Source of the DNA: Azolla caroliniana
Taxonomy: Eukaryota; Plantae; Polypodiophyta
Length of the DNA stretch: 64,000 nucleotides
Direction of reading: 5' to 3'
Assembly: GCA_043228905.1 (NCBI GenBank)
Contig: JBHGNT010000018.1
Span: forward strand, 10,540,001-10,604,000
Notes under the pieces: model-generated
Told to the model about the DNA's origin: nothing
Seen by the model: the letters and a program-made list of their open reading frames with translations, nothing else
The model's database searches: none
Shown here: in pieces, positions 1 to 64,000 of the stretch
Numbering within the stretch: position 1 is the first letter of the stretch
Layout: each line of letters begins with the position of its first letter
Translations under genes and position numbers: made by a program

Positions 1-239
1 CGGAGCCCATCACTCGCCGGCTTGCCGGTTGTAACACCTTGATTTATATATACATAAACATTCGTTCTGTCTCCATCTCACGTTCTGTAGCTAGTTGCAA
101 TTCCTGTGATTCTGTGGGTCTGTGCGCATGTGAATTACATCGTTAGAGTCCTTCCCCTCCCCTCATTCGGTTATTTCTCGGTCCGAGGCCCTGGTGGTCC
201 CGCCTCGTTCTCCACGCACACACGACGAACAACGCGACA
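1..239 (+). mobile_element. 3' end of an LTR of the TGTCG...CGACA (G5/N-like) gypsy lineage, abutting copia CA sequence
   Basis: Ends ...aacgcgaca at 239. Its reverse complement (tgtcgcg...gaggcgggaccaccagggcctcggaccgagaaataacc) resembles the G5 LTR terminus at 44940/51317. Confidence 0.6.
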
Positions 240-2372
240 TGTGAAAATCCCCGGCATTGAAAGAGCAATGAAAGATGCAAATCAGAAACTGAGAAGATTA
301 GATAGAGAGAAAAAAACCGTTCAAAGATATGGTTATGATACATACATGGTGATGCATTATGCATATATGTGTAAAGTGGTACAAATCCTTGATCTTAATA
401 GTTTTGAAGAACCAAAAGCTGAGAAGAAATTGTTGAATGCAATGCAAGAAGAAATAGATGCATTGGTTGAAAATAAAACATGGGATTTGGTAAAATTGCC
501 AAAAGGAGAAAATGTTGTGGGTTGCAAATGGGTATACAAAACAAAGCACGATTCCAATGAGAATGTAATGAGAATGTAAGTTAACATAAAACAAGTCTTG
601 TTGCAAAAGGATATACTCAAACGCAAGGAATTGATTATGATGAAACATTTGCAATGGTTGCAAAAATGGTAACCTTGAGGACACTACTTGTTGTAAGTGC
701 AGCCAAAAGAAGGTTTATGCACCATATGGATGTAAAAAATGCTTTTCTACATGGCAACTTAGAAGAGGAATTATACATGTGTCAACCACCAAGGTTTGAA
801 GGTAAGAAGCATCCAGAATATGTTTGTAAGCTGAAACTATGGACTGAAACAAGCACCTAGATCATGGCACAAGAAACTTTCAGAATCTCTAATAAAAATT
901 GCTTTCAAGATGTCAAAGGCTGATCCAACATTGTATGTAACGAAGATGAATGATTGCATTGTTGTTATTTTGATATATGTTGATGATTTAATCATCAGAG
1001 GTGACTCTATGGCTGAAATAAGCAAGTTGAAGAAAAATCTGGAAATGCAATTTCATATGAAGGATTTGAGAGAGCAGAAATACTTTCTTGGCATTGAGGT
1101 AATCATATTTGAAAGTGGAATATATTGATGCAAAAATAGTATGTTACAACTATGCTGAAGAAATATGGAATATTTGGATGCAATCCTATTCATGTACCAT
1201 TGGATAAAAACCGCAAATTGAGGGCTAACTTGGGAGCAAAAATAGCTAATGTGAATATGTATAGATCTATGGTGGGCAGCCTCATATATTTGACTATAAC
1301 ATGACCTGATCTAAGTTATGCAGTTGGATTAGTCAGCTAGTTTATGCAACAACCAACAAAGCCGCATTTGGATTGCATTAGAAGATTTTTGAGGTATGTA
1401 AAAGCTACTCAAAACTATGAACTGTTTTTACAGGGTTGGTCTGGACATAGAGCTAGAAGGATTTACAAATACAAATTGGGCTGGAAGTCAAATTGATAGA
1501 AGATCCACGAGTGGATATATGTTTACATTGGGAAATGCAAATATTACATGGAGTAGCAAGAAACAAGCTATTGTTGCACTATCAAGTATTGAAGCTAAAT
1601 ATTGAGGAGCTGCAATAGCTACATGTGAAGAAGTATGGATTATAAGATTGCTTGCTGATTTGGCAGAGTACATAAATGGTGCAATCACAATTTGGTGTGA
1701 CAATATGAGCAATATTCAACTCGCAAAAAAACTAGTGTTTCATGCAAGACCAAAGCACATTGAAGTGCATTATCACTTTGTTAGAGAAAAAGTGATTGAT
1801 GGGGAAATATACCTGCAATATGTGAGTACAAATTAGCAAGTACAAACATTCTTACAATGAGACTAAGCATAGAAAAACATACATAGTTTTAAGGACATGT
1901 TGGGAGTTATAAGCATATTGATATGATAGCTAGAAAGCATGAAGAAAAAAAGATTGAAGATGATCACAAGAATGGAAAAGTTGAGCTTAAGGGGGAGTGT
2001 TGAGAAACAAGCTCAACAAATGCAATGTGTTGACTATCAGTAACTGAGATCTTCCATAGTAGCTATTAGGAAATTAGCTACTGTAATGATGATGTTAGAC
2101 AATATAGGTAAAATAGCTATTCATAGCTATTTAGCTATTCACAGCTAAATAGTTGAATATGTAAGTCGCTAACAATACTTAGGTAAAAAAGAGAGTGAGA
2201 GGAAAATATAGAGATAGACGAGAGAGTTTTTTTTAAGTAATGAAATAGAAGGTTTTTGGGCTACTATAGAGGTGAGTCTCCTTCCCCCCATCCTTCTCTC
2301 TTGAACCCTAAACAATCCTACCCATCACATGTCCATTGTTGCACAAAGAATAACCGTAGCGCATTCTTAACA
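240..2372 (+). mobile_element. Copia element CA, 3' half (degenerate RT-RNase H, PPT, 3' LTR 1998-2372); same family as C1
   Basis: Fragmented ORFs with GCKWVYKTK, MDVKNAFLHG, YVDDLI, RRSTSGY and KHIEVHYHFVRE. PPT aagggggag precedes LTR tgttgagaaacaagctc...cttaaca, which is homologous to 22192-22598. Confidence 0.9.
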
Positions 2373-2473
2373 TCCGGCATGTATCTGAGCTCAAGCAGAG
2401 TTTGGTCTCCATCGGCATGTTAGCCGAAGCCAGGGACAGGATGGCGCTCAATGAGTCGTCATGGCTGATCAAC
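2373..2473 (+). pseudogene. Short copia pol fragment (post-protease region) flanking CA
   Basis: Translates RHVSELKQSLVSIGMLAE, similar to the copia RHVPELxxNLISxG motif. Confidence 0.5.
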
Positions 2474-3440
2474 TGTAAAGAATCGGGTATGATTCTTGTG
2501 TAGCAGAAGAGATGTGTGTTATGTGTATGTTTGAGAGGAATTAGAGGAGAGAAGAGAGAACACAAGATAGATAGAGAAAGGAATACTCAAGAAGAAGATG
2601 TATATTCACAAGTAAAGTAAGAGATACAAAAATGTAGCATTACAAGGAGTCATTACCGACTTAGTATGAAGTAGGAGAAGGGTGCTTTATATATAGTCAC
2701 CCTCTCTCTTCATTAACTAACTACAACAACCACTCTCTCTTGGGTAATGTGAAGACTCATATGAAGCGTAAGTGTATGCGGAAATGTATGAGGATCGGTC
2801 TCAGTCCGTACTTAGAAAACAACACAGAAAGAGAAACAAAGATATACACAGATTGAAGCTTTAATGGAAGCTCTATTACGTTCTCTGTCTCACTCTCTTA
2901 GAGACTCGATATCTGATATATGGTCAAGAAGATTATTCTTTACAACCTTAGGTTATTGCTTATATACTAAGCCCTAACTATGTGGAGGAGTTCACACTAG
3001 GATACAAAGTTGGAAGGAGTCAGCCTTTTATGCCAACAAACTCCCCCGTAAAAGGACTACTCTTTCTTGCATATACAAATGTTTGGGGTTATCTCCCCCG
3101 TAAATCTAGATTACAAGATTATCCTAAATTTACATTACAAGTCAGTTGGCATGCGGCTGAGTCGGCAAAGGTATAATAAGTGTAGATATAGTTGTTCCGA
3201 TTAGGTCTTACCTACTATCCCCCGCTCGGCTTTCTTCTGCTTGGTCACTTGTTGTAGTTCCATCTTCGTCCTTAGTGCTCCGAAGCGTAGATCTGGGAGT
3301 GGCTTCATTAGGAAATCAACAATGTTCACCTCGGTGTCGATTTTCCGGACTTCGAGCTTCTTCTCGGTTACGAGCTCCCGGATGTGATGATACGGCACCT
3401 CAATATGCTTCGTCTTTGCGTGGTAGACGGGATTGTTGCA
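2474..3440 (-). mobile_element. Minus-strand copia remnant: RNase H C-terminus (3201-3440), PPT and LTR sequence (~2474-3038, possibly two LTR pieces)
   Basis: KHIEVPYHHIRELVTEKKLEVRKIDTEVNIVDFLMKPL. On the minus strand the PPT gggggagtt is followed by tgttggca at 3038. Confidence 0.7.
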
Positions 3441-3499
3441 TATCTATGTATGTTGTTTGTTGTGCATAACTGACAGGTCCTCATACATACTTCCACACA

Positions 3500-5352
3500 T
3501 ATTCGAACACCATATCTCACAAATACACCATGTAACTTTTGGATTAGGGCTCGACGTTCGTATATGGAACTTCAACTAGGAGAGGCCGCCTTTGAAAGTT
3601 AGAAGCAAATCCTCTTGGATCCTGGCCGTCTAAGACCAATGGCATTTCATGCTATAGAAACACCTGGAGATTCAAGTCTTCTTGACTCCATTCGGGAGCA
3701 TATTAAGACTGATGAATTCGCCCAAGACATTTTGAACCATATTATCTTAGATCATGCTTCTTGCTCACAATGTCCAAATCCTCGTCAAGACTACAACTAA
3801 TACAGTTGGCATGATGGTTTACTTTTTCGACAAAATCTATTGTATGTGCCTGATGGTCCTCGACTCCAAGTCTTGCAACAATGTCATGACACACCAATGG
3901 TTGGACATTTCGGCATCCACAAGACATTCACATTAATTTCTCGAAGATATTGGTGGTCACGGCTTCGCCATTTTGTTAAGGATTATGTTCGTAGTTGTGA
4001 TACATGTTACCGATAAAAAAAACCCCCACAATCATCCATATGGATTATTACAATCATTCCCTATTTCTGAGAGCCCATGGAAATCTATTTCATTGGACTT
4101 CATTACGGATCTACCACCTTCAAAGGGTTTTTTATTCTATTCTCACGGGGTCTTCCAAATGATATTACTAGTGATCGAGGTCCCTAGTTCATCTCAAAAT
4201 TTTGGAGGAACATGTTCAAACTCTTACATGCTTCTTGCAACCTCTCTTCCAACTACCATCCAGAAACTAACGGGAAAAGTGAGCGCACCAACTAGACATT
4301 GGAGCAATATCTTCATTGTTTTATCAACTATCAACAAGATGATTGGGTCAATGTCCTACATTTGGTGGAATTTGCTTACAACAACTTAGAACATTCTTCT
4401 ATTGGATATTCACCATTATTCGCGAACATTGGGCATCATCCTCGTTGTGTTGAGATCGAAGCCGGCCACAACCGGTTAACACACTAGCATATGCGGGAGC
4501 AAAGATTCAATTAACAAAAAAAACAAAAATATAGAGACAAGGTATTTTAACGTGGAAACCCCTAATAAGGAAAAACCACGGGGGTCCACAAACCTTGAAC
4601 TGTTCACTATATGAGAGGAATAACAAAGAACTCTCAGTCAACAACCTCGAGCTCGTCTTCTTCGCTTGAAGGCGGGTACGATAGAGATGCATCCGCACAC
4701 ACACACTCTCTCTCTCACAATGGCAGACCTTGTACAGTTACTCACAATGAACTACTACAACGTTTTTCCCTAGTTATATTTATACTGATATAACTTTGGG
4801 TCTATTTATAAATTTGGCCCAAATAGGCGAAGTAAGAACATCTTTACATATGTGTATCCTTTCCCAATCCCTATCCAGACTCAAACCGGACTCGAACGGA
4901 TCCGAGTCCGATCTTTCTTCTCCTTCGGATCCAACTGATCCGACTCGTGTTCTTCTTCCCAGAACTCCCGACAAACCTGAATGTTGAAGATTGATTCACC
5001 CGACTCCAAGAAATTCAGGCTATCCTTTCGCACAAATTATGTGATGCTCAAAACACTCACAAGAAGGTTGTCGATCATCATCGACATGATTCATCGACTA
5101 AGTTTCAAGTGGGAGATTGAGTATGGCTCTTACAAGATAACATTAAAACCACGAGACCTTGCTACAAATTGGATTATTAGCGTTTTGGCCCATATGTGTG
5201 TGATATTTGGTAAGATCAATCATGTGACATTTTGCCTTGATCTTCCTCCTTCTATGCGTCTTCACCCGGTCTTCCATGTTTCACTTTTGGAGACATACAC
5301 AATGAGCTCTATTCCAAGTCTGTTACATCTCCCCCACCTCCAATTGAAGTTT
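3500..5352 (+). pseudogene. pol: Chromovirus G0: degenerate RNase H end and integrase
   Basis: [42 protein letters not shown] and LPPSMRLHPVFHVSLL (GPY/F motif). The reading continues after the TSD at 57345. Confidence 0.85.
4448..4973 (-). mobile_element. Solo copia LTR (related to the 57761-58321 and C3 LTRs)
   Basis: TG...CA ends. Its terminus (rc ttgtggccggcttcgatctcaaca) matches 57761-58321. Shares the cgtggtttttc...ggtttccacgtt motif. No TSD seen. Confidence 0.75.
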
Positions 5353-5454
5353 TGTCAGGGATAGTACTAGAGGCAAAGAGAATTAGTACTAAAGATAGTG
5401 GAGAAGAATGAGGATTAGTACTAAGAAGGGAAGGAGTGTGTGAGAATCACTAGA

Positions 5455-5456
5455 GG

Positions 5457-5549
<93 letters not shown>

Positions 5550-5561
5550 AGTAGAGAGAGA
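5455..5561. repeat. (GA)n microsatellite within the G1 3' LTR
   Basis: About 100 bp of GA dinucleotide; the matching tract in the 5' LTR (~56880) is shorter. Confidence 0.95.
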
Positions 5562-5619
5562 GAATGATGACAACAAGAAGTATATTATATTATATGAAGA
5601 AAGATACAAGAACAACTAG

Positions 5620-6620
5620 ATGTATCCGTAGATGTGGAGGTAGATCAAGGCAAAAAGTAACATCATTAACTTTTCTGTTAATACGGAAAGGGCCTAACCA
5701 TCGATAATCCAATTTGTCACACAGTTGAGTAGTCTTGATGTGCCGTCATAATAACTATACTCGATCTCCAATATTAAAACAGGATGGAAGTCGATGACGA
5801 CCAACATAGTCCTTCTATGTTTGCTAGGTGCGATGTAGGTGGGTAGATATTTCTGCTTGAATTTGTCGTAACCACTCCAAATGATCCTATGCACTAGGAT
5901 TTGTAGGTAACTCGGGAGTTTCTATCACACACCAACGAGGATGATAGCCGATATAAACGTAGAATGGTGTAACCCTAGTAGAGGAGTGGATAGAATTATT
6001 ATAAGCAAATTCAGCAAAGTGTAGAGTATCTACCCAATCATCTTGTTGATAGCTTATGAAACACCGAAGATATTGTTCCAACATTTGATTGGTACGTTGT
6101 ACTTGTCCATATGTTTGGGGATGATAGTTGGGGGAGGGATTGTAGGTGACCTTGAGCATTTTAAAGAGATGCTTCCAAAATTTAGAGATGAATTGCGGTC
6201 CACGATCACTGATGATATTGTTAGGAAGACCATGATGCCAAAATACCTCATGCATAACAATTCTAGTGGTTTCTTCACTAGTGATTTCTTTAGTACAAGG
6301 CACGAAATGTGCCATCTTAGTATATTGATCTACCATTGTTAAGATTGCATTGAAGCTCCTCGAGTCCGGAAGATTTGTGATAAAATCGAGAGAAATAGGT
6401 TGCCATGGTTTGCTTGGGATCGGTAATGACTCCAACAAACCATATGGATGATGTTCGACATCTTCGCTCTACAACATGTATTACATGTCCGAACATAGTC
6501 TTCGATGAAGCTTCTCATATGAGGCCATCAAAATTATCGTTGTACTAAATCCAACGTTTTAGTACTACCAAAACGTTCGCCTGTGTATGTGTCATGACAA
6601 TTTTGTACTATTTGAAGGCA
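5620..6620 (-). pseudogene. pol: G1 integrase
   Basis: ORF 5887-6438: PWQPISLDFITNLP, IISDRGPQF, YHPQTYGQ, EFAYNNS. Confidence 0.85.
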
Positions 6621-7171
6621 ACACGTGTTGAGAAGCAAGCTCAACAAAGCTATGTGATGCTTATTCAGAAATAAGCTATAGTAGCTATTACCTAATTAGC
6701 TACTTGTTGAGAGACAAGCTCAACATCGGCCGGTTCGGCTGAAGAAGCCGAGGACCGGATCGGTTGGGACCAATCGGCTAGGCCGAGTGCGTAAACCGGG
6801 AGGTCGTTAGGAAAGATATTCCGTAAGGAATATATTTGGGAGTTAGTGTAGGAGCTCTTGATGAGCATTGAAGTACTGTTAGTACTTCGGTCACTCCTTC
6901 TAGGGCTTGTATAAAAGTGTTCACTGAGCACGTCTTATGTACAGACTGAGTATTATTGTTGAATATAGTTTTTTGTGTCTTCTCTCTCACTCTCTCTGTC
7001 TCTCCCGCGTATACCGTGTAAGCTCAAGCTCTCCATTAAACCTGAGTTTCCTTCCTTCTGTTCGGTCTTCATACTTGCTTCCACACGTTACTTTTTACAT
7101 GGTATCAGAGCGCGAGGGTTGAGAACCTCTCTGCAGCCGACACAGCTTGACGAAGAAGAACGAGAAGAACG

Positions 7172-10100
7172 ATGGATAGAGGCATGGCGAGCTCGCTTCC
7201 AACAGAGAAGCTTGACAGAACCAACTACGCGTCTTGGTCCTACAAGATGCACCAGTACCTGCTCAGGCACGGCTACTGGAGTTATGTCGAAGGAGCTAAT
7301 GACGCGGCACCTGAATCGACACACAGAGACTTCCCGTCGTGGGAGCAATCGGCGAGCAGGGTACTGTACTGCTTCGCGTCGTGTGTGGGCGAACAACTAT
7401 TGAGCTATGTTCGGGATGCAAAGACGCCGAAGGGTGCGTGGGAAAATCTGAAGAAGATTTTTGCCGTGAGCACCACAGCCAGGAAGCTTCAGCTCCGACA
7501 GGAGTTGGGCAACCTACGACAACGCGACTTGTCGGTGGCGGACTATACCTCGAAGATCAAGGATATCTGCGACTCCCTCACCTCCATAGATGTGAACATC
7601 GAGGAGAGCGAGATGGTCCAGATCTGTCTCGGAGGTTTGGCGTTGAAGTTCGGAGCGTTCCGAACGGCTGTGTGTACCCGGGAGAATACGCCGTCCTTTT
7701 TCGACTTACAGTCAATGCTCCTGGTAGAGGAGAACCACGCAGGTGCGTCGACGAGCACGCACACCGACAACAAGATGTTGTACACGGAGGGAGAAAGGCC
7801 CCGTGGTTGTGGCAGACGAGGCGAGTCGGTACGCAATGGAAGCGGCCGACGAGATCAAGGAAGATGGCATCGAAGTGATGCCGACAGCAACTCCGGACCC
7901 TCCGGAAACAAGGGGAGTCGAAGCGATGAGAACCGGCAAGGGAAGGCCATCGCTGAGTGCTGATATTGTGGCAAGAAAGGCCACAGGGAAAGTGAGTGTT
8001 GGAAGAAGCACGCCGATTCGGAGAGAACCGGTTCCGGAAATGGCTCCGGACATACCGACAAGGGAAATCGGCAGTGATCACACTACGCCCAAGACTCTGG
8101 GAGAGTCGGAGAAGGGTCTGTCTTTGTGACGAGACACGAAGCAAACTCAATGAAACAGAGCACCCCGAGATCGGATGAGGTGTGGTACGTAGACTCCGGC
8201 ACGTCAAACCACATGACGAGCCATAAGGAGTGGTTCTCGTACCTTGAAAAACCGATAGAACCTGGAGTAGTCGCAACAGGAGACGACACTCCGCATCTGA
8301 TCGCGAATGTCGGAGAAGTTCCCCTTAGCCATGTCGGGTAGAAAGGGAAACTCATGAACGTGTTGCACGTCCCGACAATCACGAAAAACTTGGTCTCGGT
8401 CGGACAGATCGTCGACCAAGGGATGGAGGTTCGGTTTACACACCTCGGGTGCTTCATTGAGGAAGAAGGCCGTGTGATTGCGCAAGGGCGCAGAGACGGG
8501 AGGATGTTCATCCTCAACTCCACTGACGGCGGCACCGCAATGTTCGCGAAGGGACAAAAGAACGAGTCGGACATCGACTTGTGGCACAAGCAGATAGGCC
8601 ACGTCAACCCCCAATGGCTTCAAGATCTGCAATCGAAACAGGTAGTGTTCGGATTGCCCAAATTTAGTGGCCGAAAGGCACAAATTTGTGAAGCTTGCCA
8701 GCTCGAGAAGCAACACCGACTTCCTTTCCCCAACGAGCGAAACCGGAGCCGGAACAAGCTCGACCTTATACACTCCGATGTATGGGGACCGGCACAAAAC
8801 GTTAGTCTTGGCGGGAGCCGATATTTCGTCTCCTTCATCGACGACCACACGCGACACACGTGGATCTACCTCATTGAGAGGAAGAGCGAAGTCTTCGACT
8901 GTTTTCGGGACCTCAAAGGGTTCGTGGAAGCCAAAACGGGACAAAAGATCAAGTGCTTGCGGTCGGATGGCGGGAAAGAGTACTTTTCCGGTCAATTCAA
9001 CGGTTACCTACAACAAATGGGAATTTGCAGCGAATTCAGTTGTAGATACACGCCAGAGCAGAACGGCGTGGCCGAGAGAAAGAATTGGTCAGTTGTGGAA
9101 GCGGCACGGGTAATGCTGGAGGAGAAGAGCTTGCTCAAGTTCTACTGGGCCGAGGCGGTAAGGACCGCGGTATACATCCAGAACCAGATTGGAGACAAAG
9201 TGTCGGCGCACGATTTCGGAACGAAGCCGAACTTGCGACACTTGAGGGTGTTTGGTAGCATTGCGTATGTGCATATACCGAAGGAGAAAAGGAGGAAGCT
9301 GGACGCAAAGGCCGAGAAATGCATCTTGGTCGGTTACTCGGACGAGCAGAAGGGTTATAAGTGTTATAACCCTCGCACCAAACAAGTGCGTGTCAGCCGC
9401 GACGTTGTGTTTGACGAGTCCGCGTCCTGGTACCTGCCCCCGACTACAAACCTCGACTCCAATCCGAGCTCTGACGATGAGGTCAACGAGGCCAAGATGC
9501 CTCCGGATGAGCCCAAAATCGAGACCCGCGAAGAGAGTCCGATTTCGCTTCGTTTAAGTGGACCGATTGGACAACTCAGTCGGTACGACCAGTCCAATGA
9601 AGAGCCGGCGAGTAGTGGAGACTCGGCCGTGCATTCCCCGCGCAGGAGGCCGAGGAGACGGCTTACGCGCAAAGAGAAAGGGAAGAAGAAGGTGTCGGAT
9701 TCCGGCACAGAAAGGAACGAGTCAGACCGACGCGAATCCGACTCCGAGGAAACCGTTGACAGGTCTTTAAAGAGGAAGACCGCGTCGACTGAGAAGGCCT
9801 CGACATCGGCTAATGTGAGATTACGCCGATCTACCCGCCAAAAGAACCCAATTGTGCGGTTCGGTTACAACGAGTACATGGCGCATCATTATGCGTACAT
9901 GACCCGTGTAGCGGAAGTGCGTGAGCCAGAGAGCTACGCAGAAGCGGCAAAGGACGCGAATTGGCGCGCCGCGATGGAGGAAGAGATGCACGCATTGGCG
10001 GAGAACGAGACTTGGGACCTGGTTGACGCACCGAAGGGTGTGAAGCCGATCGGGTGTAGATGGGTGTACAAAGTCAAGTACAACACCGATGGCTCGGTCA

Positions 10101-10612
10101 ACCGGTACAAGGCTCAGCTAGTGGCAAAGGGCTACGCGCAGAAACACAGCATCGACTATGATGAGACGTTTGCGCCGGTCGCGAAAATGACGACCATTCG
10201 TGTTTTGCTCGTAGTAGCCGCAGCCAAGGGGTGGCACCTACATCAGATGGATGTAAAGAATGCGTTCCTGCAAGGTGACCTTGAGGAACAGGTATACATG
10301 GTACAACCCCCCGGATTTCACTCTGGAACGAACTCCTCGGCAATATGCCGACTGAAGAAGTCCCTTTACGGACTGAAGCAAGCCCCGCGTGCCTGGAACG
10401 CGAAGATCACGCAACAACTGCGTCGGTTGGGCTTCGTCACGTCAAAATCGGACTCTTCCTTGTTCATCCGGAAAGGTCGACTCGGACCGGTTAGTATTTT
10501 ACTGTATGTTGATGACTTGGTCATCACCGGCGCCGACCTAGGTGAAATCGACCACGTGAAGCTCCAGCTTGCGGCATCGTTCGACATGAAGGATCTGGGG
10601 GACCTTCATTAC
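7172..10612 (+). pseudogene. gag-pol: C2 gag-PR-INT-RT (5' part) with premature stops
   Basis: UBN2-type gag, broken CCHC knuckle, WYVDSGTSNHM, LWHK...GH, SDVWGP, LRSDGGKEY, YVDDLV. Stops near 7961, 8075 and 8339. Confidence 0.92.
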
Positions 10613-10680
10613 TGTTGGGATTACGGTCCCTCCGGATGGGATGTCCGGAGATGAATGACGGCAAGCCCGGAGACCGTTAC

Positions 10681-10928
10681 GGAGCCGGATGATGAAGAGT
10701 ACCCGGCTACGGAGCCGGATGATAAAGAGTACCCGGCTACGGAGCCGGATGATGAAGAGTACCCGGCTACGGAGCCGGATGATGAAGACCCCGGCTACGG
10801 AGCCGGATGATGAAGAGTACCCGGCTACGGAGCCGGATGATGAAGAGTACCCGGCTACGGAGCCGGATGATGAAGACCCCGGCTACGGAGCCGGATGATG
10901 AAGACCCCGGCTACGGAGCCGGATGATG
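10681..10928 (+). repeat. U3 tandem repeat, 8 units of 30/28 bp (ggagccggatgatgaagagtacccggctac)
   Basis: 5x30 bp + 3x28 bp units counted directly. Confidence 0.95.
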
Positions 10929-11448
10929 TATGTACCCGGAGCGAGATCCGGATGCGGGGACATATTTGTGAATATGTTTGCCAAGGGCCCGTGAGGCTAT
11001 ATTTGTAAATAGCCCGAAAGTCATATGCGTATAAATATGACTTAGGGCAAACAGTTTTACTGTTGTTGTTGCTCATTTTCTGTTTTCACTTTAGAGGGAG
11101 CGAAGTGAGTGCAGCCGCGAGAGAAAGAGAGAAAGAGAGAGAGAGAAACAAAGAGGTCGACGCCTCTGTGTAATACCGCCGCCTGTGGCGAGGACAGCGA
11201 GCTCAAGGTCGTCGCCTTGCAGCTCGCCATTGTATATTCCAGTGTATAGTGGTAGTTGGAGTCGTGCACTCCCGTGGTTTTTCCCGTTTAGGGTTTTCCA
11301 CGTTATACCCTGTGTACTCGTCTCTCTGTGTCTTTGTTCTTTTTATTTCTGCTACATTGATCCGTGTTGTCTCGGTTGTGGCCGAGAGGCGAAAGATTTG
11401 ATAGCGTCAATTCTTTACCAAGTGGTATCAGAGCGATTGTTGCAGAAA

Positions 11449-14400
11449 ATGGAAGGCGGCGGCAGCGGGCAGCCGATGATGATGGTGCTGAATGCACAGA
11501 ATTACGCCGACTGGAAGATCAAGATGGAGGATCTTCTGATTGTTCGGGACCTGTACGAACCGATTGACAGGTCGGAAATACCGAAGGGGGTACTTGAGTT
11601 GGAGTGGAAGCTCCTGAACCGGAAAGCCGTAGCGACGATCCGACAATATGTCGACGTAAGCGTCCTACAACATGTGGCAAACGACACCAACGCATATGAG
11701 ATGTGGAAGAAGCTGTCGGGCCTCTACGAGAGGAAGAATGCGTTGAACCGGACCTCCCTGATGAGGAAGATAGTGAATCTCAAGTACCGGGACGGCGAGA
11801 GTATGGTGGAACACGTAAGCACGTTCATGGGATTCGTGAATCAGCTTGCGGCGATCAAGTTCCCGTTGGAGGATGCAATGCAAGCCATCATCCTGATGTG
11901 TACATTGCCGGATAGCTGGGAGAACTTGGTGGTGACTCTCAGCACCTCCTGCACCGAAGATAACTTGTCTCTACAAACGGTAAAGACAAGTATTTTGAAC
12001 GAAGAAGCGCGTCGGAGAGACAAAGAACCGGCCTCCGACTCGAAGGCGCTGCTTACCGAATCGGAACGGGGAAGACACTGGAACCGGAGTCCGCAAAGAC
12101 GGGAGAAGTCGGGGACCCGGTCGCAGTCAAGAGGAAGGCCCACGTGCTTCCACTGTGGGAAGCCGGGGCACTTCCGAAAGAATTGTCGGCATTACCGAAA
12201 AGACAACGGAGCCGACGACACCGATTCGAAGAAGTCACCGGAGAGAAACGGTGCATACCGGGGAGCCACGGACCGGAGAGGTTCGGATCGGCGAGGGCAG
12301 GACCGGAAAGGAACGACGGCACTCGCGGCAAGTGAGGAAGAAATTATGCTTATCACCGAAGAAGGTGAGCTAAACATTGCCGGCGATGAGACGACCTGGG
12401 TGGTCGATTCCGGAGCATCGTTCCACCTGACCCCGGAGAGAAGATACTTCTCATCCTACACAGCCGGTGAGCATGGCTGTGTTCGGATGGGTAACGAAGG
12501 TACGTGCCGAATTGCCGGCATAGGAGATGTGTGGTTGACAACCCCGACCGGATGCAAAATGCTGCTGAAGAATGTCCGACACGTTCCGGAGGTCCGACTG
12601 AACCTGATTTCGGCCGGGAGGCTAGATGATGAAGGCTACACGGGTAGCATCCGGAACGGTGTCATGAAGTTCAGCAAGGGGAGCCTGATAGTGGCTCGGG
12701 CCCGGAAGGTCAACACACTGTACCTGATGAATTCCCGGCTATGTCCGGAGGAGCTGAACGTGGCAGCCGACACTGCCGGTGAGCTGTGGCACAAGAGACT
12801 GTGCCACATGAGTGAGAAGGGGATGAAGAGGCTTGTAGAAGACAACCTCATTCCAGTGAAGCATGTGCACCTGGAGAAGTGCACCGATTGCCTGGCCGGT
12901 AAGCAGAACCGAACCTCCTTCCACTCAAGGCCACCGACGAGACGTAGCGCACCATTGGAGTTGGTGCACACTGATGTGTGTCAGGTAGAAACGAAGTCAC
13001 ATGGCGGAGCCCAGTACTTCGTGACATTCATAGATGACCATAGCCGGAAGCTGTGGACGGCGCCGTTGAAGACAAAGGACCAAGTGTTGTGCGTCTTCAA
13101 AGAACTCCACGCGAGAGTGGAAAGGGAATCCGGCAAGAAGCTGAAAGCGCTACGAGCGGATAACGGAGGGGAATACCGGGGGCAGTTCCAGGAGTACTGT
13201 CGCTCGAAGGGAATCCGGCTCGAGTTTACTGTGCCGAAGACGCCGGAACTGAACGGGCTGGCCGAGAGGATGAACCGGACCATAATGGAGAGGGTCCGGA
13301 GTATGCTGGCGCATGCGAAATTACCCAAGGGGTTTTGGGCTGAGGCAATGTCGACGGCGACATATGTGATAAACCGATCACCCTCAGTACCTTTGGACGG
13401 AGACACGCCGCAGAGAGTGTGGACCGGTAGGGAAGTATCCTACCGGCATCTGAAGGTGTTCGGGTGTCTCGCATACGTGCATGTGGCAAAGGACCGGAGA
13501 GGAAAGCTAGATCCAAAGACCCGGCCATGCATATTCCTCGGTTACGGCGACGACGAGTTCGGCTACCGAGTATGGGACCCGGTTGACAAGAAGATATTCC
13601 GGAGTCGTGATATCATCTTCATGGAGAACAAGACACTCGCCGACTGGGAGTCGGAGAAGAAGATGAAGAGCTCCAAGTCGACCGGTGAGGATCAACTCTA
13701 CGAGGAGCAGTCCCGACCGGCAAGGGACCGGTTAGCACTCGAGGATCCGGCCGAAGACGGTGAAGAAACAGAACCGGCCGAAGAAGATGAAAATGATACC
13801 GGAACCGGCCCCGATCCCGAAATGGATTCGGATGAAGAAGAAGAATCGGAAGAACCGGTTACCGAAGCTCCGGAACGGAGATATCCTCTAAGAGAGAGAA
13901 GGGCCCCCCGGAGATTTCCGGAACCAGAGCATGTGCTGCTAACCGACGAGGGGGAGCCGGAGAGCCTTGAAGAAGCAAAGCATGACACCCAGAGCCGCAG
14001 GTGGTTGAGTGCCATGCAGGACGAGATGGATTCCCTGCATGAGAACCACACATATGAACTTGTGGAGTTGCCGAAAGGAAAACGGGCACTCCGTAACAAG
14101 TGGGTGTTCAAGCTGAAACCGGGAGATGCCGGAAACCCCCCGAGATACAAAGCCAGGATCGTGGTGAAGGGGTTTCAGCAGAAGAAGGGCGTCGACTTCG
14201 ACGAGATATTTGCCCCGGTAGTGAAGATGACCTCCATCCGGACGGTGCTGAGCATAGCGGCAAGCATGGACCTCGAGGTAGAACAGATGGACGTGAAGAC
14301 GGCATTCCTTCACGGTGACCTCGAAGAAGAGATCTACATGCAGCAACCGGAAGGATTCGAGAAGAAAGGGAAGGAGCACCTGGTATGCCGGTTGAAGAAG

Positions 14401-15525
14401 AGCCTTTACGGACTGAAGCAGGCTCCCCGGCAATGGTACCGGAAGTTCGACTCCTTCATGACCGACGAAGGGTACCTCAAAACGCAGTCCGACCACTGCG
14501 TGTTTGTGAAGAAGTTCGAGGGAGGAGACTCTCTAATACTCCTCCTGTACGTGGACGACATGTTGATCGTCGGACGGGACCAGGTCAAGATACGGATGCT
14601 GAAGAAGGCTCTTCACCGAACCTTCTCAATGAAGGACCTGGGTCCGGCGAGGCAAATACTAGGGATGCACATCATCCGGGACCGGAAGAAGAAGCAGTTG
14701 TGGCTGTCACAGGAGAAGTACGTGACGAAGGTGCTTCACCGGTTCAACATGTCGGAAGCGAGACCGGTCGGATCGACCCTCCCGACAAACTGCAAGCTGT
14801 CCTGCAAGCAAAGTCCCAAGACAAAGGCTGAAAAGGAGGATATGATGAAAGTGCCGTATGCCTCAGCCGTCGGGAGCTTGATGTACGCCATGGTGTGTAC
14901 GAGACCGGACATCGGATATGCAGTCGGAGTGGTGAGCCGGTACATGAGCAATCCCGGCAAAGAGCATTGGAACGCGGTCAAGTGGATACTCCGATACCTG
15001 AAGGGCACAGCGAATGTGTGCCTCCGATTCGGCTCCGGTAAGCCCGAACTCGACGGCTTCACCGATTCGGATATGTCGGCTGATGCAGATACCAGCCGGT
15101 CCACATCAGGGTATGTGATGACGTATGCAGGGGGAGCCGTTTCGTGGCAGTCGAGGCTGCAGAAGACGGTTGCGTTGTCAACCACGGAGGCGGAGTACAT
15201 GGCAGCTGTTGAAGCCGGCAAGGAAGTAATATGGATGAAGGACTTCATTAGAGAGCTCGGTATCCGGCAGGAGGAGTACCGACTCTACTGCGACAGTCAG
15301 AGTGCAATCCACCTTGCGAAGAACGCGGCCTATCACTCCCGGACGAAGCACATCCAGCGAAGATATCACTGGATCCGGGAAAGGATAGAAGACAAGGAGT
15401 TCGTGCTGACAAAGATCCACACGGACGAGAACGGGTCGGATATGCTGACCAAGGTCCTCACACCCGACAAGCTGGAAGCATGCCGGAAGAGGATCGGATT
15501 GGAGAGACATCCCATGCCGAAGTGA
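11449..15525 (+). CDS. gag-pol: Intact copia Gag-Pol polyprotein (1358 aa)
   Basis: One uninterrupted ORF: gag, CFHCGKPGHFRKNC, WVVDSGASFH, HHCC, DDE integrase, RT YVDDML, RNase H DSD...TTEAEY...CDSQSA. Confidence 0.97.
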   Translation: MEGGGSGQPMMMVLNAQNYADWKIKMEDLLIVRDLYEPIDRSEIPKGVLELEWKLLNRKAVATIRQYVDVSVLQHVANDTNAYEMWKKLSGLYERKNALNRTSLMRKIVNLKYRDGESMVEHVSTFMGFVNQLAAIKFPLEDAMQAIILMCTLPDSWENLVVTLSTSCTEDNLSLQTVKTSILNEEARRRDKEPASDSKALLTESERGRHWNRSPQRREKSGTRSQSRGRPTCFHCGKPGHFRKNCRHYRKDNGADDTDSKKSPERNGAYRGATDRRGSDRRGQDRKGTTALAASEEEIMLITEEGELNIAGDETTWVVDSGASFHLTPERRYFSSYTAGEHGCVRMGNEGTCRIAGIGDVWLTTPTGCKMLLKNVRHVPEVRLNLISAGRLDDEGYTGSIRNGVMKFSKGSLIVARARKVNTLYLMNSRLCPEELNVAADTAGELWHKRLCHMSEKGMKRLVEDNLIPVKHVHLEKCTDCLAGKQNRTSFHSRPPTRRSAPLELVHTDVCQVETKSHGGAQYFVTFIDDHSRKLWTAPLKTKDQVLCVFKELHARVERESGKKLKALRADNGGEYRGQFQEYCRSKGIRLEFTVPKTPELNGLAERMNRTIMERVRSMLAHAKLPKGFWAEAMSTATYVINRSPSVPLDGDTPQRVWTGREVSYRHLKVFGCLAYVHVAKDRRGKLDPKTRPCIFLGYGDDEFGYRVWDPVDKKIFRSRDIIFMENKTLADWESEKKMKSSKSTGEDQLYEEQSRPARDRLALEDPAEDGEETEPAEEDENDTGTGPDPEMDSDEEEESEEPVTEAPERRYPLRERRAPRRFPEPEHVLLTDEGEPESLEEAKHDTQSRRWLSAMQDEMDSLHENHTYELVELPKGKRALRNKWVFKLKPGDAGNPPRYKARIVVKGFQQKKGVDFDEIFAPVVKMTSIRTVLSIAASMDLEVEQMDVKTAFLHGDLEEEIYMQQPEGFEKKGKEHLVCRLKKSLYGLKQAPRQWYRKFDSFMTDEGYLKTQSDHCVFVKKFEGGDSLILLLYVDDMLIVGRDQVKIRMLKKALHRTFSMKDLGPARQILGMHIIRDRKKKQLWLSQEKYVTKVLHRFNMSEARPVGSTLPTNCKLSCKQSPKTKAEKEDMMKVPYASAVGSLMYAMVCTRPDIGYAVGVVSRYMSNPGKEHWNAVKWILRYLKGTANVCLRFGSGKPELDGFTDSDMSADADTSRSTSGYVMTYAGGAVSWQSRLQKTVALSTTEAEYMAAVEAGKEVIWMKDFIRELGIRQEEYRLYCDSQSAIHLAKNAAYHSRTKHIQRRYHWIRERIEDKEFVLTKIHTDENGSDMLTKVLTPDKLEACRKRIGLERHPMPK

Positions 15526-15603
15526 AGGGGGAGTTTGTTGGGATTACGGTCCCTCCGGATGGGATGTCCGGAGATGAATGACGGCAAGCCCGGAGACCGT
15601 TAC

Positions 15604-15793
15604 GGAGCCGGATGATGAAGAGTACCCGGCTACGGAGCCGGATGATAAAGAGTACCCGGCTACGGAGCCGGATGATGAAGAGTACCCGGCTACGGAGCCG
15701 GATGATGAAGAGTACCCGGCTACGGAGCCGGATGATGAAGACCCCGGCTACGGAGCCGGATGATGAAGACCCCGGCTACGGAGCCGGATGATG
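15604..15793 (+). repeat. U3 tandem repeat in the C3 3' LTR, 6 units
   Basis: 4x30 bp + 2x28 bp units. Confidence 0.95.
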
Positions 15794-16289
15794 TATGTAC
15801 CCGGAGCGAGATCCGGATGCGGGGACATATTTGTGAATATGTTTGCCAAGGGCCCGTGAGGCTATATTTGTAAATAGCCCGAAAGTCATATGCGTATAAA
15901 TATGACTTAGGGCAAACAGTTTTACTGTTGTTGTTGCTCATTTTCTGTTTTCACTTTAGAGGGAGCGAAGTGAGTGCAGCCGCGAGAGAAAGAGAGAAAG
16001 AGAGAGAGAGAAACAAAGAGGTCGACGCCTCTGTGTAATACCGCCGCCTGTGGCGAGGACAGCGAGCTCAAGGTCGTCGCCTTGCAGCTCGCCATTGTAT
16101 ATTCCAGTGTATAGTGGTAGTTGGAGTCGTGCACTCCCGTGGTTTTTCCCGTTTAGGGTTTTCCACGTTATACCCTGTGTACTCGTCTCTCTGTGTCTTT
16201 GTTCTTTTTATTTCTGCTACATTGATCCGTGTTGTCTCGGTTGTGGCCGAGAGGCGAAAGATTTGATAGCGTCAATTCTTTACAATTAC

Positions 16290-17666
16290 TTCCTCGGGAT
16301 CGAAGTGATCCGTACCCCCGAAGGCATATTGATCAGCCAACGTCATTACGTGTTGAGTATGCTCTTCAAACTCGGGATGGCCGACTGTAAGTCCATCTCA
16401 ACTCCTCTGGACAGAACCGTCAAGCTTCGTCCCGATACGGGAAAGGTATGCGACCCGACGAGGTTCCGACAAATTGTCTGTAGCCTCATATACTTGACCA
16501 TCACCCGACCCGACCTCAGTTATCCGGTCGGGGTGATCAGTCAGTTCATGGCACGACCTACCGAGGAGCACCTTCAGTGTGCGCAACGCGTACTTCGGTA
16601 CGTAAGCGGCACTAAGGACCGCGGACTGCTATATCGGACCGGTGCAGCCACGCAGTTAGTCGGCTACACCGATGCTGATTGGGCTGGCAACGCCGCCGAT
16701 CGCCGATCCACGTCCGGATACGCGTTCTCCCTCGGGAGTGCCGCGATCACGTGGTGCAGTAAGAAGCAGCCGACAGTTGCTCTGTCGAGCACCGAAGCTG
16801 AGTACCGAGGAGCGGCTGTCGCGACATGCGAAGCCATATGGTTGAAGCGGCTACTTAAGGATCTGCAAGTGGAGGTGTCAGATCCGACGACGATCTACTG
16901 CAACAACCTCAGCAGCATCCAGCTCGCGAAGAACCCCGTCTTCCACGCACGGACCAAGCACATTGAGGTGCACTACCATTTCGTCCGTGAGCGTGTCCTT
17001 TCCGGTGAAGTCGAACTTCAATACGTTCCGACGGATCGGCAGGCTGCCGACATCTTCACCAAGCCTCTTGGTCTGGACAAGTTGCGGCAATTCTTAGGTG
17101 CGCTCAGGTTGCGTCACCTTGACGTGCCGAACTTGAGGGGGAGAACAGTCCCGAACGACCAAGCAAGGCAGCAGGAAAGGAGCGGACACCGCGACACCGA
17201 GTCAGTTGACAAGTTCAACATCGGATCGGCTGAAGAAGTCGAGGGCGGACCCGCGAAAAAGTTCGGAAGTAGACAGAAGGGGAGCAACCGAAGGAGAGAG
17301 CCAAAGCCAACCATGCATGGGGAAGATGACGCCATCGAAGGTGAGAAGACTGAAGACGAGTTGGAGACAGCCAACTCGGACGAGAGCGAAAACCGATCGG
17401 AGGTAGCCGAGTCGGTTCGGATGTTTGATTCAGACACGTTGAATCAACCGAGGCCCAAGCGGAAGAAAAGGCAGCAGGAAAAGCGTCAACACCGCAACAG
17501 CAGAAGAGCTAAGGGCCGCATGAGCAGACAAGCCGACTGGAAGGGTCGAAGCGCGCGGAGTCGAACAGGTCGAGGAGCGCGAGCGAGGCGTGAAGCCAGG
17601 AGGAACCGGAGTTGTGTGCCCGAGGATCCCGAAGAGCCTCAAGTTGAGCTTGAGGGGGAATGTTGA
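16290..17666 (+). pseudogene. pol: C2 RT end, RNase H and charged C-terminal extension
   Basis: Resumes YFLGIEV after the TSD; TRPDLS, YTDADWAG, KHIEVHYHFVRE. The frame stays open into the LTR. Confidence 0.92.
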
Positions 17667-18544
17667 GAGACAAGCTCATCATCGGCCGGTTCGGCTGAAG
17701 AAGCCGAGGACCGGATTGGTTGGGACCAATCGGCTAGGCCGAGTGCGTAAACCGGGAGGTCGTTAGGAAAGATATTCCGTAAGGAATATATTTGGGAGTT
17801 AGTGTAGGAGCTCTTGATGAGCATTGAAGTATTGTCAGTACTTCGGTCAATCCTTCTAGGGCTTGTATAAAAGTGTTCACTGAGCACGTCTTATGTACAG
17901 ACTGAGTATTATTGTTGAATATAGTTTTTTGTGTCTTCTCTCTCAATCTCTCTGTCTCTCCTGCGTATACCGTGTAAGCTCAAGCTCTCCATTAAACCTG
18001 AGTTTCCTTCCTTCTGTTCGGTCTTCATACTTGCTTCCGCACGTTACTTTTTACACTACTAGTGGACATAAAGGTGAAACAGCTATTTAGCTATGCACAA
18101 CTATTTAGCTACTGACAATTATTTAGCTACAGACAGCTAATTAGCTATTGGTAGGTAATTAGCTGCATATATAAGTCACTTATGTACTTAGGTAAAAAGT
18201 AGTAAGTAGTAAGAGTAAGAGTAAGAGTAGTGCAGAGAGAAGAACAAAAAAACAGAAAATAGACAACAACGAGTTGAGCTTTGCATGTAATGAAGTAGAA
18301 GCTTTTGGACTATGCACAGGTAAGTCTCTTTCCCCCTCCCTTTCTGTCTTGAGCACTAAACGATCCAGCACATCATGATTCGTTGTGCACACAGAAGAGC
18401 CGTAGTGCCTTCGTAACATGTTATCAGAGCTGAGTTGCTTGTAAAGAAGATTAGAACAATACAAAGGTCTGAGAAGTTTGTTTTTGGTTGCTGATCTGAA
18501 TCAGAGAGAGTTGTTTGTGAAGTTAACCCTAATTGAAAGAGAAA

Positions 18545-21500
18545 ATGGCTGCAGAGAATGTAAGCCAAATAGTTACAGAAAAATTGGATAAAAACAATTT
18601 CCCGGCGTGGAAATTCAGAATGACAAACTTCCTTATGGGGAAAGGATACTAGGATTATATTGAAGGAGACCTAGAATAGGCTCCAGAGATCCCTGAAGAA
18701 AATGCATCTGCTGCATAGATTAAAGCATTTAAGGAATGGAACCAAGGGGCAAGAAATGTATTGCATTGGTTGTCACTTAACATCTCAAATTCGATGCTTG
18801 GACACATACAGGATGCTATGCTTCCAAAAGAAGCTTGGGACAGTTTAGTAAAATTGTTTGCAGTGAATACAAAGGCAAGAAAGCTTCAGTTGAAGACTGA
18901 GCTAAATACCTTGGAAAAAGGTAAGATGTCAGTAAATGAGTATGCTCTGAAAATAAAGAGTATATGTGAATCACTTGCTTCTATCAATGTGAAGGTAGAA
19001 GATGATGATAAGGTGAAAATATGCTTAAGAGGTTTAGGACCTCAATATAAAAGCTTCAAAACATCTATTCTCACAAGGGATAACATCCCAAGTTTTCCAG
19101 ATCTGGTTTCAATGCTTGTAGTAGAAGAAAGAAATCAAATGGATGATGTAAACAAGGGAAACTCAGAGAATGAGGGGAAAGCCCTCTACAATAGTGTTGG
19201 AAGAGGCCGAGGAAGAGGCCATGGAAGATTTGGTTCAGTTAGAACCAACAATAATAGTTATCAAGGAAGAGGACAATAGGGTACAAGTGGAAGAAACAAC
19301 ATCAGAGGCAGGGGGAGCAATCGAGGTAGAGGTAAGCAAACCTATTTGAATGATGATGGTTGTTGGTATTGTGGAAAACCAGGCCATACACAGGCTGAAT
19401 GCTATAAAAAGCAAAATGATGAGAAAAGAGGGAAGAGACAGCAAAATAATTATGCCTCAACCAGTGAAGATTGTGATAAAGATGGTGCATTTGTGATGCA
19501 ACATGAAACAGGAGCAGTGGCTGAATGTTCATAGAGATGTAATGAAGAGTTTATGTGGTATGTAGATTATGGGGTATCTAATCATATGACAGGACATAAA
19601 AATTGGTTTGAAAGTCTAAGAGAACCAGAGATTCCTGGTTATGTATAGACAAGTGATAATACTACTCACCAAATAGAGCATGTTGGAGATATCCCATTGT
19701 GGGAAGGAAAAGGAAAAACAAAGTATATGTTGAATGTTATGCATGTTCCAAACCTTGCAAAAAATCTGATTTCTGTTGGATAGATAGTAGAGCAAGGAAT
19801 GCAGGTTAAGTTTAAGCAAAGTGGATGCTTCATAGAGAAAAATGGAAAGCTCATTGCAAAAGGAAAACGTCAAGGAAGAATGTTTGTGTTAGATGTGGAT
19901 ATGCCTAGGAAGATTACAACCATGTTTACAGAAGGAATGAGTGTAATCTCAGAAGTGGAAATGTGGCATAAAAGAATTGGTCACATAAGTATGCAAACAT
20001 TGAAAAATATGTTGAGGAAAGATGTAGTGGCTGGATTGCCTAAGTTGAAAGACTGTGAGATGGGAAAAATATGTGAAGCATGTCAATATGGAAAGCAAAA
20101 CAGGTTGCCTTTCCCTCATGAAAGACATGTAAGCCAAAATGTATTGGATTTGGTACATACAAATGTATGGGGACCAACAAAAAATGCATCAATTAGTGTA
20201 TGTAAGTTTTATGTAACTTTCATTGATGATTGCTCAAGGAAAACATGGGTTTGCTTCATGAAGGAAAAAGGTGAAGTATTTGATTGTTTCCGTAAGTTTA
20301 AATGCATGGTAGAAAAGCAGGTTGGAACTAGAATAAAATGCCTAAGATTTGATGGAGGAGAATACTTCTCAAATGAGTTTTCTGATTTCTTATGTAATCA
20401 AGGGATAAGGAGACAATTTACATGTAGATATACTCCACAACAAAATGGAGTTGCTGAGAGGAAAAACAGAACTTTGGTGAACATAGCAAGAGCCTTAATG
20501 ACAGAAAAAAATATGCCATTGTATTACTGGGCAAAAGCTATAAACATAGCAAACTATATCCTAAATAGATGTATAACATCTGGAGTACATGAAGTAACTC
20601 CTGAAGAATGTTTCTATGGCAGAAAGCCGAGTTTAGGAAACTTAAAAGTGTTTGGATGCCTTGCCTATGTTCATGTACATGGGATTTGGTAAAGTTACCA
20701 AAAGGAAAAAATGTGGTAGGTTGCAAATGGGTCTACAAGACAAAGCATGATTCCAATGGAAATGTTAGTAGACATAAAGCAAGTCTTGTGGCAAAGGGAT
20801 ATGCCTAGATGCAAGGAATTGATTATGATGAAACATTTGCACCGGTTGCAAAGCTGGCAACCTTGAGAACACTACTTGTTGTGAGTGCAGCCAAAAGATG
20901 GTTTCTGCACCATATGGATGTAAAAAATGCCTTTTTACATGGTAACTTGGAAGAAGAAGTGTATGTGTGTCAATCACCAGGTTTTAAAGACAAGAAGCAT
21001 CCAGAATATGTATGTAGACTGAAAAAGGCTCTCTATGGACTGAAACAAGCACCGAGAGCATGGCACAGGGAACTTTCAGAATCTTTGAAAAAATTTGCTT
21101 TCAAAATGCCAAAGGCTGATCCATCATTATATGTAACGAAGATAAATGATTGCATTGTTGTACTCTTGATATATGTTGATGATCTAATCATTGGAGGTGA
21201 TTCTATGGAAGAGATAAGTAAGTTGAAGAAAAATCTGGAAATGCAATTTCAGATGAAGGATTTGGGAGAGCTAAGATACTTTCTTGGCATTGAGATGATA
21301 AGATCTGAGAGTGGTATATATATGTTGCAAAAACAGTATGCAACAACTATGTTGAAGAAGTATGGTATGCTTGGATGCAAACCTATTGGTGTACCACTAG
21401 ATAAGAACTGCAAATTGAGGGCTGATTTGGGAGCCAAAATAGAAGGTGTAAACATGTATAGGTCTATGGTGGGCAACCTCATATATTTGACCATAACAAG

Positions 21501-22173
21501 ACCTGATTTGAGTTATGTTGTTGGATTAGTCAGCCAGTTTATGCAACGGCCAACAAAGCCACATTTGGACTGCATAAGAAGAATTTTGAGGTACGTAAAA
21601 GCTACTCAGAACTATGGACTATTTTACAGGGCTGATCTAGACATAAAGCTGGAAGGATATATAGATGTTGATTGGGCTGGAAGCCAAACTAACAGAAGAT
21701 CCACAAGCGGATATATGTTTACATTGGGAAGTGCAACTATTTCATGGAGTAGCAAGAAACAAGCTACTTTTGCATTGTCAAGTATTGAAGCTGAGTATAG
21801 AGGAGCTGGAATAGCTACGTGTGAAGAGGTATGGATCAAAAGATTGCTTTTTGATTTGGGAGAATATATAGATGGTGCTATCACAATTTGGTGTGACAAT
21901 ATGAGTAGCATTCAGCTGGCAAAAAACCCAATGTTCCATGCAAGAACAAAGCACATTGAAGTGCATTATCATTTTGTTAGAGAAAAAGTGATTGATGGAG
22001 AAGTGGATCTGTTGTATGTAAGTACAAATCAGCAAGTGGTTGATATTCTTACGAAGGGATTGAGCATGGAAAAACATACACAGTTTAGAGATATGATGGG
22101 AGTTATAACCATCGGCATGGTAGCTGAAAAACATGAAGAAAAGAAGATTGAAGATGATCCCAAGAAAGGATAA
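18545..22173 (+). pseudogene. gag-pol: C1 gag-pol with stops and an internal INT-RT deletion near 20680
   Basis: CWYCGKPGH knuckle, integrase core, RT YVDDLI, RNase H. AYVHV is joined directly to TWDLV. Confidence 0.92.
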
Positions 22174-22603
22174 GTTGAGCTTGAGGGGGAGTGTTGAGAA
22201 GCAAGCTCAACAAAGCTATGTGATGATTATTCAGAAATAAGCTATAGTAGTTATTAGCTAATTAGCTACTAGTGGACAGAAAGGTGAAACAACTATTTAG
22301 CTACTGACAGCTAATTAGCTACTAGCATCTAATTAGTTGCATATATAAGGCACTTATGTACTTAGGTAAAAAGTAGTAAGTAGTAAGAGTAAGAGTAAGA
22401 GTAAGAGTAGTGCAGAGAGAAGAACAGAAAAACAGAAAACAGACGAAAGCGAGTTGAGCTCTGTGTGTAATGAAGTAGAAGCTTTTGGACTATGCAAAGG
22501 TAAGTCTCTTTCCCCCTCCCTTTCTGTCTTGAGCACTAAATGATCCAACACATCACAATCTGTTGTGCACACAGAAGAGCCGTAGTGCCTTCGTAACAGC
22601 ACG

Positions 22604-24940
22604 AACCATTGGGAACAGATAAAAGTTTCTTAAAGAAGAGTAATCCATTATGACATTTGAATTGCTGATAATCTATACTTGGTTGTTGTGATTGTAAACA
22701 AGATGCCCAAGAAGGATCTATTTTATCTAGAATAGCTTGAGCGAAAACATCCGTCTTCAAATCTTCAGTATGGTATCGATAATGCGGGAATCCAATGGAG
22801 TGTCAAAGACCCATGTTGCTTGAAGTCGTGTCGGACCCAAGATTTCTTGCTTTTGATTGTCGACGGCCGGATCACCAAGACGAGGAGCTAGATATGAGTG
22901 TCGTGATAATGCATCTGCCTTCCCCTATTGCTTGCCTGGATTATATGTAATCTTGAAGTCAAAACAAGTGAGGAATTGGGCCCATCGAGCTTGTCTATTT
23001 AATACGCGAGCATTTTGGAAGTAGGAAAGATTATTGCGATCATTGAATACAGTGACTTGATGAGGAGATCCTTCTAAAAAATGTCTCCATCGTGCAAAAG
23101 AGTCCACTATTGCTAAGAGCTCCTTGTCATGTATCTCGTAGTTGATTTTGGTGGCGTCAAAAGCCAAGGGACATAGTTTCTCATCGTTACCTTGTTGTGA
23201 CAAAATACTACCGAGGGCGAAATCGAACGCGTCTACTTCAATGATAAATGGTTTTTGGGGATCAACATGAGCTGATGTAAATGCTTTCTTGAGACCCTCA
23301 AAATCCATGTCCACTTCCTTAGTCCAAACAAACGATTGCCCCTTCTTTGTATGTTGTGTGAGCGACAAAATAAGCTTTGAGTAGTCCTGTATAAACTTGC
23401 GATAGAAGTTTGTGAATCCTAAAAAGCATTGCACATCTCGCAATGAACAAGGAGTCCGCGACTCCAACATAGTTTGGACTTTTCCGGGTTGTAAGTCAAT
23501 GGAACAATCATACGGTCGGTGATGAGGAAGAGTACTAGCTTTTACCTTATCAAAAACGTTGGCGTAATGATGACACTTCTTTGGAAGTTGAATTGTTGAC
23601 TCCTCCTTAGTGGTGTTGGAAGGTTTCACTAATACTGTGATTACAAACATTGCTTCCTTTCGTCCTTCTTCACGCAATTGATGTAGCGAAATCGTTGAAA
23701 TCTTATGAGTAGATCCTTGAGGTTGTCGATGCCTGATTTCTCTTGTTCTCCAATCTATGTCCGGATTGTGTAATTCGAACCATGGTAACCCCAAATCAAT
23801 TGGATGCTTTGGACTACTAATTATATTAAATGATACTAAACATGCCAAATTATTTAGGACAACATTAATCGGTTCTAACTCTTCTACGATATTTCCGGAA
23901 GCAATGGGGCGACTATCAATGACTACTACAAAAGCTGGGCAAGGGAGTCTCCTCAGGGATATCTGATGAGCTTGGGCAAAATTCTTATCCATGAAGCAAT
24001 AATTAGCTCCGGAATCTAGGAGTGTTAAGACATGTACTGGTGGATTACATTTAGTACTAACTTTTACTTGAGCTAGGAAGACATTGCTAACTTGCTTAGA
24101 GGGAAAAACCACTAATGGGCTACACAGATCTAGGACTGTCCAACCAAACGACTCTTATTTTGGCTGGACTTAGTTGTTTAACTCTTCTTCTAATTGACTA
24201 AGGACTTCATATTTGTTTGATAGGCTTGGGCTACTAGTACTATTTGGCACTCCTAATGAAATACACTCAGGTTTAGTACTAGCGGGTATTTGATTTACCT
24301 GTCTTCTTGGCCTATGAGGAAAGCCCACTGTAATATGCCCCGGTCCACCACAATAAAGACATAGTCGATTTGCTCGGTGTCGCTAATTTTCCTCTTCTGA
24401 TAATGGTCTGTAACGACATGTGGTGTCGATTTCCATCGAAGTTGGAGTATTTGATGGAGACGCATTATATGACTCTCTAGGAAAAGGTTTTGCTACAACT
24501 GAGGCGTAGGGGGCTCTGATCTTGTCCTTGGCATCTGGAACTGATGTTCCGAACTTCATTCAAAAAGGCGGTTATCGCATCATACTACTCAACCGATTGC
24601 TTCTGTGAGCAACTTTGGTTTTTCGGGGAAGGTCAAGAGTAAATCCTTGACATCATTACATAGGCCATAGTGAAATTGTTCCATCAATGCTTGGTCATCC
24701 CAAGGAATATTGGTGGCGAGAATACGGAAATCCGTAGCATAAATTGAGGTCGGCCGATCACCTTGACACAGTCTTCGGATTTTGTTGATTGCCATCTTAA
24801 TACAATCAGAATCTCCAAAACATGCTTTAAACTCGCTAATAAACTCCTCAAATTTATTTAACAAAGGAGAGTCTTTTTCTAACAAAGGGGCGAACCATGT
24901 CAAAGTCGTGCCACTAAGTAGCGTGCCTACTAGTCCCACT
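22604..24940 (-). pseudogene. gag-pol: G1 gag, protease and RNase H (RT core deleted)
   Basis: WFAPLLE retrotrans_gag, LCLYCG knuckle, LLDSGANYCF, FLGFTNFYRKFI, NYEIHDKELLAIV. DLQPGK is joined directly to VQTML. Confidence 0.88.
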
Positions 24941-25499
24941 TGTTATCCTTTAGGCTGGATAAGCCCTAACACGGGGTGTCCCTATGGAACACTTCACCAA
25001 AGGGTGGTACAGTGAGATATGGATAGACCGTGGTATTGAATGGGTCTTAACCGGTTACTAACCGGTACTATTATTGATCGTAACACACACGTAAGATTAA
25101 TTATATTAAGCACAAAACGGTAACCAAATAGACACTAAACAATATGTAAAACAGCAACGCTTCTATTAATTATCCATACCTAATTACATTCTTGCCGGGT
25201 CCTTTTATAGGTCTCCGGATGAGTTACAAACCGGTGCCAACCGGCAACCAACAACGATCCGGTCCGGATCCGAATCGGCATACCGATTCTGGGTCCGTCC
25301 GCCCGCTTCTCAAAATAACATAATACTTATTAATTATAACTCCCTATACCTAATTAAATACCCCTTTCACATTTTGGACTCTAACCGGCCCTTTGGCCTT
25401 GCCAGCCAACACATAGCACGCCCGTGGGACAATACATTGTACATCGAACACACGGTTAGCCATTTTGAATTGTCCGTCAAAATGTCCAGAATGCTTTGG

Positions 25500-28306
25500 T
25501 CCAAGGGTTCTAGAGGTTCTTCGGGTAGTTGTGGTGGCTGCTATTGTTGTTGCTCTCCAGCCTGCTCCTCCTTTCCGGCTCCAGTCCCTTTCAGGCTTCC
25601 GCTCCGGCTCATCTGTTCTGGGCTCCTCCTGCTCCTGATGTCCAGCTTGCATTGGCTCTTGCGGTTGGCTACGTTCGAGTGCTCCACTTGAGCTACATTT
25701 GGCTGGCTCCCTCCGGTTTCGGCTGCGTTCGGCGTCTACTCCAAAGATTGCTCTTCGTCACTAATGTTAATTGCCGTCGTTCTTCTACCCACCAATTGTC
25801 GTCTCCGCTCCCGTTCGTATCGCTCGAACTGGAGTTGGGTATCCAGTTGGTCGTCATCCAATTGTCCCACCAGTCAGCCCACCACCACTAGTTGTTCTCC
25901 GGCCAAGGATAGGAAGTCATCCGATAACTCCTCCCTTATGGTCACAACACTTTCCACGTCCAGTTTGTAGAAGTTATTGCCGTCCTTCTCCCGGTTCTCT
26001 GCATCCACTCGCAAAACCTGCAACTCAGCTTCCTGCTTTGCCCATTTGGACCACCACAGTACTGAACTTTCTTCAACTAACCTCTTCGTCTGGTCCCTCC
26101 ATGTTAGTACAATGTCTCGAATACGGCCAAGTCCCATCTTTGACTTATCCTCCGCGGCCTGCTTTTCATCCTTTAATTTCTTTATGAGGCTCACGGTTGC
26201 CTCAGCTTGTCCCTAATACTGCATCAGTTGCGTCTGATAAGTCGTATAAACTTTGTTCAGAGCCATCTTTGCTTGTTCCATCTCCTCATTATGTTGCAGG
26301 GTAAGCTACATTCTGTCCTTCGCCGCTTCTGCCAATATCTTTGCCGCTTCGACTCCGTTGGTCCTTTCTTCCACCAATGCCGCTGCCATCCTATTGACTT
26401 CATTCCAAACTTCCCGCATCTTCTCTTGTTGTCGGTCACCTTCTGTCATCAATACCTTGTGTTCCGCCTCTAGGTGCTTGTGATCCCGGTGCAACCTATC
26501 AAAATCGTGTGTTTTCTATTCTAGCTTTTGATTGACTTGGTGTCGGGCACTGTCCTCACGGTCCTTCTGTTGCCAAGTTCTTCTTTGAGCCACTCGATCT
26601 CAACTTCCGCCAATCGCCGGGGATTGTCCTTTTCTTGCAACAACTTTTCTTTTTCTTCCTTCAATCGGTCATATGCTTGATGACCCTTCCGTAGATTGTC
26701 CTCGGCTTTTCGGAGGTTCTCTGCCATTTTCCGTTGTTCCTCCTCCATCACCTTCTTCAGGTCTCATTCTCTAGCCCTTAAGGCCTCTTGGGCTGCTAGT
26801 TCTTCTCTAAGAGTGGTTTCTGTTCTCGCCGAAAGCCCTTTTTGGATTGGTGCCTGTAGCGACAACTCCTGCTCTTGCTGTGCCTGCTGCCTCGGTGAGG
26901 TAGGCAATTCGATTACCGATTCTTGGACCACCGACATTGTTGCTTCTTGTTGCACATGTAACTCTTTCATCGGTTTTGGTTGAACCAGTTCCACCTTTCC
27001 TTGCCTCCGGTCCCTCGGAACGGGGTGTCGGTGCGTTGTCCTTCATCGGACCCGATTCGTCCCCCTTCTGCTCCGCGTCGCTACGCTTCTAGCGATGTAG
27101 GAGGTTATCGGCGGGGTCTTCCTCCGCCTCCTCCTCGTGGATTCTGATATTGATCTTCGTTGCCAAGGGGTCCGGCTCTTGTTCCTGTCGGCGTAACTTG
27201 ATTTTAAGAGGCCTTACTGGTGGCTCCACCAGTGTCTCTGTCTTTGCTTACCTCTTCCGGCTAGGCGGTTCTTTCCCTTGCTGCGAGGTACTGCCCTCTT
27301 TCCATCCAGGCGTGTGCTTGGCCAAGAGTTGTTGCCGTTTTGAAGGTTTGTTGGGCGTGGTCTCCGTTACTTGAACCCACTTCTTAGTCTTTACCGGCTC
27401 CACTGGGGACGCCTAGAGAGTTAACCATTGAGCCATGGTCGTTCATATTTTCTTGCCATTCTGCACTGATTCTATTGTCGTCCGCAAGCAATCATCGATG
27501 ATTACCGGCCAATCCACTTGCACCCTTGTGTATGTAGCAATGATGAAACTGACTTTGTTCTTTGGCATTGCCGGGGGTCGGGGGTACACGAACCCATACT
27601 CGTGGAGGACATGAGCCACTTCTCTGAACAAGGGGTCCTCACCGCCCTGTGTCCGGTGAGCCTTGCTGGCTAGGGAATACTCACGAAAAAACTTGGTTAG
27701 CGTTTCAGGAGAACGGTTCACGATGGTGTAGATGCCCCCTTCCGGCAATCCGATTAGAGTGCGGATGGCTTCCTCCGTTATGACTTCCGTGTCGATTTTA
27801 TGCACGACTTCTTCTGCTTCATAGTGTGGCGGTGCCTCTACTATCCTCATGAAGCCTCCCAACCTAGGTTTGTTGAACCACTTCTTGGTTGTTTCGGAAA
27901 GTGCCATAGGTTCCATCTCATCGTCTGGTTCTGCGGGGGTGGGTAGGGCCGATGTACTTGTATGTGCTTCTTGCGTCCGTCTGCTCACTTGTATTGTCCT
28001 TTGTGCGCTCAATGCTCTGTGTTCACGAAATGAGGTTTCGTGTTCCCATGCTTGACACCTTTCTCGAGCAACCAATCAGCGATGATTACCGGCCAATCCA
28101 CTTGCACCCTTGTGTATGTAGCAATGATGAAACCGGCTTTGTTCCTTGGCCTTGCTGGGGGTCGGGTGGGGGGGTACACGAACCCATACTCATGGAGGAC
28201 ACGAGCCACTTCTCTGAACAGGGGGTCCTCACCGCCCTGTGTCCGGTGAGCCTTGCTAGGGAGGGAATACTCGCCAAAAAACTTGGTTAGCGTTTCAAGA
28301 GAACGG
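25500..28306 (-). pseudogene. G2 extra 3' ORF remnants (charged, coiled-coil-like), continuing at 35278-35640
   Basis: Series of E/K/R/Q-rich frames between INT and the 3' LTR, in element sense. Confidence 0.6.
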
Positions 28307-29019
28307 TGTCATAGTGCATTTCGTAGACTACGTGAAAAACTCATAAAGTACCGATTTAATAAATATGAATAAATAGTAGAAAATATTAAAATATATATAA
28401 CATGCATAGGGCAAGATTTGAACCTTGCACCTCCATGTTAATAATGTGAAACCTTACCATTACACTAGCATTACATTCATGTTAAAAAATAAATGTCCCA
28501 CATAAAAATAAGGCAAGTTCACATAGGATAGTTAAAAGAAAAAGCTACGCATGCATATCTAGCATGCATGAACACTATAGTCGATAAAAAACGCACAAGA
28601 TAGAAAAAGCATGATCACTTTCGATAAAGCATATAGTCTATCTATAGGAAAAGCATGGAGTCTATAGTTAGAGAAGAAAAATCATGGATTGCTAAGACTC
28701 CCTCATCACTACATAAGGATGGGGAGCACAATGTAAGGTGTGTGAAATATTTGGGAAATTGGATATATTTCCTAAAACACCAATAATAAAATAGAATCGT
28801 GGGATTCACGAAGTTTTATATAATCTATCTCTTTCAATCTAAATTCATATTCTTACATAAATATTGATTACTGTAATACTTGTGGGATTCACAAGATTAG
28901 CCTCAAATTCTTCCTCCTAGTCCAAAACCTCGGTGGTTCCCACCCGACTCACGCAACGATCCGAAGCCGAAAGGCACGACACAAGTGGTGAACCCGACGT
29001 GAAGAGGGGTGGTAAGGAG

Positions 29020-31089
29020 ATGGAGAATCAACAAGAAGCGATGAATATGATGATGATGATGATTAACCGGATGCAAGAAGAGCAACGCACAATGTTGGAG
29101 ATGAAATCGGCAGTAGCGCGGCTTGTGCAAAGAAATGGGGAATTCAACGGAAAGGATGTGTCACGCTATCTATGCGAATACAAGGCCGAGATGATGCGAT
29201 GTGGGATACCGAAAGGATTGCAAGTGACATCCTTCAATCGAGTAGTCACTGATGAGTTACAGGAGAGAATCCACAAAATAGGGCAACAAAACTTGACATG
29301 GGAGTCCTTTGAAGAAGCTTTATGAGAGGCATATGACTACGAGAGATCGAAGGGACGAGCTCGACGCGAGTTTGATGAATGGGTGGCATCGGAGAAGACC
29401 CACCGAACTACAACACAAGCATTCCTAGAGTTCGAGGATCGTTTTGCTCGACTCTCAGAGCGGGAACAACGATTGGTGGGGGAGGATAAAGTCCTAATGT
29501 TCGTAAAATCAATCGATCGAAAAGAAAGGATGGACATTGGGATTGAACTCGAAGACGATGACGGTGCGAATGGTCTTACTGAAGATTGGGCCGAAGTCCA
29601 AAGGGTATGTCGGAGACATGATGATAGGAAGATGAGAATCTTGTCAACGACATAGCCGATGAAGGATGGTCGATTGGAGACAAACGATGGAGCCGATATG
29701 AAGGCCGAAATACAACATGATGGTGCGACGGAAGAGGGTGTAAAACAAGCTACCCTCTTGTCTTGTGAAAGAACGACGGCGAAGGATAAGGCCGATAACC
29801 CAAGTGTAGAAGAAGATTTCAGAATACAAGTGTCTGAAACATCGGGTGAAAAAGGGGTAAGCATAATTGATGCAGTGAAAGAGAGCGAGGACTTGATTGA
29901 GGAGGTCGCCACAAAAGATGACATCGAATCGAAGTTGGCTATGGACGAATCAATGGCGGATGGCCATATCGAGACTTCCCCACCACTGATTCCAGAGACT
30001 CCGGCGGTTGCGTTCGAAAGGCAACGTGAGACCGAAGAGACAGAAGGTGGTGGAGAGAAAACAAAGGTCGAAGCCGATTCATACGATGGAGAGATAGCCG
30101 AGAAGGTGGCTATGGTTGAAATGACAGAGGATGATAATACCGAGGGTTCATGCACACTAATCCTAGAGACTTCGGCGGTTGCGTCCGAGAACCAACGTGA
30201 GACCAAAGAGATGGGAGATGGCGGCAAGGAAGGTAAAGTCGGAAGCCGGTTCGGATGGAAGATGATCCGTCCGAAATTCCGGTCTAAAAGAAAGCTAAAG
30301 CAAGCGGAAGTGGATCCGGACAAAATTCGAGAGTTCGACACGGATGGAAATCATTCCAACTAGAAGTTAATCGAACGAGACCGATCTGGAAAGAAGATTC
30401 GGAAGTCAAACCAGTCAAGACCGGTGAAAACAAAAAAAAGAAAGAAAATCTGGACGAAAACCAATCGGTAGACACAAATCCGGAAGGGGGCTGAATCGGT
30501 AAAAACCGATCAATCGAGTCCGAATCAGCCGAATACGAATCTTATCGGAAGCCGATCCAACCGAAAGCTGATCGGACGAGACCGATCCAGAAAAATGTCA
30601 AGGTTGATGAAGAGGCCAGGAAAAGACACTACCATGGATGACAAGGGCCAAGCGGATTTGAAGGGTATTATTAACGATGAGATCTCAACAAAGAAGAAAG
30701 GCTCTAACGGGAAGAACATAAACACTAATGCGAGATTCTATGACGAGAGAGAACAAAGAATATGGTGGATCGGATGGTGACAATGGTTCGGGTGGAAAGA
30801 ATAGATGTGCTCAAAATGGAGAGACAAAGCTGATATAGCGAGAGAAACGGAGGGTACAACAAGTAACGAAGAATTACGAGGGCCGGTAACCAGAGACCGG
30901 ACAGAGCTGGCAACCAAACTGAACCAGAAACCGGGCGGAGCTGGCAACCAAAAACCGGAGACTGAACGGGGCCGGTTCCCAAAAATGACCGGCGACGAAA
31001 CCAACCATGCAGAGAACGGACGGACGAGACTAACAATCACCGACAACTTCGGCACATACCGGAGGATGTGCAGGTTCGGAGGGGGCGAG
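29020..31089 (+). pseudogene. gag: N1 gag-like ORF with stops, followed by an acidic low-complexity tail
   Basis: FNGKDVSRYL...FEDRFARLS...VLMFVKSID, homologous to the N2 ORF and the G5 gag. Confidence 0.8.
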
Positions 31090-31307
31090 TGTCGTAGTGT
31101 ATTTCGTAGACTACGTGAAAAACTTATAAAGTACCGATTTAATAAATATGAATAAATAGTAGAAAATATTAAAATATATATAACATGCATAGGGCAAGAT
31201 TTAAACCTTGCACCTCCATGTTAATAATGTGAAACCTTACCATTACACTAGCATTACATTCATGTTAAAAAGTAGATGTCTCACATAAAAATAAGGTAAG
31301 TTCACGT

Positions 31308-34300
31308 TGTCGTGCCTTTCGGCTCCGGATCGTTGCGTGAGTCGGGTGGGAACCGCCGAGGTTTTGGACTAGGAGAAAGAAGAATATGAGATGAGGCTAG
31401 TAATGAATAGATTATTAGAAAGAGATATAGAAACTTGTGAATCCCACAAGTATAATTGTTTTAGTTTATCTAAATCGTAGTAATAAATTGAAATAATTTA
31501 GAATAGATTAGAGTAGATTGAGAAAAGAGATCAAACCTTGTGAATCCCACAAGTATTACATTAATCAATATTTATGTAAGAATATGAATTTAGATTGAAA
31601 GAGATAGATTATCTTAAACTTCGTGAATCCCACGAGTATATTTTATTAATTGGTGTTTTAGGAAATATATCCAATTTCCCAAATATTTTTCACACACCTA
31701 TTACATTGTGCTCCCCATCCTTATGTAGTGATGGGAGAGACTAAGCATAGCTACATGCTTTTTTTCTAATATGTTCATGCACACTAAATGTGCATGTGAT
31801 GCTTTTCTAATCCTTGCTTTTATTTGCTAAATATAGTGCTCATGCACGCTAGATGTGCATGAGTCACTTTTTAGTCGCTTGCGTTTTTCTATAAAATATT
31901 CACGCACTCTAAAAATACATGATTTACCTTTTAATAAAGGTAGGCGCAAATAAAGCACTTATAGTTATTAAATCTATTTATAGAACACTAAAGATAAGGT
32001 AGCATAATGGTAAAGTTGAGGTTTGGCTACGTGGAGGTACAGAGTTCGAATCTTGCCCTATGCACGTGATAAATATCTTGATATATTATTTTATTTATTT
32101 ATATGTAATTAAATCGGTTATATTATTTTTACTTTTTCACGTAGTGTACGAAATACACTACGACACTCGCCCCCTCCGAACCCGCACATCCTCCGGTATG
32201 TGCCGAAGTTGCCGATGCTCGTTGTCTCCCCTTCATCCTCCGTTTGTCCCGCTATGTCAACTTTGTCTCTCCATTTTGAGTAGACCCATTCTTTCCACCC
32301 GAACCATTGTCGCCATCCGATCCACCATATTCTTTGTTCTCTCTCGTCATATTCTTGGCCCTTGTCATTCGTGGTAGTGTCTTTTACTGGCCTCTTTCTT
32401 GTCTTCATCAACCTTGACTTTTTTCCGGATCGCTCTCGTCCGATCGACTTTTGGTTTGATCGGCTTCCGATCGGATTCGTATTCGGCCGAATCGGAATCG
32501 GTTGTTCGGTTTCGATTGAGTCGGTCTCCTTCCGGCCCGGTTTCGATCTATCGGTTTCGGTTTCGTCTTTTCTTTCGGGTCGACTTTCGGTCGAATCCTC
32601 TTTTACCCGGTTCGGCTTTCTTTCGGATCGGAATCCCGTCCGGATCACCTTCCATCCTAACTGGCTTCTGACTTTACCTTTCTTGCTGCCACCTCCCGTC
32701 TCTCCGGTCTCACGTTGCTTCTCAGACACAACCGCCGAAGTCTCTAGGATTAGTGGGTAGGAATCCTCGGTATTATCATCCTCCATTGTTTCACCCATAG
32801 CCATATTCTCGGCTATCTCTCCGTCGTATGCATCGACTTCGACCTTTGTTTTCTCTCCGCCACCTTCCGTCTCTTCGGTCTCACGTTGCCTTTCGAACGC
32901 AACCGCCGAAGTCTCTGGAATCAGTGGTGGGGAAGTCTCGATATGGCCATCCGTCGTTGATTCGTCCATAGCCACCTTCAATTCGATGTCATCTTTCATG
33001 GTGACCTCAATCCAGTCCTCCTTGCTCTCTTTCACTACATCAATTATGCTTACCCCTTTTTCACCCGATGTTTCGGACACTTGTATTCTGAAATCTTCTT
33101 CTACACTTGGGTTATCGGCCTTATCCTTCGTCGTTGTTCTTTCGCAAGACAAGAGGGTAGCTTGTTTTACACCCTCTTCCGTCGCACCATCATGTTGTAT
33201 TTCGGCCTTCATATCGGCTCCATTGTTTGTCTTCAATCGACCATCCTTCATCAGCCATGTCGTTGACAAGATTCTCATCTTCCTCTCATCATGTCTCCGG
33301 CATACCCTTTGGACTTCGGCCCAATTTTCGGTAAGACCATTCGTACCGTCATCGTCTTCGAGTTCGATCCCGATGTCCATCCTTTCTTTTCGATCGATCG
33401 ATTTTACGAACATTAGGACTTTATCCTCTCCCACCAACCGTTGTTCCCGCTCCGAGAGTCGAGCAAAACGATGCTCGAACTCTAGGAATGCTTGTGTTGC
33501 ACTTCGGTGGGTCTTCTCCGATGCCACCCATTCGTCGAATTCTCGCCGATCTTGTCCCTTCGATCTCTTGTAATCATATGACTCTCGTAAAGCTTCTTCG
33601 AATGATCCCCATGTCGAGTTTTGTTGCCGTATCTTGTGGATTCTCTCTTGTAGCTCATCCGTGGCCACCCGATTGAAGGATGTCACTTGCAATCCTTCCG
33701 GTATCCCACATCGTATCATCTCCGCCTTGTAGTCACGTAGATAGCGTGACACATCGTTTCCGTTGAATTGTCCGTTTCGTTGTACGAGCCGCTTTACTGC
33801 CCCCGTGATCTCCGACATCACTCGTTGTTCTTGTAGCATCCGCTCGAACATCATCATCATCGTTATGCTCATTGCCTCTTGTTGATTCTCCATCTCCTTG
33901 CCACCCGCCTTCACGTCGGGTTCACCAACTGTGTCGTGCCTTTCGGCTCCGGATCGTTGCGTGAGTCGGGTGGGAACCGCCGAGGTTTTGGACTAGGAGA
34001 AAGAAGAATATGAGATGAGGCTAGTAATGAATAGATTATTAGAAAGAGATATAGAAACTTGTGAATCCCACAAGTATAATTGTTTTAGTTTATCTAAATC
34101 GTAGTAATAAATTGAAATAATTTAGAATAGATTAGAGTAGATTGAGAAAAGAGATCAAACCTTGTGAATCCCACAAGTATTACATTAATCAATATTTATG
34201 TAAGAATATGAATTTAGATTGAAAGAGATAGATTATCTTAAACTTCGTGAATCCCACGAGTATATTTTATTAATTGGTGTTTTAGGAAATATATCCAATT

Positions 34301-34789
34301 TCCCAAATATTTTTCACACACCTATTACATTGTGCTCCCCATCCTTATGTAGTGATGGGAGAGACTAAGCATAGCTACATGCTTTTTTTCTAATATGTTC
34401 ATGCACACTAAATGTGCATGTGATGCTTTTCTAATCCTTGCTTTTATTTGCTAAATATAGTGCTCATGCACGCTAGATGTGCATGAGTCACTTTTTAGTC
34501 GCTTGCGTTTTTCTATAAAATATTCACGCACTCTAAAAATACATGATTTACCTTTTAATAAAGGTAGGCGCAAATAAAGCACTTATAGTTATTAAATCTA
34601 TTTATAGAACACTAAAGATAAGGTAGCATAATGGTAAAGTTGAGGTTTGGCTACGTGGAGGTACAGAGTTCGAATCTTGCCCTATGCACGTGATAAATAT
34701 CTTGATATATTATTTTATTTATTTATATGTAATTAAATCGGTTATATTATTTTTACTTTTTCACGTAGTGTACGAAATACACTACGACA
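31308..34789 (-). mobile_element. Young non-autonomous gag-only LTR element N2
   Basis: 858-bp LTRs at 31308-32165 and 33932-34789 with no difference seen. PBS at 33910-33927. Perfect 4-bp TSD acgt. Confidence 0.95.
32118..33914 (-). CDS. gag: Intact Gag-like protein (~590 aa) with an acidic/charged C-terminal half; no pol domains
   Basis: Single open frame filling the whole internal region. N-terminus homologous to G5 gag (FDGKDPTSYL...FEERFARLS...VLLFVKAVD). Confidence 0.8.
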   Translation of the reverse strand: MKAGGKEMENQQEAMSITMMMMFERMLQEQRVMSEITGAVKRLVQRNGQFNGNDVSRYLRDYKAEMIRCGIPEGLQVTSFNRVATDELQERIHKIRQQNSTWGSFEEALRESYDYKRSKGQDRREFDEWVASEKTHRSATQAFLEFEHRFARLSEREQRLVGEDKVLMFVKSIDRKERMDIGIELEDDDGTNGLTENWAEVQRVCRRHDERKMRILSTTWLMKDGRLKTNNGADMKAEIQHDGATEEGVKQATLLSCERTTTKDKADNPSVEEDFRIQVSETSGEKGVSIIDVVKESKEDWIEVTMKDDIELKVAMDESTTDGHIETSPPLIPETSAVAFERQRETEETEGGGEKTKVEVDAYDGEIAENMAMGETMEDDNTEDSYPLILETSAVVSEKQRETGETGGGSKKGKVRSQLGWKVIRTGFRSERKPNRVKEDSTESRPERKDETETDRSKPGRKETDSIETEQPIPIRPNTNPIGSRSNQKSIGRERSGKKSRLMKTRKRPVKDTTTNDKGQEYDEREQRIWWIGWRQWFGWKEWVYSKWRDKVDIAGQTEDEGETTSIGNFGTYRRMCGFGGGECRSVFRTLREKVKII

Positions 34790-35688
34790 ACGTAGGATAG
34801 TTAAAAGAAAAACGCATGCTAAAAGAAAAAGCTACGCATGCATATCTAGCGTGCATGAACGCTATAGTCGATAAAAAACGCACAAGATAGAAAAAGCATG
34901 ATCACTTTCGATAAAGCATATAGTCTATCTATAGGAAAAGCATGGAGTCTATAGTTAGAGAAGAAAAATCATGGATTGCTAAGACTCCCTCATCACTACA
35001 TAAGGATGGGGAGCACAATGTAAGGTGTGTGTGAAATATTTGGGAAATTGGATATATTTCCTAAAACACCAATAATAAAATAGAATCGTGGGATTCAAGA
35101 AGTTTTATATAATCTATCTCTTTCAATCTAAATTCATATTCTTACATAAATATTGATTAATGTAATACTTGTGGGATTCACAAGATTAGCCTCAAATTCT
35201 TCCTCCTCCTAGTCCAAAACCTCGGTGGTTCCCACCCGACTCACGCAACAATCCGGAGCCGAAAGGCACGACAACGCTTCTCGATGGAGTAGATGCCCCC
35301 TTCCGGCAATCCGATTAGAGCGCGGATGACTTCCTCCGTTATGACTTCTGTGTCGATTTTATGCACGACTTCTTCTGCTTCGTCGTGCAACGATGCCTCT
35401 ACTATCCTCATGAAGCCTCCCAACCCATGTTGGTTGAACCACTTCTTGCTTGTTTCGGAAAGTGCCATAGGTTCCATCTCGTCGTCTGGTTCTGCGGGGG
35501 TGGGTAGGGCCGATGTGCTTGTATGTGCTTCTTGCGTCCGTCTTCTCACTTGTATTGTCCTTTGTGCACTCAATGCTCTGTGTTCGCGAAATGAGGTTTC
35601 GTGTTCCCATGCTTGACACCTTTCTCGATTCCCACGCATGCACGTCGTGTACTAGAATAGCAACTGTATGATACATGGTGCGCTTTAA

Positions 35689-38600
35689 TTAGGCTTTAAA
35701 TAGCCAACTGCACGCCTTTTCGAGGTGTCTGTTCGCTCCTTGCCTCTGCATGATGATCTTTTTTTTTCTTTGTTTTTTTTTTTTAGTTCCGGTTAGGGTT
35801 GTAGCCAACTGCTTGCCGTTGCCTCTTTCTGCATTGTTCTGTGGCATGGGTTCATAATATGGTTTAAGTCGGAACCCATTTACCCACTTGTCTAGCACTT
35901 CACCGGCTAGCATTCCCATCTGATATGAGCCCTTGAACTCTCGAGTTATCCAATATGGTCTGGTCCACCGCAACTTTAGCTTCCCCGACATCTTGCCCAT
36001 CTGGGTTTGGAATACTAGTACCGACTTGTCGATTCCAAACATCTTCTCGTTGGCCTTCCGGTGGTGGTCGACGAATGCTTTCCTTCGTCGTTGCTCGAGT
36101 TCCATCTGCATTAGGCTCACTATTCGGTGCTCCTCCAGCTTGCTTAGTGTTGCTAACCGGATTTTTTCCGACTCCTTGTCACTCAACCGCTCCCGGACCT
36201 GTATCCGTAAGGTTGGAATCTAGAATTCTATTGGCATCACCACTTCGAGACCAAACGCTAACCGGAATGGTGTTGTCCGATTACTTGTTTTGTATGCCGT
36301 ATGGTAAGCCCATAATGCGTTGTGCAACTTTGTATCCCAATCGGTTCGGTTCTCATTGACAGTCTGCCGGAGAATGTTTTGCAGAGTTTTATTGGTGGAT
36401 TTGGCCAATCCATTGGCCTGCGGGTAATAAGGGGTGCTTCGCTTGTGTACGACCGCATAAAATGTTGTTAGGATTTCCACCACTTGGCCGAGGAAGTGTC
36501 CACCTTGGTCGTTGATTAATTCGATTGGACATCCATACCGGCACTAGATGTACTTAGACAGGAACTTTGTCGTCGACGCCGCGGTATTGTCACGTAGTGC
36601 CTTGGCTTCCACCCATTTTGTACAGTAATCTGTGGCAACAATTATGTACCTGTTGCCAGTTCGCATTGCCGGCGGCTTGAATGGTCCAACGAAGTCCAAC
36701 CCCCATTTCTGGAATGGCTCTAGAGGTAGTACCGGCTGGTGCAGCATGCGCGCTTGTTCCGTTGGTTGGCCCATTCTTTGACACAGATCACATTCCTTCA
36801 TATATCAGACCGAGTCCTTTAGTGTCGTTGGCCACCATAAGCGCTACACCATATTTTCCTTGCCGTAGCTTCTCTAGCATAATGTCCTCCAGCGACCCCA
36901 CAATGCACTTCCAGTAAAATGGTGTCTTTTTCATCACGTCAGACCGCTCACGGCCATATGTCGTCCGCGCCTTTATGATACAGTGTATCCTGCACTAGAC
37001 AAAAGTGTCGGCTTCACACCGCCAACAGTTTACATTCATCCCAATTAATCTCCTTTGGGGGTAGTTCGGTGCTTAAGAACTGGTGCATATTCGTTAGCCA
37101 TTTGTCCTCGTCCGCGATTGTCCCATCTACCGTGGTTTCCGCTGTAATTTTAAACAATTCGGCATCCGGAAATTTTTCTTGAACACCGTCATTGGTCTCT
37201 CCGGATTCTAACCGGCTCAAGTAATCGGCAACCGCATGTTGTATACCCGGTCAATGATAGATCTCAAATTCAAATTCCTATAATCATAATGTCCATCGGG
37301 CTAGCTTGCTGGTGAGTGATGCCTTCGAGACCAAGTATAAAAGTGTTGAATGGTCAACATGGAATGAAAACTTGCGGCCCAACAAATAATGACGGTATTT
37401 GGTGACATTGTATATCATTCCTAGGGCATCTCTTTCCATAGTGGAATAATTTCGCTCTACCTTTGACAGCTTCCGGCTAGCGTAGTACATCGGCCGATAC
37501 CACTTAAGTTCGGTAAGTTGCATGAGCACGCTGCCAATTGCAATATCCAACGTGTCCACGAAGACATGGAACTCTTTTGACCAGTCTGGGGGTTGTACCA
37601 CTGGTGCTTGTGACAACATTACCTTGAGTGCGAGGTAAGCCTTGTCCTCTTCCTCCGTCCATTTAAATGGTGTCCGGTGTACAACTGCGTGTAGTGGCGT
37701 GGCGAGGTCTGCCAAGTGCCTAAGCATCCGGCTATGCCACCGGATCTGTCCTAAGAACCAGTTTAAAGCCTTGGTAGTCATCGGTGCCGGTGCCTGTAAA
37801 ATAGCCTTGACCTTATCCGGGTCCACGACAATCCCTTCCTTACTAACAATATGACCCAACAATGTGTCGCTGGTCACACCAAAGACACATTTTGTCGGGT
37901 TTAAGCTTAACCGGTATCCTCTGCACTTTTCCAATCATAACCTGAGATGGTCGAGATGTTCCCCTTTCCGGCTATATACCGTGAAATCATACATGAATAC
38001 CTGCATAAATGTCGGTAGGAATTCTCCAAATATTTCCATAATAATCCTCTGAAAGGTTGCCGACGCCATCTTGAGTCCGAACATCATTACAACTGCTACA
38101 AAGATTCCCCATTCTGTCACGAATGTCGTCTTTTCTTGATCGTCCGGGTGTATCCTTATTTGGTTATATCTGCGGAAACCATCAAGGAAGCTATAAACCT
38201 CGTGCCCGGCTACCGCATCTAAAACTCCATCCATAAACAGAAGTGGAAATGCATTGGTAGTCATCACCGCGTTCAATTTCCGGTAATCCACACAGACACG
38301 GATCTTGTCGTTCTTCTTTGGCACTACAAAATTTGGACTTAGCCAAGTGGCTTGCTTCACCGGCCGGATAAAGCCGACCCGGAGTAGCTTGTCAATTTCC
38401 TCCTTTACTCTTGCTGCATAGTTTGGTTGTGCCACCGGCTTAGCGTCCTTGCTGAGGTGAATCTGGTGTTGATAGTGTTGGGGGTCAAGTCCCCGCATAT
38501 CTTCGTAGGACCAGGCGAATACATCCTAGAATTCTTTTAATAATGTTATCATTGCCGATTTGACTTTCGGTGACATCTCCTTGGCCACGTGTACCGGACG

Positions 38601-38902
38601 CGGTTCCTCTTCGGTGCCCAAATTTACTTCTTGTAATTGGGACGCCTTTACTCGTTGGGATACCGCCATTTCCCATTCCAAGGCTTCCTATGCTTGCCAC
38701 AGTTCCCAGATTGCATCCTTATCTGGTTCCTCACCGGCCTCTTCCGTCTACACAATGTATGGAGATACCGCTTCTACCACGTCCACTTCGAATAGAGGGA
38801 CTATCCTCGGGTTCTCTTCAAGGTAGCGATCCACCTCCTCGTCGGCCAGTCCCGTCGGCATGTTCACGCTTTTGGCATATAGTGGGGTTACGTCTTTGCC
38901 GG
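35689..38902 (-). pseudogene. pol: G2 RT-RNase H-integrase
   Basis: [58 protein letters not shown]. Confidence 0.9.
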
Positions 38903-40128
38903 TATCGCGAAAATACGACGAGGATACGTGAACTTGAGGCAGGACCTCGGGGCCTCCGACAGGAAGATATCATATTCGTATGATTATATTAACCAATTAA
39001 TACAAAATGAGAAAGATTCACAAATTTCATTAACAGATAGAAAAGAAAAATTACAATCAATCCCAGGATTGGGATTACAAAAGTTTTATCTTAAGGAGAT
39101 TACTAGAATAATATATTAGAGGAAATAAGAGATTATGATTCTTGAGTGATATGGCTTTGATAAGGAATTTTGGATTTTGAGAGATATGGCTTCCGTAGGG
39201 AAATTTTAGGGTTTATGGCTTCCGTAAGGAAATTAGGGTTTTTGAGTGTTATGGCTTCCGTAGGGAAGATTAGGGTTTTTGAGTGTTATGGCTTCCGTAG
39301 AGAATTTATGGTTTATGAGAGTTATGGCTTCCCTAAGATAAGGGAGCTGAGAAGGAAAAGAAAATTAATGGAGAGCGAATGAGTATAAAAAAAAGATGAA
39401 ATTTTATATGGAGTTCCCAGTTGATCATATGCATGTCCACTTTTTGTTGCATGGCCTCTACTTTTAGTTGCTTAGCTTTTTCTTTTAGTTGCATCTATTT
39501 TTAGTTGCATGCGACCGTCCACATGACCTTTACTTTAGTTTTCTTCACTTCACTTTAATTAGCCACATGATCCTTTTATCCGTTCGGTTTGTGTCCAGCC
39601 TCGTTTGGTCGCCGGTTCCGTTCGGTCGCCGATTGTCGTTGCCTCATCGGCTCCGCTGCCGGTTCAGTTTGCTTACCGGCCGGTTTCCGATTTTGCTTAC
39701 TAGCCTGGTTCCGGTTTGCTTACCGAACGGTTTCGGTTTGCTTCCCGACCGGTTTCCGATTTTGCTTCCCGATCGGTTTCGCTTCCCGGCTGGTTTCCGG
39801 TTTTGCTTACCAGGCCTTCCGGATTGCTTACTGGCCGGTTTCCAGTTTTGCTTACCGACCAGTTTCCGGTTTTTGGGAACTTGACCACCATCATCCATCA
39901 AGACAAAGTGGCCAAAGTGCTCTTAGCACAAATGAAAATGAGAATCTCAAGGTGCTTATATAGCCAGGGCCTTAAGTTTCCTATCTATGTGGGATAAATA
40001 ATAGTTCTCTTTTCCCTATCTTCTCAAGCATCCATCTTCTAGAACATGCCATTAAGCTAATATAAAGTACTTATTTTATTATTATTATTATTATTATTAT
40101 TACATAGTGTGAGAAGATTAACACGACA
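38903..40128 (-). mobile_element. Solo LTR S (~1.2 kb) of the TGTCG lineage inserted in G2 pol
   Basis: Ends t(a)tcgcg...acacgaca; left end resembles the G5 LTR end. Flanks ccgg/ttgg. Contains atggcttccgtag and ccggttt repeats. Confidence 0.65.
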
Positions 40129-40132
40129 TTGG

Positions 40133-40830
40133 GGCCTACTTGCAGTTGCGTGGGTACTCTTACTTTCGTTTTCCCTCTTCGAAACGTAATATTGTTCTTC
40201 TGCCAATTCTATTTGATATGGGCAGTCCTCAGCCACGGTCGTCCCAGTAGCAGTGGGTATGCCCCTTGAGCGTTCAACTGGAGGACTATCACAGAAATTC
40301 GGAAAGCATGGCCTTTGATCGTCACCTCCAAGTCTTGGATCAAGCCGGTCGGTCGAACTGAGCTAGTGTCCACCATCCGGAGCTAGAATGAGCATGGTTC
40401 CCACTCCTGAATTCCCAAGGTGTAGCATGTCCGGAGGCTTATCACGTTTACTCTTGTTCCTCCATCGACTATCGTACCCGGTAGCTCCCGTCCTTTAATA
40501 ATCACAATGATTGCCGGACTGCTGATGTCCACCACTACTGGTCCTTCCTCTAGATTTGAAAAGAATGTCGGAGCTGGTGCAGGACTTAATAGAGCCAACG
40601 CCGATTTCAACCCGTCAGTGAACTGAGGCACTAGTTGTACTAACCAGCCCAGTGGTAACGTGATTTGGCATTCCTGAAGTGCTTGCCACGTGGGGTTCTC
40701 CGGTTCTGCCTTTTCAGTGAGTTCCTCCACTGCATTCGTTTGCTCTTTCAGTTCAGTGACGTTGCGTTCGTTGGCCTTTTCAATCCATTCGGTGGTCTGT
40801 TTTCGTATGGCCTACTGTGCTTCCCATTCC
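40133..40830 (-). pseudogene. pol: G2 protease region
   Basis: TIVDGGTRVNVIS and YPLLLGRPWL. Confidence 0.8.
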
Positions 40831-41525
40831 GGTTTACCGTGGTGAGAATTTACCGTAGTATTCTATACACGTGGATAAGTGTGAGGGTTAAATGAGAGTG
40901 TAAAGAAGGGGAGGACTTCTTTTAATCCTCGGGATTGAGACAACCCATTAGGCCAAGTGTGAACTTGCCCGGGGGCCTTGGGTATCGTTATAAATAAGAG
41001 GCCTAGCTACCCTCATTTCATCATCTTTTGACTACGTCGAGACTCTATTCTTGTGGTGGGTCAATTCTTGTAGCGAGTGCGCCAACACCAGGTACGACTC
41101 GACGCCACTGCGGTGGTATGGGATGCCGATCGAGGCTCGAGTCCGTCTCGATCCCTTCGCTCGGGGGTGGTCGGGTGGATCGGCACCCTTCTTTCTCTCT
41201 ATCCTTTCTATCTAGATCTATGTTTTATCCTTATTTTATGCTTACATTAGTTCATGTCTCTAATAGTTGGTCTCAGAGCCTATGTTCTAATGTTTCTTTT
41301 GTTGTGTTTTGTCTTGTTGATTGATGGTGATCAATCGATGTGCGGTCGGCCTTGATCCAGACAACAATCAACAAAGGAACTTTGGTAACTCTTTCCTTCT
41401 TCTTTTTTTCTATTTTTGCTTCTCCCATCTAATCATGTGTATAGTCTATATGTAATTGTTTTCATTAATTTAATGATGTTGTAGTGGTAATTAATTGGTT
41501 GTATAAAATGTTTACATATGTGTAT

Positions 41526-41770
41526 GAGGTTAATACCTCATTTGACATATATTGAATATGTGATTAGTGTCGTATGCAAACGAGGTTAATACCTCAATTG
41601 CGTATTAGGCTCACATACATATGTTACGTATGCATACGAGGTCAATACCTCGATTTCATTGTAAATGATATGCGTTTGGTCTCGTATGCGTAAGAGGTCA
41701 ATACCTCAATTGCGTATTACGATGAACCCTTATTTTTTGGATGTTTCGTTTGTGTAGAGGTATATACCTC
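41526..41770. repeat. Five spaced copies of the palindromic core gaggtNNatacctc (period 56,56,56,63) in the G4 5' UTR
   Basis: Cores start at 41526, 41582, 41638, 41694 and 41757. Confidence 0.85.
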
Positions 41771-42947
41771 GATTACGTATCTCGATTATATCATTCATGG
41801 CTATTTGATGTAACGATTTGTTTAATGTATGCATATGTGGTCACGTGTATACGTATTTGATCGTACATACGTGTATATTTGATATTACATGATTTCTATC
41901 GAATGTTGTCCTTTTCGGGGAAAGGACCTTGGTGGCCGTCCTCACTTTTTGTGAGAATGGCGTTGTCACCATCCCTTTTTTCAACAATTTTTTATTGTTG
42001 ACATTCCCGTTGGTGACTTCGATTTTATTATGTAAAAAAATGTCTATAGCCACAATGATGTTGAGAACGTAGGGCTTGACCCACTTCGTGTGAGGTCGCT
42101 CCTATGACACATATCCAACATCCCTCCCTCGTTACATGGATACGATGCCACCATGAGATCATTCTTACGAGAGGCATTCGTAATGACGTAACCATGTGAT
42201 GGGCCACATGGGCCTACTACGAAAAGAGGGCTCATTTGCCTTGACCATTAGGTTGCACTTTCGCGTATGCCATCGTAATTACGAGACTTGAGGTTAGGTA
42301 ACATCCCAACATATTTTGTAGTAAACAAGGGGGAAGTAAGGACTCTTGACATATATGTTTCTTTTAAAAAAACATATATGGGCAAATGCCTCGCATATCT
42401 CTTATACGCATGAAACATCAAACATTCAAGAAGAGCAACCTACTTGGTTGGCTCAAGTGTTTAATGCATTTGTTCTCGAGGTCTCGAGTTCAAATATGAT
42501 CAAGACCATACAACATCGTTGTTACATATGATTATAACACATGTTTAGACTTGAGGTCTCTAAGTGCACTTCGGGTTCTTTGTAATAGGACTTAAAAGAG
42601 CCCAAACCACATATGTGGGCACAAAAACATAGTTTATTGTTAACATTTCTTTCGTGTATAAACTACTCATGACGCAAACATACATGGTTGAGCCTTGGGG
42701 AGCCGCCATGAAAAAATCGATATAGAGATCAGGGAAAGACATTAATTTGTCACCCCCATGACTTTTAAAACACCTTTGTGTTACCATAGTAACCTGAGCT
42801 TGAACCTCATCTCATACGTCTAGAGGGGTATTGACGTGAGATCATGATATCGATTAATGTTTGTCCATGATATGTTTACATCACGACATGATGTTATCAC
42901 TATTTGTCTGACCTTATCCTATTTCTTTGCTAGAAACAATCATTTAA

Positions 42948-44939
42948 TGGCTCAAAATAACGACCCAATGTCATTCGCTCAAGCGGAAGGAACTCAAGGA
43001 AATCCTCCTAGACAAATGTCCATTGAGATGTATTTTTCACAAATAACCCAATACCTTAGTTTCACCACTCAACAGATGACCGAACTTCGGCAATCTCAAA
43101 GTCCTCTCGAGGCACGTGTCATTAGTTTACAACGTGAGACTAATAGACCTAATGAGCGATAGGTTGAACCATCGTTTGTCATTAAGCCATTTACGAGAGA
43201 AAAAAAGGAAAGAACCGAAGAAGCAATCTGCACGTGACTGGGCCGATGGGAGTCTCATTTTGAGTTCTATCCCATGCCAGATAGTACGAAGATTGCATAT
43301 GTTGACCAAGAACTAGGGGGTAAGGTAGCCGCTTGGTGGCGTGGGCTTTGAACTTTGGGGAAATTGCCTGATACCTGGAAAGATTTTGTCACAATTTTTA
43401 AGGGCCAATTTCTACAATCTCCCTCTCGAACCGAGGCAACTCAAGCTTTAATGAACCTCTCTAGCAGGAAATTTTCTTCGCTAGAAGACTATGTCCACCA
43501 TGCTAGAACCCAAATCCAAAAATCGGGTCTAGAAAGGGACAATTGGTTAATAGCTTGTTTTGTCAATGGCATCCCCAATTCGGACTATCACTGGATAGCG
43601 CACGATAAGGATCCAAAATACTTTGAAGAGGCCGTTGAAATAGTTCTTCGCTATCAACGCACTTTGAAGAAGAACCACAACAAACCCAACGAAGCACCCG
43701 AGACTAAGCTGTCGCAATTCGCTGGGAAATGCAAGACACCCAACGAATTCATGGATCGCGATTGTAAGCGACAATTACATCCTTTTTGCGTATTTTGCAA
43801 AAAGAAGGGTCATACAAAAGAGCAATGTCGAAAGCTCCTACGGAAAGAGCATGACAACAAAGCTAAAGCTGCAAACCATAAAGGTCAGATTCCTAATGTC
43901 CTTCAGGTCTATACACATCATTTAAGTAATTGTCAATGTTCTTTCCCTCACTATGTATTGGGTCCCAATGATTTACTACGTGCAAACGGGTATATCAATG
44001 GATCTTCCATACAATTTTTGTTTGATTCGGGAAGCTCACACAACTTTGTGAATGATCGTTTGGTTCAGATATGGGGAATCCAACCTACCGTAAGTGATCA
44101 CACCTATAGGGTGCACTTGGCTGATGGAAGAGTACAATACATCAACGGGGCGATTCATTCATTAGGAATTTCTATTGATACTTATATAGAGGAAGTAGAC
44201 TTCCATGTAATGAATCTTTGTACCACTTATGTAATACTAGGTTATCCCTGGTTCTATAATAAAAGCTCTTCTTTATCTATTGATTGGGTTCATCATTCAA
44301 TAACATTTGTACTGAACGATTGTACTCATTTTATTCAATGTGTAAAAAAACAATCCCTCCCGATTGTTGCCTCTCCATCAATATCTGAGTTGTCTTGTTC
44401 TACTCTTTTTTATTGTGTACTTTATCCGGACATTCATGTTTACAATATCAATAATGTCTCGGTTCAATTAACATATTTTGAACAACAACTTGATGAAATC
44501 TTAAATGATTTTCGTAATGTTTTTCCGAGTGAACTACCATATGGGTTACCTCCTAAACGTAATATAGACCATCGTATAGATATTGTACCTGGCATTGCAC
44601 CAATGAGTATACCTCCTTATCACTTAAGTCGATCCGAAGAGGATGAGGTATCTAAGCAACTCAAGGACAATTTATGAATGGGTTATATACGTTATAGTAA
44701 ATCTCCATGGGGTGCACCAATTCTCTTGGTTAAAAAGAAAGAGGGCACATGGGGTATGTGTATTAATTACCGACGCTTGAATAAAGTGACGATCAAGAAT
44801 TCGTATCCATTGCCCCAAGCTGATGATCTAATTGACCGTCTCCAAGGAGCTCGGTATTTTATGAAAGTTGATCTCCATACTGGCTACCATCAAATTCTTA
44901 TAAGTGAGGACGATGTTCCTAAAACGGCATTTCATACGT
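42948..44939 (+). pseudogene. gag-pol: G4 gag-PR-RT N-terminal part
   Basis: [48 protein letters not shown]. Confidence 0.9.
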
Positions 44940-47900
44940 TGTCGTGTTATTCTGCACGCGTAGGAGAAACCAAGGCGGGACCGCGGGGGCCCTGAACCAG
45001 GGAATAGCCAAGCAGAGGGAGGAGCACTACGAAACCACGGCCGAGCCCCGCACATAGATTCACAAAGAATTCACAAACAAGGTCGAACAACGAATAAGGC
45101 AAATGTGTATATGTATATATGTATATATGACCAAAATTACAGCAGGCTAGCCGGTAAGTGCCAACTCGCTGACACTAACTCACACAGCACACAACAACAA
45201 GAGATGGAGCCTCTATCGGAAGCGCTCGGGCTTTCTGCGAAAATAGAGGCAGCCTCCCAACCTACAGAGAATGACGAAAAACAGAGGAGAAGAGCTTGGT
45301 TTCAGTCCGACAGCACTTCGTCCTCGAAAACACGATCCCCACTCAGCCCCTTTTCCTCTCCTTTTATAGCACAAGGAGAGAGAGTCGTTACAAATTGTTA
45401 CATCACTTTTATTCTCTGTCCTTTCGGACAGAGATCCTCTTTGATTCCCTAACTAACGAATTCGTGCTTCCTAGGATAATTACATCGCCGACCTGTACTT
45501 AACTATGTAAATACATCAAAACATGTACCCGTGTGTAAGGTCCGGTTCACGCACACTATCCACTGATTCCTCCTAGGGACGGTTTTCTCCATGACATCCG
45601 CCCCCACCTAACCGCGCATCCTCCGGTATGCGCCAGAATAGACTTCTGCCGAAGAAGACCGGCCCACGATTATCTTTCGCTCTCCGGTTCGCCACCTACT
45701 CCGAACCGGTCATCGTCGTCATCCATGCCCTCTGGGTCCGGTTCGTCCCCGTGCCGCTTCTTGAAGGCCTTGATCCTCTTCCCGACCACTGGCACAACTA
45801 TTCTCGTTCCGTCGAGCTCCGCGAGATGGTAGGTGCCGTTGTCATTGGTGCTTGTCACCGCGTAAGGCCCGAACCACCTCCTCACAAACTTCCGCATTGC
45901 CTTGTGCTGGTTGTCAAGGTTGTTATTGTAGACCAGAACCCAGTCTCCTTCCTCGATTTCCTTTGGTCGTAGTTGGTGAGTCCGATCGAATCGCCCCTTG
46001 TTCTTTGTCCTTGCTGCATGCAGCTTCTTCGTTGCTTGTTCTACGTCCTCCAGTCTTCGCTCGAGTTGTTGGATTCGTGCCGCTAATAGCTCCTCCCAAC
46101 TCATCTCATCTCTCCAGTCCACCACGGCCCATGAGGAGATCGTTCGCTCCATCGGCATGATCGGCTTCTACCCATACATCAGCTCCGCCGGCATGAACCC
46201 GGTTACCGAACTGTGCGTAGTTCGGTCTGCCCACAATGCGTAGGGTAGGAGCCGTGGCCAATTCCCGACTTGGCCTCCACATGCCCATACCAACGCCATT
46301 ATGATTGGCCCATGTCCGCGCTCCACCTTCCCGTTTGCCTCCGGATTGTACGTCGTGGTGACCGAGAGTTTAACCCCTAACCATTCAAACAGTTCTTCGG
46401 CCTCTTGTGCATCCAGTTCTCCACGGTCTGCTACGATCTTCCCTACACACCCGTACCGACATACCACCTCCTCGATTAGTAACCGGCACACGGCCGTGAT
46501 CTTCTTGTTTGGTAATGCTCGGCCCTCCACCTGGTTCGTCAGATCCTCTCGCGCTAGCACCAGGTATCACATTTGCCTTACCCCCATCGGCATCGTCACC
46601 AGATCCACCATCCACTTGAAGTGGACGGTCAGCGAGTAAGTCGGATGTAGCTCATCTCGATGTCAGACTATGGAATGCATCTGACAGCTTTCACAAGTCG
46701 TTACGAACCAATGCACGTCCCGATATAGTCCCGGCCACCAGTACTTGTCCTTCAACTTCTCGAACGTGTCCCATGTCCCCCGGTGTCCGGCCCAAGCAAT
46801 CTCGTGGTACGCCATCAACAATGCTTCCTGTTCCTCCTTCCTCACTACCACTCGAAGCAGGACGTCGTCTCGCTTCTTCGGTGGCTTCCATATTCTCTCG
46901 TCCCGTAGGAAAAATCGGTACGCTTTCTTCCGGATCTGGTAAGCCTCTTCCTTTGTCCATGCCGTGTCCGGCGCCATCATTCTCAGGAACCCACCGATCT
47001 GGAGCCACTCCCCCTCGTACTCACTCTCGTCAAACTCGTTAAGCGCCAGGGTGCTCCCCCTTCTCGTCGTCACGTAAGTTGTCTCGAAGAAGTCCACGCT
47101 GACTTCCTCATCCTCTGAAACCATGCCGCTTTCGTTTTCAAACCTTGCTCTTGAAAGCATGTCAGCCATGGCGTTGTCTTTCCCGAATACGTGTCGTATC
47201 TTCGGATTCAGGGACTTAATGTACGTTATCCACCTGAGCATTGCCAGGTCTAGCGTCGCGCATCCGAAAACCATACCGAGGATCGGTAAACAATCCGTCT
47301 CTATTATTACCTCTGTCCCGATCAGGTAGTCTTTGTCGGCCTTGACCGCCGAAACAATACCCCAGAGTTCGCATTTAACATGGGCGTATCCTCGTTGTCG
47401 CGCGCTAAGTACTTTCACACCAAACCGGATGGGGAACCTCGCGTCGTTCTTATCCTCCTGGTTGATCACCCATCCGATCCTGGTCGGACTTGTGTCTATG
47501 GTTACATAAATTGGAATGTTTTTATCGTAGACTACTTTCCGGAGTGCCGGTGCCGCGGCAAGCGCTTCTTTCATTTTCCGGACCAACTCCACATGCTCCC
47601 CGCTCCACTCAAACTTGCGCCCTTTCTTCAACAACTCGTAGAGTGGCTCTGCGATATGGGTGTAATGTGGGATCCAAATGTGGTAGAGCACGCAAGCTCC
47701 CAAGAACCTCCGGACTTCTGTAACCGACCTGCAATCTTCCTTCATCGTGGAGATGGCTTCCACCTTAGCCGGTGACGGTTTCGGACCATAAGGCCCGCAC
47801 AAGTGTCCGATGACCATGATTTCCGACTGTCTGAAAGCCAACTTCTCCCTAGAGAAGGTGAGCCGCGTGCCTTCGAGCTTCCGTAGCACCTTCTCGCAAT

Positions 47901-50900
47901 CTCCGATGTGGTCTGAGACGAATCTCCGACACCCATCCGGTCCGACCATTTCGTCCTTATCCTCCACCAGACATCCCTTGATCGGAATGTCATCCAAAAA
48001 TGGCATGGTGATGTCCGGGATGCAGTCCCTTAGCACCTTATTCATCGCATTCACCATGTGCGCTACCGAGTTTGTCCCTCCTTGCAGAAGGGTACACATC
48101 CGCACTAGGCCGAGAGGAGTCCGCATCCTCGTAATATCCCTGCTTTCTACAACTACTTGGAATTGGTCGTACCCCGAGTACAGATCTCCGACCGAGTAAA
48201 TTGACCTTCCAGCGAAGGCCTCCACGAACTCGTCAATGGTCGGCCCGATCCTTGCGTTCCGAATGGTCACCTTGTTGACCGGCTACAGGTCCTGAATAAA
48301 GCGCAACGTGTCGTTCTTCTTAGGCACGATAAACCACCGATTCGAGTATGGGGTATTCGAAGGTTCGAGGATGCCCATCTCCACCTTCTGCTTCAACAGC
48401 TCCATCAGCTTCGGGATGTGAGCTCTGGGTAGTGGAATCAGTTTGAGATTCCATGGCACATGCGGTACCGTAAAGATAACCATCGACTCAACGACCGTCG
48501 GGTCCACACACCCGATCTCTTCCGGTGAGAATGCGAAGACCTTCCCATGCCTCCCGAGCATTCCCCGAAACCGCTCCTCCTCCACCGGCAGTAGAAAGCC
48601 AACCCCACCAACCTTGAGCTCCTGTAGCGTTATGTCGGTGAACCGGTGTCCTATGCCGGCCGGATCCCGTAGACTTGGGTCCGACACGACCAACCTGTTG
48701 CCCTCCCACAAGGGTGCCGCGATTGGCCTCACCTTCCGGTCCATAGTCTTGTGCTTCGTATGCACATGGGCCGTCCAATCCAACTCGACCCTCTCCCGGA
48801 AGTCGGCGATGACTTCGTACATCTTTTCTCAATTAACCGGAATCGTCTGGTCTTCGCTGAGGCCTTCTTTGAACAACTTCTTTAATTCCCCCAAGGTGTC
48901 ATCGAGAGAGACCGCCTCCACAGCTCCACCAATCTCATCGTCAGGGCCTAGGACTCCGCACGCCCTGAGACGTTCCTCTACCCACTTCTTCTCCCGGCCG
49001 CTAATGCCGGTTATCGTACAACCTCCGTTGTTGGAGAACCAAAATTTCCTATCTATAGTACAGGGCTTCCTTCCTATGGTACACGTGTGGGGTGTCTTTG
49101 GGGAGTCCGGACTATCGCGGCCCCACGCCTTGATAGCCCTCTCTAAAAATCCCCTCAGCTTTCGCCGCCGCGGATCTTGCAGTTGCACTCATGGTTTGGT
49201 CGCACCGTCAGAAATTAGACGGAGTGTCGCCCATCTTAGCTCTTCACGCATGTGTATGCCGAACCGTTATCCAGCACTTTTGTCTCCATACGTGTTGCCG
49301 TAATGTACGGTTCTCCAAGTATCACCGGATGCGAGGATGTTTCCTGCACGAAGAAGTGTTGGTCAATCTCGACATCACCAATTTTCACTCGTACATTCGG
49401 GCAGGCCCCATCCCATGTAACTCCTCCGTGGCGCGCGTCACCGCTTGTATTTTCCACCCGTGCTTGGTGTTGATCGGCCACTTGCCCTTCTTGTAGAAGT
49501 CCATAGACATTAGGTTAATCTCCGAACCGTGGTCTACCAATGCCACCATCGGCTCCTGAACGTCCCCGATCCTAACCGAGGTCTCCGTAGTGGCTCTTGC
49601 CCAATGCAGCTTTGAATAGTGGCTTTCCGCCAAATCGTCTTCCAGGGCCATGTCTTCTAGGTGCGTCGTTCGCACCTCAACCGGCTTCTCTGGCTCCGGC
49701 TCCGGCTCCGTCGAAAGCCTTTTTCGTTTCATTAGGTCCACGATGGAGTCATGAAATTCTTTCTTGGCGATCCCAAGCACTTCCCTCAGCGACAACTCCA
49801 CCTTGTTGTCGAGGATTCGTTCCTCAAGGACCTTCCGCAGGTCCGTCGTTCTTTCTATCTCGATGCTCAACCGATAACCGGCTTTCTTTGCTTTATCCGG
49901 TGTGCCGGTAGCACCGGCGTCATTTTGCTTCAGCCCGAACCGGGTCTCCTACCGCTACGAGGGTTCGGCCCCTCCGGCCTTTCCCGAACGCTTGTCTTCT
50001 ACCAGAACCTCGTGGTTCTAGCAGGTGGCTTCCACAAAGCCGGTCTTTTCTTCGACTGGATCGCTCCACCCGGTGTCCTCCCAGACCCTTTTTTCTGCAC
50101 AGTCTGCTTCCTCCCTTCTCAACCGCATGCCGGCGAGGCCTTCTAGCACCACAGGCCAGACCCCGGAGTCTTTCGTCTTCCGGCCTTCGTCACTCCCGAC
50201 CCGGATTCCTGCCGACACCGAGTAGTGGATGGTTTCTGCGTGGCGCGCAACTGCTTCTTCCATCAGCCTCTTCATTCCTCCCCGTCCGATATTCAGCTCC
50301 AAGGCTCTCCGGGTCTCGCTAGCATGTACCCTCACGTTCCATAGGTACACCACATTAGCCCTTATTGCTTCTGCGAAGTCCACGCAGTCCTTCCGAACGT
50401 GACCGACCGCGTCACACGACAAGCACCGATGCCCACTCGAAGGCCTTCAGTCGCGAGGTTGCTCGCCGTTGTCCCTCCTTGCTTGTGCAATCTAGAGGTC
50501 TCGTACCATCTGCGTCAGTTCTTCTAAAGCCGCTCCGCCAGATAGGCCCTTGACCACGTCGGACGAGCCTCAAGCCAATCCCGGGTTTCCTCCTTGCGCG
50601 TCGGCGAGGGTCCCTCGAGGTTTCTTGCCGCAACCGCTCCTGCCCCCAACGAGCCCTTGTCGACCCACTCGCGCTGTTTGTCGAAACGGCCCCAAACCCC
50701 TTTTACCATGGCCCAGTCGGCCGTCAGCCCATCGTCCGTCTCTAGCAGGAAACCCACTTGCTCCCGATCCCGCACGTCCACAGCTTTGACGAATAAAAGG
50801 ACACGGCTCGTGTCCAGTACGTTCCTGTCCAGTGCCGAAAGACGTGCGAAGCGTTCCTCAAACTCCCGGAGGAGCGCCGATGCATTCCTCCCCTTTTCTA

Positions 50901-51975
50901 GAGTCTCCATCCAATCCATAAAGTCCCGCTTCGATAACCGATGCGTGTCATCAAGCCCGTACCGCTCGAAGAGCCGTGCTTCGAATCCCCCCCAGGTCCG
51001 GCATCCAGCCTGCACCTTGAGCACTTCCGCGTGGATGCCCGATGTCGCTACCTGCAGGAACCCAAACAGACGCCTCTCCTCCAGGATGTCCCTCATCACC
51101 ATTTCAGCCCGGTAGGCCACCAAATAACTCGTGGGGTCCTTCCCATCGAACCGGCCTATTGCACCGACAATTGCTTCAATGGCCCTGTCAAGGGCGCCCG
51201 TGCCCTCGCGAGCACTTACTATCCGATCGACTGTTGCCGCCATGGCTTCAGCGAGCTCTGATCCCCTCATTTTCGATTCCTTTGCCGCCTTGTTTCACGT
51301 CAGGTTCACCAAATAATGTCGTGTTATTCTGCACGCTCAAGAGAAACCAAGGTGGGATCGCGAGTGCCCTGAACCGAGAAATAACCGAACAGAGGGAGGA
51401 GCACTACGAAACCACGGCCGAGCCGCGCACACAGATTCACAGAGATTTCACAAACAAGGTCGAGCAATGAATAAGGCAAATGTGTATATGTATATATGTA
51501 TATATGACCAAAATTACAGCCGGCTAGCCGGTAAGTGCCAACTTGCTGACACTAACTCACACAACGCACACGACAACAAGAGATGGAGCCTCTATTGGAA
51601 GCACTCGGGCTTTCCGCGAAAACAGAGGCAGCCTCCCAACCTACAGAGAACGACGAAAAACAGAGAAGAAGATCTTGGTTTCAGTCCGACAGCACTTCGT
51701 CCTCGAAAACGCGATCCCCACTCAGCCCCTTTTCCTCTCGTTTTATAGCACAAGGAGAGAGAGTCGTTACAGACTATTACATCACTTTTATTCTCTGTCC
51801 TTTCGAACAGAGATCCTCTTCGATTCCCTACCTAACGAATTTGTGCTTCCTAGGATAATTACATCGCCGACCTGTACTTAACTATGTAAATACATCAAAA
51901 CATGTGCCTGTGTGTAAGGGTCGGTTCACGCACACTATACACTGCTTTCTCCTAGGGACGGTTTTCTCCATGACA
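44940..51975 (-). mobile_element. Full-length degenerate gypsy G5 (fungal/Ylt1-like RT), tRNA-Trp primed
   Basis: LTRs at 44940-45596 and 51317-51975. PBS tggtgaacctgacgtgaa at 51294-51311. PPT aggtgggggcgga. 4-bp TSD acgt/acgc. Confidence 0.92.
45670..51270 (-). pseudogene. gag-pol: G5 gag-PR-RT-RH-INT with stops and frameshifts
   Basis: CxxCDAVGHVRKDC, LVDHGSEINL, DLYSGYDQF, QGGTNSVAH, FLDDIPIKG, GHRG...YWW...CESCQ, ADRGE, YNPEANGKVERGH, WFGPY. Confidence 0.9.
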
Positions 51976-51979
51976 ACGC

Positions 51980-54360
51980 GCTATGACCATTATGAGTTTT
52001 TGGTTATGCCTTTTGGTTTGACCAATGCTCTGGCTACATTTCAACAAGAAAACAACTTGGAAAATTTGTTGTTATTTTCTTGGATGATATTTTAGTTTAT
52101 AGCCGTACATTACAAGAACATGTTAAACATGTTCACTTTGTTTTACAAACATTGCGTGACAAATAGTTTTATGCGAAGATCTCAAAATGTGAGTTCTTCA
52201 AGAAATCAATTACTTATCTTGGACATCTCATAACCGAACGAGGAGTTGAAATTGATCCTTCTCGCATCGAGAAAATCAAGCTTTGGCCCACTCTTCGGAA
52301 CATTCGAGAAGTTCGATCATTCCTTGGTTTTGTCGGGTTTTTGCGAAAATCCCTTCGTAATTACTACCAATTGACGACGTCGTTTACTAATCTTCTAAAA
52401 GGTCAAACGCGTAAGTCTACAAAACATATTGTCTAGAATGCTACACTAGACCTCGCTTTTAAGGAACTCAAGGACCTGGTGTGCAAGGCTCCTTCACTTC
52501 TTCCACATGATCCTTCAAAACCTTTTGAGGTTGAAACCGATGCAAGCGATTATGTTATAGGTGTTGTCTTATATCAAGATGGTAAACCAATAACATTCGA
52601 GAGTAAGAAACTTGATTCTGCTCAATGTTGGTATACCGTTCAAGAAAAGGAATTATTTGCAGTTATACATGCACTCAAAACATGGCGCCATTATCTTTAT
52701 GGAAATGGCTTTGTGGTAACTACGGACCACGAGTCCTTGAAATATTTTTGTGACCAACAAGACCTGAAAGGTCGTAAGGCACGATGGGCTAATCTCATCC
52801 AGGACCTTGATTTTTCCATACGATATTGTAAAGGTTCCATGAACATTGTCCTAATGCACTAAGTCGCATCCGTGAAGTTAACATGCTTAGCTTCACTGAA
52901 ATAACGTCAGATCTTTATGATCACCTTCGAGGAAAGTATCCTAATGATAGTTATTTTGCAAAATATTGGGCAAGAGTTGAGTCTGGAACAGACACCACCA
53001 CATCCCCGAAGGAATACTTCGACATTGCTAACGATCTGCTCTACCATAATGGGAAGGTTTGTGTTCCAGATTTACCCAAGGTCAAAAAGAGGATTCTTTT
53101 TTAATGCCATGATGCACCCTCAGTAGGGCACCCTGGAATACATCGCACACTCGTTCTCATCTCCACTCAATTCTATTGGCCTAAGATGCGCCATGACATA
53201 CATAGTTATGTGACTAAATGTCACCAATGTCAAGTTAACAAAACCGAGCGACTTAAAGCCGCAAGACTTTTACATCCCTTGGCCATTCCCAATAATAAGT
53301 GGGAAAGTATATCCATGAATTTTATTGTTAGCCCTCCTCGCACCCAAAAAGGCCATGATGCCATCTGGGTTGTGGTTGATAGACTAACTAAAATGGGCAG
53401 ATTTATTGCTACTAAAACCACGGTAACAACTCTTGAATTGGCTTACCAATTCGTTGACGAGTTATTTCGTTTTTATGGGTTACCGATGGATATCGTGAGT
53501 GATCAAGATCCAAAGTTTACTAGTGACTTCTGGACGCAAGTCTTCAAGAAGTTAGAAACTACATTGAGCATGAGCTCCACAGATCATCCTTAATCTGATG
53601 GATAGACAAAACGAGTAAATCAAATTATTGAGCATATGCTTCGAGCATGCGTTGGTTCAAAACCAACAAAATGGGAACGTTATCTCCCAAATTTGGAGTT
53701 TGCTTATAACAGCTCCAAGCATACGTTGACGGGATATAGTCCTTTTATGTTGATGTATGGTTTTCAGCCACGAGCCCCGATTGATGTTAATATACATCAT
53801 GATGAGTTGCGAAGTACGCAAAACTTTCTTCGGGATATGCAAGATATGTTGCATATTGCACGAGATAATATAAAAACAGCTCAAGATAGAGCGCGTTTTT
53901 ATGCCGATTATCATAGGCAACCTCGTGTATTCAACCCTAGACAAAAGGTATTTTTACGTGTACCTCACAATTCTAAGACATTGTCTAAGGGTAAGTGCGC
54001 TAAGTTAGCCCCACGGTTTTGTGAACCTTTTACAGTCCTCAAACGCATTGAGTCATCAGCCTACCGTCTCGCTCTTCTCGATGGTGTTGAAATTCATCCA
54101 GTTTTTCATATGAGTCGTCTAAAAGAACTTCTAGGTTCTGGCAACAATACAGTTACAATTGAAACTCTAGTTACTTCTGAAGAATTATCTTCTAAACCAC
54201 ATGTACCAGAAAGAATTCTCGATGTTCAAACAAAAAAATTACGTACTAAAGAAATCCGAGAATTTAAAATAAAATGAATGGATAAATCAATAAAAGATGC
54301 CACATGGGAACCCAAAAATACTCTCAGAACTAACTTCCCTAACTTTCCATTGCAAGAGTG
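51980..54360 (+). pseudogene. pol: G4 RT end, RNase H, integrase and chromodomain
   Basis: [48 protein letters not shown]...FKIK*...DATWE. Confidence 0.9.
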
Positions 54361-54838
54361 CAATGTTTTAAAGAGGGGTAGTATGTTACGGGCATGACCA
54401 TATAATATCCCGTGGTGAGAATTTACCGTAGAATTCTATACACGTGGATAAGTGTGAGGGTTAAACGAGAATGTAAAGAAGGGGAGGATTACTTTTAATC
54501 CTCGGGATTGAGACAATCCATTAGGCCAAGTGTGAACTTGTCTAGGGGCCTTGGGTATCACTATAAATAAGAGGCCTAGCTACCCTCAATTCATCATCTT
54601 TTGACTCCGTTGAGACTCTGTTCTTGTGGTGGGTCAACTCTTGTAGCGAGTGTGCCAACACCAGGTACGACTCGACTCCACGGCGGTGGTATGGGACATC
54701 GATCAAGGCTCGAGTCCGTCTCGATCCCTTCCCTCGGGGGTGGTCGGGTGGATCGGCACCCTTCTTTCTCTCTATCCTTTCTATCTAGATCTATGTTTTA
54801 TCCTTATTTTATGCTTACATTAGTTCATGTCTTTAATA

Positions 54839-55801
54839 GCTCCCATTGTCATCAGGGAGCTATGTTTATCCATTTCCAGCACCCGATCGATGACTTGATT
54901 CATTGTGCTGGCCTGGAATCTAGTACCACGCACATCGTTCAGAGGGGTTCCGCGTTCACCTCCTTCTCCAGAGGTGCCCTTGTTAACTAGTTGTGTAGTG
55001 TTTGAAATCAGATGATAAATTGGGGCACTGTCTCCTGCTCCTCTTGGTGGGTTGTGTAAAAGTGACCGACTAGTTTGCACTGTTCCACTTGCCTATGGAA
55101 TAGTCAGAGGAATTTTGTTTTCAAGGCCTCAAATGTGGCAAAGCTTCCGGGTAGGTGATTTGCGTGCCAGCGGGCCGCCGGTCCCTCTAATTTCATGCCG
55201 AATTCGGCAATTTTTTACCATTCGGCTTCCAGTTTGGTCAGCCTTTGGGACACATGATTTGCTTCCCATGTTTGTAGGAACGCATAGACATGCGCCTCCG
55301 CATCAGGGTCATCATGGTACTTCAGATACGGGTACGGCATGGTGTAGTCTTCAGAAGGTTGTACCAGAGATGTGTGGTCTAGTTCTTGCTCTGCGGGTGG
55401 TGTTGGTGCATGGTTTTCCGCTTTCTCCGCGGGTGGTGTCAATGAGCCGTCTGATTCGTCGTCCTCCGGATCGTCCGGAGTATCGTGGTTGCTTTTGTAA
55501 TTCGACTGAACGCTCTGTCACTATCCGATTCTGACTCTAAGGCCGAGAATGCCTCCGAGTCTCTGTTGCCTTCGGCAAGCGTCCACAATCGCGATTCTGC
55601 CTCTTGCAGGCTCGTCAAACTACTGCCCTCGTCAGAAAGTTGTTGTTTTTGGAACCGAAGTGCGACCCTCCAAAGCACTTGGGGAAAAGACCAATCCTGT
55701 CGGATCTCCTCGGCCGCTTGATGGAAGGCTTCCCACCTTTGTTGTCTTTCGACTAGTCTTCTTCCTCGTTCGATGACTTGGTCGTTAGTCGGTCGAGACA
55801 T
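54839..55801 (-). pseudogene. gag: G2 gag N-terminal region
   Basis: Frames start just after the G2 PBS; PYPYLKYHDDPDAEAHVYAFLQTWEAN. Confidence 0.7.
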
Positions 55802-57344
55802 CCATCCCCTAGTGTTCTATCCTCACTGCAGGAATCATGGTCGCCAAAATCTCTGTTATCCTTTAGGTTGGACAAGCCCTAACACAGGGTATCCCTATGG
55901 AACACTTCACCAAAGGGTGGTACGGTGAGATATGGATAGACCGTGGTATTGAATGGGTCTTAATTGGTTACTAACCGGTATTGTTATTGATCGTAACACA
56001 CGCATAAGATTAATTATATTAAGCATAGAACGGTAACCAAATAGACACTAAACAATATGTAAAACAAGAACGCTTTTATTAATTATTTGTCCCTAATTAT
56101 ATTCTCGCCAAGTCCTTTTATAGGTCTCCGACTGAGTTACAAACCGGTGCCAACCGGCAACCGGAAACCGGCAACGGATCTGGTCTGGATCCGAATCGGC
56201 ATACCGATTATGGGTCCGTCCGCCCGCCCGCTTCTCAAAATAACATAATACTTATTAATTATAACTCCCTATCCCTAATTAAATACCCCTTTCACATTCT
56301 GGACTCTAACTGGCCCTTTGGCCTTGCCGACCAACACCACTCATGATGCATCAATGGGAAATCGAGAAGGATGCATTTGAATCACCAAATGTACATGATT
56401 AAGAAGTCCTCTAAATTGTGATCGCGTTCCATCGAACTTCATAGGAAGACCGGTCTTGGGTTCCTTGGGAGTCCCTTGAGTGTTTGGTCCTTGTTGTTGC
56501 AATGACACAATAGTTGCTTCAAGTTGTTGCACGCATAACGTCAACTCCCCATGTTGTTATTGTTTTCTAGAGCTATTTGTTGAAGATCCCCCAACAAATG
56601 ATGATATTCTTGTTCTAGTGCTACAAACTTTTCTTTTAAGCACTAGAGCTCAAAGAAAACGGATTGGTATTCTTGAGCGCTAACAATTGCCATTTAGTAT
56701 TCGAGGAAGGAAGGATAAGAGGATTAGTATGAAAGGAAGGAGGGATAAGAAGATAGAAAATTCGGTTCAAATTGTTAGGGATAATACTAGAGGCAAGAAG
56801 AGTTAGTCTAAATATAGAGGAGAAGAATGAGGATTAGTACTAAGAAGGGAAAGAGTGTGTGAGAATCACGAGAGGGGAAGAGAGAGAGAGAGAGAGAGAG
56901 AAATAAAGAAATATTAACATCTTCTAAGGCCAAATTTGGTCCATGAGACAATTGGTTTACAACAAATGAGTATTTATCCAGTCATCATAACTAAAATAAA
57001 ATAGAACTTAAGCTAAAAGAGTTCTAAGAGAGAGAATGATGACAACAAGAAGTATATTACATTATATGAAGAAAGATACAAGAGTAGCTACGAGGCTTAA
57101 GACCAACCTTGAATCAAATTGGTTCTGAATAATGCCACGTGCCTCTATTTATAGTACTCTCAGGAGTACTCCTGAAGTTTCTAGAATGTTCCAAAGTAAT
57201 CTGGAATATACATGAATTTCCTATGGTGAAATAATATCTTTCGTATTACAATGCATGGTTTAATAGTAAGGGTTTAACACATATAAACAAGGTCATGGGT
57301 TCGAATCTTTTTGGAGCCACACCATGCCATATCATGACAAGTTC

Positions 57345-57560
57345 TAGATGGCTCTGAATATGAAGTTGTTGTTGTTGACTCCAAAATCGCCCGCAACAAA
57401 CTAATTATTTGGTTGATTGGTTAGGTTATACACCTAATGATTGAACATGGGAGCCTGCAACAAATCTTGCTAATGCCTCCACTATGGTTGCTGCTTTTCA
57501 CACCAAATATCCCCATAAGCCTAGTCCAAAGTCCTGTCTTACAACTCGTGAACTCGTCGT
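57345..57560 (+). pseudogene. G0 chromodomain
   Basis: EYEV...DSK...YLVDWLGY...*TWEP...FHTKYP; continues the PPPIEV sequence that ends at 5352. Confidence 0.85.
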
Positions 57561-57576
57561 CAAAAAAGGGGGATAA

Positions 57577-58582
57577 TGTCATGATTACATATATTTTGGC
57601 TTACTAGGATTCTAATCCACAACCTTTTAATATATATGTCAAACCTTAAACCATTATGATAATATATACAAAAGATATATGATATATAGTCATAATAATT
57701 ATATTATTAATTATTGTAAGATATTTAGAGTATTCTCGAACATTCTAGAATATTCCACGATGTTAGATAACAAGTTCCTTCGGATGGGAAGAAAAGAACG
57801 AATCAAATCAGGTGGAGTAAGTGGGTAATTCAGCCGAGGCCGAAAACCGATTATAAAACCAATTCGGGAGACTATATTTGTAAATAGTCAAAAAGGAACT
57901 TGTTATTTGTAAATAGCCAAAAAGTTGTATAAGTATAAATACAACTAGGGCAAACTTTATGAGTGTGCGAATCATTTTGTAGTTGATCATTATTGTTGTA
58001 TAAGTTGAGAAGGCAGTTGCCTTTGTAACTAGATAGGAGAGAGTGAGAGTTGTGTGTAACTTTGTAGTTGTCAATTGACGAATAAGAGTTTCAAGGTCGT
58101 TGCCTTGAATCCTCTTGTTGTACTCCTCCCTTGATAGTGATTTGTTTTGGAGTTTGTGGACTCCACGTGGTTTTTCGCATTCAGGTTTTCCACGTTAAAG
58201 ATCTATGTCTCTGTATCTTTTGTTACTATTCTTCGTTTTTTGTCTGGACATGGTCTTACTCGTTTTTCTTGCACCCAAATACGAGACAAGAAATTAGTTG
58301 TGGCCGGTTCCGATCCCAACACATGATTATCCTAAATATTGTAAATATCTTAAAAACTCTAGAACATTCTAGAATATTCCATAATGACCTATAAATAGGT
58401 GTCTACTAATTCATACAAACTCATTTGGTTCAACACCAGTCTTTAGTTCCTTGACATACTCTTTGTAACCCTTGTTCTCTTATAATATAAACTCCTTTCC
58501 ATTTCTAGTCTTCTCTCTCTCTCTCTACCTTCTATCATCATCTTTTTCATCATTCTCTCTCTCCTACTCTCAAGTCACGACA
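57577..58582 (+). mobile_element. G0 3' LTR (right end approximate), interrupted by a solo LTR
   Basis: PPT aaaaaaggggga, then tgtcatga (same start as the G1 LTR). TATA box at 58390. Confidence 0.7.
57761..58321 (+). mobile_element. Solo copia LTR
   Basis: TG...CA ends, TSD cacga/catga, similarity to 4448-4973. Confidence 0.85.
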
Positions 58583-58919
58583 ATTGCAACTCGATGTTTG
58601 CTCCTAATGAGAACCTCAAGCTTGCTAAATTATTATAGTGATTTTGCTAATTTATATTTAGCTATTAAGTTATCGTTTTAAATCTTAGTGTAGTGCACAT
58701 TTCGCCATGTTTATCCATAAAATCCATTATGGGTATTTGAAAACAATCCCATGGCATGCTCAAAAAAAGAAAGGAAACATTCGCCAAAACACTCTTAAAG
58801 TTTCTCGAAATACCCAAATTGGATAAACCCAAACACCAAGATTCAAATAAGACTATTGGCACTAACATTAGATGACAATGCAGGATGTAGGGGTTGAATG
58901 CATGATTGATTGGAAAGGT

Positions 58920-58921
<2 letters not shown>

Positions 58922-58956
<35 letters not shown>

Positions 58957-58974
58957 TCTCTCTCTCTCTCTCTA
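58922..58974. repeat. (CA)n-(CT)n compound microsatellite
   Basis: Read directly from the sequence. Confidence 0.95.
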
Positions 58975-59047
58975 TGGATTCTTTCTTTTTGTGTGGCTCT
59001 TTGTGGGAGAAGCAAATATTCTGTCTTTATCCCCCCTACTACAGTGG

Positions 59048-62000
59048 TGATAGTGAGAAAAGGCCAAAAACATAATTTCTTACTATTAAGCATAGGTATA
59101 AAAGCAATAGAAACGAGGGTTTCTTTGTGTCCCAAAAAGTTGTTTGTGTATTTTTCCTCTGTCTGTGTGTTGTTCGACATTTTCTCTGCAGGTAAGGCAA
59201 AACAACAACTCGTCCGCCTCCATCGTTCTTCTCCAACAGTGGTATCAAAGCGCAGGGATTCGTGAAGACTACATGTGGCAGAAAGCATCCGATTTCTCTG
59301 TTTTTCCCCCTCTGCGCATGTTATTTTTCCAGGACCTCGACAAAGGTAATATCTAGTACACGTTTCTGTATGAACATTCTTCGTGCCATTTTTTTTTTGG
59401 GAATAGAAAAATAGACCTTTGGTGAAAGGTAGAAACAGAGAGGACTCACTGTTTCTAGTATACAGAAGAGAGGATTTACACATAAAAACTTGTATTTGAA
59501 TTTTCCGATGCTTGCTCACTTGATGTGAGATTGTGACGTTGGAAGTTACGTCTCAGTTACATTCCATCTGCCTTGGCTGATATAAGAGTGAGGTGTTGTC
59601 CTCAGTCGAACACACATACCTACCCTAGAACACAGTGATAGTTGTACTTGAGACTAGGTAGTGAGTAGTGTCTCAACTATCGTTAGTTGCTTAGATTTGG
59701 AATTGACTAAGTTTACCTACCATCCAAATGGTTGCCTCTGAAATGTTTGAGGTTTCAAGTACCTCACGTAGTGGTTCCTTTAATTCCCATAGAAATCAAT
59801 CTATGAGCGGAAAAGACCACCTTGAGATCCGTAAATTTGACGGATCCAACTTTGCCCTGTGGAAGAATCAGATGAGAGATGTCCTGATTCAAAGAAGGCA
59901 ATTAAGAGCTATAAGTGGTGAAGCCAAGAGACCCGAGGGCATGACCAAGGACGATTGGGAAGAGCTCGATCTCTTGGCAATGTCTACCATAAGACTGCAC
60001 CTAGCTGACAACGTGTATTGACTGTGACTCAGCTGAAAAGCTATGGACTAAACTATCCAGTACATATGAAAAAGAGACCGCATCAAACAAAGTTTATCTA
60101 ATGAGAAAACTTTATTATCTTCGAATGAAGGACAATGATAGAGTCGCCTCTCATTTGAATGATTTTGATGCATTATGGTCACAATTACTGGCTCAGAAAA
60201 TGATTTTTGACGATGAGCTGAAATGTGTATTTTTGTTATGCACTTTGCCTAGCTCATGGAACACTTTTTGCACCGCTATTAGTGGTAGTGCACCAAATGG
60301 GAAATTAGTCTATAATGACATATGTGGAGCTCTTTTGGGTGAAGAAATTCGTAGAAAATCTGTGATTGCATCACACAATGGAGATGCATATAATGTTTCT
60401 GATGTTGGTCCTCGCAAGAACCAACACCGTGGTAGGAGCCAAACAAGAAATAGTAGTGGAAATGATAGAGGTAGAAGCAAATCTAGGAAGAAAAATATGG
60501 AGTGTCATTACTGTCATAAAAAGGGACACATTAAGAAAGATTGTTATGCCCTAAAAAATAAGGAGAAAGATAATGCTAGAGGGCATGGTAGACAATCTAG
60601 TGGTCCTTCTTCCTCGGTGGAAATCGAGGAAGTAAATGCAACATGTGATGAGACGGACATCTTGGTCTTAGATGATGTTAGCACACATGGGGTGAACACG
60701 GTCTTTTCCCCATCACATATTACGTGGTTGTTGGACTCTGGTGCATCATTTCATGTGACTCCACATAGAGAGTGGTTCACATGTTATGAAGCCAAGTCAC
60801 TTGGGAAAGTTTGAGTTGGAGACTCACATCAGTGTGATGTGATTGGCATTGGAGATATCTCAATGCATTTTAGTGATGGTTCTCATCTCCCCATTAAAGA
60901 TGTGCGCCATGTTCCTCAACTAACTCGTAGTTTGATTTCCGTTGGTCAGTTAGATGACAACGGATATAAGGTGATATTTGCTTCTCAATCCTTTCGTATA
61001 ACGAAAGGAAATATGATTGTTGCAAAAGGGAACAAAGTTGGTTCCCTCTACCCTTTATTTGTTCATCAAAAGGAACACTTGTTGGCTGTCACAGAACAGC
61101 CAATGATGAGCATTTGGCATGGTCGTTTAGGCCACATGTCAAGAAATGGCATGGAAATCCTATCTCGTTATGGCCACTTACCTAAGTTGTCATTCTTTGA
61201 TTTTGCTTTATGTGAACACTGTCAACATGGTAAGCAAACTAGAAGTGCACATAAGACCAGTGTTAACTCATCCACTAAACCATTGGATCTTGTCCACACG
61301 GATGTTTGTGGACCTATGCCCACAAGATCTTTGGGCGGTGCACTATATTTTGTTACTTTCATTGATGATGCCACTAGGAAAGTTTGGGCTTATCCAATTA
61401 AGGGAAAGGATGATGTATACCCCACTTTCAGAAAATGGCTTAGTTCGGTTGAGCTAGAAAAGGACATAAAGCTCAAGGCCTTACGTTCAGACAATGGAGG
61501 TGAGTATACCTCTCATGAATTTGATGGCTTTTGCAAGTCTAGAGGCATTCAGAGAGAGTTTACAGCTCCTTACACCCTTGTCCAAAATGGTGTGGCAAAG
61601 AGGATGAACAGAACCATCTAGGACAGAGTTGTCTCTATGCTACACCATGCAAACCTCTCGCAAGGTTTTTGGGCAAAAGCTGTTTTAACAACAGTCCATG
61701 TGATTAACCTATCACTGAACACAACCATAGGTCTAAAAGTGGCACAAGAGTTGTGGACAGGCAAGACACCCCATTATGCTCATCTTAGAGTTTTTGGATG
61801 CGAAGCATATGTACACATTCCAAAAACCTTAAGAAAGAAATTAGACTATAAATGCAGAAAATGTATATTTCTTGGTTACAGAATTGATGGGCAGTTTGGA
61901 TATCGCTTATGGGATCCTGACACACGTACTGTGGTCAGAAGTAGTGATGTTGTTTTTTATGAGAACAAAATGCATAAACAAATCGTAAAGGAGGTAGAAG

Positions 62001-64000
62001 TGAGAAAGGTTGCATTTAAAGATAGTACGCCTTTTGTTGATGTAAAACAGAAAAATCTTATTGATGTAGATGCTTCTACATGTGGGCAGTCACAAAAACC
62101 TGTTATTGGTCAGGATGAAGATGCCCAAAATGATGATGCTCAACACAATGATGTGCAAGATGATGTTTATGCTCATAATGATGATGCTCAGAATGATGTT
62201 TCTCATGCACAACCTGATAGTATTCAGGTTCAGGAATCATTGAGGAGATCTACGCGTGTCTCCAAGGCACCTAGTAAGTTTGTTGATTATGTAATGCTAA
62301 CAGATGCCGGTGAGCCTTCATGTTACAATGAAGCCATATCTGTTCATGACCATACTAAATGGAAACAAGTCATGCAAAATGAATTGGACAACATTTATAA
62401 AAATGGTACTTGGGATTTAGTACCTTTGCCAAAGGACAGGAAAGCATTGCCATGCAAATGGGTATACAAGTATAAGTATACATCTGATAGTGCTTCCCCA
62501 AAGTATAAAGCACACTTGGTTGCCAAAGGTTTCAAACAAGAATATGGAATTGATTTTGATGAAACCTTTTCTCCTGTAGTTAAGATGACTACATTACGTA
62601 TGTTGCTTTCATTGGCTGCAAATTAGAATTTGGAACTTGTCCAAATGGATGTGAAGACTGCCTTCTTGCATGGGGACCTTGATGAGGTTATTTATATGGA
62701 ACAACCAGAAGGTCATGAAGTATCGGGAAAAGAACATTTGGTATGTAAACTCAAGAAGAGTTTGTATGGGCTTAAGCAGTCCCCGAGGTTATGGTACTAG
62801 AAATTTGATGCTTTTATGAAGGCTCAAGGATATATTAGAAGCAATGAGGATGCATGTCTTTATACAAAAAACTGTTCAGATGGGAGTTTTATCACTTTGA
62901 TGTTATATGTTGATGACATGCTTATTGTTGGTAAAAACAAGGATGAGTTATCCTCGTTAAAGAAAAACTTGGGCCAGAACTTTGACATGAAGGATCTGGG
63001 AGATGCAAAACATATTCTTGGTATTCGTATCACTCGTGATAGGAGTAAGCGATGCATTTACTTGTCTCAAGCTGAGTACATATCGAAAGTGCTAAAGAGG
63101 TTTAATATGGAGAATGCAAAGCCGTTGAGCACTCCTTTGCCTACATATGTAAAATTGAGCACATGTGATTGCCCCACATCTGATGAAGACAAGAAATTTA
63201 TGTCCAAGGTTCCTTATCAATCCGCAGTCGGGAGTCTTATGTACGCTATGATAGTGACCAGGCCAGACATTGCTTTCACAGTGGCAGTTGTGAGCAAATT
63301 TATGTCAAATCCTGGTAATAAACATTGGGAGGCAGTTAAACTGATATTAAGATATTTGTGTGGCACTAAGAATAGGTGTCTATGTTTAGGTGGTGGAAAT
63401 GTATCCATCATTGGATATACAGACTCCGATTATGCTGGCTGTTCTGACAGCAGAAAATCCACTTCAGGATACATTTTTTAGTTTATGGGAGGTGCGATAT
63501 CTTGGAGATCTCGTCTCCAAAAATGTACTGCTCTGTCCACTATAGAAGCAAAGTATGTTGTAGCTAGCGAAGCATGTAAGGAAGCCGTATGGCTGTCTAG
63601 ATTAGCTTGTGACATGGGCATATCTAAGCTTGTACCCATACTATTTTGTGATAGTCAGAGTGCCATTGCATTGGCTAAAAACCCAGTATACCATGCAAAG
63701 ACCAAGCACATTGGAGTGAGATATCACTTCATTTGAGAATGCATAGCTGCTGGCTACATCAGTCTTGAGAAAGTTGTTTCTCAAGAAAATGCCGCAGATG
63801 CATTGACCAAAGCTCTACTACATGAAGCACTAGAGCATTGCTGCCACTTGATGGGGATTACTTAGGTCATGAGGTTACACATTGTTTCTTGTATATGGTG
63901 TAACATACTCATCAAGTAGGATGTGTAGGTCATGTTCAATCTTCCCATCAGCTTTGCTGATCCCTTGTTTGGCCTTTTAGTGGGAGATTGATAGTGAGAA
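59048..64000 (+). mobile_element. Copia element C4 with short (191 bp) LTRs
   Basis: 5' LTR at 59048-59238. PBS tggtatcaaagc at 59240. PPT agtgggaga. The 3' LTR starts tgatagtgagaa at 63989 and runs off the window. Confidence 0.9.
59728..63865 (+). pseudogene. gag-pol: C4 gag-pol with stops
   Basis: KFDGSNFALWK, CHYCHKKGH, WLLDSGASFH, HTDVCGP, LRSDNGGEY, YVDDML, CDSQSA. Confidence 0.92.

What the first reader, a model, noticed from the sequence alone, without database searches (positions are those of the whole stretch)
28303..51979. Gypsy lineage that makes 4-bp TSDs centred on CpG (NCGN target choice)
Seen: every insertion of the TGTCG...CGACA lineage with both flanks in the window has a 4-bp duplication with a central CG. 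These are N1 acgg/acgc (28303/35274), N2 acgt/acgt (31304/34790), G5 acgt/acgc (44936/51976) and solo LTR S ccgg/ttgg (38899/40129, plausibly C>T decay). For N1, N2 and G5 the 4-bp length is fixed by rebuilding the empty site from the duplicated G2 copy, the sister LTR, and the G4 RT reading frame. All other resolved TSDs here are 5 bp, the usual plant value. Inference: this integrase has a sequence-directed, possibly methyl-CpG-directed, target preference. That would steer it into methylated TE piles even though no chromodomain is visible.
Basis: partly seen in the sequence, partly recalled or inferred. Interest (0 to 1): 0.85.

Follow-up and report, generated by a model that had tools for sequence, protein, structure and literature searches.

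The report
Phygy-type retrotransposons inserting at CG sites
Four related retrotransposon insertions here each duplicated four bases of host DNA, three visibly centred on CG and the fourth likely so before decay; this habit is real but was already published for the moss Phygy lineage, to which they likely belong, and whether DNA methylation plays any part is untested.

Summary
N1, N2, G5 and solo LTR S belong to one Gypsy lineage. All four target-site duplications are 4 bp; for S the length was fixed here by homologue spacing. Three show the central CG directly; in S it is inferred (CCGG/TTGG). The three other resolved TSDs in the window are 5 bp. The preference is not chance: 19 of 20 host junctions of related elements in metagenome contigs have CG at TSD positions 2-3 (background 5.5%), and the majority flank letters read ACGT or ACGG in 4 of 4 sequencing runs. 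But it is already in print: Neumann et al. 2019 list Phygy as 4-bp TSD (100%), NCGN, tRNA-Trp primer, no extra domain (186 elements). G5 fits these traits, though no named Phygy sequence was available for a tree. Added here: the motif is better written VCGB (18 of 19), the same edge rule as 4-bp retroviruses, and the integrase is one residue shorter, with a fixed Glu, at the loop that contacts target DNA in retroviruses. Best mechanism: sequence and shape readout by the integrase. The methyl-CpG idea is neither supported nor excluded.

The parts
28307..35273 (+). N1: non-autonomous element (gag-like region, no pol); 5' LTR 28307-28981, 3' LTR 31090-35273 split by N2
   Evidence: gag hit 29110-29631, 34% to G5 gag, E 2e-27
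28303..28306 (+). N1 left TSD ACGG
35274..35277 (+). N1 right TSD ACGC
28986..29002 (+). N1 primer binding site, 4 nt behind the LTR (tRNA-Trp type by recall)
31308..34789 (-). N2: non-autonomous element, 858-bp identical LTRs (33932-34789 and 31308-32165), one 624-codon gag-like frame
   Evidence: 33.5% to G5 gag, E 2e-31
31304..31307 (+). N2 left TSD ACGT
34790..34793 (+). N2 right TSD ACGT
33911..33927 (-). N2 primer binding site
38903..40128 (-). S: solo LTR of the same lineage, inside the protease-RT linker of a host Gypsy
38899..38902 (+). S left TSD CCGG
40129..40132 (+). S right TSD TTGG (two C>T changes inferred)
44940..51975 (-). G5: full-length decayed element, 7036 bp; 5' LTR 51317-51975, 3' LTR 44940-45596 (92.9%); gag, DUF4100, PR, RT, RH, INT with stops and frame changes
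45673..46660 (-). G5 integrase core and C-terminal domain: DRGELD motif, GPY motif, short acidic tail, no chromodomain seen
51295..51311 (-). G5 primer binding site, 5 nt behind the LTR
44936..44939 (+). G5 left TSD ACGT
51976..51979 (+). G5 right TSD ACGC

Best explanation
These four insertions come from one non-chromovirus Gypsy lineage, likely Phygy, that leaves 4-bp duplications centred on CG, and its integrase likely picks the site by reading DNA sequence and shape itself, without needing methylation. Shown: 4-bp length, central CG, shared LTR ends and primer site, gag-only N1/N2 related to G5. Inferred: G5-type elements supply the integrase to N1/N2 in trans. The intasome cuts the two strands 4 bp apart, which would force a sharp kink at the middle base step; that favours a pyrimidine-purine step and disfavours T first and A last, as in 4-bp retroviruses. 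The near-absolute choice of CG over TA or CA would need base contacts as well; a candidate is the loop after the second catalytic Asp, one residue shorter here and with a fixed Glu. Split of confidence: Phygy-type lineage about 0.85; CG preference real about 0.99; methylation not required about 0.65.
For: TSDs in the window. 19 of 20 outside junctions with CG at -3/-2, p 2e-23 against 0.055; 19 of 22 if the two dropped rows are kept; no other offset exceeds 4 of 20. Majority flank ACGT in 4 of 4 runs (62, 56, 25, 71 contigs) and ACG+G in 4 of 4 (30, 23, 5, 19 contigs), overall agreement only 0.37-0.48, so the flanks differ. 18 of 19 CG sites are VCGB against 48% expected, p 2e-5; Serrao 2015 passages: 4-bp TSD viruses disfavour T at 0 and A at +3, select a central YR step and bend DNA sharply. 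Phygy row: 4 bp 100%, NCGN, tRNA-Trp 81%, no extra domain. Faye 2008 abstract: ZAM integrase binds and nicks at CGCGCg in vitro. DxGE in 68 of 68 parsed relatives, of 120; one-residue gap against the two other Gypsy integrases in the window. CG is chosen even in flanks with under 1% CG (L035).
Against: No named Phygy sequence among 240 listed relatives or the cluster members listed, so no tree. G5 (7.0 kb) is below the published Phygy range of 7.7-10.0 kb. Outside junctions are one-sided, so they show the CG but not the length. Most come from one series of assemblies; contigs are not loci, and run X1 may be the window's own sample. One search gives majority letters, not fractions. In one search only 2 of 4 LTR 3' ends had CG (the two misses look like decayed primer-site junctions). 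The regex for DxGE required D-x-G, and the gap placement rests on four sequences. Nothing here separates CG from methyl-CG.
Confidence: 0.68

Rival explanations
1. The integrase needs or strongly prefers methylated CpG, so insertions are steered into silenced repeat DNA without a chromodomain.
For: CpG sites in this window were methylated in the past: C>T differences per site 0.077 (42 of 542) at CG, 0.072 (20 of 278) at CHG, 0.023 (44 of 1945) at CHH. All four insertions sit in other retroelements. A review passage says C methylation created strong target preferences for an avian retrovirus in vitro. Phygy is among lineages enriched at liverwort centromeres.
Against: No methyl-reader domain in Pfam scans of G5 or 7 relatives. 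The window is all repeats, so nesting carries no information. Decay of TSD CpGs follows any insertion. ZAM shows CG-rich site choice by a purified integrase. For retroviruses local preference is largely independent of chromatin.
Confidence: 0.17
2. Pure shape readout: the 4-bp stagger only needs a bendable central step and CG is merely the commonest outcome.
For: Central YR selection is general and strongest for short TSDs; the edge rule matches; best solved-structure hit is foamy virus integrase, a 4-bp enzyme.
Against: G at -2 in 20 of 20 and no TA or CA centre among 20 (one TG, a possible CpG decay product) in AT-rich DNA; 100% NCGN in 186 Phygy. Retroviral preferences are described as weak.
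Confidence: 0.12
3. Chance or selective reading of four junctions.
For: Only N2 is a perfect duplication; S needs two changes, and CTGG would be an equally short ancestor.
Against: and the published Phygy figure.
Confidence: 0.01
4. The lineage is TatI or Selgy, the other plant Gypsy clades with 4-bp TSDs, or an unnamed sister clade of Phygy.
For: TatI has 4-bp TSDs and a tRNA-Trp primer; Selgy has 4-bp TSDs. No tree was possible.
Against: No second (archaeal-type) RNase H in G5 or relatives; Selgy primes on tRNA-Ala and averages 5.0 kb; NCGN is reported for Phygy alone.
Confidence: 0.12

Closest known systems
Phygy (non-chromovirus Ty3/Gypsy, REXdb; Neumann et al. 2019, PMC6317226)
   Same: 4-bp TSD, NCGN, no chromodomain, no aRH, polyprotein filling the internal part, primer site of the tRNA-Trp type (tRNA identity recalled).
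   Different: G5 is 7.0 kb against 7.7-10.0 kb; gag-only partners N1/N2 are not in the passages I read; motif resolved here to VCGB; host probably another non-seed plant (named relatives are from Riccia and Adiantum).
4-bp TSD retroviral integrases (prototype foamy virus, MLV; Serrao et al. 2015, PMC4422553)
   Same: 4-bp stagger, central YR step, T disfavoured first and A last.
   Different: Their preference is weak and not confined to CG; they carry a small neutral residue where this lineage has a gap plus Glu.
Drosophila ZAM (Faye et al. 2008, PMC2527525)
   Same: LTR retrotransposon with strong CG-rich site choice ascribed to the integrase itself.
   Different: Target is CGCGCg, a longer site; different lineage and host.
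TatI and Selgy (REXdb)
   Same: 4-bp TSDs; TatI also primes on tRNA-Trp.
   Different: TatI has aRH; Selgy primes on tRNA-Ala; neither is reported with NCGN.

Membership tests
Ty3/Gypsy LTR retrotransposon | LTRs, PBS, PPT and order gag-PR-RT-RH-INT | tested here: met
   G5
Phygy | RT/RH/INT phylogeny inside the Physcomitrella Phygy clade (the formal criterion) | not testable with these tools
   No Physcomitrium-named or Phygy-labelled row. G5 is 21-26% identical to the other Gypsy RT/RH pieces of the window and 72% to L013. Filed as Phygy-type, membership probable.
Phygy | 4-bp TSD with NCGN | tested here: met
Phygy | No chromodomain | tested here: met
   No chromodomain hit in G5 tail or 7 relatives, none in the 120 precomputed rows; 37-90 residues follow the GPY motif in 61 of 63 parsed relatives. 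Caveat: the two pieces of the G4 tail, meant as positive control, also gave no hit.
Phygy | No archaeal-type RNase H | tested here: met
   (one sub-threshold RVT_3 hit, E 0.048, lies on the ordinary RH of P0200)
Phygy | tRNA-Trp primer binding site (81% of members) | tested here: inconclusive
   One conserved PBS in N1, N2, G5 (3 matches, 0 in 100 shuffles). That it is Trp is recalled; a search for the tRNA found 0 genes in 119 loci.
Phygy | Size 7656-9968 bp (descriptive; the paper calls size of little weight for classification) | tested here: not met
   G5 is 7036 bp; for the weight of size
TatI | aRH domain (100% of members) | tested here: not met
Chromoviruses (Tcn1, Galadriel, Tekay) | C-terminal chromodomain; Met primer or self-priming | tested here: not met

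The most novel reading that the evidence does not exclude
The integrase of this lineage reads 5-methyl-CpG directly at the kinked centre of its 4-bp target, through a shortened, Glu-bearing loop, and so finds silenced repeat DNA with no chromodomain: a retrotransposon that targets a DNA methylation mark itself.
Probability: 0.12. Interest if true: 0.75.

Novelty: new member of a known kind. Interest (0 to 1): 0.22.

Why it matters
The target rule itself is published, so the finding mostly adds a host and a family. What remains open is how it works: the search for NCGN with retrotransposon found only the 2019 survey as a relevant paper (3 listed), and that survey offers no mechanism in the passages read. 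This is the one plant LTR lineage reported with a sequence-specific target, and intact pol frames of relatives exist (L013), so a methylated-versus-unmethylated integration test is feasible. If methylation mattered, it would be a new way for a transposon to hide in silenced DNA.

Tried and rejected
No genome is held for the window, so no genome-wide two-sided logo. Laying runs on the whole N2 LTR showed a high-copy family but the junction rows were cut. The LTR-end plus PBS pattern found 0 viral contigs. Searching LTR 3' ends in the loci gave only 4 non-PBS rows, 2 with CG. Cluster look-ups gave no organism names. The ESM Atlas gave generic gag clusters only. A single-sequence fold of a relative's integrase was unusable (pLDDT 35.7) and was not searched. 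Solved-structure alignments began after the DxG motif, so the residue match to foamy virus Ala188 was not shown. DUF4100 is in 0 papers of the library; its link to Physcomitrella is recalled. The tRNA check failed. Vendrell-Mir 2020 passages did not tie RLG2/RLG3 to Phygy. Earlier findings: none. A 5-bp TSD was rejected at all four sites.

Full report
Setting. The window is a pile of nested Copia and Gypsy elements. No genome is held. The named relatives of G5 are from the liverworts Riccia and the fern Adiantum (mostly 43-63% over the aligned part), the best unnamed ones 63-79%, so the host is likely a non-seed plant.

Check of the four sites. N2 has identical 858-bp LTRs and ACGT on both sides; of 3, 4, 5 or 6 nt removed, only 4 restores register with the uninterrupted sister LTR of N1, which reads ACAT there. 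N1 has ACGG/ACGC; only 4 restores register with a duplicated copy of the host stretch, which reads ACGG. G5 has ACGT/ACGC inside a host RT gene; 1 or 4 keeps the frame and 5 does not. S has CCGG/TTGG. Its central CG is inferred from two C>T changes; CTGG would be an equally short ancestor. The three other resolved TSDs are 5 bp and two LTR pairs are unresolved.

One lineage. N1, N2 and G5 share an LTR end plus primer-site motif (3 matches, 0 in 100 shuffles). N1 and N2 carry only a gag-like frame, 33-34% identical to G5 gag; they are inferred to move in trans. S matches LTRs of loci found with the same motif, its left end lying next to the primer site in L042, so it is a minus-strand solo LTR of the lineage. 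G5 encodes gag, DUF4100, PR, RT, RH and INT with stops and frame changes, and ends in a GPY motif and a short acidic tail.

Is the CG preference more than chance? First test: contigs of four runs (four organism labels, three studies; X1 may be the window's own sample) were laid on the N2 LTR end. Loose ends at the LTR boundary had majority letters ending ACGT in 4 of 4 runs (62, 56, 25, 71 contigs) and ACG before a matching G in 4 of 4 (30, 23, 5, 19), while overall agreement was 0.37-0.48 (24 of 92 loose-end rows shown, majority letters only). Second test: the motif fetched 122 metagenome loci. Homology breaks at TGTC gave 61 rows outside the window; I set aside by eye 32 that were the primer-site junction and 7 that followed the polypurine tract, leaving 22, and dropped 2 whose start was not LTR-like. 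Of 20, 19 have CG at -3/-2 and one has TG (background 0.055, p 2e-23; 19 of 22 with the dropped rows, p 1e-21). The filter did not use the four junction letters. A smaller search of 3' ends gave 2 of 4. These junctions are one-sided and mostly from one series of assemblies.

A finer motif. Among the 19 CG sites, T is first in 1 and A last in 0; 18 of 19 are VCGB against 48% of all NCGN in these loci (p 2e-5). The six TSD copies of N1, N2 and G5 also fit. Serrao et al. 2015 (PMC4422553; abstract and passages) report for 4-bp TSD retroviruses that T and A are disfavoured at positions 0 and +3, that the central step is pyrimidine-purine and that the DNA is sharply bent.

What is known. Neumann et al. 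2019 (PMC6317226; passages, section 9, supplementary file 3) state that Phygy elements have an insertion preference to the NCGN motif, and tabulate 186 elements: 4 bp (100%), NCGN, 8628 bp on average, tRNA-Trp 81%, no extra domain. Jedlicka et al. 2019 (PMC6911290; passages) found GC-rich centres in 4-bp plant TSDs and Phygy often nested in Tcn1. Phygy is also annotated in a liverwort and enriched at its centromeres (PMC12885004; passages). G5 fits TSD, absence of chromodomain and absence of aRH; it is about 0.6 kb below the published size range; the Trp identity of the primer site is recalled and my check failed; the phylogenetic criterion could not be tested. I file it as Phygy-type, membership probable.

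Mechanism. Shown: length and sequence of the target. Inferred: a 4-bp stagger needs a central kink, which explains the edge rule and a YR centre. The exclusion of TA and CA centres (G at -2 in 20 of 20) suggests base contacts as well, as proposed for ZAM integrase, which binds CGCGCg directly (PMC2527525; abstract). A candidate lies just after the second catalytic Asp: DxGE in 68 of 68 parsed relatives (of 120; the parse required D-x-G), one residue shorter than the two other Gypsy integrases of the window, at the place where retroviruses carry a small neutral residue that contacts target bases. The exact residue match was not shown.

Methylation. Repeats in the window show decay at CG (42 of 542) and CHG (20 of 278) above CHH (44 of 1945), so they were methylated, but any inserted element becomes so. 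A review passage (PMC11054761) records that C methylation created strong targets for an avian retrovirus in vitro, so the idea has precedent. No methyl-reader domain was found. The question stays open.

Verdict. Real and well supported, but a published trait of a known lineage; interest 0.22. A search for NCGN with retrotransposon listed 3 papers, one relevant; the library lacks most subscription journals. No earlier scan findings were returned.

Noticed in passing
window 28982-28985, 33928-33931, 51312-51316; loci L001-L122: The gap between LTR end and primer site is 4-5 nt in the window and 4 nt in 75 of 124 matches (5 nt in 26, 3 in 12, 2 in 11; pattern allowed 2-5). By recall 1-2 nt is usual; it may mean a longer overhang for the integrase to trim.
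   Followed up: no
window 31308-34789: N2 is very young (LTRs identical) and sits in reverse inside the LTR of its relative N1 (internal parts about 89% alike). The sister LTR has ACAT where the hit copy kept ACGT. The family is abundant: 5529 contigs of run X1 laid on 1151 bases.
   Followed up: partly
L013 1-12351; L069: A pol-bearing unit and a gag-only unit lie in tandem and share an LTR; a real tandem structure or an assembly collapse. L013 has an open 1152-codon pol frame.
   Followed up: partly
window 27484-28067 and 28068-35628: A tandem duplication of about 590 bp in the host element G2, older than N1 (91-94% alike).
   Followed up: partly
window 10613-16283: Copia element with an open 1476-codon frame, TSD ATTAC, and LTRs that differ in the copy number of a 30-bp repeat (9 against 7).
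   Followed up: no
window 40837-54839: Host element G4 has a 5' LTR that lacks its start, so its TSD is unresolved.
   Followed up: no
L040 (minus strand, near 59): An insertion whose flank resembles the 3' internal end of the same lineage: a likely self-insertion.
   Followed up: no
window 45800-45930 (minus); P0183-P0186, P0212: A conserved basic stretch just before the GPY motif of the integrase C-terminal domain, a second candidate for target-DNA contact.
   Followed up: no
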